Origin: Escherichia coli
GTDB taxonomy: Bacteria > Pseudomonadota > Gammaproteobacteria > Enterobacterales > Enterobacteriaceae
DNA length: 64,000 nt
Reading direction: 5' to 3' (one strand)
Assembly (NCBI GenBank): GCA_009729775.1
Contig: GCA_009729775.1_4081.1
Under the pieces are notes generated by a model. That model was not told where the DNA came from. It saw nothing but the letters and a program-made list of their open reading frames with translations, and searched no databases. The position numbers and the translations under genes are program-made. Positions 1 through 64,000 of the stretch are shown here, one piece after another (positions within the stretch are counted from its first letter, which is position 1; the number at the start of each line of letters is the position of its first letter).

Positions 1-497
1 TCAATATCAATGTATTTCCTTGCGATATCTGCGTTTATGGACAAATACAAACTACCACCTGTCCTCTGACTCAGGATTCCATCTATCTGCGATATAGGAT
101 GGTTGTTATTGAGGATAAGCATTATTGTACTTATCTTGTGTGCTAATAACTCTATCTCATTCATAATTTACCTTATGGATTCGGGTGCAATAAATGATCT
201 TGATAACTTAAATGCTCTTGTGATATTGCACTTAAATAATAACTAAAATTTTCAATACCACCCTTTAAATGTATATTGTAATACAACTTAATACTTACTA
301 ATAAAGAATCATTTAAATCATTTATTGCTTTTGTATTAACCACTTTCATTAATGTTCTTCTCTTAAAAATCGTTTGATAGCATAATCTAAATAAAATTCA
401 TAACACATGCTATCTCTGTTCTTTATCCATATTTTGTAATCGGATTTTATATTACTTAACAAATAATTTGTATTAATTGTGTAATAATCTAATCGCC

Positions 498-887
498 CTA
501 ATCGTGCCATTTAATAGGATACTCCTTTCCTTGTACTACATAAGATATAATCCATCCGTAATGAATAGGACTATTCTTTTCTCCTTTAGGAATAAAATAT
601 AAAGATGTACTAGGATTATAACTGAATAAATCATTATTGTCAAATGTAAAATGAGATAACGTTATCTTCCTTGTACTTGGACTAATAACATTCTTAACAC
701 CAAACACGGTATCTTGATATTTCTCTGAAAATTCAAACAATGCATCTGTAATTAAATCATTGAATTCTATACATAATGGTTTAAAAGAACCATCATTATC
801 TTTGAATTCCTTATATAAAGAGCTTCTTGTATTCAAAAGAAATATTACTTTTTTAAGATCCTGAACTATTTCTGGATTCATATTCAT
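498..887 (-). CDS. hypothetical protein (129 aa)
   Basis: ORF-track minus ORF at the distal end of the paralog operon; start may be an internal Met. Confidence 0.5.
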   Translation of the reverse strand: MNMNPEIVQDLKKVIFLLNTRSSLYKEFKDNDGSFKPLCIEFNDLITDALFEFSEKYQDTVFGVKNVISPSTRKITLSHFTFDNNDLFSYNPSTSLYFIPKGEKNSPIHYGWIISYVVQGKEYPIKWHD

Positions 888-1119
888 TTATCTCATTCTG
901 TATCTTAAGCATCAAAATTTGCATATTAATTTTTTGTACAAGGTGCTTGATAAATTTCTGTGCCATTTCTTCTTGTTCTTTTGTACCAAGATAAAATAAC
1001 AGATTAAATTCTGATAATCGCAAAGAAAAATCTTCATCACCACCCTTTAAACAAAAATCCCTGTACTTTGTAGCGTACAAATATTGGTTTACCTTTTTAT
1101 AATACCCTGTGTTTTGCAT
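853..1119 (-). CDS. family-A small paralog (88 aa)
   Basis: Contains FYLGTKEQEE variant of the LGTNYQE family motif; packed end-to-end with neighbours. Confidence 0.55.
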   Translation of the reverse strand: MQNTGYYKKVNQYLYATKYRDFCLKGGDEDFSLRLSEFNLLFYLGTKEQEEMAQKFIKHLVQKINMQILMLKIQNEINEYESRNSSGS

Positions 1120-1307
1120 ACTATCTCCGTTCGCAACGAATTTATATAATAATGAACAAATTGTTCTTGTGAACGTGTTCCAAGAAAAATAAACATATCA
1201 AACTCTGTTGTTTTTAAATTCAATGCATCTTTTGTAAAATTCCTGTTGAATTCCCTGTACTTTTGGGTCTTCCATTCTTGATTAATTGTCTTGTATATCG
1301 ATTTCAA
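1089..1307 (-). CDS. family-A small paralog (72 aa)
   Basis: IFLGTRSQEQ motif; overlaps neighbours by a few nt. Confidence 0.55.
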   Translation of the reverse strand: MKSIYKTINQEWKTQKYREFNRNFTKDALNLKTTEFDMFIFLGTRSQEQFVHYYINSLRTEIVCKTQGIIKR

Positions 1308-1608
1308 TGATTCTCCCTGACATACCTTGTATTAGCTTATCATACATATCGAGCATCACTTTTTGAATATTAATTAGTACTGGCATCGTGCAAATATCAA
1401 TGTCGTATACTAAGCTGTACTGGAATAATTCATCTTCCTGCATTTGTACTAAATTAGGTAAAGGATAATTGTCTGCCTCTTCATCCTGATACTTGAAATG
1501 CATAACACCATCCTTTTTGTACAAAAGAATGTCAATATCACCTAACTCTTCTGCATAACCAAAAATACATATACTCGATGTTTTTGCTATATTAAATTTC
1601 ATATACAT
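1282..1608 (-). CDS. family-B protein (108 aa), ELFQYSLVYD motif
   Basis: Shares the acidic-FQYSLVHD motif with 1611, 2230, 2582, 41600, 57592 and 63199. Confidence 0.55.
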   Translation of the reverse strand: MYMKFNIAKTSSICIFGYAEELGDIDILLYKKDGVMHFKYQDEEADNYPLPNLVQMQEDELFQYSLVYDIDICTMPVLINIQKVMLDMYDKLIQGMSGRIIEIDIQDN

Positions 1609-1610
1609 CC

Positions 1611-1925
1611 TTATACATAAATTTGATAGACATTTTGAACAAAATACTTTGGAAGACTACTATATGATATCATCTGCCTTTGTACTTCCTTCATCTCTTC
1701 CAATGTCAATCCCAAAGAATCATCGTGTACTATCATGTACTGAAACTCGTCTTCTTCAGAGATATCAAATAAATTCGGTACTGCAATTATATCAATACCT
1801 ACCATCCAAAAAAAAGAATTATTACTTTTTCTGTACTCAAAAAAATTCAAAGAAGAACCACTCTGTAAATCAGATACCATAATGGAACATTCATCGTTAC
1901 GTACAATACAATTGAATTTACGCAT
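1611..1925 (-). CDS. family-B protein (about 104 aa), DEFQYMIVHD motif
   Basis: Start adjusted to internal Met (MRKFN...) that abuts the stop of the upstream gene (TAATG overlap). Confidence 0.5.
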   Translation of the reverse strand: MRKFNCIVRNDECSIMVSDLQSGSSLNFFEYRKSNNSFFWMVGIDIIAVPNLFDISEEDEFQYMIVHDDSLGLTLEEMKEVQRQMISYSSLPKYFVQNVYQIYV

Positions 1926-2170
1926 TATCTCCACCTCTCTCCGTCTGTACAAGAGTACTGGTACGTTGTCGTTAGGGTAGGGACCATGTTTGTAATGGGC
2001 ATGTTGTTAACAATAACCGTAACAGGCATAAGAATCGTCTCTTCTCTACTCTGTCCTGTCCTTGTGCAATTCATCTTTTGCATTTCATCTGAATCCATGA
2101 AATACAATACAAATGGTGCAATCCCAAGAACAATACACAAGACGATAAGGAAATTTAAAAAATTTAACAT
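1925..2170 (-). CDS. small membrane protein (81 aa)
   Basis: Hydrophobic N-terminal helix MLNFLNFLIVLCIVLGIAPFVLYF. Confidence 0.5.
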   Translation of the reverse strand: MLNFLNFLIVLCIVLGIAPFVLYFMDSDEMQKMNCTRTGQSREETILMPVTVIVNNMPITNMVPTLTTTYQYSCTDGERWR

Positions 2171-2229
2171 AATTTTTACCCTATGATTAACGTTAGTGTA
2201 CTATATCAGTAATGAAAAGTACTATCAAG

Positions 2230-2616
2230 CTAGTATTGCACTGTTCTAATGAAAGTGCCTGAACTCATGGATTTAAGCTTATGAACCTCTTCCTGTATAC
2301 CCTTGATTAACCCTAAAGGTATAGGTACATCATGTACTAAGCTGTACTGAAAGTATTCTTCTTCAGATAAAGTACTAACATCTGGAACTCCAATTTTAGT
2401 TAGATAATCTTGATGTGTTGACCAATAAATTATATCTTCAGTAGAATTGTACTCCCCATATACTGAACAATATTGATGAATATCTTTCCTGTACCCTTGA
2501 GCAATAAAGAACTTATCTACTGCATTACCAGCATTAATAGAATTCACTTCGATTGTCACAGTACTTGAGCTTGTATAACTCTTAATACTCAACTGTGTGT
2601 TCTTCATAATCACCAT
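2230..2616 (-). CDS. family-B protein (128 aa), EEYFQYSLVHD motif
   Basis: ORF-track minus ORF; family motif present. Confidence 0.55.
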   Translation of the reverse strand: MVIMKNTQLSIKSYTSSSTVTIEVNSINAGNAVDKFFIAQGYRKDIHQYCSVYGEYNSTEDIIYWSTHQDYLTKIGVPDVSTLSEEEYFQYSLVHDVPIPLGLIKGIQEEVHKLKSMSSGTFIRTVQY

Positions 2617-2926
2617 TAGGCTCCTGTTTAGATTCTTTCATTAGTACTATCATCTTATGTACTAATGGCATAGGGAACTCTAAATCCCATACTAATGATT
2701 CCTGGAAGTATTCCTCTGGTGATAAAGTACTTAAATCTTTAATATCAACGTGCTTGTATATTTTATTTTCGTAATTAACAAATGATATATATAAATCACT
2801 AACATAAGAATCATAGGTAATTGTGAATGGCTTACCCTTGTAATCCATTACATCTCTACATAGACTACTTTTGATATATGTATGTTCAAATGATTTATAT
2901 ACCTTGAGTTGTATATTAGTTTTCAT
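2582..2926 (-). CDS. family-B protein (114 aa), EEYFQESLVWD motif
   Basis: ORF-track minus ORF; family motif present. Confidence 0.55.
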   Translation of the reverse strand: MKTNIQLKVYKSFEHTYIKSSLCRDVMDYKGKPFTITYDSYVSDLYISFVNYENKIYKHVDIKDLSTLSPEEYFQESLVWDLEFPMPLVHKMIVLMKESKQEPNGDYEEHTVEY

Positions 2927-3191
2927 ATTTCTCTTTATTAGCTTGTTTGGTTTTATAGTGAATTAAATCTATTAATGTAATCAAGTACAACTTCAAAAAG
3001 TACTCTTGATGGTTCGTACCTAATGATACAAAGAATTTATGCTCATAAATTAAAACCTGTTTCACTTCAAAAGGACACTTAATCCTCTGTATAGGTTTAA
3101 GTAAATGGTAGTACTTGTATAATCTATTATGCATTTCTAATTCAGATAGTACTTTCATATTAAACACATACTCCATTAGCTGTAGCATCAC
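2916..3191 (-). CDS. family-A small paralog (91 aa)
   Basis: SLGTNHQEYF motif. Confidence 0.55.
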   Translation of the reverse strand: MMLQLMEYVFNMKVLSELEMHNRLYKYYHLLKPIQRIKCPFEVKQVLIYEHKFFVSLGTNHQEYFLKLYLITLIDLIHYKTKQANKEKYEN

Positions 3192-3381
3192 GTAAAGCTG
3201 TCAAATACTTCTGTACTGCTTGCTCTTGCTTATTTGTACCTAAAAGTATATACATCCATAATTCACTGTAATGTACATCTTGTGTATAAGGGTTGTTGTA
3301 ACTTTTTGATAATATAGCATCAAATTCAGATGCATGAACCCTTGTGAACTTAAGCATATCTTGTTGTGTTATGATTCTCAT
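3160..3381 (-). CDS. family-A small paralog (73 aa)
   Basis: LLGTNKQEQAV motif. Confidence 0.6.
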   Translation of the reverse strand: MRIITQQDMLKFTRVHASEFDAILSKSYNNPYTQDVHYSELWMYILLGTNKQEQAVQKYLTALRDATANGVCV

Positions 3382-3593
3382 ATCTTTTCCTGTATAAGCT
3401 TCTTAAGAATCTCAATATATGAATTAACAGTTCTCTCTTGATGCTGTGTTCCTAAGAGTGTCAGTACTATCATATCTGAACGCAAAAGATTTTTTTCAAG
3501 TTCACTTATATCAGTTCTTGAATCAAGTGCCATATATTTGTGATTATTCTTCCTGAATAGTGCCAAGTACTCTTGATTTGATATTTCCTTCAT
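3378..3593 (-). CDS. family-A small paralog (71 aa)
   Basis: LLGTQHQERTV motif; ATGA-type overlap with neighbour. Confidence 0.6.
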   Translation of the reverse strand: MKEISNQEYLALFRKNNHKYMALDSRTDISELEKNLLRSDMIVLTLLGTQHQERTVNSYIEILKKLIQEKI

Positions 3594-3817
3594 AGTCTAT
3601 CCTTGATGCCATTTAAAAGTGCTCTAATATGCTCATTGACAAAACGCTCTTGGGAATCTGTGTTTAGAGTGAGAAGCATTCTTAAATCTGAACTTTTTAT
3701 ATGATATTCTAAATCATTCTTTGATTCTCGCATAAGTTTCTGAAAGGATGAGAAGTGTAATCCCATGAGTTCAATGTATTCTGCTGTTCCTAGGGGTTTG
3801 TGTATATGTTTGTGCAT
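3590..3817 (-). CDS. family-A small paralog (75 aa)
   Basis: LNTDSQERFV motif. Confidence 0.6.
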   Translation of the reverse strand: MHKHIHKPLGTAEYIELMGLHFSSFQKLMRESKNDLEYHIKSSDLRMLLTLNTDSQERFVNEHIRALLNGIKDRL

Positions 3818-4029
3818 TTTAATTGTATTACCCTTTTGAGTGTATTAATGTAATTATACACATTGGCTTCTTGATAGTTAGTTCCTAGAGTAGCTTGAAC
3901 GTAGATTTCATTTAACTTAATGATTTTATCAGTATCTGGTAGTTTTGATGTGTTAATGGCAAATAACTTCAAAAACAGTCCATTTATGATTGTTAGGTAT
4001 TCTTCTTCTGTAATGATTTTCATTTGCAT
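3790..4029 (-). CDS. family-A small paralog (79 aa)
   Basis: LGTNYQEANV motif. Confidence 0.6.
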   Translation of the reverse strand: MQMKIITEEEYLTIINGLFLKLFAINTSKLPDTDKIIKLNEIYVQATLGTNYQEANVYNYINTLKRVIQLKCTNIYTNP

Positions 4030-4235
4030 TTTCTCAGTACTGATTCTTTAAGTTCATTGATGTAGTCCTCAATGTATTGCTCTTGTAAGTTAGTTCCAAC
4101 ATATAAAAGAACTCTTAAATCGGCTCTAAGTACTTCTTTGTCATCATCATCTATATCAGACAGTGTTATGTTTAAGAATTTACTTGCATTCTCTATAAGT
4201 AATATTACTGAATCACCTTCGCTTAAAATTTTCAT
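4020..4235 (-). CDS. family-A small paralog (71 aa)
   Basis: VGTNLQEQYI motif. Confidence 0.6.
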   Translation of the reverse strand: MKILSEGDSVILLIENASKFLNITLSDIDDDDKEVLRADLRVLLYVGTNLQEQYIEDYINELKESVLRKCK

Positions 4236-4443
4236 AATCTCTTTTTGCTTTCCTCGCCAAAAGGTACATATACGATTCTTCGTATTGTGCTTGATAGTTT
4301 GTGTTTAAGAGTCGAAACAACTTCTGTTCTGCTAGAACGAGTTGCTTATCTTCATAACAACGATAGCGTATCAACTTTTTGTATTCGATGTTGATTACAT
4401 CCATTACTATAAGCCCATGTTCATCATCTGTCAAGTGTTTCAT
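4213..4443 (-). CDS. family-A small paralog (76 aa)
   Basis: LNTNYQAQYE motif. Confidence 0.6.
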   Translation of the reverse strand: MKHLTDDEHGLIVMDVINIEYKKLIRYRCYEDKQLVLAEQKLFRLLNTNYQAQYEESYMYLLARKAKRDYENFKRR

Positions 4444-4669
4444 GTATCTTTTCCTTAATAGTGATTTTAAGAGATTTAATTATACGTTCAACGTGATACT
4501 CCTGTCTATCAGTTCCAAGAAGGTATGGTAGTGCTTGGAATAGAGCTTCCGCATTCTTTTCCTCTGGGGTTTGGTTTGGATCATTAGGAAGTTGATTGGC
4601 ATATCTCTTGGCACTAACTAATCTCTCGACGTATTCATTATATGTTAAGTATATCATTTCATTTTGCAT
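4424..4669 (-). CDS. family-A small paralog (81 aa), near-duplicate of 4659-4895
   Basis: LLGTDRQEYHVERIIKSLKITIKEK; close protein and DNA identity to the next gene. Confidence 0.6.
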   Translation of the reverse strand: MQNEMIYLTYNEYVERLVSAKRYANQLPNDPNQTPEEKNAEALFQALPYLLGTDRQEYHVERIIKSLKITIKEKIHETLDR

Positions 4670-4895
4670 TTACTTTTTCCTTAATAGTAATTTTAAGATA
4701 TTTAATTATACGTTCAATGTGATACTCTTGCCTATCAGTTCCAAGAAGGTATGGTAATCTTTGGAATAAAACTTCTGCACTCCTTTCTGCTGGGGTTTGG
4801 TTTGTGTTGTGAGGAAGTTTATTTGTAAGTCTTTTGGATTTATCTAGTCTTTCTGTTAACTCATCATGTGTTAAGTATATCATTTCCTTTTGCAT
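4659..4895 (-). CDS. family-A small paralog (78 aa), near-duplicate of 4424-4669
   Basis: LLGTDRQEYHIERIIKYLKITIKEK. Confidence 0.6.
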   Translation of the reverse strand: MQKEMIYLTHDELTERLDKSKRLTNKLPHNTNQTPAERSAEVLFQRLPYLLGTDRQEYHIERIIKYLKITIKEKVNAK

Positions 4896-5122
4896 TTAAT
4901 GTTCCTTACGTAAATTGTCTGGATTAAACAATCAATCCACGTTTGAATATATTGGTTTTGATACTGTGTGCCTAAAAGACTCTGCATTTTAAACTCTGCT
5001 TCAAGTTCATATCTCTTTTCTATAGAAAAGCTTAAATGACCATATTCCCTATCGTATCTTCTATGAGCTTCGCCAAGTCTATCAAATCTTTCTGATAATC
5101 TGATGTTATTAATTTTATTCAT
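4880..5122 (-). CDS. family-A small paralog (80 aa)
   Basis: LLGTQYQNQYI motif. Confidence 0.6.
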   Translation of the reverse strand: MNKINNIRLSERFDRLGEAHRRYDREYGHLSFSIEKRYELEAEFKMQSLLGTQYQNQYIQTWIDCLIQTIYVRNIKCKRK

Positions 5123-5409
5123 CGCTCAGTACACCTTAGTGGACGGGTCATTTGATAAAAGTACAGCTTACCTCTGATTTCCATTAGTAATTCATTTAAT
5201 ACGCGTTCTACCTCTTGTTCTTGATAGTTCGTGCCTAACAATGCACCCATCTTTAACTCACGCATCATAATCATCTTCTTACTGTGTTGAATTTCTGGGT
5301 TGTGATAGATTGTATTACGTTTAAGAGTAATTTTTGCCATACGCTCGGTATATTCATCTTTACTTAAATTAATCATTTTCATGTTAATTACCCTTACATT
5401 TATTTTCAA
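5119..5409 (-). CDS. family-A small paralog (ORF 96 aa; likely start at internal Met near 5382)
   Basis: LLGTNYQEQEV motif; internal MKMINLSKDEY matches the family N-terminus. Confidence 0.6.
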   Translation of the reverse strand: MKINVRVINMKMINLSKDEYTERMAKITLKRNTIYHNPEIQHSKKMIMMRELKMGALLGTNYQEQEVERVLNELLMEIRGKLYFYQMTRPLRCTER

Positions 5410-5614
5410 TACTATTCATGAGTTCTATAAGATAGTTTTCTACCTTACCTTCCTGATAGTTAGTCCCTAGGAAGTTGCACAACACGGCTTCTATAATTTT
5501 GATTTTCCTGATATCCGACTTCAATCTTTTGTTATTGAATATTTGAATCCTTATATCTCTGGATGCATTTAAACGTTTTTGATAGTCATGGTAAGTTAAA
5601 TGAATCATTTTCAT
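5384..5614 (-). CDS. family-A small paralog (76 aa)
   Basis: FLGTNYQEGKV motif. Confidence 0.6.
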   Translation of the reverse strand: MKMIHLTYHDYQKRLNASRDIRIQIFNNKRLKSDIRKIKIIEAVLCNFLGTNYQEGKVENYLIELMNSIENKCKGN

Positions 5615-5829
5615 TTACGTTTAACCTCTCGCTGGAGGGCATCAATTAACATTAGTACAGCATTCTCTTGATAGTTTGTTCCTAAGACTGAAAGCATCTT
5701 TATCTCATTTACTAAAATCAACTTCTTTGAGGGTTCAATAATGTGACTATCATAAACGGCCTTACGTGCTGGATAAGTTTTCGCCAGTATAACATAAAAT
5801 TCGTCTTTACTTAAATTAATCATTTGCAT
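5611..5829 (-). CDS. family-A small paralog (72 aa)
   Basis: VLGTNYQENAV motif. Confidence 0.6.
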   Translation of the reverse strand: MQMINLSKDEFYVILAKTYPARKAVYDSHIIEPSKKLILVNEIKMLSVLGTNYQENAVLMLIDALQREVKRK

Positions 5830-6038
5830 TTACTTTTAACCTCTTTCTGTAGAGCGTCAATCCATAGATCTACATACATTTGTTGATAGTTTGTGTCTAT
5901 TAGTGCACCTACATAGAGTTCAGCTACCATTGCGTGCTTTATGTCAATAGGGATGCTCTTATCAGATTGAATCTTTCTCCTTCTGCTTCCACATGTTTTC
6001 AGGAGCCTGATGTATTCAAAACCTTGTAAATTTCTCAT
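5820..6038 (-). CDS. family-A small paralog (72 aa)
   Basis: LIDTNYQQMYV motif. Confidence 0.6.
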   Translation of the reverse strand: MRNLQGFEYIRLLKTCGSRRRKIQSDKSIPIDIKHAMVAELYVGALIDTNYQQMYVDLWIDALQKEVKSKCK

Positions 6039-6250
6039 ATTTTGGATACCACCTTGTTACGTAAGGAACTTAATAATACGTCAGTGTAGATGTTTTGATA
6101 GTTTGTTCCTACGAATGCACCCAACTTCATTTCAGCTATTATAACACATTTGTCCTCTTGTGCAATAGACTTGTCTAAAGAAATACTAACAACTTTCCCT
6201 CTTATAGTTTGTAACCTCCAATGATACTGATACTCATTAAGGATTATCAT
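6035..6250 (-). CDS. family-A small paralog (71 aa)
   Basis: FVGTNYQNIYT motif. Confidence 0.6.
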   Translation of the reverse strand: MIILNEYQYHWRLQTIRGKVVSISLDKSIAQEDKCVIIAEMKLGAFVGTNYQNIYTDVLLSSLRNKVVSKI

Positions 6251-6497
6251 TCTCTCGTCTCCAGATTTCGGTTCTCATGTGTTGGCAGTGTGCATCAATA
6301 TATTGCTCTATCGATCTGGCGATTGCTGTTTTATCAGTGCCTGTCATCAGTACAAGCATCTCTGCCTCACTATGAATTAAACGCATGATATCATAGGGTA
6401 ATATTTCAGATACTGTATCATAGTGTTTGTGTGTCAGTGTCTGCAATAGTTTACAATACATTTTGTGATTTAGTCTTTGTCGCATTGTTTCTTCCAT
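6237..6497 (-). CDS. divergent family-A-like small protein (86 aa)
   Basis: LMTGTDKTAIARSIEQYI in the family motif position. Confidence 0.5.
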   Translation of the reverse strand: MEETMRQRLNHKMYCKLLQTLTHKHYDTVSEILPYDIMRLIHSEAEMLVLMTGTDKTAIARSIEQYIDAHCQHMRTEIWRRENDNP

Positions 6498-6742
6498 TCT
6501 CTTCTGGCTTGACGGGTTTTTTCTGATATTTCGTTTCTCAATGCAGAGATATATCGTAGAGTGAACAGTTCTTGATAGTTAGTCCCTATGAATTTATTAA
6601 GATATACATCAGCGTTGACGATATCAGCTTCACGGGAATTATAAAGTTTATTGTTCGTGCGAAGGGTGTTTAGAAGAGAGAAGAGGGCAGTCTGATACTC
6701 AGTGCTTGATAAAGTTTTCATATTTTTCCACAATTCGTTCAT
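6470..6742 (-). CDS. family-A small paralog (90 aa; start may be internal)
   Basis: FIGTNYQELFT motif. Confidence 0.55.
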   Translation of the reverse strand: MNELWKNMKTLSSTEYQTALFSLLNTLRTNNKLYNSREADIVNADVYLNKFIGTNYQELFTLRYISALRNEISEKTRQARREWKKQCDKD

Positions 6743-6956
6743 TTAGTTTTATCTGTATAAGATCCATTAGTTGTTCAAGATAATCGGTACAATATTTCTC
6801 TTGATATTGGGTTCCCACAAAGTACAGCAACCATAGCTCATGAACTTTAACTTTCATCTCGTTCCATGAAAGTGCATCGTCATCGTAGATTACTCTTGCT
6901 TCTGGGGTGAGCTTTCTAACTCTAATTGAATATTCATCGTCAGTTAAGTGTTTCAT
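6699..6956 (-). CDS. family-A small paralog (85 aa)
   Basis: FVGTQYQEKYC motif. Confidence 0.6.
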   Translation of the reverse strand: MKHLTDDEYSIRVRKLTPEARVIYDDDALSWNEMKVKVHELWLLYFVGTQYQEKYCTDYLEQLMDLIQIKLNERIVEKYENFIKH

Positions 6957-7171
6957 TTACATTTATCCCTTATTAGATTTGTGAGGGCAACTATGTGTGC
7001 AACAACATACTCTTCCTGAAAGTTCGTCCCCAGTACAGCCATCATGCGTATATCGGTGGTGTTTATCCTGTGTTCCCTTACACATAAACCTTCTTTGTGA
7101 GGAAGTGTAAAATATTTGTTTATTGCAGCAATGACAATTTTATTCTTCTCGGTGATACTTAAATGTTTCAT
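6953..7171 (-). CDS. family-A small paralog (72 aa)
   Basis: VLGTNFQEEYV motif. Confidence 0.6.
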   Translation of the reverse strand: MKHLSITEKNKIVIAAINKYFTLPHKEGLCVREHRINTTDIRMMAVLGTNFQEEYVVAHIVALTNLIRDKCK

Positions 7172-7380
7172 AGTTTACTCCTGATATAATTCTGAAGTGC
7201 AATTAAGTATTCCCCTACATAATACACCTGAAAGTCTGTATCAAGGAATGCACCCATAAGTAAATCTTTTTCTAATACCCTTGATAAGTTAAGGTCTGCA
7301 TTTGAAAGGTATATAAGTAAGATTTCACCCTGTGCGGAATTGAAACGTTTCTTATATTCTTCTGGTGTTAAAAAAATCAT
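7168..7380 (-). CDS. family-A small paralog (70 aa)
   Basis: FLDTDFQVYYV motif; close paralog of 7377-7592. Confidence 0.6.
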   Translation of the reverse strand: MIFLTPEEYKKRFNSAQGEILLIYLSNADLNLSRVLEKDLLMGAFLDTDFQVYYVGEYLIALQNYIRSKL

Positions 7381-7592
7381 AATTTGCTCCTGATATATTT
7401 CTCAAGAGATGACAAATACTTTTCCTCATAATACTTCTGATAGTCTGTTCCTAAGAATGCACCCAATAGTATATCATTTTCCAATACCTCGGCTAAGTTT
7501 AAATCAGAAGTCTCTTCGTATATTATGAGGATTTCAAGTTGTCTGGCAGCGATGCGTTCAGTATATTGATATGAGTTTTCTATAATAATCAT
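7377..7592 (-). CDS. family-A small paralog (71 aa)
   Basis: FLGTDYQKYYE motif. Confidence 0.6.
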   Translation of the reverse strand: MIIIENSYQYTERIAARQLEILIIYEETSDLNLAEVLENDILLGAFLGTDYQKYYEEKYLSSLEKYIRSKL

Positions 7593-7798
7593 AATTTACT
7601 CTTTATATCTTCTATTAAAAATCGAATCCATTCTTCAACATAATCTTCCTGATGGTTTGTGTTCAGTACAGCCAACATGCGGATCTCTGCTCTTGCAACT
7701 TCAATTTCAGTTTTAGGAAGGTCTTTGCTGATATCCACCATTAAGTCCATGTATTTCAAGATAAGTCCGAATGATTGGGTTCGTGTTATAGTTTTCAT
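7589..7798 (-). CDS. family-A small paralog (69 aa)
   Basis: VLNTNHQEDYV motif. Confidence 0.6.
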   Translation of the reverse strand: MKTITRTQSFGLILKYMDLMVDISKDLPKTEIEVARAEIRMLAVLNTNHQEDYVEEWIRFLIEDIKSKL

Positions 7799-7995
7799 TG
7801 TTTCCTCGTGGACAATGTTTTATTTTTCAATGTATCCACATATTTCGTTACCCATGCATCCTGATAGTTAGTTCCCAATGTAATCAAAAGGTATAACTCC
7901 ATTCGTTCTACGTGTGAGTCTGTATTATAAATCTTTGTGAAGTTTTTACGTAACAGTGCTTGATATTCTTTTTCGGTTAATTTACGCATTTTCAT
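7795..7995 (-). CDS. family-A small paralog (66 aa)
   Basis: TLGTNYQDAWV motif. Confidence 0.6.
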   Translation of the reverse strand: MKMRKLTEKEYQALLRKNFTKIYNTDSHVERMELYLLITLGTNYQDAWVTKYVDTLKNKTLSTRKQ

Positions 7996-8189
7996 AGTTT
8001 ACTCGTTACATCTTCAATTAAATACCAAATCCAATCGTTGACATACCTTTCCTGAAAGTTAGTTCCAATGAATAGTGCCATAATTAATTCACGCTTATAG
8101 GCAATACCACGGTCATGGGACTTATACATTATCATAGCCATGTTATTGATAAGTCTTTCGTGGTGTTCTGCTTGAGTTAAAATACGCAT
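7992..8189 (-). CDS. family-A small paralog, first gene of the array (about 65 aa)
   Basis: IGTNFQERYV motif; start adjusted to MRILTQ... preceded by AAGGGAG RBS. Confidence 0.6.
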   Translation of the reverse strand: MRILTQAEHHERLINNMAMIMYKSHDRGIAYKRELIMALFIGTNFQERYVNDWIWYLIEDVTSKL

Positions 8190-8438
8190 AGGGACTCCCT
8201 TAAAATTAATATCAATCATATTTTATACGATTTGTATAAAAAGTCAATAACATTTTATTCGTAATACCCCTTTATCGAAGTCGCTAAGGTTACCCGCCCT
8301 TTAGCCCCCTACGCATTTTGCCATAGTCCAATCCCTTTTATTTCAAAAAAGTCAAGGGATTACCTATGCATTTTTTTAACGCATAATTTTAAAAACGCCT
8401 TGACTTTTTTCTGAATCAGTACTAGATCCCTTTACGCA
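8190..8438 (-). promoter_or_regulatory. non-coding leader upstream of the family-A operon with hairpins
   Basis: No ORF; inverted repeat AATCCCTT...AAGGGATT and several TTGAC-like boxes on the minus strand. Confidence 0.3.
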
Positions 8439-8648
8439 TTAATCCTTCGTTACGCTAACGATTATCTGTGTATCCCCGTAGTCCTGCCATACTTCCACGC
8501 CATCCGTCGCCCTGGTTAGTCGTGCTGTCATCTGCTTAACAGTCTTAGGCTTTAGTGGAACCTGTTGCAGTACTGTACGCATAGCATCACTGACGTTATC
8601 ATGTACGCCAGCAATAGTACCTAGAACGCTGTATACTGTATAGAACAT
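8439..8648 (-). CDS. hypothetical protein (69 aa)
   Basis: ATG preceded by AGGAGGG RBS on minus strand. Confidence 0.6.
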   Translation of the reverse strand: MFYTVYSVLGTIAGVHDNVSDAMRTVLQQVPLKPKTVKQMTARLTRATDGVEVWQDYGDTQIIVSVTKD

Positions 8649-8716
8649 ATGTATGCCCTCCTGATATAGTTAAGGCCGCTAGAGAGCGGCCTATGATGTT
8701 TGGTGATGTGTAATGC

Positions 8717-9118
8717 TTATAGTCCTAAGATAGTGCGTGCTTCGTTACGTTCCGTCCATAGCTGCATGATGTGAGCAAGTAAGTCCTTACTAATGTATCC
8801 GGTGTTCATAGCTTCACGGATAGATACATCATAAGCACCGAACCCCGTGCGAACGATACGCACATCATTTAGGTTAGTGTTATAGATACCGCCAAGATCA
8901 ACGGCTTCGAATACTGCATCAACTGAATACTCATTGTTACCATCGTTGAAGTTTTCTAGTGCAATAGTATTGGATACCGCCCAACGTTTGCAGTTTCCAA
9001 TGATGCGGCATTGTTCCGGTTGGAGAGTGCCATTACTTACAGCGTACTCCAGTGCATCTTTACCAAAAGTCCGAGCCAGTACTAAAACGTCAGCGAAGGA
9101 AGTGATTGAGAAGGTCAT
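8717..9118 (-). CDS. hypothetical early protein (133 aa)
   Basis: Start adjusted to MTFSITSF... with AAGGAG RBS; upstream part of the track ORF is the hairpin leader. Confidence 0.65.
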   Translation of the reverse strand: MTFSITSFADVLVLARTFGKDALEYAVSNGTLQPEQCRIIGNCKRWAVSNTIALENFNDGNNEYSVDAVFEAVDLGGIYNTNLNDVRIVRTGFGAYDVSIREAMNTGYISKDLLAHIMQLWTERNEARTILGL

Positions 9119-9172
9119 GATAAAACTCCTTAATTTAGGAGGGAGAACCATTTCCCCCTCTCTATGTAAAAC

Positions 9173-9200
9173 ATTATACTTGATTCTAAGTACTATGCAA
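9173..9200 (-). promoter_or_regulatory. sigma70-type early promoter (minus strand)
   Basis: Minus strand reads TTGCAT-N16-TATAAT, followed by leader hairpin and the gene at 9118. Confidence 0.55.
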
Positions 9201-9207
9201 GTACTTT

Positions 9208-9534
9208 TTACATTTTAATACCTGGATTCAGGTAGCGGTGAGATCCGTATTCTGGATCTGTTTCGGTCCAGTACTGTAAATCTATAGTACCCTTTGCGTT
9301 AATCTTGTCTACTAGCTTATTCATCTTAGTGTAGACTACTTCGCTAGGGATGTAGTGTAATCCTTTATTATAGAAGTAGTGGTTAGCTTCACTATCGTTT
9401 AAGATATAGCGTGCACCGTTTGCGGTTTGTGCAACAATGAAAGAGTATTCTACTTCCCGATCATTACCATCAACAGTAATGCGGTCGAAATTGGTACGGA
9501 TGAAAGCTTTAACGATAGCGATTGAAGTACTCAT
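9208..9534 (-). CDS. hypothetical early protein (108 aa)
   Basis: TAGGAGA RBS upstream of ATG. Confidence 0.65.
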   Translation of the reverse strand: MSTSIAIVKAFIRTNFDRITVDGNDREVEYSFIVAQTANGARYILNDSEANHYFYNKGLHYIPSEVVYTKMNKLVDKINAKGTIDLQYWTETDPEYGSHRYLNPGIKM

Positions 9535-9684
9535 GGTGAATCTCCTAACTTTGTGGGCCGTCGCACCATTGCCGCCCTACGAGATACATTATTGCAGTAC
9601 TGATATACTTTGTCAATACTTTTTTTGAAATAGTTTTGAGTACTGGAATTACATCCACCAGCAGATAGTTACTCACCGTTATGA

Positions 9685-9712
9685 ACTATCTTACAGATAC
9701 TTCTCTGCACCC
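9685..9712 (+). repeat. conserved 28-bp intergenic motif AGATAC...TGCACCCTGTGGGCTAG (copy 1)
   Basis: Read directly; same core in at least 8 intergenic sites. Confidence 0.7.
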
Positions 9713-9739
9713 TGTGGGCTAGTTTTTGTCTATGCGTAT

Positions 9740-9779
9740 ATAATAGCAAAGGGACTGACCGGAGTCAATCCCTTTTTTT
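9740..9779. terminator. stem-loop cassette GGGACTGACCGGAGTCAATCCC with flanking T-run; TTGACT box inside the stem
   Basis: Hairpin 9751-9772, T7 run on plus side; on minus strand TTGACT-N17-TATTAT promoter geometry. Confidence 0.55.
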
Positions 9780-9790
9780 ATTCTTTTTTG

Positions 9791-9991
9791 TTAGATGATT
9801 CTCCAATCTTCTACCAGGATTTTAATATACCGTACCAGTGATTCGAGTGATTCCACTTCCCGATAATCGGTAGCCGTTTGCACGGAACAAGTACAGCCGA
9901 TCAAGCCATTGCCAAGCTCTTTGATCTGTACATCGATGCAGTTGGCTTTTGCTTCATTCAGTACTGCAACCAATTCGTTAGCGATTGACAT
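9791..9991 (-). CDS. hypothetical early protein (66 aa)
   Basis: AGGAG RBS; ORF track. Confidence 0.6.
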   Translation of the reverse strand: MSIANELVAVLNEAKANCIDVQIKELGNGLIGCTCSVQTATDYREVESLESLVRYIKILVEDWRII

Positions 9992-10079
9992 AATGTTTTA
10001 CTCCTAAAGGTGCGGGAGAACTATTCCCCCGCTCTATGTAAAACATTATACATTATCTTGTAGTACTGTCAAATAGTTT

Positions 10080-10337
10080 TTATGAGATATCTTCGATATA
10101 GTCGGCCCATGTCATTTGTTCAGTACTATCGAGTGCACCAGGATTATTTGGATCAAACCATTCGCCATCCCCTAAGTACATTGCAGCGGATACCGCTTTA
10201 TAGCCATTATAGGCGTTATTCCACTGCATAGCACGATAGATATGGCCTTTAATTGGTGTTAGTACTGGTAACGTTTTATGGTCTTCTACGTAGGCTGTAG
10301 CGATTGGATTTACCCGATACGTTTTGAACTGTTCCAT
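10080..10337 (-). CDS. hypothetical early protein (85 aa)
   Basis: AAGGGGA RBS; ORF track. Confidence 0.6.
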   Translation of the reverse strand: MEQFKTYRVNPIATAYVEDHKTLPVLTPIKGHIYRAMQWNNAYNGYKAVSAAMYLGDGEWFDPNNPGALDSTEQMTWADYIEDIS

Positions 10338-10411
10338 GATGTTTCCCCTTTAGTTAGTAAAGTTAATACAACAGTACTATCACGCATTGTCAATAGTACT
10401 GAAATAAAACT

Positions 10412-10636
10412 TTAGATTAGATTATTGATGCCGTTGATGGTAGACTCGCTTTCTTCTTTCTCCCATTGGCGGTAATACTTCCATGCTTCATGATAGGTGG
10501 CGATCAGTTCATCTTTTTGATCCTGAGTACATGCCAGTACTGAATCACTGTAAGCGGTGTTATAGATAGAATCAAATGATTTCTTCTCTTCTGCCAGGGT
10601 AGCTACTTCCCGCATCAGTTCATCAAAGTTAGCCAT
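10412..10636 (-). CDS. hypothetical early protein (74 aa)
   Basis: Start adjusted to MANFDELM...; track ORF N-terminus is leader. Confidence 0.6.
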   Translation of the reverse strand: MANFDELMREVATLAEEKKSFDSIYNTAYSDSVLACTQDQKDELIATYHEAWKYYRQWEKEESESTINGINNLI

Positions 10637-10719
10637 TTTAGTACTCCTTATTAGTGGGGGAGGATATCTCCCCCTATGCAAAACATTATACTTTGTTTTA
10701 CTTACAATGCAAGTACTTT

Positions 10720-10911
10720 TTAAATTTTATTTCCGATATAGTCCGGCCTGTTCTTTTCGGTCATACGCTTAAGCATTTTTTGCATATGGCTTATTGCTTG
10801 TAGTGTATCCTCTTCCAGCGATGAATCAAGATAATCAGGATCATTCTTCACCTTACAATGATTATGATAGCGTAGTACTGCCAGTACTTTTTTAACTTCT
10901 TCAACTGTCAT
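10720..10911 (-). CDS. hypothetical early protein (63 aa)
   Basis: ATGA start-stop overlap with upstream gene (translational coupling). Confidence 0.55.
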   Translation of the reverse strand: MTVEEVKKVLAVLRYHNHCKVKNDPDYLDSSLEEDTLQAISHMQKMLKRMTEKNRPDYIGNKI

Positions 10912-11180
10912 AATAAGTATTCCACTTCGTTTGCTTTCAGGTTAGTATCAATCATCAGTGGCTTTTTGTAGTCCACAAAACGATTAGTTTTTTCGATAGC
11001 GAAGCCCATATAATCCAGCTTGCTTACCGTGCATTCATTCTTAAAAACTTCTTTCGCTGCATTGATGGCTGATTGCAATGTTAACCGACCATCTAAGTTA
11101 ATGTTTCCAAATGATCCACCAGCAGAAGTAGGATTACCGTTCATATCTTTAATGATCATAGTTGCGGAGTAGCTAGACAT
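10908..11180 (-). CDS. hypothetical early protein (90 aa)
   Basis: AAAGGA RBS; ORF track. Confidence 0.6.
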   Translation of the reverse strand: MSSYSATMIIKDMNGNPTSAGGSFGNINLDGRLTLQSAINAAKEVFKNECTVSKLDYMGFAIEKTNRFVDYKKPLMIDTNLKANEVEYLL

Positions 11181-11233
11181 AATTTTGTTTCCTTTTAGTA
11201 TCGGGGAGAACTATTCTCCCCTTGATGTAAACT

Positions 11234-11261
11234 ATTATACAGTACTGATATACTTTGTCAA
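11234..11261 (-). promoter_or_regulatory. sigma70-type early promoter (minus strand)
   Basis: Minus strand reads TTGACA-N16-TATAAT with CAGTACTG abutting the -10. Confidence 0.6.
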
Positions 11262-11264
11262 TAC

Positions 11265-11486
11265 TTAATTACGTTTAAAATGATATGTACCTTTATCATC
11301 CTGTACGCCCCATACTGATTTACCATCAACGCCAGTGAAGCCGGATTGCAATTCAATATGGAAACCATTATTATCAACTACAAAAACTTTTTTATTTTCA
11401 TCCCGATAACATTGATATTCTGAATCAACATTAAAGGCCGCATCATTCAGAAGATTGGAAGCGTAAATGCAAGTCATTGTAGTCAT
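11265..11486 (-). CDS. hypothetical early protein (73 aa)
   Basis: Start adjusted to MTTMTCIY... Confidence 0.6.
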   Translation of the reverse strand: MTTMTCIYASNLLNDAAFNVDSEYQCYRDENKKVFVVDNNGFHIELQSGFTGVDGKSVWGVQDDKGTYHFKRN

Positions 11487-11612
11487 GATTTTATTCCTTA
11501 TTCTTTGAGGGAGAACCATTTCCCCCTCTCGATATAAAACATTATACTTGATTCTAAGTACAATGCAAGTACTTTTTTAAAAATAGTTTTCAGTACTGAA
11601 TACTTATATAAT

Positions 11613-11640
11613 AGATACACTTCCGCACCCTATGGGTCAG
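11613..11640 (+). repeat. conserved 28-bp intergenic motif (copy 2)
   Basis: AGATACACTTCCGCACCCTATGGGTCAG. Confidence 0.7.
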
Positions 11641-11673
11641 TGAGTTATCTCTCAATGAATATATAATAGCAAA

Positions 11674-11701
11674 GGGACTGACTGGAGTCAATCCCTTTTT
11701 T
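11674..11701. terminator. stem-loop cassette GGGACTGACTGGAGTCAATCCC plus T-run
   Basis: Same cassette as 9740-9779. Confidence 0.55.
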
Positions 11702-11709
11702 AATCTTTT

Positions 11710-12294
11710 TTATCGTGTTATAGTTATCGCGTTAACATCACGTTTTTTATAGTACTGATTCCAGATATTGCGGGTTAAACCGTAATCAAGTACTTTAATC
11801 AAGCCGTTGCGATCCTGGCCGATATTCTGTTTTCTGATATCTCTTATCGTTAGTGTGGATAATGTATCATCAACGTGATTGAGAGCATCAGCGAAATGGT
11901 GATGGCGTTCAATAGTGTTACGTTTAATATTGTACTTTAACTCATTACATGCGGTTACGTGCTTTACACTGCCTTTGCTTGCAGTACTCAAACGATCCAT
12001 AACAATAAACAGATTATCAGGATCGCATAAATGCATATGCACCTTGGCAAAGAACTGTTTAAGGTGCGGACGGTCATAATCTAAAAAATTCCATACCTTA
12101 CATTCAGTTTCATTTTGTTCTACACCCGCATCACAATTCGCGACCTTAATCACTAACCGATCATTTAAAGCGAATACAATACGGGAAGAACCCGCACCGA
12201 CGATCTCCAGTCCAGCTAACCGACAAGCTGAAAGGATCTCTTTGTTGGTTTCCATTGCATGAAGTGAACGGATGAATTTAGTATAGTTACGCAT
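11710..12294 (-). CDS. putative protein-kinase-like protein (about 194 aa)
   Basis: Start adjusted to MRNYTKF... with AAGGAG RBS; GAGSSRIVF glycine-loop-like, VIKV lysine, DIRKQNIG catalytic-loop-like and LDYG (DFG-like) motifs. Confidence 0.4.
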   Translation of the reverse strand: MRNYTKFIRSLHAMETNKEILSACRLAGLEIVGAGSSRIVFALNDRLVIKVANCDAGVEQNETECKVWNFLDYDRPHLKQFFAKVHMHLCDPDNLFIVMDRLSTASKGSVKHVTACNELKYNIKRNTIERHHHFADALNHVDDTLSTLTIRDIRKQNIGQDRNGLIKVLDYGLTRNIWNQYYKKRDVNAITITR

Positions 12295-12325
12295 TGTGTT
12301 GACTCCTTGAGTTAATGAAACTATA

Positions 12326-12568
12326 TTACAGTACTTTACTATCAATGGCAACTACTTTTTTTACTTGAACTGCGTGGAATACTTCACGCGTATTTTTAGT
12401 ACTGAATACTTTTGCCGTACCTTGTTCGACCGCAATACGATAGCGACCGTTAACGTCCACCATGTTGATAAAGTCCGGTGTACTGAATGGAGTTACCCGG
12501 CATTTAAGAACGGTTAACAGTTCCACCAGCGTGGTAGTCTCTTTGATACGTTTTTCTAAAGTAATCAT
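12326..12568 (-). CDS. hypothetical early protein (80 aa)
   Basis: Start adjusted to MITLEKR...; TTGACA-N17-TACTAT promoter just upstream. Confidence 0.55.
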   Translation of the reverse strand: MITLEKRIKETTTLVELLTVLKCRVTPFSTPDFINMVDVNGRYRIAVEQGTAKVFSTKNTREVFHAVQVKKVVAIDSKVL

Positions 12569-12625
12569 TTTGTTTTCCCCGTGTTGGTATGCATTCATAG
12601 TACTAAAACATTTGAGTACTGTCAA

Positions 12626-12844
12626 TTAGATAATAGAATATTTCTTTAGTGATAATGCGTCTTCTGTCGGTTGATATTCTACACCGTTCCCGTTATCAAC
12701 CTTAGTGAGTAAACCTTTATCAATGAGTTTTTTGATGGTACGGTTTCCCTGTTGAAAACTAGTGAAGTGTGAATCATTACGAAAGGTATAACCGTGCTTC
12801 ACTGCTTCATCAATAGTTTTCTTTTCGATTTTAGATAATTTCAT
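12626..12844 (-). CDS. hypothetical early protein (72 aa)
   Basis: ORF track; purine-rich RBS. Confidence 0.55.
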   Translation of the reverse strand: MKLSKIEKKTIDEAVKHGYTFRNDSHFTSFQQGNRTIKKLIDKGLLTKVDNGNGVEYQPTEDALSLKKYSII

Positions 12845-12902
12845 TTTGTTTCTCTCTCTCTGTGTTGGTATAGATACATAATACTAAAACATTTGAGTAC
12901 TG

Positions 12903-13157
12903 TCAACGTGATATTAGTTTTATTTTTTTATTGTATTGTTGGTGTTCATATAGATTAATTTTTCCAGTACTCTCGATCACTATTCTATTGTTAGTGTCTA
13001 CATCGATAACACGTAGTTTCCCGTTGCTTAACTTCCTAGGCAATAGACTACCATTAATAAACTCATTAGCAAGCTGTACGGCCTTTGTGATGATTCTCTG
13101 TGGTGCTTTATAGTGTACCCGCAAGATATTATCTTTAGATAGTTGTACCTTCATCAT
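12903..13157 (-). CDS. hypothetical early protein (84 aa)
   Basis: AGGATA RBS. Confidence 0.55.
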   Translation of the reverse strand: MMKVQLSKDNILRVHYKAPQRIITKAVQLANEFINGSLLPRKLSNGKLRVIDVDTNNRIVIESTGKINLYEHQQYNKKIKLISR

Positions 13158-13172
13158 TTTAGTTTATCCTAT

Positions 13173-13197
13173 AAAAAAGGCGGGAACTGAACCCGCC
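13173..13197 (-). terminator. rho-independent terminator
   Basis: GGCGGGTTCAGTTCCCGCC hairpin followed by U-run on the minus strand, just after the stop of 13221-13616. Confidence 0.7.
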
Positions 13198-13220
13198 GTG
13201 TTGTTAGTACTGCAAAGTTA

Positions 13221-13616
13221 TTAGATAACCTGGCGGCGTTTACTGTATACTGTTACACGGTTTCCTTTACGGTCATGACGGATCTCTTTCTGGTTACGAA
13301 TCAGTTCACTTGGACGCTTAAGGTTTGCCAGGTGATCCGCGTGAGTCCATGCATTACTATTCACTTGTACTTGAATATCAGAACCTTCCAAGAAGTCATC
13401 TTGAGCGTTCAGTACTTCAGCCAGTTCTTGAGCTTTCTTCAGTTCTGCTTCAGTAAGTACTGGTTCAGGTGAATTCACAATATCAGAGATCTCTTTGAAC
13501 TGTACCGCCCAGCGTTGTCCTTTCGGTGCATCTTTGCCCATGTCTTTAAATGTTTCACCTTCTTCACGGGCAACGATGCGAGCTTGTTCACGGGTAGCGA
13601 AGAATTTAGTAATCAT
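13221..13616 (-). CDS. hypothetical protein (131 aa), paralog of 25412-25678
   Basis: Shared FATRE-AR-G-TFKDMG and IKHDRKGNRVTVYS blocks. Confidence 0.65.
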   Translation of the reverse strand: MITKFFATREQARIVAREEGETFKDMGKDAPKGQRWAVQFKEISDIVNSPEPVLTEAELKKAQELAEVLNAQDDFLEGSDIQVQVNSNAWTHADHLANLKRPSELIRNQKEIRHDRKGNRVTVYSKRRQVI

Positions 13617-13715
13617 GGTGTACATCCTATTAGTTAAGTTAATTAGTACTACAAGTTAGAGTCTATTATAAAGTACTATCTGGGTAATGTCAAATAGTAC
13701 TTTAAATGGATTCTA

Positions 13716-14039
13716 TTACATGTCTTTCTTACGTTTTACATCGTAGTAACGAACTGTAATTTCTTTGTTGATCTCTTCCTCAATTCTGTGTAGTACTTTC
13801 TCTTTCGGGTTGAAACCTATTACAGTTTCTTTAATGATCTCCAAGCCCGTGTATTCGCCTTGTGTACCGTAACCGTAAGTAAAGGTTTCATGTCCCAGGT
13901 CTTCCCAGCGGTCACCAATCAATGCAGACACGTAGCATGAGTGGTAAGTATTGCCGTGGCTATCAGTCCACCGATTAACTTTAATGTCAAAGGAAGTTAC
14001 AATTTTCATTTCTACTTTCTGGGTAAGGATCATAGCCAT
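13716..14039 (-). CDS. hypothetical protein (107 aa), paralog of 20340-20684
   Basis: Shared GNTY, YGYG and C-terminal VKRKKD motifs. Confidence 0.65.
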   Translation of the reverse strand: MAMILTQKVEMKIVTSFDIKVNRWTDSHGNTYHSCYVSALIGDRWEDLGHETFTYGYGTQGEYTGLEIIKETVIGFNPKEKVLHRIEEEINKEITVRYYDVKRKKDM

Positions 14040-14095
14040 TTTAATTTCTCTCTTTTAGTTAGGAGGGGAACCATTCCCCTGCCTTGATGTAAACT

Positions 14096-14123
14096 ATTAT
14101 ACAGTACTAAGATACTTTGTCAA
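14096..14123 (-). promoter_or_regulatory. sigma70-type early promoter (minus strand)
   Basis: TTGACA-N16-TATAAT on minus strand. Confidence 0.6.
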
Positions 14124-14126
14124 TAC

Positions 14127-14261
14127 TTATTTGTTTTCTTTTCGTAATTTCTTTTCAGCTTCAACTACATTCTTATTTGTGCAAACTACTTCATCGGATA
14201 AATCTAACTTCCATCCAGACAGGGGTTTGGTTTGTTTCTTTGCTGCTTTGTTCGCTTTCAT
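14127..14261 (-). CDS. small Lys-rich protein (44 aa), not in ORF track
   Basis: Hand translation MKANKAAKKQTKPLSGWKLDLSDEVVCTNKNVVEAEKKLRKENK; AAAGGA RBS; own promoter at 14292-14319. Confidence 0.5.
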   Translation of the reverse strand: MKANKAAKKQTKPLSGWKLDLSDEVVCTNKNVVEAEKKLRKENK

Positions 14262-14291
14262 GATGTTTCCTTTTTAATTAAGATGTAAACT

Positions 14292-14319
14292 ATTATACAG
14301 TACTAAGATACTTTGTCAA
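14292..14319 (-). promoter_or_regulatory. sigma70-type early promoter (minus strand)
   Basis: TTGACA-N16-TATAAT, identical cassette to 14096-14123. Confidence 0.6.
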
Positions 14320-14328
14320 TCTATTTTA

Positions 14329-14529
14329 TTAGATAGTTTCCCATTTCATGTTACCCGCTTTACGCTGTGAAACAGGAATAAACATGTTATTAATGTTACT
14401 AATATAACCGACCTGTAAGTCACGCTGTGAACCATATGCCCGACTTGCTGCATTTTTAGCACCGCGTTCTGATTTATAAACGCCGCTGGATACTGTAAAG
14501 CCTACTACACCGAAAGTAAAATGTTTCAT
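14329..14529 (-). CDS. hypothetical early protein (66 aa)
   Basis: AGAGGA RBS; ORF track. Confidence 0.6.
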   Translation of the reverse strand: MKHFTFGVVGFTVSSGVYKSERGAKNAASRAYGSQRDLQVGYISNINNMFIPVSQRKAGNMKWETI

Positions 14530-14595
14530 TTTGTATTCCTCTTTGTGGTTGATGTAAGTATTATACTCGTTTACTTTCTATTGTCAATCTTTTTT

Positions 14596-14668
14596 ATCAG
14601 GGGAGTTTTTCGTATGTCTTACTCCTGGACTACTTAACGGGGTTACTTGTTTCGTTCCCCGTCCTGAT
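14596..14668 (-). promoter_or_regulatory. two-hairpin leader element between tandem promoters (copy 1)
   Basis: CAGGGGAG...CTCCTGG and AACGGGG...CCCCGTC stems; near-identical copy at 25181-25256. Confidence 0.5.
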
Positions 14669-14723
14669 GTAAAACATTATACTTGATTCTAAGTACAATG
14701 CAAGTACTTTTTAAAAATAGTTT

Positions 14724-14888
14724 TCACTTACTCATATTAACAGGCTTAAACGGTGGCAATGTAAGATCATGCGGGGTTAAACTGTCATGCTTTGCCCACA
14801 TACCAGAATCCCTACGGAATAATACCTTATTGTTTTTTATACGATAAAAGTTACCATTATCAGTGTTTTTATACCATACCATTTTCAT
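14724..14888 (-). CDS. small protein (54 aa), not in ORF track
   Basis: Hand translation MKMVWYKNTDNGNFYRIKNNKVLFRRDSGMWAKHDSLTPHDLTLPPFKPVNMSK; AGGAG RBS. Confidence 0.45.
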   Translation of the reverse strand: MKMVWYKNTDNGNFYRIKNNKVLFRRDSGMWAKHDSLTPHDLTLPPFKPVNMSK

Positions 14889-14976
14889 TTACTCCTGGTT
14901 ATGTCGTTATTAAACATTATACGGGGTTATAGATAGTTTGCAATTAGTTTTTCAGTACTAGCCACCAGCATATAAT

Positions 14977-15004
14977 AGATACATTTATGCACCCTGTGGG
15001 CTGA
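14977..15004 (+). repeat. conserved 28-bp intergenic motif (copy 3)
   Basis: AGATACATTTATGCACCCTGTGGGCTGA. Confidence 0.7.
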
Positions 15005-15032
15005 TTTGTTTCTATGCGTATATAATAGCAAA

Positions 15033-15061
15033 GGGACTGACCGGAGTCAATCCCTTTTTTA
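15033..15061. terminator. stem-loop cassette GGGACTGACCGGAGTCAATCCC plus T-run
   Basis: Same cassette as 9740-9779. Confidence 0.55.
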
Positions 15062-15068
15062 ATTCTTT

Positions 15069-15218
15069 TTAAACTTGTTTTGGGTTGCGATATGTGATAG
15101 CGTTCGGGTACATTTGTTTAATGTTATTCCATGCCTGGTTAACATTGTAACCACTTGAGCGAATCAGTTGGTTACTACCGACACCTTGAAACACTACTTC
15201 GAATAAGAATTCTTTCAT
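15069..15218 (-). CDS. small protein (49 aa), not in ORF track
   Basis: Hand translation MKEFLFEVVFQGVGSNQLIR...; GAGGTGA RBS; ATGA overlap with upstream ORF. Confidence 0.45.
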   Translation of the reverse strand: MKEFLFEVVFQGVGSNQLIRSSGYNVNQAWNNIKQMYPNAITYRNPKQV

Positions 15219-15388
15219 GCTTTCACCTCGCGATCTGCTTTACCTTTACGCCACGCTGTTGCTAATTGTTCGCGTTGCCATAAGTCGAGTGATACGTAAA
15301 GTTTTGCATTATCACCCTTCGGATACTCGCCAGTAGTACCAATCCGATAAAACAGATCTTTCAGTACTGATAATTCCACCTGGATCAT
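15215..15388 (-). CDS. small protein (57 aa), not in ORF track
   Basis: Hand translation MIQVELSVLKDLFYRIGTTGEYPKG...; AGGAG RBS; coupled to flanking ORFs by ATGA overlaps. Confidence 0.45.
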   Translation of the reverse strand: MIQVELSVLKDLFYRIGTTGEYPKGDNAKLYVSLDLWQREQLATAWRKGKADREVKA

Positions 15389-15477
15389 TGTATTACTCCT
15401 GATTGTGTTAGTACTTCTACGATGGCATGAATGATCATAAGTACAGCTAACACAACAATCATCGGATTCATTTGCAT
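15385..15477 (-). CDS. small hydrophobic peptide (30 aa), not in ORF track
   Basis: MQMNPMIVVLAVLMIIHAIVEVLTQSGVIQ; AAGGAG RBS 7 nt upstream. Confidence 0.35.
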   Translation of the reverse strand: MQMNPMIVVLAVLMIIHAIVEVLTQSGVIQ

Positions 15478-15496
15478 AAGCTGTACTCCTTATATA

Positions 15497-15709
15497 TTAA
15501 TCTTTCAGCCAATGATCTTGAATGAATTTTTCACAGAATCCCTGTTTCATAGATTCTAACAGGCGTTCACGGTGAGCGGCGGCATATTGCTCAGTACTAT
15601 GCGTTACGCCAGGTTGATAACGTGAAACACCGTCTGGTCCGATATATTGAACATCCCACGGTTTTTCGTTAGTATCAGACCATTTACGAACGATTAGTTG
15701 ACCTTGCAT
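15497..15709 (-). CDS. hypothetical early protein (70 aa)
   Basis: AGAGGA RBS; ORF track. Confidence 0.6.
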   Translation of the reverse strand: MQGQLIVRKWSDTNEKPWDVQYIGPDGVSRYQPGVTHSTEQYAAAHRERLLESMKQGFCEKFIQDHWLKD

Positions 15710-15792
15710 GTTTCTTTCCTCTTAGTGGGGAGAATCATTTCTCCCCTTCATGTAACTTATTATACAGTACTAGATTACATTGTCAATAGTTT

Positions 15793-16116
15793 TTATTCAC
15801 CTTGTTTGAATATAGTTTTCTCCATTGATTCCATGATTGCAACCAATACAGCATGGATCTCACTTAACGCGGCATCACTAAAAGCATTAATGAATAGGCA
15901 ATCATTCTCGCGAATATTTTTAATGTACTTATCAGCAGTGGTTGCGAATTCATTCAACGGCAGATCAAATGCTTTATCCCATAATGGATGGCGTAACTGT
16001 AACAGTACTGGATTATCACGGTCACCAGGTGAGAAAGTGCCTGTAATGAAACATACACCAGGGATACTTTCGAATTGACAACGAACTTCTTTTGTGATAG
16101 TAGTATGAATATACAT
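15793..16116 (-). CDS. hypothetical early protein (107 aa)
   Basis: AGAGGA RBS; ORF track. Confidence 0.6.
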   Translation of the reverse strand: MYIHTTITKEVRCQFESIPGVCFITGTFSPGDRDNPVLLQLRHPLWDKAFDLPLNEFATTADKYIKNIRENDCLFINAFSDAALSEIHAVLVAIMESMEKTIFKQGE

Positions 16117-16143
16117 TTATTTTTATCCTCTATTAAATTAATA

Positions 16144-16332
16144 TTACAGTTTATGAATCAATTCTTTATCCAAGCGATAGCGAACATTATTGATTGTAAC
16201 TGCATTGTTTTTAATGCTACGCTGTACAGGTCCACCAGCAATAACAAACGTTGCCTTATTGCCCCGAACGATGATAGCACTTCCAGGATTACCGAAATCA
16301 TCTTGTACTAAAATGCTTGATAAGTTTTGCAT
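16144..16332 (-). CDS. hypothetical early protein (62 aa)
   Basis: AAGGAAAG RBS; ORF track. Confidence 0.55.
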   Translation of the reverse strand: MQNLSSILVQDDFGNPGSAIIVRGNKATFVIAGGPVQRSIKNNAVTINNVRYRLDKELIHKL

Positions 16333-16411
16333 TTGTCTTTCCTTGTAGTGGGGAGAACTATTCTCCCCTTCATGTAAACAATTATACAGTACTGAAAACT
16401 AATTGCAAGTA

Positions 16412-16768
16412 CTATGATAAAATCATTATAGGATATTCACTATCAATCAGTACTTCAAAACCAAAACTTTCATACCATTCTTTAAGATTAAATGAGTTAT
16501 CTTCTCCCGTATCGCATTCTAAGATGATACAATCTGAATCATCGGCCGCATCAATAAAGGCATTCATTAATTCAGTACCTTCACCGTTACCGCGATTATC
16601 GGGATCAACATAAAGAGAATCAATAAACGCTACACGATCATAATCAAGATCTGGTGCAACAATGCCACGTTTAACAAACCAGTACTGCAATTGTGCTACT
16701 TTGCCTTGTACTTGATAGCCAGTGATCTCACCATTGTCTGTAGTACGCGTGATATGTTGTATACCCAT
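16412..16768 (-). CDS. GNAT-family N-acetyltransferase-like protein (118 aa)
   Basis: RGNGEGTELMNAF matches the acetyl-CoA-binding motif A pattern R-x-x-G-x-G of GNAT enzymes. Confidence 0.5.
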   Translation of the reverse strand: MGIQHITRTTDNGEITGYQVQGKVAQLQYWFVKRGIVAPDLDYDRVAFIDSLYVDPDNRGNGEGTELMNAFIDAADDSDCIILECDTGEDNSFNLKEWYESFGFEVLIDSEYPIMILS

Positions 16769-16831
16769 GATTTCAATCCTCAGTTAAGATATAAAATATT
16801 ATACACTAACTAACAGTACTGTCAATACTTT

Positions 16832-17089
16832 TTATCTCATAGATCTATGCCAACAATTACGCGGTTGACGTTTAAAAATACTATCATGATCCTCCTGGCA
16901 AGTTATGCAGTACTTACATCCCTTAACGGCCTGGCGACGTTTCTCAGGGATTATATCACCGCAGTCGAGGCAATGTATCAGTGATTCTATTTGTGCGTTA
17001 ATTTGCGTTCTAGCGTGGTTAACAGCGGCCTGAATCACTGCGTTAATCTCGTCTTGCTCGGCCCCATCTTTCGTGAATCCTACAGCCAT
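16832..17089 (-). CDS. TraR/DksA-type C4 zinc-finger protein (85 aa)
   Basis: C-x2-C ... C-x2-C (CLDCGDIIPEKRRQAVKGCKYCITCQ) with RR, characteristic of the TraR/DksA zinc finger. Confidence 0.55.
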   Translation of the reverse strand: MAVGFTKDGAEQDEINAVIQAAVNHARTQINAQIESLIHCLDCGDIIPEKRRQAVKGCKYCITCQEDHDSIFKRQPRNCWHRSMR

Positions 17090-17334
17090 TATTTTAACCT
17101 CATTATAAAAATACTATAGTACTGTAATGCGACAATAATATTACTTGTTCTTACTTTTTCCAATCCACATGATACAACATATTCATCCCCATATGTTCGA
17201 AACGAAACACCATGAAAATTTTTATACACTTGCACTTCTAATCATAACCTTTTGTCTAACCAACTGCGTAGAATTATACTACTTTACGCAAATTGATCAA
17301 GTATTGATCAGATCATTTTTTGATCAATATTATA

Positions 17335-17363
17335 CAGTTACATTTGTGCACCCTATGGGTTAG
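17335..17363 (+). repeat. conserved 28-bp intergenic motif (copy 4, variant)
   Basis: CAGTTACATTTGTGCACCCTATGGGTTAG. Confidence 0.6.
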
Positions 17364-17420
17364 TGCCTTGTGTCCGGCTTATGTACTTATTATACAGTAC
17401 TTGATGATATTGTCAATAGT

Positions 17421-17618
17421 TTATTTTAATTTTTTTCTGTCATTGATTAATGCTTTCAGTACTATACTAATAACTTGCAATGATTCATCAATGACTATAA
17501 AATTATTTTCTTTCATTAGATGATAGTTACCATTGATTGTATATTCTAATGAGTACTGTTTACGTTTAATTTTTGATAATGTATCAATTTGTTTTTGTAC
17601 TGATTTCATGCTAATCAT
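17421..17618 (-). CDS. hypothetical protein (65 aa)
   Basis: ORF track only; weak RBS. Confidence 0.35.
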   Translation of the reverse strand: MISMKSVQKQIDTLSKIKRKQYSLEYTINGNYHLMKENNFIVIDESLQVISIVLKALINDRKKLK

Positions 17619-17723
17619 TGTTAAACGTCCTGTAATGCATTCTAACGAGATAAACGGTTTAGTACTGGCATTGTATAGGGTAAATGATTAAAGCCCACCA
17701 GCGTTAACCAGTGGGCTATAATC

Positions 17724-17867
17724 TTACATCTTGCGGATAATCTTAACAGTATCTTTCACCGATTTACCGTCTTGCTGACATTGTTCGATCATCGCGTATT
17801 GTTCTGCGGTCAGATCCTCGCCAGTTTTTGCCAGTACTGCGTCGATGAATGAATCCAGTGCGATCAT
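17724..17867 (-). CDS. small protein (47 aa), not in ORF track
   Basis: Hand translation MIALDSFIDAVLAKTGEDLTAEQYAMIEQCQQDGKSVKDTVKIIRKM; AGAGAG RBS. Confidence 0.45.
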   Translation of the reverse strand: MIALDSFIDAVLAKTGEDLTAEQYAMIEQCQQDGKSVKDTVKIIRKM

Positions 17868-17966
17868 TTTATTTCTCTCTTAGGTTAAGTTAACTACTGT
17901 TGATAAAAGTTATTATACAGTACTATCAAACATTGTCAATAGATTTAATAGTACTGGTAATATATT

Positions 17967-18146
17967 TTAGCGGTAATCGTCGTATGCTTTATTAACCTGG
18001 CGAATGTAACTTTCAAAGGCTTCGTCTACCGTTTCATACTCCCGAACATAATCACCATAGGAAACTACATACATCCCTTTTTGATCTTCAAACGTCATGA
18101 TGATAGAATCCAGTCCGATGATTTCAGTTTTTGCGATAATAGCCAT
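17967..18146 (-). CDS. hypothetical early protein (59 aa)
   Basis: Start adjusted to MAIIAKTEII... Confidence 0.55.
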   Translation of the reverse strand: MAIIAKTEIIGLDSIIMTFEDQKGMYVVSYGDYVREYETVDEAFESYIRQVNKAYDDYR

Positions 18147-18237
18147 TTTAGTATTCCTTAAATTAATATGCGTTGTCTTGATAAAAGTTATTATGCCAGT
18201 ACTATCAAACGTTGTCAATAGTACTGTGATAATATTT

Positions 18238-18450
18238 TTAGTTAATGATAGTCAGTGTAAAATTGTAATCCCCTGCCTGGTATAGTACTTTATCGCCGAA
18301 CGTGCCAACACGTTTCATATTGCAATAGATACCCATAACATTTTTTACATCTTTGATATTCCGAACGCCAGTGATATCCTTGTTGAAATTTTCATGATCA
18401 GAAAATAAAACTTGTTTTGCATTTTTCAGTACAGTGCAGATATTAGCCAT
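18238..18450 (-). CDS. hypothetical early protein (70 aa)
   Basis: AGAGAG RBS; ORF track. Confidence 0.6.
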   Translation of the reverse strand: MANICTVLKNAKQVLFSDHENFNKDITGVRNIKDVKNVMGIYCNMKRVGTFGDKVLYQAGDYNFTLTIIN

Positions 18451-18550
18451 TTCGATTTCTCTCTGTTAGTAGGGAAGTACTGTTACTTCCCGTGCCTTGA
18501 TGTAAACTATTATACAGTACTATAATCTATTGTCAAACTATTTTTTAATA

Positions 18551-18892
18551 TTATTCAAAATCTTCTGGACCGGACTGATAATCATCCTCACCGTATGCAC
18601 TTTCTAACTTCTCGCCAGTGTAATCATCAGTTAGTGAGTCATCCTCATAGTTCACGTCTACGCCCGTGATGTAAAACTGGCTATCGTCTGGATCATTGAA
18701 ATTAATTTTCTGAATGTTTACAATAACTGTATTGATACCCAGGACACAGCCATCAGCCGTTACAAAGTACTGATATTTTTCACATCCACCACTATTGAAA
18801 CCGTAATTGATTTCGGCCCGACCATCATTTAAACGCAGTGCCTGAGCGATGATTTCGTTTTCAAAGTTAGATTGAGCAATTGCAATAGTCAT
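18551..18892 (-). CDS. hypothetical acidic protein (113 aa)
   Basis: AAGGAAA RBS; acidic C-terminus. Confidence 0.6.
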   Translation of the reverse strand: MTIAIAQSNFENEIIAQALRLNDGRAEINYGFNSGGCEKYQYFVTADGCVLGINTVIVNIQKINFNDPDDSQFYITGVDVNYEDDSLTDDYTGEKLESAYGEDDYQSGPEDFE

Positions 18893-19025
18893 GATTCGTT
18901 TCCTTATTACCAGGGGAAACCGTTTCCCCTTGCGATGTAAAACATTATACGCCTATTGATATAGTTTGCAAGTACTTTTTATCAAATACTTTAAAATAGT
19001 TTTCAGTACTCAATCATTATACAAT

Positions 19026-19053
19026 AGATACACTTATGCACCCTGTGGGCTAG
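19026..19053 (+). repeat. conserved 28-bp intergenic motif (copy 5)
   Basis: AGATACACTTATGCACCCTGTGGGCTAG. Confidence 0.7.
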
Positions 19054-19087
19054 TGAGCTATCTCTCAATGAATACATAATAGCAAAA

Positions 19088-19115
19088 TGGCTGACCGAAG
19101 TCAACCACTTTTTTT
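19088..19115. terminator. stem-loop cassette GGCTGACCGAAGTCAACC plus T-run
   Basis: Variant of the cassette that recurs at 45-60 kb. Confidence 0.55.
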
Positions 19116-19252
19116 CATTTATTTTTAGCTTTTAGAATCGCCGCCTTTCGCGTCATGCCTTGCTTGATGTACTCCTTTACTTTCGCTTTACGTGCTTTCG
19201 CTTTATCTGCTTTCGTTTTAGGAGTACTGTAAATTAAACCGTTAGGATTCAT
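19115..19252 (-). CDS. small Lys/Ala-rich protein (45 aa), not in ORF track
   Basis: Hand translation MNPNGLIYSTPKTKADKAKARKAKVKEYIKQGMTRKAAILKAKNK. Confidence 0.4.
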   Translation of the reverse strand: MNPNGLIYSTPKTKADKAKARKAKVKEYIKQGMTRKAAILKAKNK

Positions 19253-19342
19253 TTAAATCACCATAAAGAATAGATAGGTTACTAACAATGCCGCCAGTAC
19301 TGCACCGACCAGGGCCGAACTATAGTAAGCTAATGATTTCAT
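19253..19342 (-). CDS. small hydrophobic peptide (29 aa), not in ORF track
   Basis: MKSLAYYSSALVGAVLAALLVTYLFFMVI; start overlaps stop of 19339-19491 (ATGA). Confidence 0.3.
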   Translation of the reverse strand: MKSLAYYSSALVGAVLAALLVTYLFFMVI

Positions 19343-19491
19343 TTTTTAGCCTGAAAGTAATGTTTAATTTGTGCGGCGGTCAGTGCACAATTACGCAGGA
19401 AGTTTTCTGTATAACTTTTACGAGTACTGAAAGAGTACTGACCTTTCCCGTTACCGATAGTAACATCAAACCGAGCGTTATATTGTTTCAT
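19339..19491 (-). CDS. hypothetical early protein (50 aa)
   Basis: Start adjusted to MKQYNARFDV... Confidence 0.5.
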   Translation of the reverse strand: MKQYNARFDVTIGNGKGQYSFSTRKSYTENFLRNCALTAAQIKHYFQAKK

Positions 19492-19559
19492 TTTGTTTCT
19501 CCTAGTATCGGGGAGAACCATTCCCCCCCTCTATGTAAACAATTATACAGTACTGAAAA

Positions 19560-19880
19560 CTAATTGCAAGTACTTTCTAAGTAATGTTTATAAGCTGAAT
19601 CAACCACTCTTTCGATAACATACGCTAACGGCACGTATCCAACTACATGACTACAATAAAAAGGACTACGATTAGAATCATCGTATGCAAATACTTTTTC
19701 AGGATCTGCATCAATCACATACATATTAACCTTTAAGATGTCTATCTTATCCTGTACAGTAAGCATATTACGCCGCCTTATCAGTACTGGCAACCGGACG
19801 GATACGGGCCATTTCATGGGCTTGTTCCACACTGTAACGCTCATAAAGGCGGCATTCTTCCGGTGTAGGAACAGCATCAA
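19560..19880 (-). CDS. hypothetical protein (up to 106 aa; start uncertain)
   Basis: Track ORF begins at a TTG; internal ATG at 19766 has a GGCGG-type RBS. Confidence 0.45.
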   Translation of the reverse strand: MMLFLHRKNAAFMSVTVWNKPMKWPVSVRLPVLIRRRNMLTVQDKIDILKVNMYVIDADPEKVFAYDDSNRSPFYCSHVVGYVPLAYVIERVVDSAYKHYLESTCN

Positions 19881-19989
19881 TACGTTTCATTGGTTTAATG
19901 ATGCTTTCAACTTCATTCAGTACTTGATTAACGTTCATGGTATAATCCCCAATATAAGCGGCCTAAATCGACCGCTAACGATGTTTTGA

Positions 19990-20259
19990 TTAATAGGTGT
20001 ATGGTTGACGCTCAAACAATGATTGCACGTTGTACGCCCCGCTAATGGGCTTTGCTGGCAAATCAATTTTATATTGTTCACGCTTAAAAATAATAAAACG
20101 GCAATTGTTTTTAACATCAAAATTGATTGAACGTTCCAATAGCTTTCCTTCGTGTACAAATACAAGATAACCGCTTGCTACTTGTTTTGTAGTACTGGTT
20201 GCAACCATTGACCGACGAACATGAGTACCTGCATCGATTAAAGTACTGATATTTTTCAT
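19990..20259 (-). CDS. hypothetical protein (89 aa)
   Basis: AGAGGA RBS; ORF track. Confidence 0.6.
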   Translation of the reverse strand: MKNISTLIDAGTHVRRSMVATSTTKQVASGYLVFVHEGKLLERSINFDVKNNCRFIIFKREQYKIDLPAKPISGAYNVQSLFERQPYTY

Positions 20260-20339
20260 TTTACTATCCTCTTAATTTGATTTAATTTCTTTCCCCTATG
20301 CAGACACTATATCAAAGTATCTGCATAAAGTAAAGCTAA

Positions 20340-20684
20340 TTAAAGATCTTTTTTGCGTTTAACATCAGTTACCGAACTGTAAACAGTGATATTATTGTCA
20401 CGGCAAAAACGGGAAAGATAAGAACCGCGTAAAAACTCTTTATCTTCCATATTAATAACCTTGCTAAATTCTTCCATTGCTACAGTGTCAAAGTGATCCC
20501 CGTATCCATATTGGAACGGCACGTTTACTACTTCAATAAAATTACCATCAATTTCTACGTCTACACTTAAAGAGAAATAAGTGTTACCATATGAAGCCTG
20601 GAACCAACGCCGAGCGGCAATATGTACAACTTCAACAGAAGACAGGTTGATATTTTGTGCTGAGATAGTGTTGATGTTAGCCAT
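20340..20684 (-). CDS. hypothetical protein (114 aa), paralog of 13716-14039
   Basis: GNTY, YGYG, VKRKKD motifs. Confidence 0.65.
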   Translation of the reverse strand: MANINTISAQNINLSSVEVVHIAARRWFQASYGNTYFSLSVDVEIDGNFIEVVNVPFQYGYGDHFDTVAMEEFSKVINMEDKEFLRGSYLSRFCRDNNITVYSSVTDVKRKKDL

Positions 20685-20770
20685 TTTAATTTCCTCTTAG
20701 TTGTCTTGATAAAATCTATTATGCCAGTACTATCAAACTATGTCAATAGTACTGTGATAATAATTTTACT
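20685..20770 (-). promoter_or_regulatory. 85-bp promoter/RBS cassette, duplicated at 20980-21065
   Basis: Near-identical sequence including TTGACA-type promoter, RBS AGAGGAAA and ATG. Confidence 0.6.
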
Positions 20771-20978
20771 TACTTTGCTTTGATGCTTTATGTTGTGCAA
20801 CTGCCATCACTACATCAGCACGAACAAAGTTAGCAACCGTATCAGTATAATATTTGATTGCATCGTCAATATCTGCGAACATCCGATACATTCCGCACCA
20901 TGATACTTTATAACCCGCTTTCACTTGTTCCAGTTTAACCAGTGAATTGTTTACTTTGATTTTTGTAATGATAGCCAT
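20766..20978 (-). CDS. hypothetical protein (70 aa)
   Basis: AGAGGAAA RBS. Confidence 0.6.
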   Translation of the reverse strand: MAIITKIKVNNSLVKLEQVKAGYKVSWCGMYRMFADIDDAIKYYTDTVANFVRADVVMAVAQHKASKQSK

Positions 20979-20979
20979 T

Positions 20980-21065
20980 TTTGTTTCCTCTTAGTTGTCT
21001 TGATAAAATCTATTATGCCAGTACTATCAATCTATGTCAATAGTACTGTGATAATAATTTTACTT
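20980..21065 (-). promoter_or_regulatory. 85-bp promoter/RBS cassette, second copy
   Basis: Direct repeat of 20685-20770. Confidence 0.6.
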
Positions 21066-21203
21066 ACTTTTTGCTTTCTTTATTGCTTCCACCTGGTCGG
21101 CCCACTCTTTACCCCATACTTGAGCGTTATAGTGATACTGACAAAGAGCAACGCCCCGTTTCAAACCAGTGATAGATTTTTTACCACATTGACAAGTTTT
21201 CAT
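21060..21203 (-). CDS. small Cys-rich protein (47 aa), not in ORF track
   Basis: Hand translation MKTCQCGKKSITGLKRGVALCQYHYNAQVWGKEWADQVEAIKKAKSK; AAGAGGAAA RBS; possible Zn-binding C-x-C...C-x-Y-H. Confidence 0.45.
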   Translation of the reverse strand: MKTCQCGKKSITGLKRGVALCQYHYNAQVWGKEWADQVEAIKKAKSK

Positions 21204-21288
21204 TTTTAGTTTCCTCTTAGTGGGGAGAATCATTTCTCCCCTTGATGTAATGTATTATACTTTATCCGATTTACTTTGCAAGTACTTT

Positions 21289-21516
21289 TTAGTTTAATTC
21301 ATCCAGGCATAAGATACGATCTACGCCGAGATCCGTTAAGCTAATGGTTGGCACTTGATAGGTTTCAATGTATTCTACACTAGCCCACTGACCGAACTCA
21401 TTCACCGCCCAGGTATTCATTGCAAAATGTAATTCCGCACCTTTCTTATTAGTAATTACAGCAACAGTAGAAGAATTGCCAGTAGTACCAGATACGCGAG
21501 TGATTACGATAGCCAT
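21289..21516 (-). CDS. hypothetical protein (75 aa)
   Basis: AGGAA RBS; ORF track. Confidence 0.6.
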   Translation of the reverse strand: MAIVITRVSGTTGNSSTVAVITNKKGAELHFAMNTWAVNEFGQWASVEYIETYQVPTISLTDLGVDRILCLDELN

Positions 21517-21586
21517 TGTTTTGATTCCTATTCAGTAGTTGATGTATGTATTATGTCAGTACTTAAAACTATTGTCAAACTATTTT

Positions 21587-21739
21587 TTAAAGACTATCTA
21601 CGATAGCTGCCGTTTCAATAATAGACTTACCTTTTTTTGAACATGCAATAACTGCTTTAAATTCCTTTGATGACCATTCTTTTTTACTGCATACTAACAT
21701 TACTTGCATAGTGAAACAATCCAGTTCATAAGTATTCAT
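21587..21739 (-). CDS. small protein (50 aa), not in ORF track
   Basis: Hand translation MNTYELDCFTMQVMLVCSKKEWSSKEFKAVIACSKKGKSIIETAAIVDSL; GAGGA RBS. Confidence 0.4.
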   Translation of the reverse strand: MNTYELDCFTMQVMLVCSKKEWSSKEFKAVIACSKKGKSIIETAAIVDSL

Positions 21740-21960
21740 CTTTAAATCCTCAGTTAGTTAAGGTGTCTTGCCTTGATGTAACTAATTATACGCCTTTCTC
21801 TTAATCGTGCAAGTACTTTTTATTACTTTTTGCAAAATACTTTAAACGCTCTCAATCGCATTCTAACGGCCTTAACTCCACCAGCTAGGGCGATGCATCA
21901 GATAATCAGTTTAATGCGTTAGAATCGATTCTATGAGGTGCTGACGGTCTGGAATGCAAT

Positions 21961-21993
21961 AAAAACAAAAAAGCCCACTGCTTATAGTGGGCT
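21961..21993 (-). terminator. rho-independent terminator
   Basis: AGCCCACT-loop-AGTGGGCT hairpin with long U-run on the minus strand, after the stop of 22015-22497. Confidence 0.7.
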
Positions 21994-22014
21994 AGTGATT
22001 CAGTACTTTAAATG

Positions 22015-22497
22015 TTATGCTTCAATTTTGCGGTGAGATTCGATCCATTCCTCGCGAGTCATACCGCTTTCTTTGATAGCATCCAGTACTACCGCAATGC
22101 AGTTACCGCGTACAGGAATCAAATGTTCTTCCCCGTTATCAAGGACAACCGTAACACGTTCTTGAATCCATTTTTTAGGCTTAGATTCCGGCTTATCTTC
22201 ACCGTACTTAACCGCCAGGGCTTTATGTGCCATTTCAATAACCACTTCCAGATCTAAACCAGACACCGCCGCCTGAATACTTTCTATTGTTGCTTGCAGT
22301 TCTGCTTCACGGGCTTTTTTCTGTTCTTCCAGTTCTGCTACCTTTTTGGCTTGTAGTTCTTTCGCTTCACTGTAAGCAATGTTAAAATTGTTGCGTACTG
22401 CTTTCATGGTATCATTATCCAGGTCAGCCAGCAATTCAGCAGCAATCACAGTATCGTTAGAAATCAGTGCTTTCAGAAATGATTTTACATTAGCCAT
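22015..22497 (-). CDS. putative H-NS-like nucleoid-associated protein (160 aa)
   Basis: Start adjusted to MANVKSF... (GAGGA RBS); N-terminal coiled-coil-like region, C-terminus LDNGEEHLIPVRGNCIAVVLDAIKESGMTREEW parallels the H-NS DNA-binding core [34 protein letters not shown]. Confidence 0.4.
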   Translation of the reverse strand: MANVKSFLKALISNDTVIAAELLADLDNDTMKAVRNNFNIAYSEAKELQAKKVAELEEQKKAREAELQATIESIQAAVSGLDLEVVIEMAHKALAVKYGEDKPESKPKKWIQERVTVVLDNGEEHLIPVRGNCIAVVLDAIKESGMTREEWIESHRKIEA

Positions 22498-22684
22498 TTT
22501 ATAAATCCTCAATTAAAGTTTAAGTTAGTTTATCAAAGTTTGTTTGACGTGTCCAGTTTTTCATTCGACTTACTGGCGGTCTACTTAATGTTCCCCGTCT
22601 TGATGTAATACATTCTACGCTTTTCCCTGGTAATGTCAACTACTTTTTTAAAACTATTTTCAAAGTATACCAGTACTACGATAA

Positions 22685-22720
22685 TACAAAAACAAAAAAG
22701 CCCACTGTTTAAGGTGGGCT
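22685..22720 (-). terminator. rho-independent terminator
   Basis: AGCCCAC-loop-GTGGGCT hairpin plus U-run on minus strand after 22738-23037. Confidence 0.7.
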
Positions 22721-22737
22721 AGTGATTCAGTACTAGA

Positions 22738-23037
22738 TTATAAACAGTTAATTACTCCGGTGTGCGTTACTTTCTCAGTATCCATCACAGTGACCGAACC
22801 GCGTTTAGTACTGGCATCATAATAAATTGTTGTGCTACCGTTTTTGTCTTCTTCATGGAACGGGCCGTTTTTAAATGCTTCCGGCTGGATCTCTAAATCC
22901 TTTAATACAATCTCGCCAGTTCTTTCATCGGTCATTGCAACAGTGCACTGAATGAATTTTTCACTACTTACATCTAATGACGCATTAACAGCGAAAGAGG
23001 AAACAGATAAAGCCAGGGCGATGATTGCAATTTTCAT
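22738..23037 (-). CDS. secreted small protein with signal peptide (99 aa)
   Basis: N-terminus MKIAIIALALSVSSFAVNAS; AAGGATA RBS. Confidence 0.6.
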   Translation of the reverse strand: MKIAIIALALSVSSFAVNASLDVSSEKFIQCTVAMTDERTGEIVLKDLEIQPEAFKNGPFHEEDKNGSTTIYYDASTKRGSVTVMDTEKVTHTGVINCL

Positions 23038-23121
23038 TTGATTATCCTTAGTTACCAGGGGGAACCGCTCCCCCTTGCTATGTAAAATATTATACAGTAC
23101 TAAAAACTAATTGCAAGTACT

Positions 23122-23358
23122 TTATGATTTTTTATAAAACATTTCGGCAGTGATATTTTTACCCGTTGGCTGTACTTTATCCAGAATTTTTTGATGCCCT
23201 GGCCGTCCAAATGAATATGATCCGTAAACCGTAAACCAGTAGTTACCCTCAGTGTTTACATGTACAGCACAATAGGGAACGCCCCGCGATTCATCACTAG
23301 TAAAGTGTGCTACCGTTCCCGTTACATTCGAAGTCGTTGATTTGATTTGTTCAAGCAT
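23122..23358 (-). CDS. hypothetical protein (78 aa)
   Basis: AAGGAATA RBS; ORF track. Confidence 0.6.
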   Translation of the reverse strand: MLEQIKSTTSNVTGTVAHFTSDESRGVPYCAVHVNTEGNYWFTVYGSYSFGRPGHQKILDKVQPTGKNITAEMFYKKS

Positions 23359-23466
23359 TTTCTTATTCCTTAGTTACCAGGGGAACCGCTCCCCTATGCA
23401 AAACATTATACGCGTTTAAAAACTATTGTCTAGTATTTTAATAAAAAGTATTTGAAAAATAGTTGT

Positions 23467-23495
23467 TGACAAGTGCATCCAGTACTGGCATAATA
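23467..23495 (+). promoter_or_regulatory. plus-strand sigma70-type promoter driving a short non-coding transcript
   Basis: TTGACA-N17-CATAAT on the plus strand; no plus-strand ORF follows. Confidence 0.45.
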
Positions 23496-23519
23496 CTTAC
23501 ATAAAGACGAGATAGTCAC

Positions 23520-23548
23520 TAACCCACAGGGTGCATAGATCCGTCTAT
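23520..23548 (-). repeat. conserved 28-bp intergenic motif (copy 6, inverted orientation)
   Basis: Plus strand reads CTAACCCACAGGGTGCATAGATCCGTCTA, reverse complement of the core. Confidence 0.65.
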
Positions 23549-23565
23549 TAAATGATTCAGTACTG

Positions 23566-23593
23566 CAAAATAAAGGGGATCAATTGATCCCCT
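23566..23593 (-). terminator. rho-independent terminator
   Basis: Perfect palindrome GGGGATCAATTGATCCCC followed by U-run on minus strand after 23599-23820. Confidence 0.7.
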
Positions 23594-23598
23594 CTGTA

Positions 23599-23820
23599 TT
23601 ACTTAGTAAGGTATAAACAGAAGTCACCTTTATTTGCTACGCCGCCAGTGTAACGCGATGAATAGTTAGAAACGTCCTGGACTTCTGCTATTACCAGTGT
23701 ATCATCATTCAATTCGTCGCAGAAGCAAACGGCTGGATCTTTTACGCCGATATTGTCGGCATGTTCCCGCATAGATTTAACCAGTGCTTCAAGTTGGGAA
23801 AGAGTAGTGATATTAGCCAT
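23599..23820 (-). CDS. hypothetical protein (73 aa)
   Basis: Start adjusted to MANITTLSQ...; GAGGAAAA RBS. Confidence 0.6.
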   Translation of the reverse strand: MANITTLSQLEALVKSMREHADNIGVKDPAVCFCDELNDDTLVIAEVQDVSNYSSRYTGGVANKGDFCLYLTK

Positions 23821-23907
23821 TTTATTTTCCTCATTACCAGGGAGAACCATTTTCTCCCCTCTATGTAAACCATTATACAGTACTAAAAACTAATTGCAAG
23901 TACTTTT

Positions 23908-24111
23908 TTAATTTAATTGCTTTAAAACATACTCAAAGACACCACGCACATCATTGATCATCGCCTGGCGGTTAGCAGGTAACGCATCAGGATCGCCACT
24001 ATCCCAGGCATTGATAAAACTCCCCAAATCATGATAGATTTTATTCTGTAAGCCGATCAACTGCAATTCTTTTTCTTCAAGCTCTTTGATACGTTCAATT
24101 AAATCACTCAT
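23908..24111 (-). CDS. hypothetical protein (67 aa)
   Basis: Start adjusted to MSDLIERIKELEEK...; AAGGA RBS. Confidence 0.55.
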   Translation of the reverse strand: MSDLIERIKELEEKELQLIGLQNKIYHDLGSFINAWDSGDPDALPANRQAMINDVRGVFEYVLKQLN

Positions 24112-24128
24112 TATATAATCCTTAGTAC

Positions 24129-24410
24129 TTAATTGTAAGATCCGCAACGGTCGCAGTAGTGCCCCTCGTCATCGTCAACGAATTGACCAACGAAATTATC
24201 TACTTTCGCTTTCAGGTTATTATAATCGTTTTCTACTTCCTTTAAACGCTTCTGGTAGTATTCCAGTGCTTTAAGATATGCCGCATCAGTAGTTTTCTCC
24301 TGCATAGCTAAATTCATGCCACGCGTTTCATCATAAAGCCAATAACCATCAGTACATTGGCTAATAGACAATGACTTGCTTAACACTGTATAGTTAATTA
24401 CTTTGCTCAT
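24129..24410 (-). CDS. hypothetical protein (93 aa)
   Basis: Start adjusted to MSKVINYTVL... Confidence 0.55.
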   Translation of the reverse strand: MSKVINYTVLSKSLSISQCTDGYWLYDETRGMNLAMQEKTTDAAYLKALEYYQKRLKEVENDYNNLKAKVDNFVGQFVDDDEGHYCDRCGSYN

Positions 24411-24500
24411 TAGATAACCCTCAGTAAAGGCGGGAACCACTCCCCGCCTCGATATAAAGTATTATACGCTTTTAAACTTAGTATGCAAGTACTTTTTAAA

Positions 24501-25112
24501 TTAATATGCGATAGATTCTACTACATCGTCGATAACGTTAAATTGATATTCGTTACCCTCAATCAGTCCTACAATGTTTTCAGTAGTAAACTGGTCTTCA
24601 TAAGCATTTTCTAAATCACGGTACAGCTTACAAGATAATTCTCGGATAGTATCAGTCAGTAAGTTTTCCAGATCCTCAGCTAATGCAGCCTGTTTTACAG
24701 TTAAATCAGTGTAGCGAGTATCAACGCAACCGCCTACCGTGTTTTCGTGAGCGTAGCGTGATTGGGAACGTTCTACACTCATTTCCAAATCATCTTCGTT
24801 CAACAGGTGACGGATGGAACGATATTTCGTTAACGCCTTAACCTTGCGTAAAAACTTCTCAGCGTCAACGTGGTCAGTACTGATTGATGCACCGTCACCT
24901 TGCGACCAAAAACCACTGTATTGCAATTCAGCTTCATCTATGCCGTATTCTGGCAGTACTGTTTCTTTATAGTATTCCAGTACTGATTCAGCAAAGAAAT
25001 TATCCTCACTTGCACGTTCCCGATCCCGAACCAGTTCGATAGCCGCCGCTTGTTGTTCTGCGTTCAGTTCAGAAAAATCCATAACGAAAGTAGTAGTAGT
25101 GATAGTTTTCAT
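24501..25112 (-). CDS. hypothetical acidic protein (203 aa)
   Basis: GAGGG RBS; ORF track. Confidence 0.65.
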   Translation of the reverse strand: MKTITTTTFVMDFSELNAEQQAAAIELVRDRERASEDNFFAESVLEYYKETVLPEYGIDEAELQYSGFWSQGDGASISTDHVDAEKFLRKVKALTKYRSIRHLLNEDDLEMSVERSQSRYAHENTVGGCVDTRYTDLTVKQAALAEDLENLLTDTIRELSCKLYRDLENAYEDQFTTENIVGLIEGNEYQFNVIDDVVESIAY

Positions 25113-25180
25113 TTTGTAACCCTCATTCAGTAGTTGATGTAAGTATTATACGCTTTTAAAAACAATTGTCAAACTATTTT

Positions 25181-25256
25181 ATCAGGGGAGTTTTTCGTGT
25201 GCCTTACTCCTGGGCTACTTAACGGGAAGTTACTTATTTCGTTCCCCGTCCTGATG
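25181..25256 (-). promoter_or_regulatory. two-hairpin leader element between tandem promoters (copy 2)
   Basis: Near-identical to 14596-14668. Confidence 0.5.
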
Positions 25257-25325
25257 TAAAACATTATACGCCTTTAAACATAGTTTGCAAGTACTTTTTG
25301 AAAATAGTTTTTATCTCTTTCATAT

Positions 25326-25353
25326 AGATACATTCCCGCACCCTATGGGCTAT
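25326..25353 (+). repeat. conserved 28-bp intergenic motif (copy 7)
   Basis: AGATACATTCCCGCACCCTATGGGCTAT. Confidence 0.65.
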
Positions 25354-25411
25354 CGCCTTGTGTCCGGCTTGTAAGTATTATCTCACTAAGCCGGATAACG
25401 GTCAAGTACTT

Positions 25412-25678
25412 TTATTCAAGTACTGCAATCTTTTTAGTACTGTATACAGTAACGCGGTTGCCCTTTCGGTCGTGCTTTATTTCTACCACTCGACGCGATA
25501 CACTATCAGGACTTTTTAAAACCGATCTCCAGTACTGAATTGATCGGGCTGTACTTTGCTTTACTACGGCCCAACGTTTACCACGTTCAGAATGTACGCC
25601 CATATCTTTAAACGTCGCCCCGTCCTGGCGTGCGGCAATCCGAGCAAGTTCACGCGTTGCAAAGTATATAATATTCAT
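25412..25678 (-). CDS. hypothetical protein (88 aa), paralog of 13221-13616
   Basis: Start adjusted to MNIIYFATRELARI...; shared IKHDRKGNRVTVYS block. Confidence 0.6.
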   Translation of the reverse strand: MNIIYFATRELARIAARQDGATFKDMGVHSERGKRWAVVKQSTARSIQYWRSVLKSPDSVSRRVVEIKHDRKGNRVTVYSTKKIAVLE

Positions 25679-25760
25679 GCTGTTACCCCTATCGTTGTTG
25701 TATAAAAGAAATCTATTATAAAGTACTATCACCGTGCAATAGTACTTTTAATCTATTCTC

Positions 25761-26000
25761 TTACATTCCAACCATCGCCGCACGGATCGCAGTAGTGCTA
25801 TACTTAAAGCCGTCCGGTGTTTTATCTTGTCCAGTCTGTTCTAAAAATAGCATCATATGACGGGCCGCATCATTACGATTAGTGTTAGCGGCAATAAAGT
25901 CCTGGGCCAACCGGTATAATGATTCGTCGTTATTAATCCAAAGGCTTACATTCCATTGAGTTTTGTTTTTGTGACCTAAGAACATTTTTGATTTAGCCAT
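25761..26000 (-). CDS. hypothetical protein (79 aa)
   Basis: Start adjusted to MAKSKMFLGHKN...; AGAGGA RBS. Confidence 0.55.
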   Translation of the reverse strand: MAKSKMFLGHKNKTQWNVSLWINNDESLYRLAQDFIAANTNRNDAARHMMLFLEQTGQDKTPDGFKYSTTAIRAAMVGM

Positions 26001-26093
26001 TTTTTTAATCCTCTTATATAGTGGGGAACTATTCCCCACCTGATGTAAAACATTATACGCTTTTAAACTTAGTTTGCAAGTACTTTATTAAAC

Positions 26094-26456
26094 TTATTCG
26101 TAAATCTTTCCACTATCAGCCCATACCAGGAAACGAGGCATATTATCCCATGCATCTTGTTTTAAATTTAAACCGTGTAATACTTCTGTACTTTCCATTC
26201 CTGGTACTGGTTTACTATACACCGCGAACATTTCGCCCATGTACTGATAAGCCATCGTTAAATCACTGGCGATCATCTTATGAATCATCGCATCAAGCAT
26301 CACGGTAGCGGCGTATTGTTCACGCTTAAGCGGTAACATTGCAATAAGTTCCCGATAAGCTGAAATGTGAATTTTTACCGTTTCAGCCGGAAGATCTTTC
26401 ATCTCTTCACGGAAGTTAACCAGGTTAGCAATAATTTTAGTGATTTGAGTAGCCAT
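26094..26456 (-). CDS. hypothetical protein (120 aa)
   Basis: Start adjusted to MATQITKIIANLV...; AGAGAG RBS. Confidence 0.6.
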   Translation of the reverse strand: MATQITKIIANLVNFREEMKDLPAETVKIHISAYRELIAMLPLKREQYAATVMLDAMIHKMIASDLTMAYQYMGEMFAVYSKPVPGMESTEVLHGLNLKQDAWDNMPRFLVWADSGKIYE

Positions 26457-26762
26457 CGTTTTAATCTCTCTTAAAGTGTAGCGGGAAGTGTTCCCGCTCT
26501 CGATGTAAAACATTATACGCCTATCGGGATAGTATGCAAGTACTTTCTACTAATACTTTTAAAATAGTTTTCTTTCTATATAGGAGTACTATCATTCAGT
26601 ACTGAATCAACCAAATCACTACTATACCCCATAAAACGGCCTCAGCCGCTTTCTAACGCATTAATACACCTAAGCTATACATTTGCACCGCCACCAGCTA
26701 ACCAGGGCTTTATAGGCCGTTTAAGGGCGTTAAATTATTTTCAATTATTTTGTTTTTAGCTA

Positions 26763-26790
26763 TTGACTCAGTACAAAAAAAGCGTATAAT
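26763..26790 (+). promoter_or_regulatory. plus-strand sigma70-type promoter in non-coding hub
   Basis: TTGACT-N16-TATAAT; no ORF downstream. Confidence 0.45.
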
Positions 26791-26977
26791 TACTACATAG
26801 ACGCGAGAAAGCGGATACCCCAGGGGGTGGGAAGATCCGTCCAAAATTCATATAATTTAAAAAGGATACACTCCCGCACCTTAGCAGGTCATAGCACTTT
26901 CTCAGTACTGAATCATAGTACCATAGTACGCCCCTGGATGGCAAGCAAATTAATTAAAACTTTTTACATCCAGGGTA

Positions 26978-27005
26978 TTGCTTTATTTTTCCAGTACTGT
27001 ATAAT
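26978..27005 (+). promoter_or_regulatory. plus-strand promoter-like element in non-coding hub
   Basis: TTGCTT-N16-TATAAT followed by motif copy 8. Confidence 0.35.
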
Positions 27006-27029
27006 AGTTTCATCAAGTCGAGAAAGACT

Positions 27030-27057
27030 CAAGCCCACCGGGTGCATAGTTGTATCT
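27030..27057 (-). repeat. conserved 28-bp intergenic motif (copy 8, inverted orientation)
   Basis: Plus strand reads CAAGCCCACCGGGTGCATAGTTGTATCT. Confidence 0.65.
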
Positions 27058-27102
27058 AAAATTCAGTACTGAATTATTTTTTAAAAATATCCATCCAGGC
27101 GG

Positions 27103-27131
27103 TTGACATATCCATCAAAAAGATAGATAAT
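27103..27131 (+). promoter_or_regulatory. plus-strand sigma70-type promoter reading into the iteron block
   Basis: TTGACA-N17-GATAAT; followed by GGGGAAACCATCCCC hairpin. Confidence 0.45.
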
Positions 27132-27224
27132 GATTCCAGATTCAGAAAAATCTAACTCCAGATACTGCGGGGAAACCATCCCCACGCGGTAGGGGAACTA
27201 TTGGAAAAAACAAAATAAAAATTT

Positions 27225-27400
27225 TGATTTAGCCGTCTGTACTTCCAGACGTGTAACCATCTAGCCGTTTAGCCGTCCAAACGTCTAGCCATCCAGCCGC
27301 CTAGAGGGATAGCCATCTTTACTTCCAGACTTCTGGAGGGCTAGACATATCTACGTCCAAAATCCACCCAGGGTAACTACGCCCAAAATCCGTCAGTACT
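27225..27400. repeat. iteron-like cluster of short direct repeats
   Basis: TAGCCGT/TAGCCAT repeated at least 5 times, ACTTCCAGAC twice, CCAAAATCC twice, within about 180 bp of non-coding DNA. Confidence 0.6.
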
Positions 27401-27942
27401 ATACTATAGATCTATCTTTTGAAAGGGAGTATTCAGTACTGCCACAATAGCCCTCACTGTTACTGTAGGAGGATGAAGACTATCATGTAGTACTGAATAC
27501 TGTTAGAGGGAATCCACCAGCTTGTGCTGGTGGCATAATGCATTAGATTAAAATCAGTACTGACACCATTCTGTTAATATCAGTACTGTTTATATTACGA
27601 AAAAAGAGGTTATAAAAAGATGTACCACCCATAGGAGGAACTATCCTTTCAGTACTGTCTCACGACAGGAGGTAGAGTGAATGAATTGTTTGCGGCAACT
27701 CATCTCTCTATGTAGAACATTATACAGTACTGAATCATAATGTCAATAGCTTTCTTTCATTATTCAGTACTGAAATCGTATAATCTGTATCGCTACAAAA
27801 CTCATTATATCCCACAAATCCTATATGTCCCAACGTAAATTTCAACTTTCGAAGATCCAACTTTTATTTCATAGGTACTCCAAATTTTTTACGATCCAGA
27901 TTTAGGATGGAGTACTAACCAACTTTTTGCTGGAGCCTCAAG

Positions 27943-27990
27943 GGGTAATTGAATTTTACCCCGAATGGTAAAGGGGTAATTGAAATTAAG
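27943..27990. repeat. GGGGTAATTGAA direct repeat with embedded hairpin
   Basis: GGGGTAATTGAATTTTACCCC inverted repeat followed by a second GGGGTAATTGAA. Confidence 0.5.
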
Positions 27991-28009
27991 GTGAAAGTAA
28001 TAATTCAGT

Positions 28010-28260
28010 ACTAATCATTGCGTGATTACTTTTGATTACATTTGATGTAATTTGCAAAATGGAAAAGGAGCTTGGAAACTACAAAGTACGGCAGACTTCC
28101 TCTGCCTACTTAGTGGCATATCAGTACTGCTACGTTCTTGATTAAACGTGAACATTCCTGTACTCTAGTACTCACTACTGATCACTACAGTGATTATAAA
28201 TGATTACTTAAATGTTTATATATGATTACTTATGACTACCTATGATTACGGGGTTTAGCC
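28010..28260. repeat. cluster of TGATTAC heptamer repeats
   Basis: At least 7 copies of TGATTAC (or TGACTAC) in about 250 bp of non-coding DNA. Confidence 0.55.
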
Positions 28261-28363
28261 TGGGGAGAATCCTAGTGATCGCATTTGTCCAGGCTGAATT
28301 TTAACAATTCGCCTGTACATAAAGGTTGTTCACTAGGAGCTTCCCCTGTCTACTTGTGTTTAA

Positions 28364-28555
28364 TTACTTCCTATATATAAGCATTAAGATATAGTAGTAC
28401 TGATTATACTGTACATTCTCTTTAATATTATAAGGGTCTATCGCAATCTCGGTACATCTGTTAAATGCATATCTATTAAATGCCAGTGGAATTATAGATC
28501 TAATCCATACTTGTTCATTTTCTTTTAGTTTACTTATATAGAAGTTTTTATACAT
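28364..28555 (-). CDS. family-C small paralog (63 aa)
   Basis: One of about 10 tandem about 65-aa ORFs; MYKNFY start, C-terminal LIYRK. Confidence 0.5.
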   Translation of the reverse strand: MYKNFYISKLKENEQVWIRSIIPLAFNRYAFNRCTEIAIDPYNIKENVQYNQYYYILMLIYRK

Positions 28556-28570
28556 AGTATTCTCTATTAA

Positions 28571-28753
28571 TTAATATGATAGTACTAGTGTTAGTACTGA
28601 GCACAATTGTTCTTTATAGTTCTTAGGGTATATAGAATCTTTTATGCACTCATTGAAGTGCCATAGGTATAATCTTGGGTCGCATTCTTTATATATTCTT
28701 ACGGGGACGAATGTTAGTTTTCGTATATAGAATTCTTTATGTTCTTTATTCAT
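28571..28753 (-). CDS. family-C small paralog (about 60 aa)
   Basis: Start adjusted to MNKEHKEFY... Confidence 0.5.
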   Translation of the reverse strand: MNKEHKEFYIRKLTFVPVRIYKECDPRLYLWHFNECIKDSIYPKNYKEQLCSVLTLVLSY

Positions 28754-28754
28754 A

Positions 28755-28943
28755 TTAGTACCTGAATATAAGTAGGATAGTGTTATATAGCTGGTCATAT
28801 GTACTACTATTTTCTATACTTCGTTCTATGCAGTTATTGAATCCCAGTACTGCCAAATCGTTATCCAGGGGGACTTTGTATCTGGCGTAGTGTTCAAAAA
28901 TGCTGGGGAGAAATTGTTTGTAGTATTCTTTGTGGTTATTCAT
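28755..28943 (-). CDS. family-C small paralog (62 aa)
   Basis: MNNHKEYY start. Confidence 0.55.
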   Translation of the reverse strand: MNNHKEYYKQFLPSIFEHYARYKVPLDNDLAVLGFNNCIERSIENSSTYDQLYNTILLIFRY

Positions 28944-28944
28944 A

Positions 28945-29127
28945 TTAGTACCTGAATGTTAGCATTACTACGTAGTACAGCATATATGGATTATCATCGT
29001 ATATGAGCGTGTACTTAGTACATTGTTGGAACATTATCTTTGCGTGATCTTTTATTCCTATTGGTTCTGTTGGTATATGGTGCTGGAGATGCATAGGGAT
29101 TTTATCCCTGTAGTATTCTTTATGCAT
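28945..29127 (-). CDS. family-C small paralog (about 60 aa)
   Basis: Start adjusted to MHKEYYRDK... Confidence 0.5.
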   Translation of the reverse strand: MHKEYYRDKIPMHLQHHIPTEPIGIKDHAKIMFQQCTKYTLIYDDNPYMLYYVVMLTFRY

Positions 29128-29779
29128 AGTTTGTAATATACGTAATGAGGTGATGCATTTTCTTATTAGTACTGATAAGTTCCTGTACATGTTTTGTTAG
29201 TTTGTACGCGTTTTTATAGAGTCCTGGATTATCGATTACAGTACTGTACATGAATTCTTCTTCTGGTGTTAATTCTTTGTTTTGTAGTTCTTTTAGGAAT
29301 TGCAGTACTGTATCAGTTTCGTTAGTACGTTGCTTTTGGAAGAAGTGCATGTTATCGTGTATTTTTTCTGAACCCATGCAGTACATATCGCCGATTTGGA
29401 ATTGTGCAGTACTGATATCATGGGTGCTATTACAATTCCCGAAGAAGTATACATTCCCGAAAGATAGAATTATAGTGCACGGGATATTATCCATGTGTAT
29501 ATAGATAGATGCATTCTTTAGTGCTTTTGTGCTGGTATTAGTACTCAATACTTTTAAATCAGTATTATAGATATTAATAAAAGCAAGAGCTATATTATTT
29601 TTCTTCAAGTACGATTTGAGGTTCTTAGATACGAGAACATTTCTGGATTTTTTCTTTTTATTTCGTTTCTTTAGTACATTTGGGTGATACATATATGCAG
29701 ATGTAATAGATTCTGCTTGAATACTGTTGAGGTACTTAAAGTGCTTAAGGTATTGTTTGCTGTGTGCATTAAGTTTCAT
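29120..29779 (-). CDS. hypothetical protein (219 aa) embedded in family-C array
   Basis: ORF track; no recognisable motif. Confidence 0.55.
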   Translation of the reverse strand: MKLNAHSKQYLKHFKYLNSIQAESITSAYMYHPNVLKKRNKKKKSRNVLVSKNLKSYLKKNNIALAFINIYNTDLKVLSTNTSTKALKNASIYIHMDNIPCTIILSFGNVYFFGNCNSTHDISTAQFQIGDMYCMGSEKIHDNMHFFQKQRTNETDTVLQFLKELQNKELTPEEEFMYSTVIDNPGLYKNAYKLTKHVQELISTNKKMHHLITYITNYA

Positions 29780-29977
29780 TTGGTTTCCTTTATACAGATG
29801 CCAGGGCGAGGATTTCCCTGTAGGGATTATCTTGTGTTAGTACAGCATAAATGCAGCTATTGAGATTAATATTTTTAGTACTTTTTGTTCCTAGGTTGTA
29901 GTACTTCACGAAGGTGTCGTACATGAAACGGTCGTTAATGCTTATTCTTTCTATATAGTATTCTTGCATAGTGTACC

Positions 29978-30160
29978 TTAAATAGCGATTAGTTTCATTA
30001 CTTCTCTGTATGTATACTTTTCGTTTTGTGCATCTCTTGTGACGACATATAGGAAGGTGTGTTTATCTTTTTTGTTCCCGCAATTGTAGAAAATATTGAA
30101 CTTATTGAAGTTGAATCTTTCGGCGTGTTGTAGTTTAGTTAAATAGAATTCTATGTTCAT
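29978..30160 (-). CDS. family-C small paralog (60 aa)
   Basis: MNIEFY start; KYTYREVMKLIAI C-terminus like 30169-30354. Confidence 0.5.
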   Translation of the reverse strand: MNIEFYLTKLQHAERFNFNKFNIFYNCGNKKDKHTFLYVVTRDAQNEKYTYREVMKLIAI

Positions 30161-30168
30161 TTTATTCC

Positions 30169-30354
30169 TTACATTTCAATAAGTTTCAGTACTGCTCGGT
30201 ACGTGTACTTAGTTGTCAGTGCTTCTTTAATAGAAATACAGAAGTAATGTTGTTTGTCTCTTATACTGCCGCGTTTGTAGTACCACACATGGGAGTTGTG
30301 ACTGTACTTGTCTCTGTCGGATAGTTGTTGGTAGTAGTAGCTTATATGATTCAT
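30169..30354 (-). CDS. family-C small paralog (61 aa)
   Basis: KYTYRAVLKLIEM C-terminus. Confidence 0.5.
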   Translation of the reverse strand: MNHISYYYQQLSDRDKYSHNSHVWYYKRGSIRDKQHYFCISIKEALTTKYTYRAVLKLIEM

Positions 30355-30406
30355 TGTAATGCAATTATCCTTACTATATTAAAGTACTCGATCCTTGGTG
30401 TACTTT

Positions 30407-30601
30407 TTAGAACTTAAAGATGAGGTTCAGGATAGAGCGGTACTTAGTTGCAGGGAACGTATGTTCTATTGCATCACGTGTCTCCATCCTGAAATCGTAA
30501 TTGTAATATAGATTATTCTTTCTCATAGGTCGTGCTAAAGAGAATGATAGCTGTTCTTGCTTGTGTAGTTTACTACAATAGAAATCTTTATGATTATTCA
30601 T
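30407..30601 (-). CDS. family-C small paralog (64 aa)
   Basis: MNNHKDFY start. Confidence 0.55.
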   Translation of the reverse strand: MNNHKDFYCSKLHKQEQLSFSLARPMRKNNLYYNYDFRMETRDAIEHTFPATKYRSILNLIFKF

Positions 30602-30803
30602 AGAAGTAGATTAGTCCTATTAAACCTGAGTACATAATATTTTTGTTATTGCATTCGATTGCTTCTAGAGTACTACGTATACAATTATTAAAGCAATCTC
30701 TACCGAAGTGAGTATTGGTACTTACAGGTGATACACTCCTTAGAAACAATTGTTCTTCGTTGCTAAGGTATTTGGTGTAGAATTCTTTATGTTCAGTATT
30801 CAT
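30594..30803 (-). CDS. family-C small paralog (69 aa)
   Basis: MNTEHKEFY start. Confidence 0.55.
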   Translation of the reverse strand: MNTEHKEFYTKYLSNEEQLFLRSVSPVSTNTHFGRDCFNNCIRSTLEAIECNNKNIMYSGLIGLIYFYE

Positions 30804-30804
30804 A

Positions 30805-31008
30805 TTAGTGCTCGATTAATAGGGTCAGGATATAATAGTATTGCATACTTTCTGCCCCTTGTAAAGCATTTCTTATTTTATTATTCCTGTACGAGTTCAG
30901 GAGTTTAGGACAACGTTTGTAGTCTATAAAAGTATTTTGTGTATACAGTAGGCTTTCTCGTAGACCTTTTGTTGGTAGTGCATCGATGTAGTACTGTTCA
31001 ATGTTCAT
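30805..31008 (-). CDS. family-C small paralog (67 aa)
   Basis: MNIEQYY start. Confidence 0.5.
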   Translation of the reverse strand: MNIEQYYIDALPTKGLRESLLYTQNTFIDYKRCPKLLNSYRNNKIRNALQGAESMQYYYILTLLIEH

Positions 31009-31232
31009 ATAGATAGCAGTACTAAGATTTTTGATAATTGTTTATTGCTATCCCCGCAGATGTTGCTGTGTAAAATACTCACAATGAGGGTATCAATTGC
31101 ATTGTTCATCATAAGGGTGCATCCTGGACTATTATAATTTTTTAGCTCAATTAGCCACGAACTATCCGCGAGAAATTCCCCGTACTCTAGTTCATTTAGA
31201 GTATTGAGGTAGTACTTAAGAGTATTTGTCAT
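31005..31232 (-). CDS. family-C-like small protein (75 aa)
   Basis: ORF track; first gene of the minus-strand array, divergent from the RCC1 block. Confidence 0.5.
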   Translation of the reverse strand: MTNTLKYYLNTLNELEYGEFLADSSWLIELKNYNSPGCTLMMNNAIDTLIVSILHSNICGDSNKQLSKILVLLSI

Positions 31233-31334
31233 GTGTAGTTCTCCTTATATTCCTTCTATAGTACACCAGTACTGAAAGGATGTCAAGGGTTTTCTTTATG
31301 GGGTAAATATGATATAATGAATAAGGAGGGATTT

Positions 31335-32483
31335 ATGTTACCTTTTGCAAGAATGATGAATTACGGGAATATTGCCCCTGGTGATGATGGACGTTTTAAA
31401 ATATATTCCAGTGATTCCATGTATCTTCATGATACTTATACTGATAAGTTGTATGCATCTTCTGCGACGAATTGGGGTACTGGAACAGGTGTAGCATCGA
31501 GTAAATTTATTCTTTGTGCGGAGAATGTTAAACGAGTTCTATTGGAAGATAACAGTAGTGATTGTCAATTGTACGAAGAGAAAGGTACGGGAAAAGTTTT
31601 TATCACTGGCAACACGAAGGCATTCACTGGTGTAACTGATAGAAAAACTTTGTGGACGGAATGTACTACGTGGATAACATCAGGTGGTATTAATGTTTCT
31701 GATATAAAATACATGAGTAGTTTTAATGATATGAAGGTAAATTTGATAACAAACGATGGTACATTGTATTGTTGTGGAGCTAACAATAACTCTAACCTAT
31801 CATCATTTGGTGATGGTACAAACATTAATTCTTTTAACACATTCAAAAGGGTAGATACTATAACTTCGGTTAAAAAGGCAGTTGGTAACATATACCTAAA
31901 AGAAGATAATACTTTATGGGGTTGTGGTTTTAACTATTACTATCAGTTAGGTACAGGCAATCAAACTTCTATTACTGGGGTGACGATGATTGCTTCGGAT
32001 GTTATAGATTTTGATGTAAGTTATCAGAGTACATTTTTTATTAAATCAGATAATAATTTGTACGCATGTGGTAAACAGTTCGGTGCACAATACGGGAACG
32101 AATTTGGCACAGGTGGTACTTCTTCATCTACAGATATACAATACAAAACTCCAACATTATTGAGTTCAGGAGTTTATACTTTATATACTTGTGTTAGTAA
32201 CATGGCATCTCATATTGTCAAAAAAGATGAAGTTATGTATGCATCTGGTTCGAATGGGTTTGGTCAATTAGGTGTTGGTAATAATATTAATCAGTACTCC
32301 TATACTCCTTCGTATACTTCTTTTAATAGTTCGTGTGATTTGGTACGCAGTCCATCTGGATCACTTATACTTACGGATACTGGAAAATTATATTATTGTG
32401 GCCCTGCAATATTAGTAATGGGGGGAATTGCTGGACAAAACATTCTTAGTTATACAGAAGTAGATATGTCATTTATACAATGA
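31335..32483 (+). CDS. RCC1-like beta-propeller repeat protein, paralog 1 (382 aa)
   Basis: Start at MLPFARM with AAGGAGGG RBS; repeated G-x-N-x-x-GQLG-x-G type motifs. Confidence 0.75.
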   Translation: MLPFARMMNYGNIAPGDDGRFKIYSSDSMYLHDTYTDKLYASSATNWGTGTGVASSKFILCAENVKRVLLEDNSSDCQLYEEKGTGKVFITGNTKAFTGVTDRKTLWTECTTWITSGGINVSDIKYMSSFNDMKVNLITNDGTLYCCGANNNSNLSSFGDGTNINSFNTFKRVDTITSVKKAVGNIYLKEDNTLWGCGFNYYYQLGTGNQTSITGVTMIASDVIDFDVSYQSTFFIKSDNNLYACGKQFGAQYGNEFGTGGTSSSTDIQYKTPTLLSSGVYTLYTCVSNMASHIVKKDEVMYASGSNGFGQLGVGNNINQYSYTPSYTSFNSSCDLVRSPSGSLILTDTGKLYYCGPAILVMGGIAGQNILSYTEVDMSFIQ

Positions 32484-32491
32484 ATTAATAT

Positions 32492-32520
32492 GCCAGTACT
32501 TGATACTGGCTTTTCTTATT
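32492..32520 (+). terminator. rho-independent terminator of RCC1 cassette
   Basis: GCCAGTActtgaTACTGGC hairpin followed by T-run; repeated after every paralog. Confidence 0.7.
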
Positions 32521-32533
32521 GTATTAAATATAG

Positions 32534-32556
32534 TATAATGAATAAAGGAGGGAATT
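32534..32556 (+). promoter_or_regulatory. conserved cassette promoter/RBS (TATTAAATATAGTATAATGAATAAAGGAGG)
   Basis: TATAAT box and AAGGAGG RBS conserved upstream of each RCC1-like gene; promoter class not resolved. Confidence 0.5.
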
Positions 32557-33666
32557 ATGTTACCTTTTGCAAGGATGGTTAAGTACGGAAATATTGTACC
32601 TGGTCCTAAAAATATAATTAAAGTTGGTGCTTCTACACAAGGACAATTCTTATTGACTGATTCACATGATTTATATTACATAGGTAGAAATCAAGGTGGT
32701 GAATCTGGAAATGGTAATACCAACACGGTATCTTCATGGATATTAGTAAGTGCAGATGTTTCTAATTTTTTCGTGGGTGATCGTACACTTGTTATTATTA
32801 AAAATGATAATACGATATGGACATCAGGTCAAACGTACTGGTTCTCATCTTCTACAACTACTTCTTACAGTACTGTATTAGTTGAAAGAACTAATTGGTT
32901 TACCAATGCTATACCAGTAAGTGAAATTGCTAATATTGTATGTACAAATGGTTTAATATTTGTACTTAGCACTAATTCAGTACTCTATGGTGCAGGAGAT
33001 AATGGATATCGTGGTTCTTTGGGTATTGGTTCCTCATCAATTTACACATTAACTCAATGTGCTACGAACGTTCGTAAAGTAATGACCAATGCGAATGATA
33101 GTATGTATCTTACATTAGATAATAAGCTATATAGTTCTGGATGGAATAGTAGTGGGCAGCATGGTACGGGGAACCAAACACAAATTAACACTTGGGGATT
33201 GCGTAGTTCTGGTGTAATCGATGCAGCCATTGGTGGTAATGCATTAAATTACTATAATGGTACATCATATTTCGTATGTGGTCAAACTCCAAACTTTCTT
33301 AGTTCAGGTACGACTACATTCCGTGCAGTTCCTGTAAGTACCTTGCCTAATAGTTCTCCATTGTTTATGACGAATTCACCTGCCTTAAATACTGCTACAC
33401 AAATGGTAATTACTAGTACATATCAGAAGGGTGTTGGGGCGAACCGTGGTTTGGGATTAAACAATTCCCAAACTGGTGCTATATATAGTGCTACCAATTT
33501 ACAATTACCCGTTGAAGTTAGTGAGATTAGGGATGTTCTTTTTAGTGATGGTTTGACATCGTTATTAACCAAAAATGGAGATGTGTATAGTACTGGATCG
33601 TATTACGCCATTCCAGGTGCAATCGAGGATGTTGCAGTCTTTACTAAAATTGATTTACCAAAATAA
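32557..33666 (+). CDS. RCC1-like beta-propeller repeat protein, paralog 2 (369 aa)
   Basis: MLPFARMVKYGNIVP start; SGWNSSGQHGTGN and similar repeats. Confidence 0.75.
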   Translation: MLPFARMVKYGNIVPGPKNIIKVGASTQGQFLLTDSHDLYYIGRNQGGESGNGNTNTVSSWILVSADVSNFFVGDRTLVIIKNDNTIWTSGQTYWFSSSTTTSYSTVLVERTNWFTNAIPVSEIANIVCTNGLIFVLSTNSVLYGAGDNGYRGSLGIGSSSIYTLTQCATNVRKVMTNANDSMYLTLDNKLYSSGWNSSGQHGTGNQTQINTWGLRSSGVIDAAIGGNALNYYNGTSYFVCGQTPNFLSSGTTTFRAVPVSTLPNSSPLFMTNSPALNTATQMVITSTYQKGVGANRGLGLNNSQTGAIYSATNLQLPVEVSEIRDVLFSDGLTSLLTKNGDVYSTGSYYAIPGAIEDVAVFTKIDLPK

Positions 33667-33673
33667 CATAATG

Positions 33674-33704
33674 CCAGTACTTGATACTGGCTTTTATTTT
33701 TTGA
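33674..33704 (+). terminator. rho-independent terminator of RCC1 cassette
   Basis: GCCAGTACTTGATACTGGC plus T-run. Confidence 0.7.
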
Positions 33705-33736
33705 TTAAATATAGTATAATGAATAAAGGAGGAATT

Positions 33737-43723: not shown

Positions 43724-44061
43724 TAGTACCTCGCATCAGGAACTTTAGCACGTAACTTATGAACGACTGGGAACAACAACAAACTTACATATGCAATAGT
43801 TGAACCCCAATAGAATACTAATACAATTGGTTCACCATTAGAACGGAAACCTCTACTAATCATTGAGTAGTGAATAATAGGCATAATCATCGCCATACCA
43901 AACCATGCGTGTAATTTTAATTGCAGCATGTTATCAGCGATGAATACTGAAATTGGTCGTTTGAAGAACCACATCAGAAAGTAGAATCCAGCACTAATAA
44001 TATAGTACATGGTACTAACTTTCATATACCACGGCAGTAAGTGTAAAAAATATTCCATCAT
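43723..44061 (-). CDS. small membrane protein paralog (112 aa)
   Basis: WFFKRP motif after first helix. Confidence 0.6.
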   Translation of the reverse strand: MMEYFLHLLPWYMKVSTMYYIISAGFYFLMWFFKRPISVFIADNMLQLKLHAWFGMAMIMPIIHYSMISRGFRSNGEPIVLVFYWGSTIAYVSLLLFPVVHKLRAKVPDARY

Positions 44062-44405
44062 TCCTCCGGTATCTTGTTTCGAAGGTCAATCATAACACAA
44101 CAAAGTTTAATGATCAAGTGAAAAACTACACATATCATACCAATTGTTCCATAAACGACTGAAAAAGCAGGTAGTGCTTTTCCGGCTAGAACAGCCACAA
44201 TACATGCAATCAATGTTGATGCAAACAACGATTGATTAATGAAAGAATTCATAAAATCTTCACCATTACGCTTATAGAATTGTCGTTTAAAATACCATCC
44301 TAGAAACATAACTACCCAAAATGTTACATAACCTGTTAGAATAATCCCTGCAATTGAATGTGCAACTGGACTACTCCTTAAAAACTCAAGATAAGCTTCA
44401 AACAT
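44058..44405 (-). CDS. small membrane protein paralog (115 aa)
   Basis: WYFKRQFYKRNGEDF motif. Confidence 0.6.
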   Translation of the reverse strand: MFEAYLEFLRSSPVAHSIAGIILTGYVTFWVVMFLGWYFKRQFYKRNGEDFMNSFINQSLFASTLIACIVAVLAGKALPAFSVVYGTIGMICVVFHLIIKLCCVMIDLRNKIPEE

Positions 44406-44743
44406 TAGAAGTCTCCGCGAATTTTATCTCTACCATGAATAATGAGATGGATTAAGTATACAACTAACCAAATGAACAACCCAAAGAATACAATATATTG
44501 TGAGATTGAGTTCAAGTGAGGATTGGCACAATAAATTAAGTGTGCCATAAGACCAACAATTGCAAACAAACCTTGAACAAGTGTGTAAAGAACTAGTGAT
44601 GAATTCCTCACTGGATACAGTTTAAAAACAATTTTCTTTTTAAAATACCACAGTACTACAACCAGTGCATGATAAAAGAAAAAACCAAAAAGATAAATCA
44701 AAGTAATACTAAGCATTGTATCTGACTTAAAGAATGTTAACAT
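44405..44743 (-). CDS. small membrane protein paralog (112 aa)
   Basis: Close paralog of 44743-45084 (WYFKKKIVFKLY, C-terminal RDKIRGDF). Confidence 0.65.
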   Translation of the reverse strand: MLTFFKSDTMLSITLIYLFGFFFYHALVVVLWYFKKKIVFKLYPVRNSSLVLYTLVQGLFAIVGLMAHLIYCANPHLNSISQYIVFFGLFIWLVVYLIHLIIHGRDKIRGDF

Positions 44744-45084
44744 TAGAAATCCCCTTTAATTCTATCACGAGCTTTAATAATAAAGTATATGCTACATACC
44801 AACAACCACACCATTAGACCTGAAAACACAAGATATTGTGTAATGTGTGGTGTATTATCAATTTGTAACATGTAAATCGCATATGTCATCACACCAAATA
44901 AAATAAACCCACCTTGGATAATACTATATAAAACTAAGACTACATTATCATCCGAATACAATTTAAAAACAATTTTCCTTTTAAAATACCACAGACTAAT
45001 TACAATTGAATGATAACACAAAAATACAAACATGTAAATTAGCGTGATACCAAGCATTGTATCTGAATTAAAAAACTCAAGCAT
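44743..45084 (-). CDS. small membrane protein paralog (113 aa)
   Basis: WYFKRKIVFKLY, C-terminal RDRIKGDF. Confidence 0.65.
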   Translation of the reverse strand: MLEFFNSDTMLGITLIYMFVFLCYHSIVISLWYFKRKIVFKLYSDDNVVLVLYSIIQGGFILFGVMTYAIYMLQIDNTPHITQYLVFSGLMVWLLVCSIYFIIKARDRIKGDF

Positions 45085-45151
45085 ATCGTATCTCCGGTGG
45101 TGAATATTAAGTTATAGTACTACACGTTGTTAGTACTGTCAATACATGTAA

Positions 45152-45925
45152 TTAAATTTTCTCAAGGAACATATTATCTGCCATTGACTCCCAATCGTAT
45201 GGGAATTTATTATACAGACCAGCGATAAGTACTGGCATACGCAGAGAAGGTGAACGCAGCTTTTCTTCGTTGTTCAGCATCCAGTTTAAGATAGCTTTAC
45301 AACCATTTTTATTAACCCCATTGTTCTCAAGAATATTAGTCTTGTTCATGATGTTCTCAATGTGAATCATAACTTCTTCGTTAGTGAACAGTTGAAGATC
45401 AACAAAGATACTACGAGTAATCAGTGCATCAATGTGTGGTGCTAAACTGCTTTTACCTTTAGCAATCTGTGACAGGTTTTTGTTCGTCAGGAAGATTACC
45501 TTCCCACGGAATTCAAACTGCTTAGGAATACCCTGCTGTTCCAGGTACTTCCCAGAAGTTGCATAAGATACAACCCGCTTCTCTGAAGTATCCAGTACTG
45601 CTTTGAGCAAGTCAATGTTGGTTTCATCGCTGAAGATATCAACGTCATCAAGTAACAGTACTGATGCGGCATGACGTGAACGATACAGTGCTTCGTACAG
45701 ACCCATAGTGGTTACTTTACCGCTGATCTTTTTATAGTCGATTTCAAAGTTATCATCAGCTTTCTGTAAACGCTGGTCAACGTTATAAGTTTTACCAACG
45801 CCACCTTTACCAGATACAATCAGGGAATTGATTGAATTAGCTTGGGTATCAAGTAAACATTCCAAAGCTGCCATCATACTGTTGAAGTTCTTTTCGATTT
45901 GGATTGCTTTCTCTGTACGGGTCAT
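45152..45925 (-). CDS. P-loop NTPase (257 aa), deviant Walker A KGGVGKT
   Basis: SGKGGVGKTY Walker A, LLLDDVD Walker B-like, FLTN sensor-like; ParA/MinD-like or AAA-like, exact family not resolved. Confidence 0.55.
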   Translation of the reverse strand: MTRTEKAIQIEKNFNSMMAALECLLDTQANSINSLIVSGKGGVGKTYNVDQRLQKADDNFEIDYKKISGKVTTMGLYEALYRSRHAASVLLLDDVDIFSDETNIDLLKAVLDTSEKRVVSYATSGKYLEQQGIPKQFEFRGKVIFLTNKNLSQIAKGKSSLAPHIDALITRSIFVDLQLFTNEEVMIHIENIMNKTNILENNGVNKNGCKAILNWMLNNEEKLRSPSLRMPVLIAGLYNKFPYDWESMADNMFLEKI

Positions 45926-45953
45926 GTCTTTATCCTCTTGAGTTGATGAAATG

Positions 45954-45990
45954 ATTATAGCAAAAAAGGCCGACTAGTGTCAACCCTTTT
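45954..45990 (-). terminator. dual terminator/promoter stem-loop cassette
   Basis: On minus strand: hairpin GGGTTGACactaGTCGGCC plus U-run; TTGACA inside the stem and TATAAT 18 nt downstream. Confidence 0.6.
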
Positions 45991-46131
45991 GTTTAGCTAT
46001 TTGGTCACCAACTCACCAGTACATTGATACTCATATGTGACTTGTGTTTGTACACATCCTAATGGTCGTTGATCTGAACACGTAGTCGTTGAGCCGCCGA
46101 AAATCTCGGCTCCTTCATATCCCCATTTCTG

Positions 46132-46326
46132 TCAACGTTTAACTGCACTATTCAATCCTTGATTTAAATCAATTACTGGAATTTCGGAACGTTGGTCAAA
46201 TGCGTATCCTAATCTGATTACACCATCAGCTTTACTCCCACCAACTGGATATAAATCTTTTTTTACTGTACATCCAGACATAATTGTCACACCTACTAAT
46301 ACTAAAATGGATAACATCTTTTTCAT
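46132..46326 (-). CDS. small lipoprotein (64 aa)
   Basis: Signal peptide with lipobox-like VTIMSGC. Confidence 0.55.
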   Translation of the reverse strand: MKKMLSILVLVGVTIMSGCTVKKDLYPVGGSKADGVIRLGYAFDQRSEIPVIDLNQGLNSAVKR

Positions 46327-46341
46327 TATGATTCCTCATTT

Positions 46342-47481
46342 TTATAAAATGACTTCACCAAAAATACCATTGATATCACGTTCAATGATGTATTCACCTT
46401 CATGTTCAGCTAAGAACTTTTTAATGGCTTCGTTAACTTTAGGACGATGAATGTTGTTGAATGTTTCAGTGCAACCATCTCCCTTTTCATAATAACCTTT
46501 ATTATATAGTTTACCACATAACGCAATTGTATGTATTATTATTTCCAATTCTCTAGCAAGTTTCCCACCCACATTCTTATGAAATAAAATGGAAATTTCA
46601 TTACTCCAAAAATTATCTACTTTATATATTTTTTTATAAGATAAGTTTTGTGGACTTAATCTTGCTTTAATAGTTTTGTTTGTAATACCAGCTTTATCCG
46701 AATTTTTTGCATAATCATTGTGAATATAAAATCTTCCAGGCTTGGAAGTTTTAAATCCTTTTACTGCACACGTGGGACAACCAGAACCAGACAGATGTGA
46801 ATTTGGTGTTTGTTGAAATTCACCATGTTCTTTGCATATTATAATAGAGGTTACTTGGTTGTTAATGTAGTCATATAAAGAATAATCATACTTATTTCCG
46901 TGTATAAGATGTGATTTTTTTATAAATTCACCTAAAGTTTGTTTTAAAGTTTGTTTCGTGCATTCTTGACAACCAATTTTACCAGTAGCTAAGTCAGTAA
47001 TTGTGGGTTTTTTTATATCACCACAATCATTACATACTACTTCAATTTTAGTTCTACTAGGAAGTCTAGAGTTAAACGAAGTTATTCCACTATAAGTAAA
47101 TTTATCATAACCATATTTTTTGTTGATGACACTAATATGATTAATGGTGTAATATGGAATATTAATAATATTGTAAAAAATCTTACCATTAAATCCCTGC
47201 CTAATAAAATTCGTGCAGGTGGCTCCAATAACTAACATACCATCGTTATTCACTACAAGTTTGGTTTTTGATTTAGATATATAATCTTGTGATCTATTGA
47301 TATAGAATCCAAGAACTCTTGGATCATTTATTTCACCCATAATACTAATAGGATCTTGAGCAATGTTGGATTTTTTTACAAAATTTATATCTTCGGCTTT
47401 CATCCACTCAAAAAGCATTCCATGCTCTTCATAAAAATAAACTTTTTCACCATCTTCATTAAAATAGTACTGTTCAAACAT
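46342..47481 (-). CDS. Zn-ribbon protein with GIY-YIG-like segment, possible nuclease / homing-endonuclease-like (379 aa)
   Basis: Duplicated KYxYD...C-x2-C / GCPTC cysteine motifs and GRFYI-x10-AGIT-x6-R resembling GIY-YIG; function tentative. Confidence 0.35.
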   Translation of the reverse strand: MFEQYYFNEDGEKVYFYEEHGMLFEWMKAEDINFVKKSNIAQDPISIMGEINDPRVLGFYINRSQDYISKSKTKLVVNNDGMLVIGATCTNFIRQGFNGKIFYNIINIPYYTINHISVINKKYGYDKFTYSGITSFNSRLPSRTKIEVVCNDCGDIKKPTITDLATGKIGCQECTKQTLKQTLGEFIKKSHLIHGNKYDYSLYDYINNQVTSIIICKEHGEFQQTPNSHLSGSGCPTCAVKGFKTSKPGRFYIHNDYAKNSDKAGITNKTIKARLSPQNLSYKKIYKVDNFWSNEISILFHKNVGGKLARELEIIIHTIALCGKLYNKGYYEKGDGCTETFNNIHRPKVNEAIKKFLAEHEGEYIIERDINGIFGEVIL

Positions 47482-47710
47482 TACTTAAAACTCCTTTCCA
47501 GTACTGAACCCGTCCAGCACCATTAATCTTAGCCTGAATCTTATCTTTTTCGACAAGACCTTCTTTGTAATCGATGGAAGTATTATCGCACTTAATTACA
47601 TCCAAGTCAAGTACTTCTTGGGTAGTTAATGATGTATTATCTGCGATTTGTTGTAGAGTAATTACATCAGTACCGAAGTATTCTGCTAAACGTATAAAAG
47701 ATAGTTTCAT
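47474..47710 (-). CDS. small HTH-like protein (78 aa)
   Basis: ITLQQIADNTSLTTQEVLDL resembles a helix-turn-helix; overlaps start of the 379-aa ORF. Confidence 0.4.
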   Translation of the reverse strand: MKLSFIRLAEYFGTDVITLQQIADNTSLTTQEVLDLDVIKCDNTSIDYKEGLVEKDKIQAKINGAGRVQYWKGVLSNV

Positions 47711-47734
47711 GTATTACCTCTCGTTTCGATAAAA

Positions 47735-47767
47735 TAATTATAGCAAAAAGGGCTGACCGAAGTCAAC
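47735..47767 (-). terminator. dual terminator/promoter stem-loop cassette
   Basis: GGGTTGACttcgGTCAGCCC with UUCG loop, U-run, TTGACT in stem and TATAAT 18 nt downstream (minus strand). Confidence 0.6.
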
Positions 47768-47775
47768 CCTTTATG

Positions 47776-48135
47776 TTATTCTAAGTCACTCATAGTACTA
47801 ATAGTTAATCCCATTTCTTCTGCAATGTTGCATAGCAAACCAACAGCATTACGAAGAATATCAGTGTTGTCCACCGAGAATGATGAGTTTTCATTTACAG
47901 TTGAAGACTCAATGTAGTACTCAAAATAACGAGAAGTTGAACGCACAACTTTAACACCTTCATACTTCTGTAGTTCAGAGTTGACACGTTCGATGAGTAA
48001 ATCTTCCAGTGCTCGATAGTCACCATTCATTCCACGTTTCCACCCATCAGCAGGACGGAAATAAAAAGTTTTTGTACGTTGAATTGTTGAGATTGTTAGT
48101 GGGTTGTATTCCGCGATTTCACTTAAAGATGTCAT
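47776..48135 (-). CDS. hypothetical protein (119 aa)
   Basis: ORF track. Confidence 0.6.
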   Translation of the reverse strand: MTSLSEIAEYNPLTISTIQRTKTFYFRPADGWKRGMNGDYRALEDLLIERVNSELQKYEGVKVVRSTSRYFEYYIESSTVNENSSFSVDNTDILRNAVGLLCNIAEEMGLTISTMSDLE

Positions 48136-48241
48136 GTTGTATTCCTCATTTGGTGATGTACATAATACAGAAATATAGAACAGGTGTCAATGTTTATACC
48201 TCAAATATCCAAATACTTTGGTGTAGCACATACTACATCAA

Positions 48242-48436
48242 CTAATCCTCGCTGAAGACAACAATAAGGAATGACACGAACAATGCCGCATAACAAGGAG
48301 CTATCTTCATGTACCACGGGACTTCATAATACCATGTACCCAATTCATCCCACGAAAAGAGTATACTCAAACCGAAGCCGATTAGCGATAGTACAATAAA
48401 AGAAATCCAGAAACGCTTTGAATATACTAATAACAT
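48242..48436 (-). CDS. small membrane protein (64 aa)
   Basis: Two hydrophobic helices. Confidence 0.5.
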   Translation of the reverse strand: MLLVYSKRFWISFIVLSLIGFGLSILFSWDELGTWYYEVPWYMKIAPCYAALFVSFLIVVFSED

Positions 48437-48474
48437 ATTATGTTCCTTTGTGTGACCGAAGTCAATCCTTTCCT

Positions 48475-48990
48475 TTAATAATTATTCATTTCATCTTTGA
48501 TTTGTTCTTCAATTTCGTCAAACATATCAGTACTAGATTCTATATTACTACTTACGTTCTGCATATCTTTAACGTACTGTGGACATTCAACATCAGTAAA
48601 CTTATACCACGTAGGCTTCATCTGGAGCTTCTCAATCAAACGATCACGAGACATTTTAATCTCTGACTCCGTTGGTACGTAGTCATTACAAAACTCAGCA
48701 GGGAAGCCGCTAATGTCGTTTACTTCAGTGTTTTGAATCTTCATACCACGACGCAGACATTCGTTGACAATATCAATATGACGCTTCTGTAAGTACAGTA
48801 ACTTGTCGTAGAAAAATGTTACATGACCTGAACCTAACAGATAAGTACTGTTAATTTTGAAATCACGTACACGCTTACGTGCTTGAACGTGTTTTTGTAC
48901 AGCACCAAATACACGTGGGAGTTCACGATATTCAGCCATCAGATGTTGGTCAGCAAGTTCTTTAACGTGTACTAAGTTAATGCGTGTCAT
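48475..48990 (-). CDS. denV: endonuclease V (pyrimidine-dimer DNA glycosylase/AP lyase), T4 DenV homolog (171 aa)
   Basis: N-terminus [31 protein letters not shown]...KRVRDFKI...[10 protein letters not shown]...PTWYK is near-identical in pattern to T4 endonuclease V. Confidence 0.9.
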
Positions 48991-49018
48991 GTATTCATCC
49001 TCTCGTTTCGATGAAATG

Positions 49019-49051
49019 ATTATAGCAAAAAGGGCCGACTGAAGTCAACCC
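49019..49051 (-). terminator. dual terminator/promoter stem-loop cassette
   Basis: Hairpin GGGTTGACttcaGTCGGCCC, U-run, TTGACT-N18-TATAAT on minus strand, upstream of denV. Confidence 0.6.
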
Positions 49052-49144
49052 TTTTTTTCTTTCAATCAAACATAGTCTACCAGAATGTACCATGCGATGG
49101 TGATTAGAACAAAGAATCATACACTTCTTCATTGTTTAATCCAT

Positions 49145-49414
49145 TTATTCAACAATCCCCAACTTCACAATCTCATACCCGTCCAGATAGCCGTAGGAAC
49201 ACTCAGGTGTTTCATAAGATGAACCATCATGGATGCCTTGGCATTGACTTTTGGAATTCTCAAGCAATCGTTGCAGTACTGATACGTCATCAAGAACGTA
49301 ATACAAGTTAGCATATAGGTCCGTTACAATACAGTACTCCAACATATCAAATGTATCAATCGAAATTTCAACCTTAGCAAATCGTTTCTTTTCTTTATTA
49401 TACAGTGCGTACAT
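49145..49414 (-). CDS. hypothetical protein (about 89 aa)
   Basis: Start adjusted to MYALYNKEKKRF... abutting the stop of the upstream gene. Confidence 0.5.
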   Translation of the reverse strand: MYALYNKEKKRFAKVEISIDTFDMLEYCIVTDLYANLYYVLDDVSVLQRLLENSKSQCQGIHDGSSYETPECSYGYLDGYEIVKLGIVE

Positions 49415-49415
49415 A

Positions 49416-49787
49416 TTAATCTCCATAATCAAGTTTAACTAACTTACCACCCAGATACCCAAAGTTTTCTGGCTTCGCATCTGAATAGAAGAAGTCAGTA
49501 CTTAACTCTGAATTCAATGCTAAAGCACACAACTCCACCCAAAATAAACCCCTATGTTGTACTGGCTTACAACGTTTCTGTACAGTTACTAGTCCAGTAC
49601 ATGATGACCACAACGTAGGGCAGATACTACTATCACTACGATTGGAGTACTGCATCCACGAACGTTCATTGAGGTTAGCTATCATCCCTGTTAAGAATAG
49701 CTTCCAACTTTTAAAGGTTGGAATCTTGATAGCATATTCCCCAATGAGGATAACAGTTCGGGTTGCACCTTTCAAATCTATATTCAT
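49416..49787 (-). CDS. putative kinase-like protein, truncated form (123 aa)
   Basis: EYAIKIP lysine motif, SDAKPEN catalytic-loop-like and KLDYG DFG-like motif at the very C-terminus. Confidence 0.35.
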   Translation of the reverse strand: MNIDLKGATRTVILIGEYAIKIPTFKSWKLFLTGMIANLNERSWMQYSNRSDSSICPTLWSSCTGLVTVQKRCKPVQHRGLFWVELCALALNSELSTDFFYSDAKPENFGYLGGKLVKLDYGD

Positions 49788-49791
49788 AATG

Positions 49792-49968
49792 TTAGTACGA
49801 ATCAGATTCCCAGTACTCGATTGCTTCTTTCAGCAATTCTTTAGCACGTTGTTTTGCAATGCGAGCGGGGAACTGATATGTGTACATTAACTGACGCTTC
49901 ACTTCATTCAGTGAAAGCTGTTCATGGTACAGTGCATCCATCAGTCGATTACGAGTACGTAGTTTCAT
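49792..49968 (-). CDS. small basic protein (58 aa), not in ORF track
   Basis: Hand translation MKLRTRNRLMDALYHEQLSLNEVKRQLMYTYQFPARIAKQRAKELLKEAIEYWESDSY; AAGGATA RBS. Confidence 0.45.
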   Translation of the reverse strand: MKLRTRNRLMDALYHEQLSLNEVKRQLMYTYQFPARIAKQRAKELLKEAIEYWESDSY

Positions 49969-49979
49969 ATAAGTTATCC

Positions 49980-50534
49980 TTATTTCAAAGAATCATAGTA
50001 AGCAGTGTCAAAGATTGGAGTCATAATAACATAGTCAATACGGTCAATGTAAGTTGAACTCCACATTTCTGGTTTGTCATATAACTGACGCTCGCGTTCA
50101 TTCATACGAGTCAGTACTTCTTCCAATTTACTACGTGAATCCATCAATGTATTACTCGAACCATAAGTGAAGTACTCAGTCCAATGATATTCATATTCAG
50201 TACTGATAGATTGAATAGTACCATCTTTGAAATGAGCTAAGGCATAACCTTTCTCTACAAAGTTATCAGGTGGAAGAACACCATCTGGATTAGTTTTCAA
50301 TGCTTGTGCTAACTTTTCTTTAATTTCAGTTAACGTGCATACTGAACGAATGTTCTTCAGGTTTGATACTTGAAAATCACTGTACTTTCCAAAGAAAAAG
50401 ACACGCCAATCTTTAGGTTCATTATCAGATACGTTAGCATCAGGGTGATAGGCGAGTAAACGAAGAAGGCCAGCTTTGTGACCGTTAATGTAGATTTCAT
50501 GGATGTGGTTAGCAGTTTTCTTAAAAGTAATCAT
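49980..50534 (-). CDS. hypothetical protein (184 aa)
   Basis: ORF track. Confidence 0.65.
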   Translation of the reverse strand: MITFKKTANHIHEIYINGHKAGLLRLLAYHPDANVSDNEPKDWRVFFFGKYSDFQVSNLKNIRSVCTLTEIKEKLAQALKTNPDGVLPPDNFVEKGYALAHFKDGTIQSISTEYEYHWTEYFTYGSSNTLMDSRSKLEEVLTRMNERERQLYDKPEMWSSTYIDRIDYVIMTPIFDTAYYDSLK

Positions 50535-50610
50535 GGTAGTTCCTCGATTGTAGGGATGAGAAGTTCATCCCCTTGATAAGCATTATACAGTACTGAATGT
50601 GTTTGTCAAC

Positions 50611-51006
50611 TCAAAATAAATTCATTTCATGTGCGTATTGTGGTTCAAGATAAGATAAGTTTTTGAAACTGTCTTTCAATTCTGCATCATCTACGTACAC
50701 AGTACCAGGTACATTCCCCATAGTGAAGCCAACCCAAACAGTCATGTTTCCAGTTCCTAAGCGGGGCATTGATAGCGTCCCGTCAGGTGAAACATCAAAC
50801 GCTACACTAAAGTCATTCGTTACAACTTCCGACCCATTTTCCAGAATAATACAACCACGTTCTTTAAGCTTCTGAATGTGGATAGCAGCCTCTACAGCAC
50901 GTTTAAAGTTATAATAAGACTCTTTATCCTCGAACATTGATTGTTTAACCAGACGCTTGTTTAGCTCGGTTACTTTGTGCATTTGACGCATTACTTCAAC
51001 TCCCAC
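50611..51006 (-). CDS. hypothetical protein (131 aa)
   Basis: ORF track. Confidence 0.6.
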   Translation of the reverse strand: MGVEVMRQMHKVTELNKRLVKQSMFEDKESYYNFKRAVEAAIHIQKLKERGCIILENGSEVVTNDFSVAFDVSPDGTLSMPRLGTGNMTVWVGFTMGNVPGTVYVDDAELKDSFKNLSYLEPQYAHEMNLF

Positions 51007-51245
51007 AGTTGTAGAATTTCATAAGAGCCTGGTGGTGCTGGATTGATAATCTCAGGGTATTCAGTACTGTTAGGATTACCACCAGCATTGAACTCAGCAA
51101 GTAATAATTCGAGTTCATTCCTATCATGTACAACAAACACGCAATATCCAGTTCCTTCTTCAAGAACTGTAGTTGACCCCGCACAATCCCATACGGTATC
51201 AATACATAATAATTCTTTAGTGTTTTTATTACGCAACGCAAACAT
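50991..51245 (-). CDS. hypothetical protein (84 aa)
   Basis: Preferred over the overlapping 50996-51298 frame because of protein-like composition. Confidence 0.45.
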   Translation of the reverse strand: MFALRNKNTKELLCIDTVWDCAGSTTVLEEGTGYCVFVVHDRNELELLLAEFNAGGNPNSTEYPEIINPAPPGSYEILQLWELK

Positions 51246-51254
51246 ATATGTCTC

Positions 51255-51599
51255 CTATCGATTCGGCATATTCTTTCGTAGTCGCAAGAGAAATTCAACC
51301 ACTGACCATGTTGTAATGAAGGCTATATAAGTTGCAAGGAATCCAGTAAGAATAAATGCAACCAGCGTACTACCATTTGGGGAATCAGTTTTAATGCCGA
51401 TGACACCATCGGCTACAGTGAAACATGTAGCCATTAATGTGTAACCTACGTACAACACAAAGAAAAACTCATTCTCCATTGAAGGATAGAAACGGTTAAA
51501 CACTTTATAAAATTTAAAGTACAGTAGGATTATACCAACAAAGGCATAGAATGTAAACAGTGTTGTTATAATATATGAGATTAGGTTCAAATTATACAT
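51255..51599 (-). CDS. small membrane protein paralog (about 114 aa)
   Basis: LYFKFYKVFNRFYP motif; C-terminal LRLRKNMPNR. Confidence 0.6.
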   Translation of the reverse strand: MYNLNLISYIITTLFTFYAFVGIILLYFKFYKVFNRFYPSMENEFFFVLYVGYTLMATCFTVADGVIGIKTDSPNGSTLVAFILTGFLATYIAFITTWSVVEFLLRLRKNMPNR

Positions 51600-51600
51600 A

Positions 51601-51948
51601 TCAACGCTCCGGTAGATTATCACGTAATGTTTTAATTCGATGATACATTTTCATACCAATATTACCAAAGATACCATATCCAAGTACTAAAATGTATGCA
51701 ATAAGCATAGTAATAATTACTATAGTGCCAAAACTATAATGTACACTACTGATACCCATTGTAGTTTCAACGATTATTTGAGAAACTGAAAGAATCAAAA
51801 GTACAACTACAATTGGATGATTTGGGTACATTCGGTTGAACAACGTTTTGTACTTAAAGAAGCACAGTACTCCACCGAATAAGAAGTACACAATGTAAAT
51901 GCAAGCAACAGCATAGGCAAACATGTTAGTGTAATAAATCATTACCAA
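51601..51948 (-). CDS. small membrane protein paralog (115 aa)
   Basis: CFFKYKTLFNRMYP; C-terminal LRDNLPER. Confidence 0.6.
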   Translation of the reverse strand: MVMIYYTNMFAYAVACIYIVYFLFGGVLCFFKYKTLFNRMYPNHPIVVVLLILSVSQIIVETTMGISSVHYSFGTIVIITMLIAYILVLGYGIFGNIGMKMYHRIKTLRDNLPER

Positions 51949-51951
51949 TCC

Positions 51952-52290
51952 TTACTTTTCAGGGATATTAGAACGCCATATATCAATGCGATGAACTAGT
52001 CCAAAGAACAACCATACTGGAACGGCAGCTATCATAACAAAAAATGAAAACCCAGTCAACACCGATACCAGATTTAATTCATCAGTACTATACCCACATA
52101 TCAGTACTTCTAATATTCCCCACGTACATGCACAAAACATCAAGAATGAAATTGGGGCATCATAGTAGATACGTTCATATAAAGTAGTGTATCGGAAGAA
52201 TGCAATAATGTAGCAAAACATATAATACACCCAAACCAAAGATACTACATAAAATGATACTTTGTTTATTAATTCAAAATATTGTTCCAT
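51952..52290 (-). CDS. small membrane protein paralog (112 aa)
   Basis: AFFRYTTLYERIYY; C-terminal WRSNIPEK. Confidence 0.6.
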   Translation of the reverse strand: MEQYFELINKVSFYVVSLVWVYYMFCYIIAFFRYTTLYERIYYDAPISFLMFCACTWGILEVLICGYSTDELNLVSVLTGFSFFVMIAAVPVWLFFGLVHRIDIWRSNIPEK

Positions 52291-52292
52291 TT

Positions 52293-52574
52293 TTACCCCA
52301 ATATATATTCAGAGAGTAATGTATTAGCTTCATCTTTGTTCTTAAGGTAATACATGTAATATAGATTCGGTTCACCATCTTTAGAACTCAAATCGAAGTA
52401 CTTTAAACTATGTACTTTCATAGTAAAAACAAATAATGACTTAAAACCAATCTCACCGTACTTAATAAACAGTTCATCCAAATGAATGTAACTTTTTGAT
52501 TGTGATAGTTCTTTCACATCGGCTTCAATTTCATCTAAACGAATCTTGCCAATTAAGTTTTTAAATGAACGCAT
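52293..52574 (-). CDS. hypothetical protein (93 aa)
   Basis: ORF track. Confidence 0.55.
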   Translation of the reverse strand: MRSFKNLIGKIRLDEIEADVKELSQSKSYIHLDELFIKYGEIGFKSLFVFTMKVHSLKYFDLSSKDGEPNLYYMYYLKNKDEANTLLSEYILG

Positions 52575-52578
52575 TATT

Positions 52579-52992
52579 TTATCCTTTTACACAATTTGTC
52601 ATAATGTAAACACGTTTAATAAAAGAACTTTCATACACGTACTTCAACTTGCCATTCTCACGTAAGCGGTGGAAAACATCACCTTTGTTAGTACTCCATG
52701 TGGAACCAGTACTAGCATCGACATTAGCCATCGACCCACTGGTTACATTAATACCGTACTTAAAACTAAAAGTATCCCCGTCTTCAACTAATGTCACAGG
52801 TGCACTACGTTCATGTTCAAATACAAGTTTAGAACCAATCATCTCATATGATTTCAATTTACACTTCATTACACCCATTTCATCTTGAGTGGGGAGATTT
52901 CTTTCAAATATATCAGACACTTCGTTTGCAGAAGCAAATGAACTCATTGTCATTAATACAATACTAGTTACAATTAAAATAATATTTTTCAT
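52579..52992 (-). CDS. secreted protein with signal peptide (137 aa), paralog of 53761-54180
   Basis: Signal peptide MKNIILIVTSIVLMTMSSFASA; shared GD-FSF-Y ... VF-R-RE-G-LKYVYES block. Confidence 0.65.
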   Translation of the reverse strand: MKNIILIVTSIVLMTMSSFASANEVSDIFERNLPTQDEMGVMKCKLKSYEMIGSKLVFEHERSAPVTLVEDGDTFSFKYGINVTSGSMANVDASTGSTWSTNKGDVFHRLRENGKLKYVYESSFIKRVYIMTNCVKG

Positions 52993-53049
52993 AGTGTATT
53001 TGTCTCTTTGTTTATGGTTTATTAAGAATACACCAGAACATCAGTTCTG

Positions 53050-53691
53050 TCAATAAAAAACTGGATCTTCTTCAGTAATTGGTATTTCTCTACGCACATC
53101 ACACGAAAGAGGATCAGTAATGAATACATTCCCATCTTTATCCATCATCACATTACTTGAATGAATGTCTGGTACAAAACGCCCGTGAAATTCTTTCATG
53201 ATGTTAGCAGCGACCGTTGCAATAGCAATCTCTTCAGAATTTCCACGCATATCATTCACTGAAGTTGCGTACTGACCAGCATGTGCATACGAATACAAAT
53301 CACCAATTTTAGTACTAACAAAGTCATCATAATTATTTTTTTGTTTAATTATAGGATAGTACTTGTCCATCTCATACCATCCAAAGTTTCCTTGTTCGTT
53401 TGCACTGTAGATCACTGGAAGAAACTTGGTTCCTGCGTTTTCAATGCAGTACTTTGCATAAGCACGAAAACCATCCCAGCGTGAAGTGGTTACTTTAAAT
53501 GCACGCCCAGGATAGTTTTTATGTTCAACTACTACAGAGTACATCCCCATTCCAAGCAAAGTAAGTTCAGCAGCTTTAACTTGTGGAAAGATTACGCGTT
53601 CAGCATAAGGAATATCAAACTCCATCGCACAACGAGTTTTTGATGGACGCAAAATGTCAATTAAAGTTTTGAATATTTCTTGCTTAGTCAT
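53050..53691 (-). CDS. putative kinase-like protein (about 213 aa)
   Basis: Start adjusted to MTKQEIFK...; FVPDIHSSNVMMDKDGNVFITDP resembles the catalytic loop and metal-binding D of small-molecule/atypical kinases. Confidence 0.35.
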   Translation of the reverse strand: MTKQEIFKTLIDILRPSKTRCAMEFDIPYAERVIFPQVKAAELTLLGMGMYSVVVEHKNYPGRAFKVTTSRWDGFRAYAKYCIENAGTKFLPVIYSANEQGNFGWYEMDKYYPIIKQKNNYDDFVSTKIGDLYSYAHAGQYATSVNDMRGNSEEIAIATVAANIMKEFHGRFVPDIHSSNVMMDKDGNVFITDPLSCDVRREIPITEEDPVFY

Positions 53692-53719
53692 TACTTTATC
53701 CTCTGTAGTTAATATCAAC

Positions 53720-53753
53720 ATCATAACAAAAAAGGCTGACCGAAGTCAACCCT
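53720..53753 (-). terminator. dual terminator/promoter stem-loop cassette
   Basis: GGTTGACttcgGTCAGCC hairpin, U-run, TTGACT-N18-TATGAT on minus strand. Confidence 0.55.
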
Positions 53754-53760
53754 TTTATTA

Positions 53761-54180
53761 TCATTTACAGTTTTCTATAACTATTGCACGTTTTAGTATT
53801 TTACTTTCATAAACATACTTAAGATGACCTTCTTCACGAATACGATTGAACACATATCCTAGTTTATCTTTTAGTACTGAAGCGGTATCAATGTCAAGAT
53901 TAACTTCAACCCCTCCTGTTAATTTAACTTTATATGTAAAGCTAAAAGCATCACCAGATTCAACCAATGGGACTACTTGTTCATACGTATTCAACATAAC
54001 TCGTTCATCATCAACTAAATTATATATTACTATATCACAAGTTTTTACCCCAATTTCCTCTAAGGTAGGAGCATTGTCTACTATAACATCTTTTACTGTA
54101 TTTGCAACCTGTTTAGCATCTGCTGCATATACATTAAAACTAAAAAGTACTAAAATAATACTTAAAAAAATCTTTTTCAT
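53761..54180 (-). CDS. secreted protein with signal peptide (139 aa), paralog of 52579-52992
   Basis: Signal peptide MKKIFLSIILVLFSFNVYA. Confidence 0.65.
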   Translation of the reverse strand: MKKIFLSIILVLFSFNVYAADAKQVANTVKDVIVDNAPTLEEIGVKTCDIVIYNLVDDERVMLNTYEQVVPLVESGDAFSFTYKVKLTGGVEVNLDIDTASVLKDKLGYVFNRIREEGHLKYVYESKILKRAIVIENCK

Positions 54181-54189
54181 TATATATCC

Positions 54190-54519
54190 TTATTTTATTT
54201 TACACGTCATATCGGGTTGTGCTGGTTTATTATTTTTAAACGGATTAGGTTTTTTATCTTTCTTTTTATCTTTTAAAGGTTTTTTGTCTTCTTTTTTATC
54301 TTTATCTTTGTCTTTTTTATTGTTATCAGGTTCGGTTGGAGTATTACATTGTGCTGGTGATGGGTTCGTCGGGTTACAGCTATTGTCGGGTGGGAGTTTT
54401 ACTTCTTTACAATTGTAAAATAGTAAACTTTTATTTGTGGTTAAATTATGAAAACGATAGTTACGTTCATTATTATAATAAATTTTTTTAGTACTTTCAA
54501 TGTCATTACACATTGCCAC
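54190..54519 (-). CDS. Lys/Asp-rich low-complexity protein (109 aa)
   Basis: KKDKDKDKKEDKKPLKDKKKDKKP run. Confidence 0.45.
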   Translation of the reverse strand: MAMCNDIESTKKIYYNNERNYRFHNLTTNKSLLFYNCKEVKLPPDNSCNPTNPSPAQCNTPTEPDNNKKDKDKDKKEDKKPLKDKKKDKKPNPFKNNKPAQPDMTCKIK

Positions 54520-54523
54520 GGAA

Positions 54524-54775
54524 TCACCGAAACTCTTTTTCTATTCCGAGTACATCCGTCTTACGCTCAGATAGTATACCTGAAGTATATGAATCTTTGT
54601 TGTCAAACGCATTAAATCCAATAGTTCTGTCGGTGTCGTGTATTATTCCTTTTGTGTATGAGGTAGTATAGAACTCCCCATTTCTGAAATCCTGCCTTGC
54701 TACGGAGCAATGATAATCTGCACCATAAGCAGTACTGGAAAATAATACAATTCCAAATATAATATATTTTTTCAT
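54524..54775 (-). CDS. secreted small protein with signal peptide (83 aa)
   Basis: MKKYIIFGIVLFSSTAYGA. Confidence 0.6.
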   Translation of the reverse strand: MKKYIIFGIVLFSSTAYGADYHCSVARQDFRNGEFYTTSYTKGIIHDTDRTIGFNAFDNKDSYTSGILSERKTDVLGIEKEFR

Positions 54776-54802
54776 TGTAATCCTCTTCTTAATTCCTCTT
54801 TT

Positions 54803-54834
54803 GTATTTACAAAAAAAGGCTGACCGAAGTCAAC
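54803..54834 (-). terminator. dual terminator/promoter stem-loop cassette
   Basis: GGTTGACttcgGTCAGCC hairpin plus U-run; TTGACT in stem. Confidence 0.55.
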
Positions 54835-54845
54835 CTTTAGTTTTA

Positions 54846-56390
54846 TCATTTACCGTATTTGCTCATGATGTCCTTTTCCCAATGAGTTACGTTACCGTTA
54901 TCGTAATCTTTAAAGGAATTATCAAGAGTAGTTAATGCATATTCGTATGCTTCAGGTGATTCAATGTCAACATCATCAGCACCATTTACTAAATCAGTCC
55001 ATGCTTTTTGTAGTTTACGAGCATTTTTACCAACATTACTTTTAATCCAACTAATGTTTTTGTTGATACTCTTATTATCAGCACCAGCTTTTTTACCAAT
55101 ATCGGATATCCACATCATTAGCTTTTGGAGTTCATGAATGGAGTTGTCGTTCATTTCACGATCTTTAGCCAATTCTGCTTCCATGCCATCAGTATCAGTA
55201 CCATCTTTAGAACCTACATCAATTCCATGTTTAGCTAATAGTTTACCAAGTTCAAAGAATGCTGCCTCAGCAGGGAAGTCATAACCTTTGTCTTTGTAGT
55301 TGTTCCATGCACTATCAAACTCATCTACAAATCGGTTGGCATAATCTGGATTGTCCACGAGAGCTTTGTACACTGCCATTGCATGTTCAAATCCTTCTTT
55401 GTCAGAACCAAACTCTCCCATTTCTGGACGATGAATGTAACCATCCATATCAACAGTATCAGGTAAATCATCATGAGATGTTTCAGCATCTTTCTGGTCA
55501 ACTGCACCTTCTTCATCTGCACGAACTAAGTAACCATCTTTTGATACTTTCTCACCATGTTCAGCTTCATACTTTTTCATAGTATTGAATGCAGAATTCA
55601 TAACAGTGATGAATCGAGACTTCTCACCTGGTGAGTAAGAATCTAATGCTGCTTTAATAGCATCATGTACTAATTGAATCTTATCATCTTTGCCTTCAAG
55701 ACGATTTTCTAACTTAGCAAGAACATTCTTAACTTGCTGGGCGTTAGCACGGTCTTCTTTACCTATACGGTTAACAGTATGGAGGATGCTTTCAAGACTT
55801 GCTTCTTCAGCAGTCGCTTCTTCTTGACCTTCAAGTGCACGCATGATAGTACTGAATACTTCAGTTGGTTCAGTACTGGTATTTCCACTCATTGCATCAA
55901 GTACAGCTTGTGCTTTGACTTTTAATTCTTCTTTAGGTACAGATTGCAATTCTTTCACAATACCTTGGATAAGTTGTGGTTTATTAGCAAAAATCTTACC
56001 TAACTTATCAGACAATTCTTTGACAGGGTTAACCGCCTTTGGTGCTTCTTGTTTTGGTTCTTCTTTCGCAGGAGCAGACTTTTCTTTTTCTTCACGTTCC
56101 ATATCAGCTAGGCGTTGTTTTTGTGTAGCATTAAGAAGTCCCAATGAATTAACATAACGTAGCTTTTCTAGCTCAGTCATGTTCTCAGTACTCTTAACTT
56201 CACCTGCTTCTGCGTTTGCTTTACCAGCTAGACCAGTTCCTTGGTTACGTGATCCACGTGAACCTTGACCTGCTTGATAACTATTTGGTCGGCGGTTGCG
56301 TTCACTCCATTTATCAGAGTGACCAGCCATGTTACCACCATTTTTATCAGTAAAATTACTTGGCATTTGATTTCTCTCCATAGATTTCAT
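54846..56390 (-). CDS. large charged protein (514 aa), function unknown
   Basis: ORF track; N-terminal LEKLRYVNSLGLLNATQKQRL block shared with 56636-57019. Confidence 0.7.
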   Translation of the reverse strand: MKSMERNQMPSNFTDKNGGNMAGHSDKWSERNRRPNSYQAGQGSRGSRNQGTGLAGKANAEAGEVKSTENMTELEKLRYVNSLGLLNATQKQRLADMEREEKEKSAPAKEEPKQEAPKAVNPVKELSDKLGKIFANKPQLIQGIVKELQSVPKEELKVKAQAVLDAMSGNTSTEPTEVFSTIMRALEGQEEATAEEASLESILHTVNRIGKEDRANAQQVKNVLAKLENRLEGKDDKIQLVHDAIKAALDSYSPGEKSRFITVMNSAFNTMKKYEAEHGEKVSKDGYLVRADEEGAVDQKDAETSHDDLPDTVDMDGYIHRPEMGEFGSDKEGFEHAMAVYKALVDNPDYANRFVDEFDSAWNNYKDKGYDFPAEAAFFELGKLLAKHGIDVGSKDGTDTDGMEAELAKDREMNDNSIHELQKLMMWISDIGKKAGADNKSINKNISWIKSNVGKNARKLQKAWTDLVNGADDVDIESPEAYEYALTTLDNSFKDYDNGNVTHWEKDIMSKYGK

Positions 56391-56413
56391 TTTTTCTCTA
56401 TGTCTATATTTAT

Positions 56414-56444
56414 AGTATAAAGAAAAGGCTGACCGAAGTCAACC
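56414..56444 (-). terminator. dual terminator/promoter stem-loop cassette
   Basis: GGTTGACttcgGTCAGCC hairpin; TTGACT-N17-TATACT on minus strand. Confidence 0.55.
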
Positions 56445-56452
56445 TTATTTTG

Positions 56453-56566
56453 TTACTTAGATTGTTCTTGTGCAGGTGGATTTACTTTTTGATCCACTAC
56501 ATAGAATACACCACCAACCAGAACTGCGGCGATGAGTGCAGCAACTACAAATTTCAAACCTTGCAT
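56453..56566 (-). CDS. small membrane peptide (37 aa), not in ORF track
   Basis: Hand translation MQGLKFVVAALIAAVLVGGVFYVVDQKVNPPAQEQSK; GAGGT RBS; sits between two cassettes. Confidence 0.5.
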   Translation of the reverse strand: MQGLKFVVAALIAAVLVGGVFYVVDQKVNPPAQEQSK

Positions 56567-56595
56567 ATATGATACCTCAGTTATATTGAGAAGTT

Positions 56596-56629
56596 ATGAT
56601 ACAACAAAGGGCTGACCTTAGTCAACCCC
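56596..56629 (-). terminator. dual terminator/promoter stem-loop cassette (variant loop)
   Basis: GGGGTTGACtaagGTCAGCCC hairpin; T-run on plus side, TTGACT-N18-TATCAT on minus. Confidence 0.5.
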
Positions 56630-56635
56630 TTTTTA

Positions 56636-57019
56636 TTACTTCTTGAACTTATGTTTTTCACTTTCGATTGCATTCACGATTTCATCATGAATTTTACGAA
56701 GATTGTGAGTTTTCTTGAGAGAATCATGCAATGCACGGAATGCAGAGTGTACAGTTGCTTTAAAGTGCTCTTTAGGAGTTACTTTAAGTTTCTCGATAAT
56801 ATCACGTACATAGATTGGGTGATCCTCAAACACACGATTAAGCTCATGACCTAGTGATTCTAGGCTAAATGCTTTTTCACGGGATGGACGATCATGTGCA
56901 AGACTTTGGTCTGGTTTTAGAAGACCTAGTGAATCTAGATACTTGTGCTTATGTGCATTGTCTAGACCAGAAATATCAACATCATGTGATGGATCTTTCT
57001 TATTCCATTTATCAACCAT
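56636..57019 (-). CDS. hypothetical protein (127 aa)
   Basis: HKHKYLDSLGLLKPDQ block similar to N-terminus of the 514-aa protein. Confidence 0.6.
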   Translation of the reverse strand: MVDKWNKKDPSHDVDISGLDNAHKHKYLDSLGLLKPDQSLAHDRPSREKAFSLESLGHELNRVFEDHPIYVRDIIEKLKVTPKEHFKATVHSAFRALHDSLKKTHNLRKIHDEIVNAIESEKHKFKK

Positions 57020-57134
57020 TTTTATAACTCCTATAAGAGATAAATTTTACTATAATATTTATAGTTCCGTTGTCATTTATATCGAATGACATAAAACATT
57101 ATATCATAATAAGAATGGTTGTCCCAAAGTTAAA

Positions 57135-57578
57135 TTAGTACTGATCAAGTTCAGATGTAAAAATGAATGCATCCATGTCTTCCAACGTAAGTTTTAAGTC
57201 TGGTACATACTTAAGAATAACGCACTCTGGCTTCTTAATAGCAGCTTGATAAGCAGCAATGGCAAGGGATTCCAACTGCTGTGCTGTATAATTTTTACGT
57301 TCTGCATTAAAAACTTTGTTTTTGATATCACCACCTGGGAGTTTTTCAAACTCACGCATAACTGCGGTAAGAACATCGTCAGCAGTGTTACTATATACCC
57401 ATTGGGGTAATTGCATTACATTATAAATCACACCACTATCATCCATCAAAGAGATCCATTTGTACCCATCACTAGCACTGAACAAACGCCCTTTTAGTAC
57501 TGTGTTATTAGTTAAATTTACAAATGCAAAAATATCTTGTTCGTTAAGTTCAATACTATTAACATTTACCCAACTCAT
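57135..57578 (-). CDS. hypothetical protein (about 147 aa)
   Basis: Start adjusted to MSWVNVNSIEL... Confidence 0.55.
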   Translation of the reverse strand: MSWVNVNSIELNEQDIFAFVNLTNNTVLKGRLFSASDGYKWISLMDDSGVIYNVMQLPQWVYSNTADDVLTAVMREFEKLPGGDIKNKVFNAERKNYTAQQLESLAIAAYQAAIKKPECVILKYVPDLKLTLEDMDAFIFTSELDQY

Positions 57579-57591
57579 TACGATTCCCCAT

Positions 57592-58188
57592 TCATAAATC
57601 ACGAACAATATTCATTAAACACAATTTAGGTTTTATAGCATTCAACACCCATATGCATTCTTTGTAAGTAGCTATTATATCATCTAAATGCTCAGTTACA
57701 ATGCTTTCTTGAAAATATTCTTCATCATTGAGCTTTGCTAATTTAGTAACATCACACGTAGGCACTATAGGTCTGGATTGTACACCCATTCCATTATTGA
57801 TATTAGTGAAATGTACAAAATGGTACTTCACAACACCTTTATCTAGATTTATTATACATGACAAATTTTCCAACTCAGTTAGCTTTTTATTACAAGTAAC
57901 ATTAATGAAACCAGCATTATAGGCTCTATAATCATCTACTGATATCTCAAGATCATTACGCTCAAATATAAGTGAGATGAGTTGGTCGAGTGGTTTGACA
58001 TTCATATATTTTAATGAATTTACGTATGATACTTCAATCTTAGATGAAATTATCTTTTTACTAAGTGCAGTTAAATCTTTGTTAGATTTAACTGTTAAAA
58101 CAATAGGTTTAAACCTAGAACTTTTGTTCTTTTTTGATACTTTAAAACGACCTTTACGATTCATAATTTCCTCAATTAATAATTTCAC
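57592..58188 (-). CDS. family-B-like protein (198 aa), EEYFQESIV motif
   Basis: ORF track; family motif. Confidence 0.6.
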   Translation of the reverse strand: MKLLIEEIMNRKGRFKVSKKNKSSRFKPIVLTVKSNKDLTALSKKIISSKIEVSYVNSLKYMNVKPLDQLISLIFERNDLEISVDDYRAYNAGFINVTCNKKLTELENLSCIINLDKGVVKYHFVHFTNINNGMGVQSRPIVPTCDVTKLAKLNDEEYFQESIVTEHLDDIIATYKECIWVLNAIKPKLCLMNIVRDL

Positions 58189-58393
58189 ATTTAACGTGTG
58201 GTTTATATAGCATAATTAACCCATTTTTAAGTACAATGATTGTTGCTCTGTTAGTAATCGAAACGTTTTTAATTATACTTTTTTTATATGTTTCAACATA
58301 TTTCTCTTCATAATTTATACATTTAACATATTCTTTTTGTTTAGCACTTACAACAGTACTGAATAATATCAGTACAAGTACTATATATTTCAT
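58172..58393 (-). CDS. secreted small protein with signal peptide (73 aa)
   Basis: MKYIVLVLILFSTVVSA. Confidence 0.55.
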   Translation of the reverse strand: MKYIVLVLILFSTVVSAKQKEYVKCINYEEKYVETYKKSIIKNVSITNRATIIVLKNGLIMLYKPHVKCEIIN

Positions 58394-58445
58394 TACTATA
58401 CCTTATAAACAAAAAGGAATTCATTTAAGAATTCCTATTTTACAA

Positions 58446-58739
58446 TCATTTATCTAACATACCATTGTGCAAACGTTCATATACTTCAGTTCGACGCAAA
58501 TTAACAATATCTTCTGCGTATTTTAATGTAAATGCCCATGCTTTTGGATGTACGTTAAGCTTCATACGAATTCGATTTTTCATCAACTCTCCACTTAAAC
58601 GAATAAATTCGTGTACACCACGACTACCGTATTCAGTAATTAAATCATTAATGTACATATCACGAAGAGTTTCATCTGCACATTCTTTAACCATTTCTAC
58701 GTCAGCGACGATGCTTTCATTAACTGAAGTACTGATCAT
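58446..58739 (-). CDS. hypothetical protein (97 aa)
   Basis: ORF track. Confidence 0.55.
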   Translation of the reverse strand: MISTSVNESIVADVEMVKECADETLRDMYINDLITEYGSRGVHEFIRLSGELMKNRIRMKLNVHPKAWAFTLKYAEDIVNLRRTEVYERLHNGMLDK

Positions 58740-58751
58740 TTTTAATTTACC

Positions 58752-59018
58752 TTATTTAAATTCGACTGTAATTTTATCACCTTCAACTACGAACTTACAG
58801 TTGTAGCGACGTGCCATATCCATGTACATATGCTCAGAGTACCAAGGAACATCAATAATCGGATGCTCTGCATATTGTAGAACTTCACGGTCGCCCACTG
58901 TAGTAATGATGAAAGGAATGTTCATCTCTCGTAAAAACAGTTCAGCACCAGGAGAACGATTAATAAATTCAGTATCATTACGTAAAGTAAATCCATTATA
59001 TTGTAATTTAAGCTTCAT
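58752..59018 (-). CDS. hypothetical protein (88 aa)
   Basis: ORF track. Confidence 0.55.
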   Translation of the reverse strand: MKLKLQYNGFTLRNDTEFINRSPGAELFLREMNIPFIITTVGDREVLQYAEHPIIDVPWYSEHMYMDMARRYNCKFVVEGDKITVEFK

Positions 59019-59032
59019 ATGTTATCCTCTAT

Positions 59033-59377
59033 TCAATACCATTCTTTAAAACCATTAAGTTCGGCTACGTGAGTGATTATAACACATATAACATTCAGGT
59101 CAAGTATAATTTGATCATAATTTAATTTTATACGATCATCATTATATGCTCTAAAAACTACATCGTAATCAAAGAAATTTGCGTTTTCATCATTCATTGA
59201 AACGATTCGGTATCTACGTCTTCCATCTGTATTGAATATAGTTAAACACTGTTGAAACTTTCTCATTAACTGTTTAGATAGGATATTATAATATTCAATA
59301 TCTTTTTGTGAATTACGTGGGTCATCAGGAAGATAGAATGAAACAAATTTCTTTAATTCTATTTGAGTTTTATCCAT
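59033..59377 (-). CDS. hypothetical protein (114 aa)
   Basis: ORF track. Confidence 0.55.
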   Translation of the reverse strand: MDKTQIELKKFVSFYLPDDPRNSQKDIEYYNILSKQLMRKFQQCLTIFNTDGRRRYRIVSMNDENANFFDYDVVFRAYNDDRIKLNYDQIILDLNVICVIITHVAELNGFKEWY

Positions 59378-59810
59378 ATATTACCTCATTTGTTTCTCTT
59401 TTACTTTGTCGGAACTCATCCTTTGCTTCCTTAACTGACATGATACGAACTAATTTAGCACTACCGCAATAGTACTGAACCTGATTACGACCAATGTCTA
59501 CATGGTGGTCTGGAACTTCATATACAGATATAGCAAACCCAGCACGATGCAATTTACCCAAGTCCATAGTGAAGAATCTGAACAAATCTTTCAAACTTTG
59601 ACAGCCAAATACCCATCCACTTTTGATTGAATAGATCCCATCCTCAGTTGGTTCAGGTTGGAATTGAGAAGGTGTAGTCATAAGCAAACGGTCAAATCCA
59701 TTTTTAGTACTGTATCTGGTTGAATACCGTGCAAACGGACCTACAGTTCGTGCAGGATCTAAGTTAGGTTCAATGTAACTAAATTTAAGTTCAAAACGAT
59801 ATACATACAT
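59370..59810 (-). CDS. hypothetical protein (146 aa)
   Basis: ORF track. Confidence 0.6.
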   Translation of the reverse strand: MYVYRFELKFSYIEPNLDPARTVGPFARYSTRYSTKNGFDRLLMTTPSQFQPEPTEDGIYSIKSGWVFGCQSLKDLFRFFTMDLGKLHRAGFAISVYEVPDHHVDIGRNQVQYYCGSAKLVRIMSVKEAKDEFRQSKRETNEVIYG

Positions 59811-59838
59811 AATTAAAATCCTCTAATTTATTAAGAGA

Positions 59839-59870
59839 ATTATAACAAAAAAGGCTGACCGAAGTCAACC
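59839..59870 (-). terminator. dual terminator/promoter stem-loop cassette
   Basis: GGTTGACttcgGTCAGCC hairpin; TTGACT-N18-TATAAT on minus; stop codon of upstream gene lies in the stem. Confidence 0.55.
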
Positions 59871-60056
59871 TTTGTTTTGAAGTTCTTGAACTAATTGTCG
59901 TACTTCGTTAATATTTTTACACTGCTTTACAGTGAAGTAATCATACTTACGACCATAGGTTCTTGGGTCATCACCTTCCATATACTGCTGCACATCAAAG
60001 ATTTGTAAGTAGGGATGCTGCATAACACGAATATTACCACCTTGATAAATCAACAT
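59865..60056 (-). CDS. hypothetical protein (about 63 aa)
   Basis: Start adjusted to MLIYQGGNIRV... Confidence 0.45.
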   Translation of the reverse strand: MLIYQGGNIRVMQHPYLQIFDVQQYMEGDDPRTYGRKYDYFTVKQCKNINEVRQLVQELQNKG

Positions 60057-60060
60057 AATA

Positions 60061-60411
60061 TCAATCCTTATATTTACACAAGCCACCAAAACTAGTTTCT
60101 TTAGCACCACGACGCATCATAACTAATTTAGCATATTGTGTACCATTACTATCTTCATATACATCTACTTCAATAAACGCTAAGAAGTTAGGATCTGTGT
60201 CGTTAGAAAACTCAGTGAAGCTAATGTCGCCCACTGTATGCTCTTTAACAAACGTATATGATTGTCCATCAATATATACAATATCTCGATCGTCACTATC
60301 ACCTTGATAGATATGTTTAATATTACCATCTGTACAAACTAAACCTTCCAATGGTTCAGCATATGACAATCCACACATTAACATACATACAAAAAATAAA
60401 ATAATTTTCAT
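60061..60411 (-). CDS. secreted protein with signal peptide (116 aa), paralog of 60802-61161
   Basis: MKIILFFVCMLMCGLSYA signal; shared central block. Confidence 0.6.
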   Translation of the reverse strand: MKIILFFVCMLMCGLSYAEPLEGLVCTDGNIKHIYQGDSDDRDIVYIDGQSYTFVKEHTVGDISFTEFSNDTDPNFLAFIEVDVYEDSNGTQYAKLVMMRRGAKETSFGGLCKYKD

Positions 60412-60413
60412 GA

Positions 60414-60791
60414 TTATTTTCCTCCAACGTTAAGTGATTTCTTGTACTGATATTCTTTATAAGTACTATACCATATATCACCAACGTAAATCAAGTACCA
60501 CGTAGCAGGATAAAGAGCCAATCCAGTACTGATGTATACGAACTTTTGGTCAAGGACATCAAATACATACAGAAGGAAAGTTACTCCCATAATGCAAGAA
60601 CAAATTAACCACAAGTTATAAGCAATCGAATCGCAAGCAAAAATAGAATCAAGCTTAGAAATTAGGACATATTTGTTTGTTAACATGAAATGAATTACTG
60701 CAACTAAACAATATCCTGCCATAAAAATAGAAATTAAAAAAGACAGAATAATTGGAATATTCAACAACAAAAGTAAAATAGTGTTTACCAT
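60414..60791 (-). CDS. multi-pass membrane protein (125 aa)
   Basis: Hydrophobic helices. Confidence 0.6.
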   Translation of the reverse strand: MVNTILLLLLNIPIILSFLISIFMAGYCLVAVIHFMLTNKYVLISKLDSIFACDSIAYNLWLICSCIMGVTFLLYVFDVLDQKFVYISTGLALYPATWYLIYVGDIWYSTYKEYQYKKSLNVGGK

Positions 60792-60801
60792 TTTTTAAGT
60801 C

Positions 60802-61161
60802 CTATATTTCACAGTGTAAGTTCAATTTATCTATATCTAGGTCACGGCGTACCGATGAGTCCAAGTAAATTACTATATAGATATCACCATTACCAGTTCT
60901 TGGGTCTACAATTAATATTACGTTTGCTAATGTACCAGAATCATCTCTATAAGTCGAGATTTTTTTATTACCGATAATACTTTCTACTTTAAAACGATAA
61001 ATCACACCATCAACAACTATATTTTTACCATTTCTAGGGTCGTTAGTCAATACATGCCACGTTCCCTTAGTACTACGACAATATGTTTCTGCTGGTGCAC
61101 CATAACTAAAACATGAAAATAATGCACACACAAGTGCTATTAATTTTATATAACTCTTCAT
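60802..61161 (-). CDS. secreted protein with signal peptide (119 aa)
   Basis: MKSYIKLIALVCALFSCFSYGA signal. Confidence 0.6.
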   Translation of the reverse strand: MKSYIKLIALVCALFSCFSYGAPAETYCRSTKGTWHVLTNDPRNGKNIVVDGVIYRFKVESIIGNKKISTYRDDSGTLANVILIVDPRTGNGDIYIVIYLDSSVRRDLDIDKLNLHCEI

Positions 61162-61239
61162 AACAAACCTCTAACGAGAAATACTTCTGTACTATATATA
61201 TGTACAGAAGTATTTAATACTATAGAGATATTTTCACTG

Positions 61240-61566
61240 TTACATCTTATTCGTGAACTTGAATTTGATAATATCAATCCAAATTTTAACATTTCCTGCA
61301 AATAGTGCTTTGATTAGCCACATAATTGCAACAAAGTTCTCAACTAAATCCAAAGTTTTAACTACTGCACCGAGTGGGAAGATAAAACTCAAAACCCATA
61401 CAATTACTGAAACCACAACGACTGTATAGAAAATACGCACAATCGGTGAATCAAGCATAAACAACTCAGAGAACTCTTTTTTATCATTATCATCAGTAAT
61501 AAAGCATTCGTAAACCAGAAGCCAAATCAGAATTAAAGACGGAATTGAAATTAGTACTGATAGCAT
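61240..61566 (-). CDS. membrane protein (108 aa)
   Basis: Hydrophobic helices. Confidence 0.55.
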   Translation of the reverse strand: MLSVLISIPSLILIWLLVYECFITDDNDKKEFSELFMLDSPIVRIFYTVVVVSVIVWVLSFIFPLGAVVKTLDLVENFVAIMWLIKALFAGNVKIWIDIIKFKFTNKM

Positions 61567-61623
61567 ATTTTTTACCTCAAGTTTAAGTGTTAAGTTTCAG
61601 ACTACAGGAACCATTATACAGTA

Positions 61624-61866
61624 CTACGAACGTTTGTCAACATTTGTTTCTTCAATAAGCATAAGATAACTTAACACGAAGAGTAATACCGAAATAATAT
61701 CAATAACTGTAAAGCTCACTGGAATGATAATAGACACCAGTACTAATGCCACGTTTAGCAAGAATACAGTAGTGAGATCTACCATCGTTCGTCTAGTGGC
61801 TAATGCCACTAGTGTAGGATAGAACATAAACAATAGTGCGACAACAAAACTTAGTACTAGATACAT
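61624..61866 (-). CDS. small membrane protein (80 aa)
   Basis: Two to three hydrophobic helices. Confidence 0.55.
   Translation of the reverse strand: MYLVLSFVVALLFMFYPTLVALATRRTMVDLTTVFLLNVALVLVSIIIPVSFTVIDIISVLLFVLSYLMLIEETNVDKRS

Positions 61867-64000: not shown

Follow-up and report, generated by a model that had tools for sequence, protein, structure and literature searches.

Between positions 853 and 8189 of the 64-kb window (the whole stretch of DNA analysed), 26 small-protein genes of one family, encoding 65-88 aa each according to the ORF listing and the family alignment, are packed into 7.3 kb of a single (minus) strand, and this array is an ancient expansion in which tandem duplication gave rise to 25-26 paralogs. 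The window comes from an Asteriusvirus, a 121Q/PBECO4-like jumbo coliphage (86-95% DNA identity to UB, PBECO4, 121Q and E9.1), in line with the phage origin proposed in the initial annotation, and the array occupies approximately 2% of the genome of this 350-kb E. coli ‘jumbo’ phage. The overall reading preferred here, with a probability of roughly 40%, is that of a real, ancient and Asteriusvirus-specific expansion of PHROG 4148, expressed as an early, coupled operon and supplying a stoichiometric repertoire of small binders for host takeover or counter-defence. The PHROG 4148 label and a one-sentence mention of a tandem array in 121Q (Hua et al. 2017, PMC5646251) already existed.

Each array gene encodes a soluble protein of approximately 70 residues, which starts with the common pattern M-K-x-L-[TS]-x-x-E-Y and carries the family consensus h-L-G-T-[ND]-[YF]-Q-E-x-x-V-x-x-[YW]-I-x-x-L-x-x-x-I-x-x-K (from the alignment of the 26 ORFs). 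The reading frames are intact in all 26 genes. The tandem array of 26 small paralogs with an LGTNYQE-type motif that was originally noticed is borne out by the ORF listing and the alignment, with one member being doubtful. The genes had also been described as consecutive and as encoding about 65-95 aa. The small size holds with a lower upper bound (88 aa), and 24 genes are indeed contiguous and gap-free (2916-8189), but the last two (853-1307) are split off by five non-family ORFs (1282-2926). The ATG at 8189, with the RBS AAGGGAG just before it, is taken as the true start of member 1 because the ORF start at 8219 falls inside the promoter. Several further tandem families are present in the same window. 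The features of the array are given below, where E-values refer to a leave-one-out profile test, which is non-circular as each member is left out of the profile used to find it.

8275-8297, minus: conserved block GCGGGTAACCTTAGCGACTTCGA, kept even in the divergent Turkey5; spans the inner boundary (8287) of the direct terminal repeat (DTR), at the start of the array's unique region
8220-8247, minus: sigma-70-type promoter-like site, TTGACT-16 nt-TAAAAT, 10/12 in a consensus scan; heads the array
7992-8189, minus: member 1, 65 aa, E 2.5e-13; modelled as a beta-bridge plus three helices
7795-7995, minus: member 2, 66 aa, E 2e-13; ATGA overlap
7589-7798, minus: member 3, 69 aa, E 4.2e-17; ATGA overlap
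7377-7592, minus: member 4, 71 aa, E 1.8e-12; 51% identity with member 5
7168-7380, minus: member 5, 70 aa, E 9.8e-15
6953-7171, minus: member 6, 72 aa, E 2e-17
6699-6956, minus: member 7, 85 aa, E 1.1e-18; C-terminal tail
6470-6721, minus: member 8, 83 aa with MKTL as its start (ORF up to 6742), E 3.2e-13
6237-6497, minus: member 9, doubtful and divergent (LMTGTD, without Q-E); missed in the leave-one-out test
6035-6250, minus: member 10, 71 aa, E 1.4e-16
5820-6038, minus: member 11, 72 aa, E 1.2e-19
5611-5823, minus: member 12, 70 aa, E 2.9e-17
5384-5614, minus: member 13, 76 aa, E 5.2e-17
5119-5382, minus: member 14, 87 aa, E 2.3e-19
4880-5122, minus: member 15, 80 aa, E 3.6e-10
4659-4883, minus: member 16, 74 aa, E 2.4e-18; youngest duplicate pair, formed with member 17 (identity of 68% for aa and 80% for nt)
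4424-4657, minus: member 17, 77 aa, E 1.4e-18
4213-4443, minus: member 18, 76 aa, E 1.6e-8
4020-4235, minus: member 19, 71 aa, E 6.1e-19
3790-4023, minus: member 20, 77 aa, E 1.1e-18
3590-3817, minus: member 21, 75 aa, E 7.6e-13
3378-3593, minus: member 22, 71 aa, E 1.9e-17
3160-3381, minus: member 23, 73 aa, E 1e-12
2916-3158, minus: member 24, 80 aa, E 8.2e-11; end of the gap-free block
1282-2926, minus: five non-family ORFs splitting the array; one is phrog_8826, and three or four belong to another small family of paralogs (phrog_13866-like) with the motif EE-FQYSLVHD
1089-1307, minus: member 25, 72 aa, TTG start, E 3.2e-12
853-1119, minus: member 26, 88 aa, E 6.6e-6; most divergent clear member

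A profile built from the 26 members picks out exactly those 26 among the 736 six-frame ORFs of the window, with E-values of 1e-18 to 1e-26; outside them, the best match has an E-value of 0.9. When each member is left out in turn, 25 of the 26 are still recovered (E 7e-6 to 1e-19), and only member 9 is missed. For this member, profile-profile comparison (hhalign) gives a colinear alignment with a probability of 30% (E 5e-4), where a neighbouring family without relationship scores 1.5%; its AF2 model is a helix-helix-loop-helix of low confidence (pLDDT 65), and it forms its own ortholog group, which is kept in 7/7 genomes. That the motif might be a repeat artefact of the DNA rather than the mark of a protein family had been named early on as what could overturn the finding; nothing was found in its favour, and it is refuted here, its probability being close to nil. 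Specifically, the copies are as highly diverged as had been stated (mean pairwise identity of 24% for protein and 41% for DNA, the latter approximately background at 32% GC), their third codon positions are 34% identical, four to five synonymous codons are used at the conserved G, T and L columns, and the paralog alignment leads AF2 to a confident fold, all of which place the motif at the protein level.

Structure prediction, suggested from the outset as a check, returned for member 1 a compact three-helix bundle (AF2, pLDDT 97.3, pTM 0.80) with unequal helices of 19, 11 and 18 residues and an extra N-terminal beta-bridge that connects the N-terminal residues to the G-T of the motif. Further members superpose in BFVD at TM 0.8-0.9. 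No informative structural neighbour of the AlphaFold model was found. The conserved residues are helix N-caps (L-T-x-x-E and G-T-N-x-Q-E) together with one hydrophobic stripe per helix on the buried face, and the outward sides of the helices vary almost freely from one paralog to the next (column entropies of 3.2-3.9 bits over 119 non-redundant sequences). A polar cluster (G42-T43-Q46-E47, E34 and E8) is conserved in all members, with G42, T43 and Q46 being near-invariant (110-118 of the 119 sequences). Net charge ranges from -6 to +6 and pI from 4.4 to 9.7, there are 0-2 Cys per protein, and the members (GRAVY -0.9 to +0.1) carry no membrane anchor or signal peptide. As small helical bundles with an L-G-T turn that superficially resembles that of a helix-turn-helix, and with 15 of 26 members being basic (pI of at least 8.0), they might be taken for small HTH-like or histone-like regulators that bind nucleic acid and adjust transcription of the phage or its host; the array proteins show neither HTH geometry nor a match to HTH families or structures, and we regard such a role as improbable.

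The family is PHROG 4148, a cluster label annotated as ‘unknown function’, whose entry offers neither description nor structure or context, and not a characterised family: 25 of the 26 window proteins match the phrog_4148 HMM over their full length (best E 7.8e-26). Searches of Pfam, NCBIfam, PADLOC and PDB gave nothing beyond scattered single-member chance hits, and a family that was not recognised at first sight indeed proves to be an orphan. Only 86 homolog clusters, nearly all of 52-122 aa, were found among 1.84 billion representative proteins, and tblastn with 15 divergent representatives matched only 36 of 50,697 records, all of them E. coli or Salmonella jumbo phages. Every named homolog is a ‘hypothetical protein’ from these jumbo phages or from phage-sized E. 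coli contigs, and among five motif-pattern matches in IMG/VR, family members occur in the 121Q contig only. As judged by sequence similarity in the databases searched, the family was thus found nowhere outside the Asteriusvirus-type jumbo phages of E. coli and Salmonella.

Among nine genomes the family varies from 21 to 31 copies, and approximately 20 paralog types stand in the same order in 7/7 genomes. Ortholog dN/dS across seven genomes is 0.21 for core columns and 0.44 for surface columns, both values falling among those of unrelated genes alongside the array (0.12-0.49), and every paralog is held by purifying selection. Therefore, the array is diversified, as had been claimed, through diverged paralogs and variable copy number, but the description of the family as rapidly evolving does not hold. 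The same data bear on whether the copies are largely functionless filler, duplications tolerated to fill a very large head (a genome-expansion ratchet). Hua et al. 2017, from whom the ratchet idea comes, cite a tandem array in 121Q as evidence of genome growth by duplication (PMC5646251), and the other tandem families of the window would fit such growth. However, filler is already disfavoured by the selection data and is very improbable, since all 26 frames are intact under an ortholog dN/dS of 0.2-0.44, some 20 distinct paralogs are kept across genomes, helix caps and core are conserved despite 24% overall identity, and the RBS has been kept along with the ATGA coupling.

In the E9.1 record, the two ends share 20,107 bp at 100% identity, and this repeat ends at window position 8287; the repeat copy of G17 begins there too, and the start codon of the first array gene is 98 bp away. 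For Sharanji, a DTR of 20,668 bp was determined by PhageTerm (PMC11895373). The promoter-like site lies 40-67 bp inside the boundary of the ~20-kb repeat at 8287. Both of its hexamers are kept in eight related genomes including Turkey5 (with the -10 variants TAAAAT, TATTAT and TAATAT), and the consensus match makes it a plausible, putative promoter of the array. The other repeat junction is flanked by a second array, of unrelated ~60-aa proteins. Overlapping start and stop codons, as originally reported, are the rule in the 24-gene block, where 14 of the 23 junctions are ATGA overlaps, three have a 1-nt gap and six overlap by 14-28 nt. It is accordingly plausible, as the one-operon claim of the initial annotation had it, that one polycistronic unit with translational coupling follows a conserved sigma-70-like promoter, but the accompanying claim of no internal promoters cannot be shown, as promoter-like matches occur inside the array (e.g. 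4434-4406 and 4508-4479) at chance frequency (47 found versus 48 expected). No transcriptome or functional study of any Asteriusvirus was found in the searched literature, and timing and operon structure are predicted from the sequence. In the related phage PA5oct, DTR genes are early by RNA-seq (PMC7318152).

Our best guess on these grounds is that the array proteins are non-virion, early-expressed binders for host takeover or counter-defence; a host-interaction or anti-defence role, as first suggested, stays a reasonable guess. More specifically, host sigma-70 RNA polymerase would transcribe the 24-gene block, and probably the remainder too, from the promoter at 8247-8220, whose position just inside the terminal repeat boundary suggests expression early in infection, and translation of the block as one coupled unit would yield roughly equal amounts of each protein. 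Most tentatively, the proteins would be a repertoire of small binders that share one scaffold and act stoichiometrically, in which each variable surface may recognise a different host or competing-element protein, resulting in host takeover or counter-defence; the selected property may then be breadth of repertoire and not evolutionary speed. No partner, phenotype or homolog ties the family to a function. The phAPEC6 orthologs gp462c-gp489c are missing from the 62-protein virion proteome of that phage (Table 1, PMC7247149), from which the array proteins are not virion proteins.

Some of the evidence sits uneasily with this reading. A counter-defence arsenal would usually differ strongly between genomes in which members are present and bear marks of positive selection; here some 20 of the 26 slots belong to the core, and dN/dS at the surface (0.44) stays below 1. 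The near-invariant G42, T43 and Q46 could form a site common to all paralogs, pointing to a common partner rather than many, and coupling for equal stoichiometry also fits a multi-subunit assembly. Co-assembly of the paralogs inside the cell, into hetero-oligomers that form a non-virion structure or a chaperone-type complex, would explain a fixed set in fixed order and equal amounts, and it would agree with the ~20 paralog types ordered alike in seven genomes, the tight coupling (ATGA at 14/23 junctions) and the polar cluster common to all members. We consider it unlikely, given a monomer model that is confident and compact alone, paralog surfaces that are close to unconstrained and a copy number that changes through gain or loss of single members. 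Quite unlikely, in turn, is that the targets are not host proteins and that the array is a means of competing with other phages or with satellites (by superinfection exclusion or anti-satellite functions). The early position, non-virion nature and variable surfaces that speak for binders speak for this equally and do not distinguish the target class, but many exclusion proteins carry a membrane anchor or signal peptide, which these proteins lack, and the protein-cluster and tblastn searches found no homologs in other phages or satellites.

Comparable arrangements exist elsewhere. Bacillus phage G has a lineage-specific tandem expansion of a zinc-ribbon family in ~35 copies (Iyer et al. 2021, PMC7824862). 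Like such jumbo-phage expansions, the array comprises dozens of small tandem paralogs on one strand, in one lineage and without an assigned role, but its proteins are three-helix bundles with few Cys, lack CxxC...CxxC and have no sequence relationship to the zinc ribbons. The pre-early genes of T5 sit in its terminal repeat and SPO1 has a host-takeover module; blocks of this type consist of unrelated genes, often with their own promoter each, within the repeat. The array shares with these and the PA5oct early genes very small genes near a terminal repeat and has, by consensus match, a putative host-type promoter, but it consists of paralogs of one family in a gap-free unit that starts 98 bp outside the repeat. 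In eukaryotic viruses, the MGF110/360/505 families of ASFV and the terminal ankyrin and Bcl-2-like families of poxviruses have host-range or immune-evasion roles. As in these, tandem paralogs adjoin terminal repeats, copy number varies, and the other repeat junction is also flanked by a small-protein array, in this case an unrelated one; there is no homology, the proteins are far smaller, and the likeness is one of location and copy number. It is rather unlikely, though conceivable, that the array encodes 20-30 target-specific inhibitors on one minimal three-helix scaffold, delivered jointly from a single early operon beside the terminal repeat, each directed against a different host defence or housekeeping protein, and that together with the ~60-aa array it would be the phage counterpart of the poxvirus and ASFV terminal immune-evasion families. 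The protein A Z-domain and affibodies are three-helix-bundle binder scaffolds, and as an analogy of working only, they resemble the array proteins in that the core is fixed and the helix surfaces can vary, within a bundle of ~60-70 residues; the predicted fold described here has no sequence or significant structural match to them and differs in its beta-bridge and helix lengths.

More than 80% of Asteriusvirus genes are without known function, and these phages have been proposed for therapy against pathogenic E. coli. The array is a part of the genome that is under selection, with confident folds that resemble nothing known, sited where early host-takeover genes are expected. Its exact gene starts, promoter, repeat boundary and core/accessory split make the question of its role directly testable either way. 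If co-assembly were true, the array would be a sign that jumbo-phage infection involves a novel structure inside the cell. If the proteins are distinct binders of host proteins, they would (i) amount to about 26 ready-made tools that probe or inhibit E. coli functions or defence systems and (ii) show how nature builds a repertoire on a minimal scaffold.

Within window positions 1-10,000, the ORF list contains a dense series of small minus-strand ORFs, 26 of which (853-8189) align over a central h-L-G-T-[ND]-[YF]-Q-E-x-x-V-x-x-[YW]-I-x-x-L-x-x-x-I-x-x-K block and also share an N-terminal M-K-x-L-[TS]-x-x-E-Y. A profile of these 26 members (the LGT family) matches exactly the same 26 among the window's 736 six-frame ORFs (E 1e-18 to 1e-26), the best non-member being at E 0.9. 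A leave-one-out profile test, used to avoid the circularity of such a family profile, recovers 25 of the 26 (E 7e-6 to 1e-19). The exception is the ORF at 6237-6497, which reads LMTGTD... and has no Q-E; its profile-profile alignment to the family is colinear but weak (probability 30%, E 5e-4), and its AlphaFold2 (AF2) model is helical, with elements in the family order, at low confidence (pLDDT 65). Its membership is therefore probable rather than proven.

The conserved G, T and L columns are encoded by four or five synonymous codons, and mean pairwise identity among the paralogs is 24% for protein, 41% for DNA and 34% at third positions. Conservation thus sits in the protein and not in the DNA, and the codon evidence excludes a nucleotide-level repeat artefact, which the initial annotation had named as an outcome that would refute it. 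The array is real and was correctly spotted there, as were its shared motif and (see below) its overlapping start and stop codons. Its 26 ORFs are not all consecutive, as had been stated; 24 are contiguous, and the last two follow after five unrelated ORFs:

2916-8189, minus strand: gap-free block of 24 members
1282-2926, minus strand: five unrelated ORFs after the 24-gene block
853-1307, minus strand: last two members, closing the array

Three or four of the intervening ORFs belong to another small family (phrog_13866-like, with an S-E-E-E-x-F-Q-Y-S-L-V-H-D motif), and a further one, of 81 aa with a hydrophobic N-terminus, corresponds to phrog_8826. Mechanically called ORF starts are sometimes too long and were reset to the conserved M-K-x-L. 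With these starts, the 23 junctions of the 24-gene block comprise 14 ATGA start/stop overlaps, six overlaps of 14-28 nt and three 1-nt gaps. Shine-Dalgarno-like sequences often lie within the last codons of the preceding gene, which partly accounts for the conserved ...I-R-S-K-L C-termini. The start of the first gene at 8189 also stands: it is preceded by AAGGGAG, and an ORF extended to 8219 would have its start within the promoter-like site described next.

Directly upstream of this first gene lies a near-consensus sigma-70 site (TTGACT-16-TAAAAT, 8247-8220). Eight related genomes, the divergent Turkey5 among them, retain both hexamers, with the -10 varying between TAAAAT, TATTAT and TAATAT. 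Within the array, promoter-like matches occur at the rate expected by chance and so speak neither for internal promoters nor for their absence, which the initial annotation had stated. The upstream site lies next to the boundary of the direct terminal repeat of related phages. In the E9.1 record, the first and last 20,107 bp are 100% identical, a repeat whose inner end maps to 8287 and whose outer end maps to 28,110 of the window. The repeat copy in G17, an independent deposit, begins at the identical position, and the first start codon of the array is 98 bp away. For comparison, the Sharanji repeat was measured at 20,668 bp by PhageTerm (PMC11895373). The boundary itself is marked by a conserved block, a possible recognition site for terminase or for the repeat junction:

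8,275-8,297, minus strand: 23-nt block GCGGGTAACCTTAGCGACTTCGA, spanning the repeat boundary at 8287 and kept even in Turkey5

Window positions 8,287-28,110 are therefore the equivalent of the direct terminal repeat (~20 kb) in E9.1 and G17. The physical end at ~28,110 also coincides with a switch in GC skew and gene strand; because the window continues through it without a break, it comes from an assembly in which the repeat was collapsed. Given the boundary at 8287, the unique region beside one repeat copy would begin with the array as its first transcription unit; the array points away from the repeat and shares its orientation with the small genes inside the repeat. In PA5oct, a related phage, the genes of the repeat are the ones transcribed early and at a high level (PMC7318152), and early expression of the array may be inferred. 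The repeat segment also holds three copies of a hairpin, AAAGGGATTGACTCCGGTCAGTCCCTTT (~9,748-9,775; 11,672-11,697; 15,031-15,056), a terminator-like stem, one arm of which includes the -35 box TTGAC; this make-up suggests that terminator and promoter are combined in single elements between the small early genes. The LGT proteins are not virion components, within the detection of the phAPEC6 experiment, since the orthologs gp462c-gp489c are missing from its virion proteome of 62 proteins (Table 1, PMC7247149).

Two other tandem families follow the outer end of the repeat segment:

28,367-31,244, minus strand: second tandem family, 11 copies of ~60-aa proteins (M-x-H-K-E-F/Y-Y ... Y-x-x-x-L-x-L-I)
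31,317-41,418, plus strand: eight tandem RCC1-like ('DNA condensation') paralogs

The ~60-aa array, of which 21 copies are annotated in E9.1 and about 16 are present in 121Q, abuts the outer end, so that an array of small, diverged paralogs lies at each of the two repeat junctions. It was considered as a relative of the LGT family and rejected (hhalign probability 1.5%). The phAPEC6 proteins annotated 'DNA condensation' are virion proteins (Table 1, PMC7247149).

Matches to the array, and likewise to the remainder of the window, come from 34-37 records, every one a jumbo phage of E. coli or Salmonella (310-386 kb, genus Asteriusvirus), among them 121Q, PBECO4, UB, phAPEC6 and G17. Over its full length the array is closest to that of phage UB (90.5% identity), where the annotation reads 'hypothetical protein' throughout. 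Scans of all 26 members against Pfam, NCBIfam and PADLOC gave scattered single-member chance matches and nothing consistent, and a profile search of PDB sequences found no match (best E 2.6). In PHROGs, 25 of the 26 members match phrog_4148, an entry without assigned function. Searching 1.84 billion representative proteins with a family profile returned only 86 clusters, all of 52-122 aa except one 269-aa fusion, and the named homologs are all hypothetical proteins from Asteriusvirus phages or phage-sized contigs in draft E. coli assemblies. Many homologs come from draft assemblies, on 345-360 kb contigs that carry the label 'Escherichia coli' and are complete Asteriusvirus genomes assembled along with a bacterial isolate. 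When 15 of the most divergent representatives were searched by tblastn against 50,697 phage records, only 36 records matched, all of them E. coli/Salmonella jumbo phages of the Asteriusvirus type. The array is absent from complete RefSeq E. coli genomes, and a back-translated motif scan of IMG/VR yielded 121Q and four chance matches. As far as the database, tblastn, RefSeq and IMG/VR searches reach, the LGT family is thus restricted to the genus.

Copy number varies within it: 21 in Turkey5, 25 in 121Q, 26 in the window, 28 in E9.1, 30 each in UB and phAPEC6, and 31 each in WPEC5, PBECO4 and G17. Clustering 201 members from seven genomes at 60% identity gave 37 types, 20 of which occur in all seven genomes with their order kept, the others being inserted or missing singly. 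Positional orthologs are 34 to 100% identical in a mosaic pattern, and only two pairs look like recent duplicates, namely members 16/17 (68%) and members 4/5 (51%), counted from the promoter-proximal gene. Ortholog dN/dS is 0.21 in core columns and 0.44 in surface columns, and ten unrelated genes flanking the array fall at 0.12-0.49 apart from one at 0.79; the values give no sign of pervasive positive selection. Each paralog is therefore an old lineage under purifying selection, and these selection data make neutral filler a very improbable account of the array. The initial annotation had suggested a rapidly evolving family, which these data do not support; the array is more stable and older than it supposed, and its diversity lies between paralogs and not in fast turnover.

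The AlphaFold2 model of member 1 (7992-8189, 65 aa), built on the paralog alignment, reaches pLDDT 97.3 and pTM 0.80, with helices at residues 6-24, 29-39 and 46-63 and residue 2 bridged to the motif T43. Across 119 sequences non-redundant at 80% identity, the constrained positions are M1, K2, L4, T/S5, E8, Y9, L13, E34, L37, L41, G42, T43, N/D44, Y45, Q46, E47, V50, Y53, I54, L57, I61 and K64. G42 (110/119), T43 (114/119) and Q46 (118/119) are near-invariant, T/S5-x-x-E8 and N/D44-x-x-E47 resemble capping boxes at helix N-termini, and positions 50, 53, 54, 57 and 61 form one hydrophobic stripe. In the same 119 sequences, the remaining helix positions are nearly free (3.2-3.9 bits entropy). 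Net charge runs from -6 to +6 and pI from 4.4 to 9.7, with 0-2 Cys, and the members contain no hydrophobic segments. We read this pattern as a scaffold that is conserved while its faces vary. A helix-turn-helix (HTH) or DNA-binding role was rejected on the fold, the length of the loop and the spread of charge; with fold and charge against it, nucleic-acid binding is in our view improbable. No homolog, domain or structural neighbour indicating a function was found. Longer relatives were inspected for functional clues: the 269-aa fusion, at 3,750-4,556 of the phage UB array locus, joins an N-terminal LGT-family domain to a C-terminal domain of ~200 aa that matches nothing in Pfam or PHROG and that none of the other six sequences compared (the window and five further phage loci) contains, and a 154-aa metagenomic protein (P0087) consists of two adjacent members fused.

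The best fit to these facts, to which we give a probability of roughly 0.4, is that the LGT proteins would be a repertoire of small early binders, with targets assumed to be host proteins, bound for takeover or counter-defence. This proposal rests on the position behind a host-type promoter at the edge of the repeat, the non-virion status, the soluble bundles of 70 residues whose cores are fixed and whose surfaces are free, the widely varying charge, and about 20 non-redundant paralogs kept by selection together with a variable accessory set. Assembly of the paralogs with each other fits almost as well, given their fixed order, the equal-stoichiometry coupling and the near-invariant polar cluster that they have in common, and is in our estimate unlikely; a role in phage-phage competition is somewhat less probable again, and slightly ahead of nucleic-acid binding.

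In the literature searched, the LGT array is described nowhere beyond one sentence each in Hua et al. (PMC5646251), on a tandem array in 121Q, and in the phAPEC6 paper, which makes the same point (PMC7247149); neither provides coordinates or analysis. Since 121Q carries three arrays (25 LGT members, the unrelated ~60-aa family and an RCC1-like array), which one Hua et al. meant is ambiguous. Lineage-specific tandem expansion in jumbo phages is already known, for example in the ~35 zinc-ribbon genes of phage G (PMC7824862), and the LGT array is an expansion of the same kind. The searched literature describes neither the LGT family nor its fold, its anatomy or its place at the boundary of the repeat. 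Descriptive at present, the LGT array is well defined and testable.

Follow-up and report, generated by a model that had tools for sequence, protein, structure and literature searches.

We analyzed two adjacent genes, A (family member 10, 81 aa; 4424-4669, minus strand) and B (family member 11, 78 aa; 4659-4895, minus strand), in a 64,000-nucleotide stretch of DNA from an Escherichia coli assembly, hereafter the window. With a probability of roughly 80%, A and B are old tandem paralogs of phrog_4148, a birth-and-death family confined to Asteriusvirus-type jumbo phages, and the pair as it now stands was built by exchange between phages together with the loss of neighboring genes. Tandem pairs that have diverged are expected and ordinary in phage paralog arrays, and this one matters little in itself. 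The useful result is the corrected picture of the array, in which old paralogs are held under purifying selection, exchanged as cassettes at gene junctions, and subject to deletions that leave chimeras. The array is also a pointer to an uncharacterized, lineage-restricted family of putative early genes that makes up ~5% of the genes in a 350-kb phage.

Judged by its matches, the source of the window is an Asteriusvirus-type jumbo coliphage of the PBECO4/121Q group. Positions 800-8300 matched 34 phage records (30 named as Escherichia phages and 4 as Salmonella phages, with two duplicate RefSeq entries among the 34), and the best full-length matches were UB (90.5%), WPEC5, Ecwhy_1, PBECO4, and 121Q. 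The minus strand of 853-8219 holds 26 small ORFs of 66-96 aa, with neighbors overlapping by 4-44 nt. Of these, 24 form the main array block (2916-8219), in which successive family genes overlap and leave no intergenic space, and two more (853-1307) are set off from that block by genes of the phrog_13866 family (1282-2926). A central L-G-T-N-Y-Q-E-like motif is common to all 26 ORFs, and a family HMM applied to the full 64 kb placed 26 of 26 members inside the array and none elsewhere. The members tested (A, B, 22, 23, and 15) each gave a full-length match to phrog_4148, with E-values from 1e-17 to 1e-22; A matched with E = 4.2e-22 (residues 5-77 on profile positions 1-73 of 74) and B with E = 3.8e-20. 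Relatives annotate the same genes as phrog_4148, and some of their array members carry the label "No_PHROG." The phrog_4148 entry (Asteriusvirus, for example SHEFM2K and 121Q) represents the same family and comes without a description of function, structure, or evolution. A Pfam-A scan of members returned only sub-threshold chance matches (16.9 and 15.2 bits, with the gathering threshold at 27).

The genes that split the main array are themselves tandem paralogs. This second family comprises four minus-strand genes encoding 108-128 aa (1282-1608, 1611-1952, 2230-2616, and 2582-2926), and both of the members scanned (1282-1608 and 2230-2616) matched phrog_13866. All four carry repeat segments around a ...EEEYFQYSLVHD... 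motif.

A and B lie side by side in the same orientation and overlap by 11 nt. Their proteins share 53 of 75 aligned residues by BLASTP (71%, E = 1e-39), and their DNA forms a direct repeat of two ungapped 226-nt units (4438-4663 and 4664-4889) with 80% identity, which is the sole long repeat within 1-9000, every other being 89 nt or shorter. In the 325 pairwise comparisons among the 26 members, A/B was the top outlier, at 68-71% amino acid identity against a median of 27.5%. The second-closest pair, taken from the ORF list and pairwise identities, consists of members 22 (7168-7380) and 23 (7377-7592), both on the minus strand, which share 51-56% amino acid identity with a dS of ~0.97. These values bear out much of an earlier sequence-only reading, which had described the two ORFs and their peptides on the minus strand, their similarity at the DNA level, the distance of most other members, their origin as tandem duplicates (they are paralogs adjacent in the array), and the 7168-7380/7377-7592 genes as a second, older pair. 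That reading had also called the two proteins near-identical, which captured a similarity far beyond chance but overstated it: identity is ~55% over the N-terminal 40 codons (dN 0.25, dS 0.67) against ~89% over the C-terminal 35 codons (dS 0.33 in the 3′ half), and the predicted pI is 5.6 for A and 9.5 for B. It had named low nucleotide identity as the observation that would count against a recent duplication; at 80% the identity is not low, but this measure cannot separate a recent duplication from an old one. For the whole pair, dS was 0.48 and dN/dS ~0.35, beside a dN/dS of 0.39 for 22/23 and 0.08-0.49 for orthologs, all of them rough estimates given the small size of the genes. The value of 0.35 indicates that both copies are maintained genes under purifying selection.

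To place the pair among its relatives, the interval from gene 9 (4213-4443) to gene 12 (4880-5122) was compared in 13 related genomes. This interval holds a sub-cluster of related gene types, designated B, Y, A, Z, and X, plus gene 9′. The orthologs of B are 98% (UB), 94% (WPEC5), and 92% (121Q) identical to it in nucleotide sequence, with dS values of 0.07-0.14, so that dS between A and B is 3-7 times that of B orthologs between isolates. A is 85-86% identical in nucleotide sequence to the Y genes of UB, E9.1, SHEFM2K, and Ec-M-J, compared with 80% to B, and differs from 121Q gp334 by a single base. In bootstrap resampling, A grouped with the Y genes, not with B, in 492 of 500 resamples. The order 12-B-A in the window is collinear with 12-B-Y in UB at 91% identity, which makes A the positional allele of Y. 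Since UB has B-Y at the same place, the duplication that gave rise to B and Y is older than the divergence of the sampled phages. Collectively, these comparisons show that one tandem duplication after another had produced types B, Y/A, Z, and X by the time the sampled phages split. A similar array was also seen on a more distant, uncultured phage contig (ENA ERZ14189038 NODE_1, 101 kb; locus L015, 5707-14369), which carries at least 16 members, mostly in tandem and all ≤39% identical to one another; the array expansion is therefore older than Asteriusvirus itself.

The similarity of A to its relatives changes along the gene. Over nt 31-60, A has 1 mismatch in 30 to Y and 13 in 30 to B, and over nt 151-210 it has 5 mismatches in 60 to B and 9-11 in 60 to Y, so that A is a mosaic with a Y-type 5′ third and a 3′ third closer to the B type. 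Resampling by segment gave the same division, with A joining Y in 500 of 500 resamples for nt 1-75 and joining B in 453 of 500 for nt 151-225. That A and B resemble each other more closely toward the 3′ end may in part be due to gene conversion. The mosaic suggests such conversion, though not decisively, because the synonymous sites of the 3′ part show no preference for B: across codons 41-75, A is slightly nearer to Y (4 differences) than to B (6). The B-like 3′ third of A could alternatively stem from accelerated change in the Y lineage.

Taken further, the mosaic would fit a history of concerted evolution: A and B would be far older still, and repeated gene conversion between neighbors would have kept up their similarity, especially in the 3′ half. 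We regard this as possible but doubtful. Besides the mosaic and the grouping of the 3′ third with B, it would account for the lower dS in the 3′ half (0.33 against 0.67), but the counts behind that difference are small (6 versus 10 synonymous differences), and it sits poorly with 3′ synonymous sites that are no nearer to B than to Y. No other neighbors in the array have been homogenized, with adjacent pairs averaging 30% amino acid identity and non-adjacent pairs 27%. Furthermore, the conserved 3′ end carries the ribosome-binding site and start of the next gene, and this constraint can explain part of the similarity.

Old paralogy must also be weighed against the account favored by the sequence-only reading, namely a recent tandem duplication at this place by unequal crossing-over in an array that is still expanding. 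Such an event would leave what is seen locally, two adjacent genes with a 226-nt period at 80% identity that are the closest pair in the array. Recent duplicates should, however, be mutual closest relatives when related genomes are included, and A is nearer to Y, as found in other phages, than it is to B; the dS of such duplicates should also fall below that of orthologs, and 0.48 lies well above 0.07-0.14. UB already has B-Y at the same place, and the nearest donor lineage is not the same for A as for B, as described below. Copy number does vary among related isolates, as that reading had proposed to check, with 25-31 HMM-detected copies in 11 relatives (the counts in UB, PBECO4, and CMSTMSU being disturbed by frameshifted ORFs), but with 26 the array of the window is among the smallest. 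Fresh duplicates were absent from all 12 genomes searched (the window and 11 relatives), none of which has a paralog pair above 75% amino acid identity, and thus nothing shows ongoing expansion. We therefore consider a recent local duplication very improbable, and "recent" has to be dropped. Of the proposal that the array is still expanding by unequal recombination, the remodeling by recombination holds, as seen in the 25-31 copies, the chimeric genes, and the swapped order of 22 and 23 described below, while the expansion does not. An assembly or annotation artifact, in which a collapsed or mis-joined repeat yields a spurious pair, can be dismissed: beyond the general tendency of repeats to mislead assemblers nothing specific speaks for it, the copies differ at 20% of positions and are easy to assemble, and the independently sequenced 121Q has the same B-A-9 order with an A gene one base different.

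The reading of A and B as old paralogs brought together by exchange was supported by the arrangements of the sub-cluster, of which there are at least seven among the related phages. In transcription order, UB has B-Y-X-9′-9; PBECO4, E9.1, SD-1, and Ec-M-J have Y-X-9′-9; ELP-22 has a B/Y chimera followed by X-9′-9; and the window and 121Q have B-A-9, with 121Q the only one among the 34 matching records to share the arrangement of the window. The chimeric gene of ELP-22 joins a B body to a Y tail, and another in UE-S1 joins a B body to an X tail. Both chimeras would be the expected product of deletion by unequal crossing-over between adjacent paralogs. The presence of types X, Y, Z, 9′, 7′, and 13′ differs from one relative to another, and the pair 22/23 is present everywhere, with its order inverted in 121Q, WPEC5, Ecwhy_1, and Ec-M-J. 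The family thus combines diverged tandem paralogs that differ in copy number and in presence or absence between genomes, chimeric genes and order changes attributable to recombination, and copies under purifying selection, which is the pattern of birth-and-death evolution. On these comparisons, its turnover is dominated by loss, chimera formation, and the exchange of old alleles.

Some positions of the array are occupied by very different alleles. Gene 12 is 90% identical in UB and 43-46% identical in 121Q, PBECO4, and E9.1, and for gene 12, genes 19-21, and genes 25-26, different isolates hold alleles that are only 32-60% identical. This distribution points to cassette replacement rather than gradual divergence.

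We then located where the two donor lineages meet. Compared with 121Q, the window shows 0-1 differences per 50 nt over ~4150-4700 and diverges beyond, and compared with UB, it shows 0-2 differences per 50 nt over ~4620-5020 and 8-14 per 50 nt across A. The overlap of these two stretches (4620-4700) takes in the 3′ end of B and the 5′ end of A, and there the window is all but identical to each of the two phages. As A and B have different nearest donors, a recombination junction between phages is placed at the A/B boundary, within 4620-4700, with 121Q-like sequence to its left (4150-4700) and UB-like sequence to its right (4620-5020). A and gene 9 would have come from a 121Q-like lineage and B and gene 12 from a UB-like lineage, the two having been joined within this shared stretch. 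The B-A pair of the window is, we infer from these matches, a secondary juxtaposition and not a local copy.

The other side of A appears to have been shaped by loss. At the junction of A and gene 9 (4406-4443, minus strand), the window and 121Q are without X and 9′ (~450 nt), which the other closely examined relatives carry between the Y-type gene and gene 9, apart from the frameshift-ridden CMSTMSU record, in which 9′ was undetected. X and 9′ are old, diverged genes. X and gene 9 resemble each other at their 5′ ends (MKYLTDDE and MKHLTDDE, respectively), and a deletion between these ends probably removed X and 9′. That their absence reflects deletion here, not insertion elsewhere, is the likelier direction by majority rule among the sampled phages and by the age of X and 9′. 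We also considered whether the tail of A, "HETLDR," could be a fusion with gene 9′, and rejected this, as the tail is an out-of-frame reading of the start of gene 9 (MKHLTDD).

Exchange at gene boundaries is not limited to this pair. When the window was aligned with ten relatives, 18 of 33 distinct ends of similarity blocks fell within 15 nt of a gene junction (13.7% expected, p = 4e-8); HSP ends mark breakpoints only crudely, and several of them share one junction and so are non-independent. As the blocks begin and end mainly at gene junctions, the genes behave as whole cassettes. Recombination at the central LGTNYQE codons, in the manner of the Staphylococcus aureus lpl genes, was also considered and was rejected, with 4 of 33 block ends near the motif, a chance level. 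The junctions share a short conserved sequence made up of the C-terminal K-E-K codons (AAGGAAAA), which double as the Shine-Dalgarno ribosome-binding site for the gene that follows, a stop and a start that overlap, and the MKxLT codons. This short shared sequence could serve as the substrate for recombination.

The position of the array in the phage genome was examined through its relatives. The direct terminal repeat (DTR) of fEgEco12 is 20,993 bp long, as verified by restriction mapping (PMC13070987), and that of vB_Ec-M-J is annotated at 21,525 bp. Mapped from these two phages, the homologous position of the inner DTR boundary in the window is 8287/8288, which makes the array, beginning 68-98 nt inside the unique region, the first unique block past the left terminal repeat and co-oriented with the genes of the repeat. 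The first array gene has its probable true start at the ATG at 8189, with the Shine-Dalgarno sequence AAGGGAG, and just upstream of this gene lies a sigma-70-like promoter (TTGACT, 16-nt spacer, TAAAAT; 8220-8247, minus strand), identified by consensus match only. Inside the array, a promoter scan found 55 sites against 55.8 expected, a background level, and two internal promoter-like sites (4508-4479 and 4434-4406) were set aside for this reason. From its layout, the array is probably a single early operon with translational coupling between its genes, beginning ~70-100 nt into the unique region. Across the boundary itself, a GC-rich stretch of ~70 nt (~8257-8330) is 100% conserved, with flanks that are ~90% identical, and it may be a terminase recognition or cutting site.

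The proteins of the array are predicted to share a simple fold. An AlphaFold2 model of B, built from a 26-sequence alignment, had a mean pLDDT of 93.7 and consists of three helices (residues 10-25, 35-50, and 56-77), with a beta bridge from residue 6 to residue 53; a fold comparison with this three-helix model yielded no informative match. The near-invariant residues T53, Q56, and L67, with a Gly before the T53 motif, sit at the start of helix 3 in the model, and the near-invariant G-T-x-x-Q motif is probably a helix N-capping box. With the only near-invariant motif serving as a helix N-cap, the surfaces would be free to vary, and the predicted pI across the family ranges from 4.4 to 9.8. Each array gene is thus predicted to encode a soluble three-helix bundle of ~70 aa. 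One variant is longer: in phage UB, a 269-aa protein (AXC36995.1, P0202; locus L001, 2298-3107) has the family domain in its first ~62 residues, followed by ~200 aa of unassigned sequence. This fusion was found on 13 contigs and is therefore no one-off frameshift, and a Pfam scan of it and of a 122-aa relative returned nothing above threshold.

The family is narrowly distributed. When 1.84 billion representative proteins were searched exhaustively with a family profile, 84 clusters only were returned. For the ten clusters that were looked up, and for one that was traced to its source contig, the contigs were in every case compatible with large phage genomes. Those cluster members that carry a name are E. 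coli phage proteins or come from E. coli assembly records, on contigs of ~350 kb. Our search of the literature on Asteriusvirus and Rak2-like phages (CBB, Sharanji, fEgEco12, and phAPEC6) found no description of the array, no data on its expression or on interactions of its products, and no assignment of these products to virions, and a general search on tandem paralogs in jumbo phages returned unrelated eukaryotic papers only. The array would most probably act as a bank of diversified early host-interaction or anti-defense binders. If it is such a host-takeover or anti-defense repertoire, the differences between isolates would be natural experiments linking individual paralogs to host range.

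Several known systems provide context. The MGF110, MGF360, and MGF505 families of African swine fever virus (ASFV) and the terminal variable families of poxviruses are tandem diverged paralogs located by a terminal repeat, and they act in host interaction. Like them, the array lies by a terminal repeat, and its copy number varies among isolates through deletion, chimeras, and recombination; unlike them, it consists of different proteins, of ~70 aa, in one coupled operon of a bacterial virus, and a role in host interaction is here only inferred. We tentatively suggest that the array might be a phage counterpart of these terminal multigene families, a set of 25-31 early three-helix proteins expressed from a host-type promoter, swapped as cassettes at conserved junctions between co-infecting Asteriusvirus phages, and each neutralizing a different host factor or defense system. 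If so, array content would help to set host range. The poxvirus "genomic accordion," known from K3L amplification, involves near-identical, recently amplified copies. It resembles the array in that recombination drives tandem copy-number change in a large dsDNA virus, but the array is without near-identical units, the maximum within-genome identity being 75% at the amino acid level in the 12 genomes. T4-like phages have hyperplastic regions of small early genes, most with no known function, that vary by cassette exchange and are mostly unrelated ORFs. The blocks of the array likewise end at gene junctions, whereas here 26-31 consecutive genes belong to a single paralogous family. Finally, the S. 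aureus lpl cluster is also a tandem paralog cluster remodeled by recombination between copies, in which the evolving unit joins the 3′ half of one ORF to the 5′ half of its neighbor, and recombination takes place in a central conserved region (PMC2568036). The block ends of the phage array, in contrast, lie at gene junctions and not at the central motif.

We also note several features of the wider window. Three perfect 12/12 matches to the sigma-70 promoter consensus (TTGACA, 16-17 nt, TATAAT) are present on the minus, coding strand, at 10045-10072, 11234-11261, and 615-643; two of the three fall upstream of the array, in what is presumed to be the terminal repeat. Such sites fit transcription by the host RNA polymerase early in infection. 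A 36-nt element, AAAGGGATTGACTCCnGTCAGTCCCTTTGCTATTAT, occurs in three minus-strand copies (9740-9775, 11663-11698, and 15022-15057) where none is expected, and each copy is a 12-bp hairpin that contains both a -35 (TTGACT) and a -10 (TATTAT) motif. The element, located in the part of the genome assigned to the terminal repeat, may act as a regulated early promoter or operator. Over the window as a whole, the GC skew changes sign near 28 kb, where it becomes positive, and again near 42 kb, where it returns to negative; this implies that the strand of transcription or replication switches. A terminal repeat of 21 kb with its start at 8288 would end close to the first of these switches.

Follow-up and report, generated by a model that had tools for sequence, protein, structure and literature searches.

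The window, the whole stretch of 64,000 nucleotides that was analyzed, belongs to a jumbo coliphage of the 121Q/PBECO4 type (Asteriusvirus). A common layout was found before 18 minus-strand genes at 9.1-26.5 kb and before one gene at 50.5 kb. It starts with an AT-rich region and a consensus sigma-70 promoter whose spacer measures 16 nt, and continues with the sequence 'TTTACATnnn', a hairpin, an A-rich spacer of about 10 nt, a Shine-Dalgarno (SD) sequence and the ATG (Table 1). The member at 50532..50609 falls outside the interval of an earlier, sequence-only reading of this DNA.

Table 1. Promoter-hairpin cassettes of the window, all on the minus strand; hairpins are written as 5' arm-loop-3' arm.
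Cassette	Promoter	Hairpin position	Hairpin	ATG	Remarks
26454..26539	TTGCAT (26539)-N16-TATAAT	26480-26498	AGCGGGAA-CAC-TTCCCGCT	26456	SD present; leader MFE -16.9, z -3.9
25998..26079	TTGCAA-N16-TATAAT	26020-26040	GGTGGGGAA-TAG-TTCCCCACT	26000	
24408..24488	TTGCAT-N16-TATAAT	24427-24450	GAGGCGGGGA-GTGG-TTCCCGCCTT	24410	2 G·U pairs
23818..23899	TTGCAA-N16-TATAAT	23839-23859	GGGGAGAA-AATGG-TTCTCCCT	23820	
23356..23432	TAGACA-N16-TATAAT	23378-23396	GGGGAGCGGTTCCCC core	23358	
23035..23116	TTGCAA-N16-TATAAT	23057-23075	AGGGGGA-GCGGT-TCCCCCT	23037	
21201..21281	TTGCAA-N16-TATAAT	21222-21241	GGGGAGAA-ATGA-TTCTCCCC	21203	
19489..19569	TTGCAA-N16-TATAAT	19510-19529	GGGGGGGA-ATGG-TTCTCCCC	19491	G·U pairs
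18890..18971	TTGCAA-N16-TATAAT	18912-18930	AGGGGAAA-CGG-TTTCCCCT	18892	
18448..18536	TTGACA-N16-TATAAT	18472-18491	GGGAAGTA-ACAG-TACTTCCC	18450	
16330..16408	TTGCAA-N16-TATAAT	16350-16368	GGGGAGAA-TAG-TTCTCCCC	16332	z -2.9
15707..15786	TTGACA-N16-TATAAT	15727-15746	GGGGAGAA-ATGA-TTCTCCCC	15709	
14037..14123	TTGACA-N16-TATAAT	14061-14084	AGGcAGGGGAA-TGG-TTCCCCTCCT	14039	
11484..11568	TTGCAT-N16-TATAAT	11507-11528	GAGGGGGAA-ATGG-TTCTCCCTC	11486	1 G·U pair
11178..11261	TTGACA-N16-TATAAT	11203-11221	GGGGAGAA-TAG-TTCTCCCC	11180	
10634..10712	TTGCAT-N16-TATAAT	10656-10674	GGGGGAG-ATATC-CTCCCCC	10636	
9989..10072	TTGACA-N16-TATAAT	10012-10032	GCGGGGGAA-TAG-TTCTCCCGC	9991	1 G·U pair
9532..9616	TTGACA-N17-AATAAT	9555-9577	GGGCGGCAATGGTGCGACGGCCC	9534	degenerate member, bulged hairpin
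9116..9200	TTGCAT-N16-TATAAT	9139-9160	GAGGGGGAA-ATGG-TTCTCCCTC	9118	
50532..50609	TTGACA-N16-TATAAT	50552-50572	GGGGATGA-ACTTC-TCATCCCT	50534	outlying member

The sequence-only reading had described a promoter and leader hairpin repeated on the minus strand, and this repeat proved to be real and far above chance: the 19-mer given there, allowing up to 3 mismatches, occurs at 7 loci, with 9 strand matches, where 0.01 were expected. A structure-based scan identified 18 minus-strand promoter-to-hairpin leaders at 9136-26498 and one at 50552-50572. Hairpins follow 19/113 sense versus 1/44 antisense promoter-like sites in the window (the single plus-strand case was judged spurious), 17/72 versus 0/38 in 121Q, 20/71 versus 0/39 in UE-S1, 26/63 versus 0/37 in EC22.5-2 and 17/62 versus 1/33 in TH47. 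All 12 perfect (12/12) TTGACA-N16/17-TATAAT sites of the block lie on the minus strand. The reading had also placed the hairpin upstream of most minus-strand genes. However, the block comprises about 50 genes, and its strong promoter-like sites number about 44, so that the hairpin precedes only about 35% of the genes and about 50% of the gene-driving promoters. Promoters without a hairpin are found, for example, at 25172, 21578, 21040, 20746, 18218 and 17939, and further ones at 16825, 14587, 14319, 13693 and 12906. Early expression thus does not depend on the hairpin, which about half of the equally strong promoters of the block lack. A spacer of 16-17 nt had been proposed; 16 nt were found in every hairpin-bearing promoter.

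In 118 leaders from 9 loci, the first base of the hairpin lies 10-14 nt (mode 12) past the -10 hexamer. Stems measure 6-10 bp and the hairpin is separated from the ATG by 17-24 nt in these leaders, its 3' end lying 7-12 nt upstream of the SD. Assuming a CA start dinucleotide 7-8 nt past the -10, the transcript would contain the entire hairpin, preceded by 3-6 nt, and the first base of the hairpin would fall at approximately +4 to +7 of a leader of about 45 nt. Since it lies downstream of the predicted start, the hairpin would be transcribed into the leader of the gene it precedes, and the approximately 20 nt between hairpin and ATG leave no room for an alternative promoter. The earlier placement of the hairpin at or near the mRNA 5' end is thus supported. 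In 17 of the 18 window leaders, the minimum free energy structure consists of the hairpin and leaves SD and AUG unpaired. Taken individually, the folding z-scores are modest, ranging from -0.6 to -3.9. Common descent of the cassettes, instead of selection, may account for the fixed distances. As had been suspected, the 'MVLP' open reading frames are artefacts that start at an ATG within the hairpin loop (e.g., 8717..9151, starting from the loop ATG at 9151 in cassette 9116..9200). This ATG is in frame with the true start codon in 5-6 cases, and the GenBank annotation of 121Q gene 317 begins at it.

Instead of the single hairpin form that had been claimed, a family of differing stem sequences was found, with a G-rich 5' arm and a C-rich 3' arm (among others GGGGAGAA/TTCTCCCC, AGCGGGAA/TTCCCGCT, GGTGGGGAA/TTCCCCACT, GGGGGAG/CTCCCCC and GGGAAGTA/TACTTCCC). 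Stems vary freely and loops measure 3-6 nt. The closing pair is A-U in 88/94 and the second pair A-U in 72/94 hairpins, and 64/94 have a U[AG]G or AUG[AG] loop; these preferences hold across lineages with unrelated stems. The initial transcribed sequence ACAUCAA is conserved among the cassettes, and GATGTAAA corresponds to the conserved initial transcribed sequence TTTACATC read on the plus strand. Orthologous leaders in relatives, found through coding-sequence homology only, kept a hairpin in 67 of 74 cases, compared with 3.3% of random 42-nt windows. The hairpin sequence differs in 39 of these 67, and the loop in 29 of the 39; changes of the loop are no rarer than those of the stem. The gene starting at 26000 shares 92.7% identity with its counterpart in Phapecoctavirus ESCO13, which has a different hairpin upstream, and the gene starting at 18450 has three other hairpin sequences before its orthologs, four in total. 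The bulged hairpin at 9555-9577 may be compared with GGGCGGCAATGGTGCCGCTC in ESCO13 and with GGGCGGCAATAGTGCAGCCC in the 121Q ortholog. Some orthologs without a promoter still keep the hairpin at the same distance from the SD. In an alignment made of sequences picked for forming hairpins, double (compensatory) changes were observed at 7 of 8 stem pairs, in 44 cells versus 9.9±2.6 in shuffles. Single non-Watson-Crick stem positions were G·U on the sense strand in 11 cases (only about 6 independent events) and of the A·C type in 1, a bias that points to RNA. Judged from these comparisons, it is the structure and not the sequence of the hairpin that is maintained, and the compensatory changes together with the G·U bias support an action at the RNA level.

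Relative to the -10 hexamers, homology blocks shared with 121Q and EC22.5-2 start 28-64 nt upstream and stop 9-66 nt downstream. Many paralogous cassettes cross-match over 60-100 bp, and gene indels are found at cassette borders. Genes together with their cassettes are shared with Stephanstirmvirinae and Vequintavirinae at 80-92% nucleotide identity, and the same layout is present in Klebsiella phage RaK2 (with unrelated stems), Stephanstirmvirinae and Vequintavirus. According to these alignments, the cassettes are exchanged between genes, related phages and unrelated coliphage lineages, and the motif is a real, conserved and shuffled regulatory cassette. A few family-like hairpins without a recognizable promoter also lie between genes (L001 4584, L125 33341, L123 3682); a strictly 5'-terminal role therefore does not fit those.

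No new kind of system is involved: the cassette represents a variant of the "promoter plus stem-loop" modules already described in T4-like phages. These PeSLs (promoter-early stem-loops) occur in RB49/phi1, PST/T4 and nt-1/KVP40 (Arbiol et al., 2010, PMC2839356; Comeau et al., 2014, PMC4122927). They are likewise repeated cassettes of about 100 bp that are concentrated among small ORFan early genes; each combines an AT-rich region and a strong sigma-70-like early promoter with a stem-loop (G-tract, loop, C-tract), an SD and a start codon. In both, the cassettes are conserved while flanking genes differ, and indels occur at the cassettes. The window also contains an element of classic PeSL geometry (AAAGGG-TTGACT...CCCTTT, stem over the -35), whose sequence matches T4-like Klebsiella, Vibrio and Aeromonas phages. 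However, PeSL stem-loops precede the promoter hexamers, separate them, overlap them or stand 'just before' the start, whereas the stem-loop of the window cassettes is always found 10-14 nt downstream of the -10, inside the 5' leader of its own gene; it lacks a U-rich tail, and no termination is predicted for it. The window cassettes also differ in occurring in non-T4 lineages (Rak2-like jumbo phages, Stephanstirmvirinae, Vequintavirinae). The shuffling and horizontal sharing of these PeSL-kind cassettes, the restriction of the hairpin to about half of the promoters and the wide occurrence of the element in other phage lineages are points absent from the sequence-only reading.

Stem-loops at the 5' end stabilize the ompA and T7 gene 10 mRNAs (PMC2254391; reviewed in PMC3997798). 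Similarly, the T7 gene 10 (phi10) leader opens with a stem-loop of 8 bp that has a purine-rich and a pyrimidine-rich arm; an A/U-rich spacer and a strong SD come next. Its stem-loop, GGGAGACC-ACAAC-GGTTTCCC, is comparable to GGGGAAA-CGG-TTTCCCC of the window and, placed behind a promoter of E. coli, raised GFP output 4-fold (PMC2254391). In transcripts of T7 RNA polymerase, this hairpin begins at +1, whereas the window hairpins, a multicopy and shuffled family, follow sigma-70 promoters with 3-6 unpaired nucleotides predicted first. The ompA/papA stabilizers of E. coli share a sequence-independent stem-loop near the mRNA 5' end and a well-occupied ribosome-binding site, which protect from 5'-end-dependent RNase E/RppH decay (PMC3997798); they act essentially at the terminus, whereas the predicted position in the window is probably less tight. 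By analogy with these systems, we tentatively favor, at somewhat less than an even chance, a PeSL-like mobile early-gene cassette whose transcribed stem-loop would act as a 5'-proximal protective or insulating structure.

With its G/C-rich stem of 6-10 bp, short loop and intergenic location, the hairpin resembles intrinsic terminators, but it is placed within the leader downstream of the promoter and the 8 nt 3' of it contain 0-3 T in 115 of 118 leaders. As there is no U-tract, an intrinsic terminator was rejected. A terminator scan flagged none of the 18 hairpins while it flagged the real terminators of the block; true terminators of the genome carry TTTTTT tails and look different (e.g., GGCGGG...CCCGCC-TTTTTTAT and AGCCCAC...GTGGGCT-TTTTTGTTTT). 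These results also make it unlikely that the hairpin is a PeSL-type attenuator or 3'-end barrier, which would act mainly on transcripts of the upstream gene, its location in the leader of the downstream gene being incidental, and insulate each small gene by polymerase termination or pausing or by blocking 3'-to-5' exonucleases after processing. In favor of such a barrier, RB49/phi1 PeSL stem-loops (G-tract, loop, C-tract) lowered downstream lacZ like a strong terminator (PMC2839356), and phiKZ 5'-UTR terminators yielding short RNAs are documented (PMC10914365). Moreover, a few family hairpins without a promoter lie directly 3' of a stop codon, and read-through is to be expected because most genes of the block lack their own terminator. 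However, an efficient terminator at the hairpin would silence its own gene, as the hairpin lies downstream of the cassette's start site, and a second cassette type in the genome, with a terminator hairpin overlapping the -35, does the insulating without this effect.

The position of the hairpin relative to SD and ATG, the unpaired SD and AUG in the predicted folds and the hairpin-SD distance kept in promoterless orthologs would also agree with a role in translation, in which the hairpin, as a standby site or insulator, delimits the ribosome-binding region on its 5' side and sets or equalizes initiation rates and not mRNA lifetime. We consider this quite improbable: since leaders of the block that lack the hairpin show the SD context ACATCAA-CTAAGAGGAAAC as well, a ribosome-binding site can do without it, and the idea that the 3' arm pairs alternatively with the SD is not supported, given two C·A mismatches in the sense RNA.

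Sequence preferences beyond structure, kept across lineages, and the presence of the hairpin on only a subset of promoters, as a regulon would predict, could indicate a binding or cleavage site for a phage early or host RNA-binding protein that co-regulates the hairpin-bearing early genes, e.g., through a timed shut-off or through processing, comparable to T4 RegA/RegB or boxB-N. Against this very improbable explanation stand the changed loops of the orthologs, the variable loop length and the free stems; no Rfam family matches the hairpin and no candidate binding protein was identified. Least probable is a function of the DNA, in which the palindrome would serve a dimeric repressor as operator (+5 to +25) or form a cruciform or a hot spot of recombination, with the RNA hairpin as a by-product: the palindrome is near-perfect with an AT-rich center favoring extrusion, crossovers were mapped in PeSL stem-loops (PMC2839356) and indel borders lie at cassettes, but half-sites varying with compensatory changes and a center spacing of 3-6 nt are incompatible with a single dimeric DNA-binding protein, the 11 to 1 bias of G·T sense-strand mismatches is meaningless for duplex DNA, and short intergenic regions would host indel borders regardless.

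We return to the stem-loop as a protective or insulating structure. The classic ompA effect requires the hairpin to be within a few nucleotides of the terminus. The 3-6 predicted unpaired 5' nucleotides, together with the report that RNase E while scanning 'can readily bypass' a simple stem-loop (PMC9943677), weaken the idea of a simple stabilizer. The stabilizing, processing or regulatory function suggested by the sequence-only reading is plausible, and by analogy with the T7 gene 10 and ompA leaders the hairpin would probably protect or insulate the mRNA 5' end. In the literature on the phage and its relatives, no transcription start, half-life or reporter data were found. Single-stranded 5' ends are the substrate of RppH and of the RNase E 5' sensor (PMC3997798). 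A hairpin with a ribosome bound about 10 nt downstream would leave little single-stranded leader for RppH/RNase E-dependent decay, and it would keep the ribosome-binding site unpaired in any upstream context, including read-through transcripts from the preceding gene. The outcome would be a uniform, high, short-burst expression of small host-takeover genes, while the conserved 60-100 bp cassette may serve as a recombination substrate by which single genes are shuffled along with the signals for their expression, a mechanism proposed for PeSLs.

Megablast of window positions 9000-17000 and 17000-26600 against phage genomes gave piecewise matches at 89-96% identity to Escherichia phage 121Q, PBECO4-like phages, UE-S1, EC22.5-2 and G17. 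These relatives belong to the genus Asteriusvirus, the 350-kb 'Rak2-like' jumbo myoviruses. The counterpart stretch in 121Q, genes 266-319, consists of small hypothetical genes 60-100 nt apart and is followed by a tightly packed, operon-like run; the homologues in the window lie on the minus strand. The block of early-type genes at 8717-26513 contains ~50 genes and ~44 strong promoter-like sites, part of which drive RNAs without an ORF.

Promoter-like sites were defined as TTGnnn-N16-18-TAnnnT in which the -10 could deviate at one position at most, and a hairpin was accepted after such a site if its stem was at least 6 bp long, reached -8 kcal/mol or lower and started 6-20 nt after the -10. 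On the minus strand, 18 promoter-to-hairpin leaders were found between 9136 and 26498, where small hypothetical genes occupy 17.4 kb, and a nineteenth at 50552-50572; among 44 promoter-like sites of the plus strand, one had an unrelated hairpin match. The 19-mer by which a sequence-only reading had described the hairpin occurs, with up to three mismatches, at 7 loci against 0.01 expected. The recurrent combination of promoter and leader hairpin is real and located on the gene strand. The same reading had placed the hairpin upstream of most genes, which overstates its frequency: set against the gene and promoter counts of the block, about one gene in three has the hairpin upstream, and about half of the promoters that drive genes carry it. 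The block has 12 perfect (12/12) promoters, all of which lie on the gene strand. The promoters have the form TTGACA/TTGCAA-N16-TATAAT with AAAAAGTAC or similar upstream; the spacer is 16 nt in every hairpin-bearing case, and the -10 is usually a TG-extended TATAAT. Between the -10 and the stem lies G/A-TTT(T)ACAT-N2-4, of which the previously noted GATGTAAA is the plus-strand reading. Leaders without a hairpin resemble the same leader minus the hairpin module (ACATCAA-CTAAGAGGAAAC versus ACATCAA-(GGGGAGAAATGATTCTCCCC)-ACTAAGAGGAAAC).

The anatomy of the element was determined from 118 leaders with 62 distinct hairpins in nine loci. The first hairpin base follows the -10 by 10-14 nt (mode 12), stems have 6-10 bp (mode 8), loops mostly 3-4 nt, and the start codon, with its SD, lies 17-24 nt past the 3' end of the stem. 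Purines dominate in the 5' arm and pyrimidines in the 3' arm, with pair counts of 275 G-C, 144 A-U, 33 G·U, 30 C-G and 5 U-A. A conserved 'ACA' 6-8 nt past the -10 would put the preferred C(-1)A(+1) start where it is canonically expected. From the general behaviour of sigma-70 in start-site selection, we take the RNA 5' end to be AUCAA-GGGG..., and if transcription begins, as predicted, at the conserved CA 7-8 nt past the -10, the stem would be preceded by 3-6 unpaired nt. Because its 5' base lies 10-14 nt after the -10, the hairpin is predicted to be beyond the start and thus inside the cassette's own transcript. On geometric grounds it is very unlikely that transcription starts downstream of the hairpin, since the ~20 nt from stem to ATG leave no room for a further promoter. 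When the predicted leaders were folded, the hairpin was the MFE structure in 17/18, with SD and AUG unpaired. The individual z-scores of the 18 leaders are modest (-0.6 to -3.9), and the statistical weight comes from recurrence. An alternative fold sequestering the SD was considered and found no support.

To assess structure retention, orthologs of the 18 hairpin-preceded genes were located in eight other loci via coding-sequence homology alone, which makes this an unbiased test. A hairpin was present in 67 of 74 orthologous leaders, as compared with 3.3% of random 42-nt windows, and 39 of these 67 differ in sequence. The gene with its start at 18450 has four different hairpins across phages (GGGAAGTA.., GGGGAGAA-TAG.., GGGGAGAA-ATGA.. 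and GGGCGGCA..), and the gene at 26456 has the stem AGCGGGAA/TTCCCGCT in the window versus ACGGGGG/CTCCCGT in 121Q. MAFFT and RNAalifold, applied to 19 window leaders, put stems of different length out of register and recovered only 3 pairs; they were replaced by a loop-anchored alignment and an ungapped in-register alignment of 24 distinct hairpins. In the latter, 7 of 8 pairs show changes on both sides (44 cells versus 9.9±2.6 in shuffles), and the signal collapses in slid registers; its figure of 100% pairing is circular, because the sequences had been chosen for pairing. Among hairpins with exactly one internal non-Watson-Crick position, collected without favouring any mismatch type, 11 carry G·T and 1 carries C·A (binomial p = 0.006, from only ~6 independent events). 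Since G·U is tolerated only in the sense-strand RNA and the centre spacing varies from 3 to 6 nt, both observations argue against a purely duplex-DNA role. The hairpin structure is, as judged from these comparisons, selected in the RNA sense.

The 'MVLP' ORFs, suspected of being artefacts in the sequence-only reading, proved to be readings from a loop ATG (GGGGGAA-ATG-GTTCTCCC). In 5-6 cassettes this ATG shares its reading frame with the true start further downstream, and where a loop ATG or GTG is in frame, ORF callers therefore add ~10-11 residues (MVLP...). The GenBank CDS of 121Q gene 317 begins at such a hairpin-loop ATG. The ORF 26094..26513 starts similarly, at an ATG inside the TATA-ATG of a -10.

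The promoter-hairpin-RBS layout was counted 17 times in 121Q, 20 in UE-S1, 26 in EC22.5-2, 17 in TH47 and ~12 in Klebsiella phage RaK2 (Alcyoneusvirus), and it is also present in Phapecoctavirus ESCO13, a Vequintavirus, and Justusliebigvirus PD211 and A145 (typical stem GGCGGGAAATGGTTTCCCGCC). A 96-nt cassette query matched 504 places in 68 phage records, namely Rak2-like phages of Escherichia, Klebsiella, Salmonella, Erwinia, Serratia and Yersinia and some rV5/phAPEC8-like phages. The exact palindrome GGGGAGAA-N3-4-TTCTCCCC was found in at least 120 IMG/VR loci; besides 121Q, another 121Q-type cassette and a 149-kb contig, nearly all of these are ordinary terminators in unrelated viruses, and it is therefore the promoter context, not the bare hairpin sequence, that is diagnostic. 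That contig, the uncultivated IMGVR_UViG_3300030441_000047, has two promoter-hairpin-RBS cassettes with other stems (GGGGAGGGGGAAACACTCTCCCC; AAGGGAGAGATAGGCTCTCCCTT) at 7942-8520, so that phages not yet described also have this layout.

Several of the window's early genes share 80-92% nucleotide identity with genes of Stephanstirmvirinae and Vequintavirinae, where they stand behind that lineage's own hairpin. The partners are myoviruses of 137-150 kb that are unrelated to the jumbo phage (Phapecoctavirus, Justusliebigvirus, Vequintavirus), and some of their records bear the label 'Campylobacter phage'; this similarity indicates that single early genes were recently exchanged horizontally between lineages. 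Collinear blocks between the window and 121Q or EC22.5-2 begin 28-64 nt before -10 hexamers and end 9-66 nt past them, with single-gene insertions or replacements between them, and paralogous cassettes cross-match over 60-100 bp at 84-100% identity. Both findings fit cassette-mediated shuffling, for which they are weak evidence because the intergenic regions are almost entirely cassettes.

The closest described system is the promoter-early stem-loop cassette (PeSL) of T4-like phages, in which strong early promoters with a G-tract/C-tract stem-loop are repeated among ORFans; the roles proposed for PeSLs are transcriptional insulation and modular shuffling, the latter including mini-circles excised by recombination between cassettes (PMC2839356, PMC4122927). 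Both cassettes have a strong sigma-70-like early promoter with an AT-rich region upstream, an adjacent G-tract/loop/C-tract stem-loop, and SD and start codon at the 3' end. Both are repeated in a plastic, ORFan-rich region, where indels and replacements between relatives are bounded by cassettes (the intergenic regions being almost all cassette). However, the PeSL stem-loop lies upstream of, within or over the promoter, with five subclasses of which the fifth is 'downstream of -10 just before the start' (PMC2839356), and is placed to act on upstream transcripts, for which it serves as a terminator or attenuator. The leader hairpin, in contrast, lies downstream of the predicted start, is transcribed into the gene's own leader and has no terminator features. 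Classic PeSL geometry is found in the same window in a composite element, AAAGGGATTGACTCCGGTCAGTCCCTTT-GCTATTATAT, which was flagged by the terminator scan; its stem contains the -35 and its T-tract the -10 (AAAGGG-TTGACT-TCGG-TCAG(C/T)CCTTT-(T)GCTAT(T/A)AT). Cassettes of the type AAAGGGTTGACT...CCCTTT-TTGCTATAAT fill the 45-60 kb block. The composite sequence matches 295 records, which include T4-like phages of Klebsiella, Vibrio (KVP40 group) and Aeromonas besides many other phages, in accord with the 'A3-4G3-loop-C3T3-4' consensus reported for nt-1.

As an RNA element, the leader hairpin is most like the 5' stem-loop of the T7 gene 10 leader (GGGAGACC-ACAAC-GGTTTCCC), which stabilises mRNA and, placed behind an E. 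coli promoter, raised GFP output fourfold (PMC2254391); the 5' hairpins of ompA and papA are also similar (review PMC3997798). The effect of stabilisers of the ompA and T7 gene 10 type depends on structure and not on sequence, and structure is also what the leader hairpins keep. Such stabilisers lie at or within a few nt of the primary 5' end and prolong mRNA half-life through a dependence on RNase E/RppH; in the leaders, 3-6 unpaired nt are predicted before the stem. In the literature on Asteriusvirus, 121Q/PBECO4/RaK2, rV5 and fEgEco12 we found neither leader hairpins nor mapped start sites. The leader hairpin is genuine and widespread, and apparently undescribed for these phage groups in the searchable literature; it is a PeSL-like cassette with a 5' leader hairpin, a variation on a known kind and not a new mechanism class.

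Other repeated elements of the window are listed in the table. The hexamer AGTACT occurs 260 times versus 21.6 expected, a 12-fold excess (next palindromic hexamer 2.0-fold), with the extended consensus T-rich-C-AGTACT-G-A-rich and a density of 3.0 per kb inside genes, in all three reading frames, and 8.0 per kb between genes. CCATGG, CAGCTG, AGGCCT and AGCGCT are absent from the window (6.4 expected). The AGTACT excess is 14x in 121Q, 13x in UE-S1 and 20x in RaK2, and is absent from Stephanstirmvirinae (0.1-0.4x) and Vequintavirus (1.1x); it looks like a lineage-specific DNA-level signal, on which we found no paper. At 32510-42300, bidirectional terminator-like hairpins built on this motif (GCCAGTACT-NN-AGTACTGGC), with T-tails on both strands, separate genes. 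Driven by a promoter but lacking an ORF, an element of ~60-80 nt built around the core CCCAYAGGGTGC-N-AANTGTATCT, often ending in a TTCAGTACTGAA hairpin, is present in eight copies on both strands against 0.11 expected and is a candidate small-RNA gene family. By megablast, the early-gene region still matches Klebsiella phages in only two short stretches, 17349-17430, a copy of this element (RaK2 and Muenster), and 25338-25416 (fENko-Kae01). Some early promoters have no gene behind them but a structured RNA of ~75 nt (ACAUCAGGACGGGGAAC...CCCAGGAGUAAG...CUCCCCUGAU), with the next promoter immediately after it; the leader-hairpin cassette may have given rise to these as small RNAs. Neither Rfam 15 at the gathering threshold nor a tRNA/tmRNA search gave a match anywhere in the window, the eight-copy element included.

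Coordinates of cassette-associated and other repeated features (window positions unless stated)
Feature	Coordinates	Strand	Remarks
ORF starts at loop ATG (or GTG)	9151, 11519, 19521, 21233, 23850, 24440	minus	also 19775 in L001, another locus
Early genes shared with other lineages	25762-26065, 20341-20636, other pieces of 17000-26600		80-92% nucleotide identity
Composite terminator/promoter cassettes	15030-15057, 11671-11698, 9748-9775, 19084-19111	minus	
Composite cassettes, further sites	45990, 47772, 49056, 53756, 54838, 56446, 56631, 59873		
AGTACT, example sites	9598-9603, 16389-16394		of 260 in the whole window
ORF-less ~60-80 nt element	9707-9718, 11625-11636, 14989-15000, 17348-17359, 19038-19049, 25338-25349	minus	
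ORF-less ~60-80 nt element	23523-23534, 27034-27045	plus	
Structured ~75-nt RNA	25180-25258, 14595-14671	minus	paralogs fold alike; z-scores -1.7 and -3.0
Structured ~75-nt RNA, diverged third copy	22520-22607		

Taken together, the comparisons establish a hairpin that is, by its predicted geometry, transcribed, selected for structure, non-terminating and fixed in place within a mobile early-gene cassette. As to its role, we tentatively favour, at a little less than an even chance, that it protects the 5' region of the mRNA and keeps the RBS independent of its context, while the cassette doubles as a recombination substrate. With the hairpin in place and a ribosome bound ~10 nt downstream, little single-stranded leader would be left, so that the 5' region would be protected; the hairpin would keep the RBS context-independent, and the conserved cassette would also serve in recombination. 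Against a simple stabiliser speak the 3-6 unpaired 5' nt predicted, the half of the promoters that manage without a hairpin and a few family hairpins without a promoter. RNase E is moreover reported to bypass simple stem-loops while scanning (PMC9943677), for which reason an obstacle to such scanning was rejected.

An attenuator, or a 3' barrier acting on upstream transcripts, is an unlikely alternative. A U-rich tract directly after the hairpin, as required of an intrinsic terminator, is absent in the 118 leaders, with 1-2 T in the first 8 bases past the stem. The terminator scan flagged 0/18 leader hairpins and did flag genuine terminators of the block at 13197, 21993 and 22720. By these sequence criteria, the leader hairpin is not a terminator. 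The 'terminator' annotations of UE-S1 in the homologous region are U-tract elements and not leader hairpins. A terminator for the opposite strand was rejected, as the tail TTGATGTAAA has only 4 T in 8, below the threshold, and plus-strand genes are absent.

That the hairpin acts as a translational insulator is less probable still, and we give slightly less credence to a site for a specific factor. A specific ligand was suggested by an apex that recurs as URG closed by A-U: of 94 distinct leaders, 88 have A-U as the closing pair and 72 as the next pair, 64 have U[AG]G or AUG[AG] loops, and the apex is also found on RaK2 stems, for example GGGGATACA-TAG-TGTATCCCT. However, the loop differs in 29 of the 39 changed ortholog hairpins, and because loops change at least as often as stems, loop-specific recognition was given low weight. 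Similarly improbable is a post-transcriptional regulon, in which a phage or host RNA-binding protein or nuclease would recognise the conserved G-rich stem base and the A-U-closed U-R-G apex and subject that half of the early transcripts which bears the hairpin to joint stabilisation, silencing or processing; cassette and regulator would have spread together through coliphage lineages that are not related (Rak2-like jumbo phages, Stephanstirmvirinae, Vequintavirinae). Least probable is a DNA-level role, given the 11 to 1 G·T bias in the sense strand and the variable centre spacing.

A 5' leader hairpin is a familiar class of mechanism and opens no long-standing question. Its recognition corrects start-codon calls, as public annotations (e.g., 121Q gene 317) start some genes inside the loop, and the ~60 distinct compact modules of strong promoter, 5' hairpin and RBS are a natural library for expression design. 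The cassette is also a simple sequence signature for immediate-early genes in poorly annotated 350-kb genomes. If the proposed role is correct, the PeSL idea of single genes travelling with a portable promoter and stem-loop would reach past T4-like phages to jumbo and rV5/phAPEC8-like coliphages, and would gain a variant whose stem-loop belongs to the mRNA.

Follow-up and report, generated by a model that had tools for sequence, protein, structure and literature searches.

The window, by which we mean the whole 64-kb stretch of DNA analysed here, is part of an Asteriusvirus, a jumbo phage of Escherichia coli of the 121Q/PBECO4/G17 type. All copies of the repeated motif described below lie, as we infer, inside the ~20-kb direct terminal repeat of this phage, which is its early region. 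A terminator scan finds this region punctuated by terminators, and Pfam matches among its open reading frames comprise a DksA-like zinc finger, a GNAT acetyltransferase, a ParE-like domain and several domains of unknown function; the same Pfam search of the early ORFs returned no candidate protein for binding the element.

The motif was originally written as 28 bp of the form AGATAC-N6-TGCACCCTGTGGGCTAG, a spacing that gives 0 matches even when 3 mismatches are allowed. The true spacer is N5 (AGATAC TTCTC TGCACCCTGTGGGCTAG, at 9695-9722), with which the length of 28 bp is correct. The repeat itself is real and its core recurs far above chance expectation: with up to 2 mismatches, CCCTGTGGGCTAG has 7 matches against 0.34 expected and TGCACCCTGTGGG has 11 against 0.44, of which 8 are the copies first reported. 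The positions given for those at 11613, 14977, 17335, 19026, 23520, 25326 and 27030 are accurate, whereas the first copy starts at 9695 rather than 9685. A profile HMM recovers exactly eight full copies, and a covariance model run without filters recovers the same eight plus a diverged ninth at 26793-26849 (+ strand, E 0.018), with no further copy elsewhere in the 64 kb. The estimate of at least eight copies in both orientations thus becomes a count of nine, all between 9,688 and 27,064 (Table 1). Every one lies between plausible genes and is preceded by a sigma70-type promoter, as the sequence-only reading had proposed in calling the motif always intergenic and always next to a promoter.

Table 1. 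Copies of the RNA element, their promoters (P1), the separate promoters of the adjoining genes (P2) and associated hairpins in the window.
Feature	Position	Strand	Basis and remarks
RNA element copy 1, short variant without hairpin 1	9688..9739	-	covariance model, 37.2 bits; holds motif 9695-9722
P1 of copy 1, TTGACT-N17-TATTAT	9740..9768	-	promoter scan; -35 inside terminator hairpin 9748-9775 of upstream gene (terminator scan)
P2, TTGACA-N17-AATAAT, drives gene 9208-9534	9588..9616	-	promoter scan, sequence
RNA element copy 2, hairpin 1 UGAG-AGAUAA-CUCA, hairpin 2 ACCC-AUA-GGGU	11606..11662	-	covariance model, 70.5 bits
P1 of copy 2, TTGACT-N17-TATTAT	11663..11691	-	promoter scan; overlaps terminator hairpin 11671-11698
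P2, TTGCAT-N16-TATAAT with UP-like A/T tract	11541..11568	-	sequence reading; drives gene 11265-11519 via own 5' hairpin and RBS
RNA element copy 3, short variant without hairpin 1	14970..15021	-	covariance model, 42.8-42.9 bits
P1 of copy 3	15022..15050	-	promoter scan; overlaps terminator hairpin 15030-15057
P2, TTGCAA-N16-TATAAT, for gene 14724-14888	14916..14943	-	promoter scan
RNA element copy 4, hairpin 1 GCC-GGACACAA-GGC	17329..17386	-	covariance model, 29.1 bits
P1 of copy 4, TTGACA-N16-TATAAT	17389..17416	-	promoter scan
P2, TTGATC-N16-TATAAT, for gene 16832-17089	17273..17300	-	promoter scan
RNA element copy 5	19019..19075	-	covariance model, 67.1 bits
P1 of copy 5	19076..19104	-	promoter scan; overlaps terminator hairpin 19084-19111
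P2, TTGCAA-N16-TATAAT, for gene 18551-18892	18944..18971	-	promoter scan
P1 of copy 6, TTGACA-N17-CATAAT with TG	23466..23494	+	promoter scan; strand opposite genes
RNA element copy 6, stand-alone, anti-gene strand	23497..23553	+	covariance model, 49.2 bits
Perfect palindromic hairpin GGGGATCAATTGATCCCC	23575..23592	.	sequence; terminator of minus-strand gene 23599-23850
RNA element copy 7	25319..25376	-	covariance model, 34 bits
P1 of copy 7, TTGACC-N17-GATAAT with TG	25377..25405	-	promoter scan
P2, TTGCAA-N16-TATAAT, for gene 24501-25112	25263..25290	-	promoter scan
P1 of copy 8, TTGACT-N16-TATAAT	26763..26790	+	promoter scan
RNA element copy 8, diverged (CCCC-AGG-GGGG), absent from earlier reading	26793..26849	+	covariance model, 20.5 bits, E 0.018
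Tentative decayed convergent partner of copy 8, GGATACACTCCCGCACCTTAGCAGGTC on + strand	26865..26911	-	weak nhmmer match; sequence
P1 of copy 9, TTGCTT-N16-TATAAT, CAGTACTG in spacer	26978..27005	+	sequence reading
RNA element copy 9, anti-gene strand	27008..27064	+	covariance model, 64.3 bits; TTCAGTACTGAA and T-run directly 3'

Because each copy follows a sigma70-type promoter in the same orientation, the transcribed strand is the reverse complement of the motif as first written, and the proposed division into plus and inverted copies gives way to one identical unit whose promoter fires into that complement. Six copies do lie between a minus-strand promoter and the next gene, but the gene is driven by a second, separate promoter, which in those window copies that were examined leads into a 5' hairpin, RBS and ATG of its own. 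The suggestion that the inverted copies form the 5' end of a short transcript holds for the copy at 23497, where a promoter, the ~57-nt element and a terminator-like hairpin follow one another, but not for that at 27008, where a further promoter comes next instead. Judging from the sequence, the palindromic hairpin beyond copy 6 would likely form the 3' end of its RNA, at ~100 nt.

Beyond the window, the covariance model identifies 136 copies (125 distinct) in jumbo phages of Escherichia, Klebsiella, Cronobacter, Pectobacterium, Yersinia and Erwinia and in metagenomes, and we assign the promoter-RNA module to the Rak2-like jumbo phages. The element is kept across Asteriusvirus, Alcyoneusvirus, Mimasvirus and Eneladusvirus and its flanks diverge. 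Searches of 100,044 bacterial and archaeal genomes gave no match to it, Rfam gave none even at E up to 1, and the covariance model found no copy in the terminal repeat of the Pseudomonas relative PA5oct (best E 0.12). Between close relatives the cassettes differ: the site in phage G17 orthologous to copy 7 holds a convergent pair, and the G17 locus examined (L001) contains no covariance-model match to copy 4.

In this wider set a sigma70 promoter is present in all 123 distinct promoter contexts. In 91 of these the end of the -10 lies 7 nt upstream of the conserved A of a YA start, the base at -1 is C or T without exception, and that at +1 is A in 114 of 123; from this fixed spacing we predict that the element begins at +1. 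The resulting RNA module is ~50-57 nt long and consists of 5'-A(U), hairpin 1, a YUA linker, hairpin 2 and a tail of the form GC-RRARN-UGUAUCUAU. Hairpin 1 has a stem of 3-5 bp, free in sequence, and a purine-rich loop (GNGAAA, AGAUAA or AGAACAA); hairpin 2 is a nearly invariant RCCC-AYA-GGGU. A 13-nt core is invariant across the four genera, in which promoters and flanks vary.

Both hairpins are supported by covariation. Hairpin 1 is paired in 92.2-92.8% of cases, with changes on both sides at all four pairs in 39-54 of the 125 sequences and more than 14 different stem sequences in which pairing is kept, and the top four mutual-information column pairs are exactly its pairs. Hairpin 2 is paired in 97.6-99.4%, with AU/GU alternation at the closing pair and two CCU..AGG double changes from different genera, although its extreme conservation means that its covariation rests on few sequences. 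The alignments behind these pair counts were fitted to the model; as controls, slid pairings reached at most 55% of cells, and the observed score was reached by 0 of 500 shuffles. The hairpin-2 loop has 3 or 4 nt within the same genomes, and the core shifts by 5-8 nt relative to the start site depending on whether the copy has hairpin 1, which at least 8 copies lack entirely. Single-sequence folding energies are unremarkable (z 0 to -2.8), and in some minimum-energy structures the 5' region is instead paired to the tail.

The placement of the cassette was scored in a subset of 74 copies. About a third (23) lie on the anti-gene strand, 11 of these in convergent pairs and 7 with a terminator-like hairpin within ~20 nt. 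On the gene strand, 37 of 51 lack a terminator-like hairpin over a distance of 120 nt, and almost every one of the 37 is followed by another promoter-like site starting 12-57 nt downstream; half of the 74 copies would therefore need processing or a roadblock to yield a discrete small RNA. The occurrence of the cassette in either orientation, as convergent pairs and as terminated ~100-nt units suggests that the RNA itself, and not a downstream gene, is probably the product.

We consider it probable, with some reserve, that transcripts from a dedicated set of strong early promoters of host (sigma70) type begin with a structured RNA, that the motif is its conserved core, and that this RNA, encoded in multiple copies and made very early, is a small RNA or a detachable leader. 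Of the functions suggested in the sequence-only reading, the small RNA and leader options are thus the ones favoured by promoter context, start-site spacing and the two covarying hairpins, and a protein-binding role in either form is the most likely. 5'-terminal stem-loops protect ompA and T7 transcripts against 5'-end-dependent decay, and hairpin 1, which begins 1-4 nt in from the predicted 5' terminus, may by analogy shield the RNA in the same way. The near-invariant hairpin 2 and single-stranded tail would provide a sequence-specific binding site for a protein, whether an early phage protein or an enterobacterial host factor, for which the RNA might serve as a decoy or recruitment tag. The cassette, flanked by an upstream terminator and by the next operon's own mRNA promoter, would have the RNA as its product, and a leader form might be detached through processing in the AU-rich tail. 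An AGTACT palindrome that starts 0-9 nt past the element in 51 of 128 copies (~40%) may help to set the 3' end.

A less probable, though still conceivable, explanation is a cis-acting antitermination signal of the lambda nut (boxA-boxB) or HK022 put type, in which the nascent RNA, by itself or together with an early protein of the phage, would modify its own RNA polymerase so that P1 transcripts read through early terminators at which second-promoter transcripts stop. As in those phages, host RNA polymerase makes a short structured RNA at the (predicted) very start of an early transcript, a small hairpin sits beside a conserved single-stranded stretch, and terminators lie downstream; the short stem and purine-rich, GNRA-like loop of hairpin 1 are loosely boxB-like, and the element would be limited to P1 transcripts because the second promoter lies 12-57 nt downstream of it. 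However, the element contains no boxA-like sequence, its loop is of 6-8 nt rather than a GNRNA pentaloop, its parts are ordered differently and the copies without hairpin 1 lack the boxB-like part altogether. No N-like protein was recognised among the early ORFs, nor did Rfam offer a relative, and the anti-gene third of the copies would act away from genes, 7 of them facing a terminator with nothing to express beyond it.

We think it unlikely that the repeats are only mobile promoter-terminator cassettes, persisting through recombination and gene shuffling, with a conserved stretch that is carried along or serves promoter escape but has no role as RNA. Such promoter-early stem-loop (PeSL) cassettes are known from T4-type phages (Arbiol 2010; Comeau 2014, PMC4122927), and the likeness comprises many repeats in a plastic early region, replacement at an orthologous site between the window phage and G17, and a composite of terminator stem-loop and near-consensus sigma70 early promoter, the -35 of P1 lying within a terminator hairpin in four window copies. 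A PeSL, however, runs directly into the RBS and start codon of a gene. Here the product of P1 is a structured RNA that is conserved and non-coding, expression of the gene is left to another promoter, and the cassette also occurs inverted or in pairs. The transcript start (TTCATTGAGAGA...) presumably resembles the downstream region of T5 early promoters, which we count in favour of this explanation. Recombination leaves unexplained both the compensatory changes across the hairpin-1 stems and the invariance of the 13-nt core despite varying promoters and flanks, and within the same 19.5 kb there are ~35 further strong promoters without the element.

The binding site for a phage regulator that had also been suggested would, if made of double-stranded DNA, be an operator at which a phage or host protein binds ACCC-N3-GGGT and flanking bases downstream of the promoters and blocks or modulates them, for example in early shut-off. 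The core does vary little, ACCC..GGGT is a short inverted repeat, and a protein bound at +20 to +45 would be well placed to act as a roadblock. We nevertheless regard this as quite improbable: half-site spacing is 3 or 4 bp within single genomes, promoter distance shifts by 5-8 bp with hairpin 1, pairing is maintained by the CCU..AGG double changes, the alternation of A and G opposite a U that never varies is as expected from G-U wobble, and the adjacent hairpin 1 covaries. The MotA box of T4 is the upstream box of middle promoters. A phage-specific middle promoter, with CCCAYAGGGTGC as the upstream box at -35 to -24 for a phage sigma factor or activator and TAnnnT after GTATC as the -10, is highly improbable even though the clade encodes its own sigma factor (PMC5259590; PMC11895373) and many copies have CCCACA at a fitting distance of 17 bp from a downstream TATAAT, TATTAT or TAAAAT, since TAnnnT is in place in no more than 30 of 73 copies, the key T of its sixth position occurs in 41 of 73, such a promoter in the stand-alone copies would transcribe a terminator only, and the covariation would be left unexplained.

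The small RNA or leader that we favour also differs from the known systems closest to it. PA5oct relies on host polymerase and carries highly transcribed early genes in a long terminal repeat, where RNA-seq detected two abundant non-coding RNAs (PMC7318152); these are of 236 and 451 nt and single-copy, unlike the short, multi-copy element. In its logic only, the element is like CsrB/RsmZ and Qrr1-5, with several near-identical short RNAs per genome that share one conserved exposed motif, but it has no GGA repeats and a single site per RNA. By analogy, such multiplicity may point to a need for high dosage or to titration of an abundant partner. Like the stabilising stem-loops of the ompA 5' UTR and T7 late transcripts, hairpin 1 tolerates changes in its stem provided that it pairs; unlike them, it has a purine-rich loop, ending in AA, that is conserved as well, and the invariant hairpin 2 and tail that come after it would be superfluous in a pure stabiliser. 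As a separate observation, the mRNAs from the second promoters also start with a hairpin.

Taken together, our comparisons show a promoter-coupled, structured element of ~55 nt that is conserved across phage genera and placed in either orientation, and of which the 28-bp motif represents the reverse complement of the core. In the sense of transcription the element reads A(U), hairpin 1, YUA, RCCC-AYA-GGGU and GC-RRARN-UGUAUCUAU. A covariance model built on 16 gapless seeds recovers 74 copies in the window and six reference phages, spanning four genera, and the addition of IMG/VR and metagenome loci brings the collection to 136 copies, 125 of them distinct. Hairpin 1 occurs with more than 14 different stems of 3-5 bp (UGAG/CUCA, GGC/GCC, AGUC/GACU, AGCA/UGCU, ACCAC/GUGGU, ACCG/CGGU, GACG/CGUC, GGAG/CUCC, GCCA/UGGC and GGAA/UUCC among them) that enclose a conserved purine-rich loop of 6-8 nt (GCGAAA, GAGAAA, AGAUAA, AGAACAA). 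At least eight copies, including those at 9688 and 14970, lack this hairpin and keep an A-rich stretch instead.

The sequence-only reading had proposed covariance analysis as a check, and this analysis returned two hairpins with compensatory changes in the 125-sequence alignment. Hairpin 1 is paired in 92-93%, and each of its four pairs, which are also the top four pairs by mutual information, has changes on both sides in 39-54 of the 125 sequences. Hairpin 2 is paired in 97.6-99.4%; its closing pair switches between A-U and G-U. CCU..AGG double changes occur twice, in a Pectobacterium phage and in a Yersinia phage. Controls slid by 1-3 columns leave at most 55% of cells paired, and no shuffle attains the observed score. 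The alignments used for these pairing counts were fitted to the covariance model, a bias in its favour; despite this, the margin over slid and shuffled controls is large and the covariation is clear. A plain MAFFT alignment followed by RNAalifold recovered hairpin 2 alone because hairpin 1 was out of register, which the gapless seed alignment and covariance model corrected. Single-copy folding energies are not exceptional. Two further pairings were rejected. A candidate third helix, formed within the tail by columns 57-60 and 67-70, is only 55.5% paired and has no real covariation. Base pairs between the tail (UAUCU) and either the hairpin-1 loop (AGAUA) or the 5' end appear in some minimum-energy folds and have no mutual-information support.

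Within the window, the motif core greatly exceeds chance expectation: when up to two mismatches are allowed, CCCTGTGGGCTAG has 7 matches where 0.34 are expected, and TGCACCCTGTGGG has 11 where 0.44 are expected. The motif had been described with an N6 spacer, a pattern with no match in the window even when 3 mismatches are allowed. The sequence of the first site shows that the spacer is N5, with which the reported length of 28 bp agrees. A profile HMM returns exactly eight full copies, the number originally listed, although the first had been placed 10 bases off. The unfiltered covariance model extends this to nine over the whole window, adding a diverged copy, and finds none outside 9,688-27,064 of the 64 kb. 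Every copy lies between plausible genes, as had been reported.

The promoter association likewise holds: a sigma70-type promoter was found for each aligned copy and, in a wider set, in 123 of 123 distinct copy contexts. Its -35 is TTGACA or TTGACT in 104 of these contexts and its spacer is 17 in 91; many also carry TG at -15/-14 and are A-rich from -46 to -40. In 91 of the 123 contexts the final -10 base precedes the conserved A by 7 nt, C or T occupies position -1 without exception, and 114 contexts have A at +1. From this spacing and the conserved A, the element begins at the predicted transcription start; by prediction it would have a promoter of its own whose start coincides with the first base of the conserved RNA, an arrangement expected of an independent small-RNA gene. 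Because each copy has such a promoter firing into the motif from the opposite strand, the copies first classed as plus and inverted are one and the same unit, which does occur on both strands. A candidate promoter on the other strand (TATAAT-AGATAC, resembling T5 N25) was discarded, as reading of the sequence gave no acceptable -35 at 16-18 bp. Strong sigma70-type sites are themselves common between 9000 and 28500: ~45 lie on the minus strand in this 19.5 kb, about one per small gene, many with UP-like A/T tracts, and only 9 strong promoters carry the element. The same interval holds 13 perfect TTGACA-N16/17-TATAAT matches.

About half of the length of the region is ~89-96% identical to Escherichia jumbo phages 121Q, PBECO4, G17, slurp01 and their relatives (Asteriusvirus). 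The phage G17 record begins at ~8,287 of the window, with genes on the minus strand and pointing toward that end. In the near-identical phage Sharanji, PhageTerm identified a direct terminal repeat of 20,668 bp (PMC11895373), and the matching region is annotated as a terminal repeat in CBB and Muenster. By inference, a terminal repeat probably spans ~8,287-28,100 of the window and would hold every motif copy. In the related phage PA5oct the most highly transcribed early genes sit in the terminal repeat (PMC7318152), and the repeat to which the element is confined is likely to be expressed first. The terminal repeat of PA5oct contains no copy of the element at covariance-model sensitivity, so the PA5oct RNA-seq transcript data are not transferable. 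The element is present in Asteriusvirus, Alcyoneusvirus (RaK2, K64-1), Mimasvirus (GAP32, CBB) and Eneladusvirus (Yersinia and Erwinia phages), and also in metagenomic contigs, several of them 350-366 kb long.

Placement of the cassette, that is, of the promoter (P1) with its element, follows a few recurrent patterns among the 74 copies from the window and six reference phages. Fifty-one are on the gene strand, of which 37 have no terminator-like hairpin within 120 nt; in nearly all of these 37, another promoter-like site (P2) begins 12-57 nt downstream. In the window P2 is TTGCAA-N16-TATAAT with a near-consensus UP-element tract ahead of it, and its transcript starts with its own GC-rich hairpin, followed by a ribosome-binding site and ATG. 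The other 23 copies are on the opposite strand: 11 converge on a gene-strand partner, and another 7 have a terminator-like hairpin within ~20 nt and so form ~100-nt units, one of which matches the short promoter-led transcript earlier suggested for an inverted copy. Overall, 22 of the 74 copies are in convergent pairs, 10 outside pairs have a terminator-like hairpin within 120 nt (7 anti-gene, 3 in-line) and 42 have neither (37 in-line, 5 anti-gene). These counts place the cassette, in either orientation, after an upstream terminator and ahead of the promoter for the next operon's mRNA. In four of the nine window copies the P1 -35 lies within a terminator hairpin, and the other five promoters lack such a hairpin. 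In the convergent pairs, which occur in GAP32 (L003), CBB (L004) and the reference loci L005 and L006, the model ends are exactly 7 nt apart in 9 of 11, so that read-through transcripts would fold into a hairpin of ~20-27 bp; some pairs are centred on a (C/G)AGTACTG palindrome. Flanking sequences are orthologous between 25.3 kb of the window and 17.5 kb of G17, but the cassettes there differ: the window has a single cassette and G17 a convergent pair with a different hairpin 1, indicating that cassettes turn over between close relatives. Copy 4 of the window (17329) has no counterpart among the model matches in the fetched G17 locus.

Positions in the window of individual sites, hairpins, transcripts and neighbouring features
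Feature	Position	Strand	Description
First motif site	9695-9722		AGATAC-TTCTC-TGCACCCTGTGGGCTAG
Diverged ninth copy	26793-26849	+	covariance model, E 0.018
Near-identical 28-nt hairpin	9748-9775, 11671-11698, 15030-15057, 19084-19111		AAAGGGATTGACTCCGGTCAGTCCCTTT; terminator of one operon, contains -35 of next promoter
Predicted ~100-nt unit	23466-23592		inverted copy; ends at terminator-like hairpin
Examples of P2 transcript starts	11500-11540, 18900-18940		hairpin, then ribosome-binding site
Lysine-rich ORF, 45 aa	19115-19252		adjoins element copy 5
Array of small ORFs	~3160-8220	-	tandem
Gap in ORFs	27072-28363		inferred inner end of terminal repeat
Repeated sequence	27348, 27374		CTACG(T/C)CCAAAATCC; resembles tail of diverged element copies
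Repeated sequence	27940, 27971		AAGGGGTAATTGAA
TGATTAC-type repeats	28023-28246

The RNA part of the cassette is without a described relative; in kind it would be a family of phage non-coding RNAs or leaders coupled to early promoters. Rfam 15 gives no match at the gathering score over the whole window and none at E ≤1 over 9000-29000, hence none to any antitoxin or repeat RNA model that it contains; ARAGORN finds no tRNA or tmRNA. The literature on these phages, as far as it is searchable, describes neither the motif sequence nor such an element. The element is not known to resemble CRISPR repeats. Type III antitoxin RNAs of the ToxI kind are expected as tandem repeats, whereas the copies in the window are 0.2-6.3 kb apart and not tandem. 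The idea of a host mimic was dropped: the exact core-plus-tail pattern has no match in 100,044 bacterial and archaeal genomes, a search in which shorter patterns would be swamped by chance matches. A search of the window for the tail's complement, as a possible target, returned nothing beyond the motif copies and scattered chance sites. The terminator-promoter part, by comparison, works like the PeSL cassettes of T4-type phages and partly fits their definition (PMC4122927). Both have a stem-loop or terminator directly before or overlapping a sigma70-type early promoter, here overlapping in the four window copies described. Both also lie in plastic regions where close relatives differ by insertions, deletions or replacements, as the comparison of the window phage with G17 illustrates. 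They differ in that the PeSL promoter leads directly into the Shine-Dalgarno and start codon of a gene (PMC4122927), whereas here P1 leads into a 57-nt non-coding element and then P2, and only P2 precedes a ribosome-binding site and ATG.

What the element does can be outlined only conditionally. Stem-loops of the ompA type at the 5' end protect RNA against 5'-end-dependent decay, and hairpin 1, 1-4 nt from the 5' end, may shield this RNA in the same way. The invariant hairpin 2 and tail would form a putative sequence-specific binding site for a protein. The product is probably the RNA itself rather than a downstream gene: either a multi-copy, very early small RNA or a leader freed by cleavage in the AU-rich tail. 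In either form it might act as a decoy or recruitment tag. The palindrome AGTACT starts 0-9 nt past the element in 51 of 128 copies, and it is speculation that it marks the 3' end of the RNA, for example as a protein roadblock; it is 12-20 times over-represented in exactly the element-bearing phages. A bolder reading, which taken whole we regard as possible and still rather doubtful, is that the element is a new class of predicted protein-binding RNA, present in 8-15 copies per terminal repeat and made in the first minutes of infection, that captures an Enterobacterales-specific host factor (an RNA-binding regulator, nuclease or immune sensor) or partners a phage early protein, and that may cooperate with the AGTACT palindrome.

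The main rival is antitermination of the nut or put type, which accounts for the tandem promoters and leaves the anti-gene and terminated copies unexplained. The boxA consensus of lambda-type nut sites (CGCUCUUA / UGCUCUUUAACAA) is absent from the 125 aligned copies, and boxB is a GNRNA pentaloop on a 5-bp stem; hairpin 1, in the copies that carry it, has a 3-5-bp stem and a 6-8-nt purine-rich loop. Lambda-type sites work with a cognate small, arginine-rich antiterminator encoded close by. Pfam searches of 49 early ORFs yield no antiterminator family, and neither Pfam nor PHROGs assigns an early ORF to an RNA-binding or antiterminator family. A crude scan gave the 45-aa lysine-rich ORF next to copy 5 and a few others, which is not evidence of function. 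A DNA operator fares worse. Most copies have a hairpin-2 loop of 3 nt, and most of those in Yersinia and Erwinia phages have one of 4 nt (UAUA), with both lengths found within one genome; the distance from start site to core shifts by 5-8 nt with hairpin 1; and in hairpin 2 the R facing an invariant U behaves like a wobble pair. These features suit an RNA hairpin and suit a dimeric DNA-binding site poorly. Of the options first offered for the motif, an RNA family or leader is favoured by the covariation and a DNA site for a phage regulator is not. Specific tests also weaken a pure recombination cassette and, finally, a middle promoter of the T4 MotA type, which needs a conserved upstream box at about -30 and a sigma70 -10 (TAnnnT) at a fixed distance, a placement that only 30 of the 73 copies show. 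On that count the -10-like hexamer that follows GTATC was rejected as a sigma-dependent pause or middle promoter.

Rak2-like jumbo phages (121Q, PBECO4, RaK2, K64-1, GAP32, CBB) are therapy candidates against E. coli and Klebsiella. The analysis defines in them an unannotated RNA family with 125 distinct examples, clear covariation, a fixed link to one promoter class and confinement to the terminal repeat, through which host take-over can be approached in a concrete and testable way. Together with a partner, the invariant hairpin and tail could turn out to form a new RNA-protein pair or an RNA-based counter-defence. Because a very strong promoter is combined with a 5' hairpin at the transcript start in either orientation, the cassette may also serve as an expression part.

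Several other features of the early region deserve mention. AGTACT occurs 260 times in the window against ~22 expected (12-fold), the next commonest 6-bp palindrome occurring 81 times. It is densest over 8287-28100, at ~6.4 per kb in the terminal-repeat part, and 160 of the 260 sites are within coding sequence. About half have C before or G after, with the full CAGTACTG in 58. The palindrome turns up repeatedly in promoter spacers directly ahead of the -10, immediately upstream of the -35 and directly behind the element. The excess is 16-20-fold in G17, RaK2, GAP32, CBB and the Yersinia and Erwinia phages and 0.3-fold in PA5oct, a distribution across phages identical to that of the RNA element; we found no account of it in the literature. 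The 1.3-kb gap, where no ORF reaches 50 aa, is dense in CAGTACTG palindromes and in short direct repeats, has similar gene-free counterparts in G17 and RaK2, and could be a non-coding RNA, an origin or a repeat boundary. Among the 49 small early ORFs (8400-29800), Pfam identifies a DksA/TraR-type zinc finger, a GNAT acetyltransferase, a ParE-like toxin domain, a weak protein-kinase match and several domains of unknown function, and nothing else. The small-ORF array comprises ~18-20 ORFs of 66-90 aa, many with a shared ...(L/V)LGTN-like end, and judging from the translations resembles a paralogous family lying immediately beyond the terminal repeat. GC skew changes sign twice, to positive at ~28 kb and to negative again at ~42 kb, and small minus-strand ORFs extend past 28 kb.
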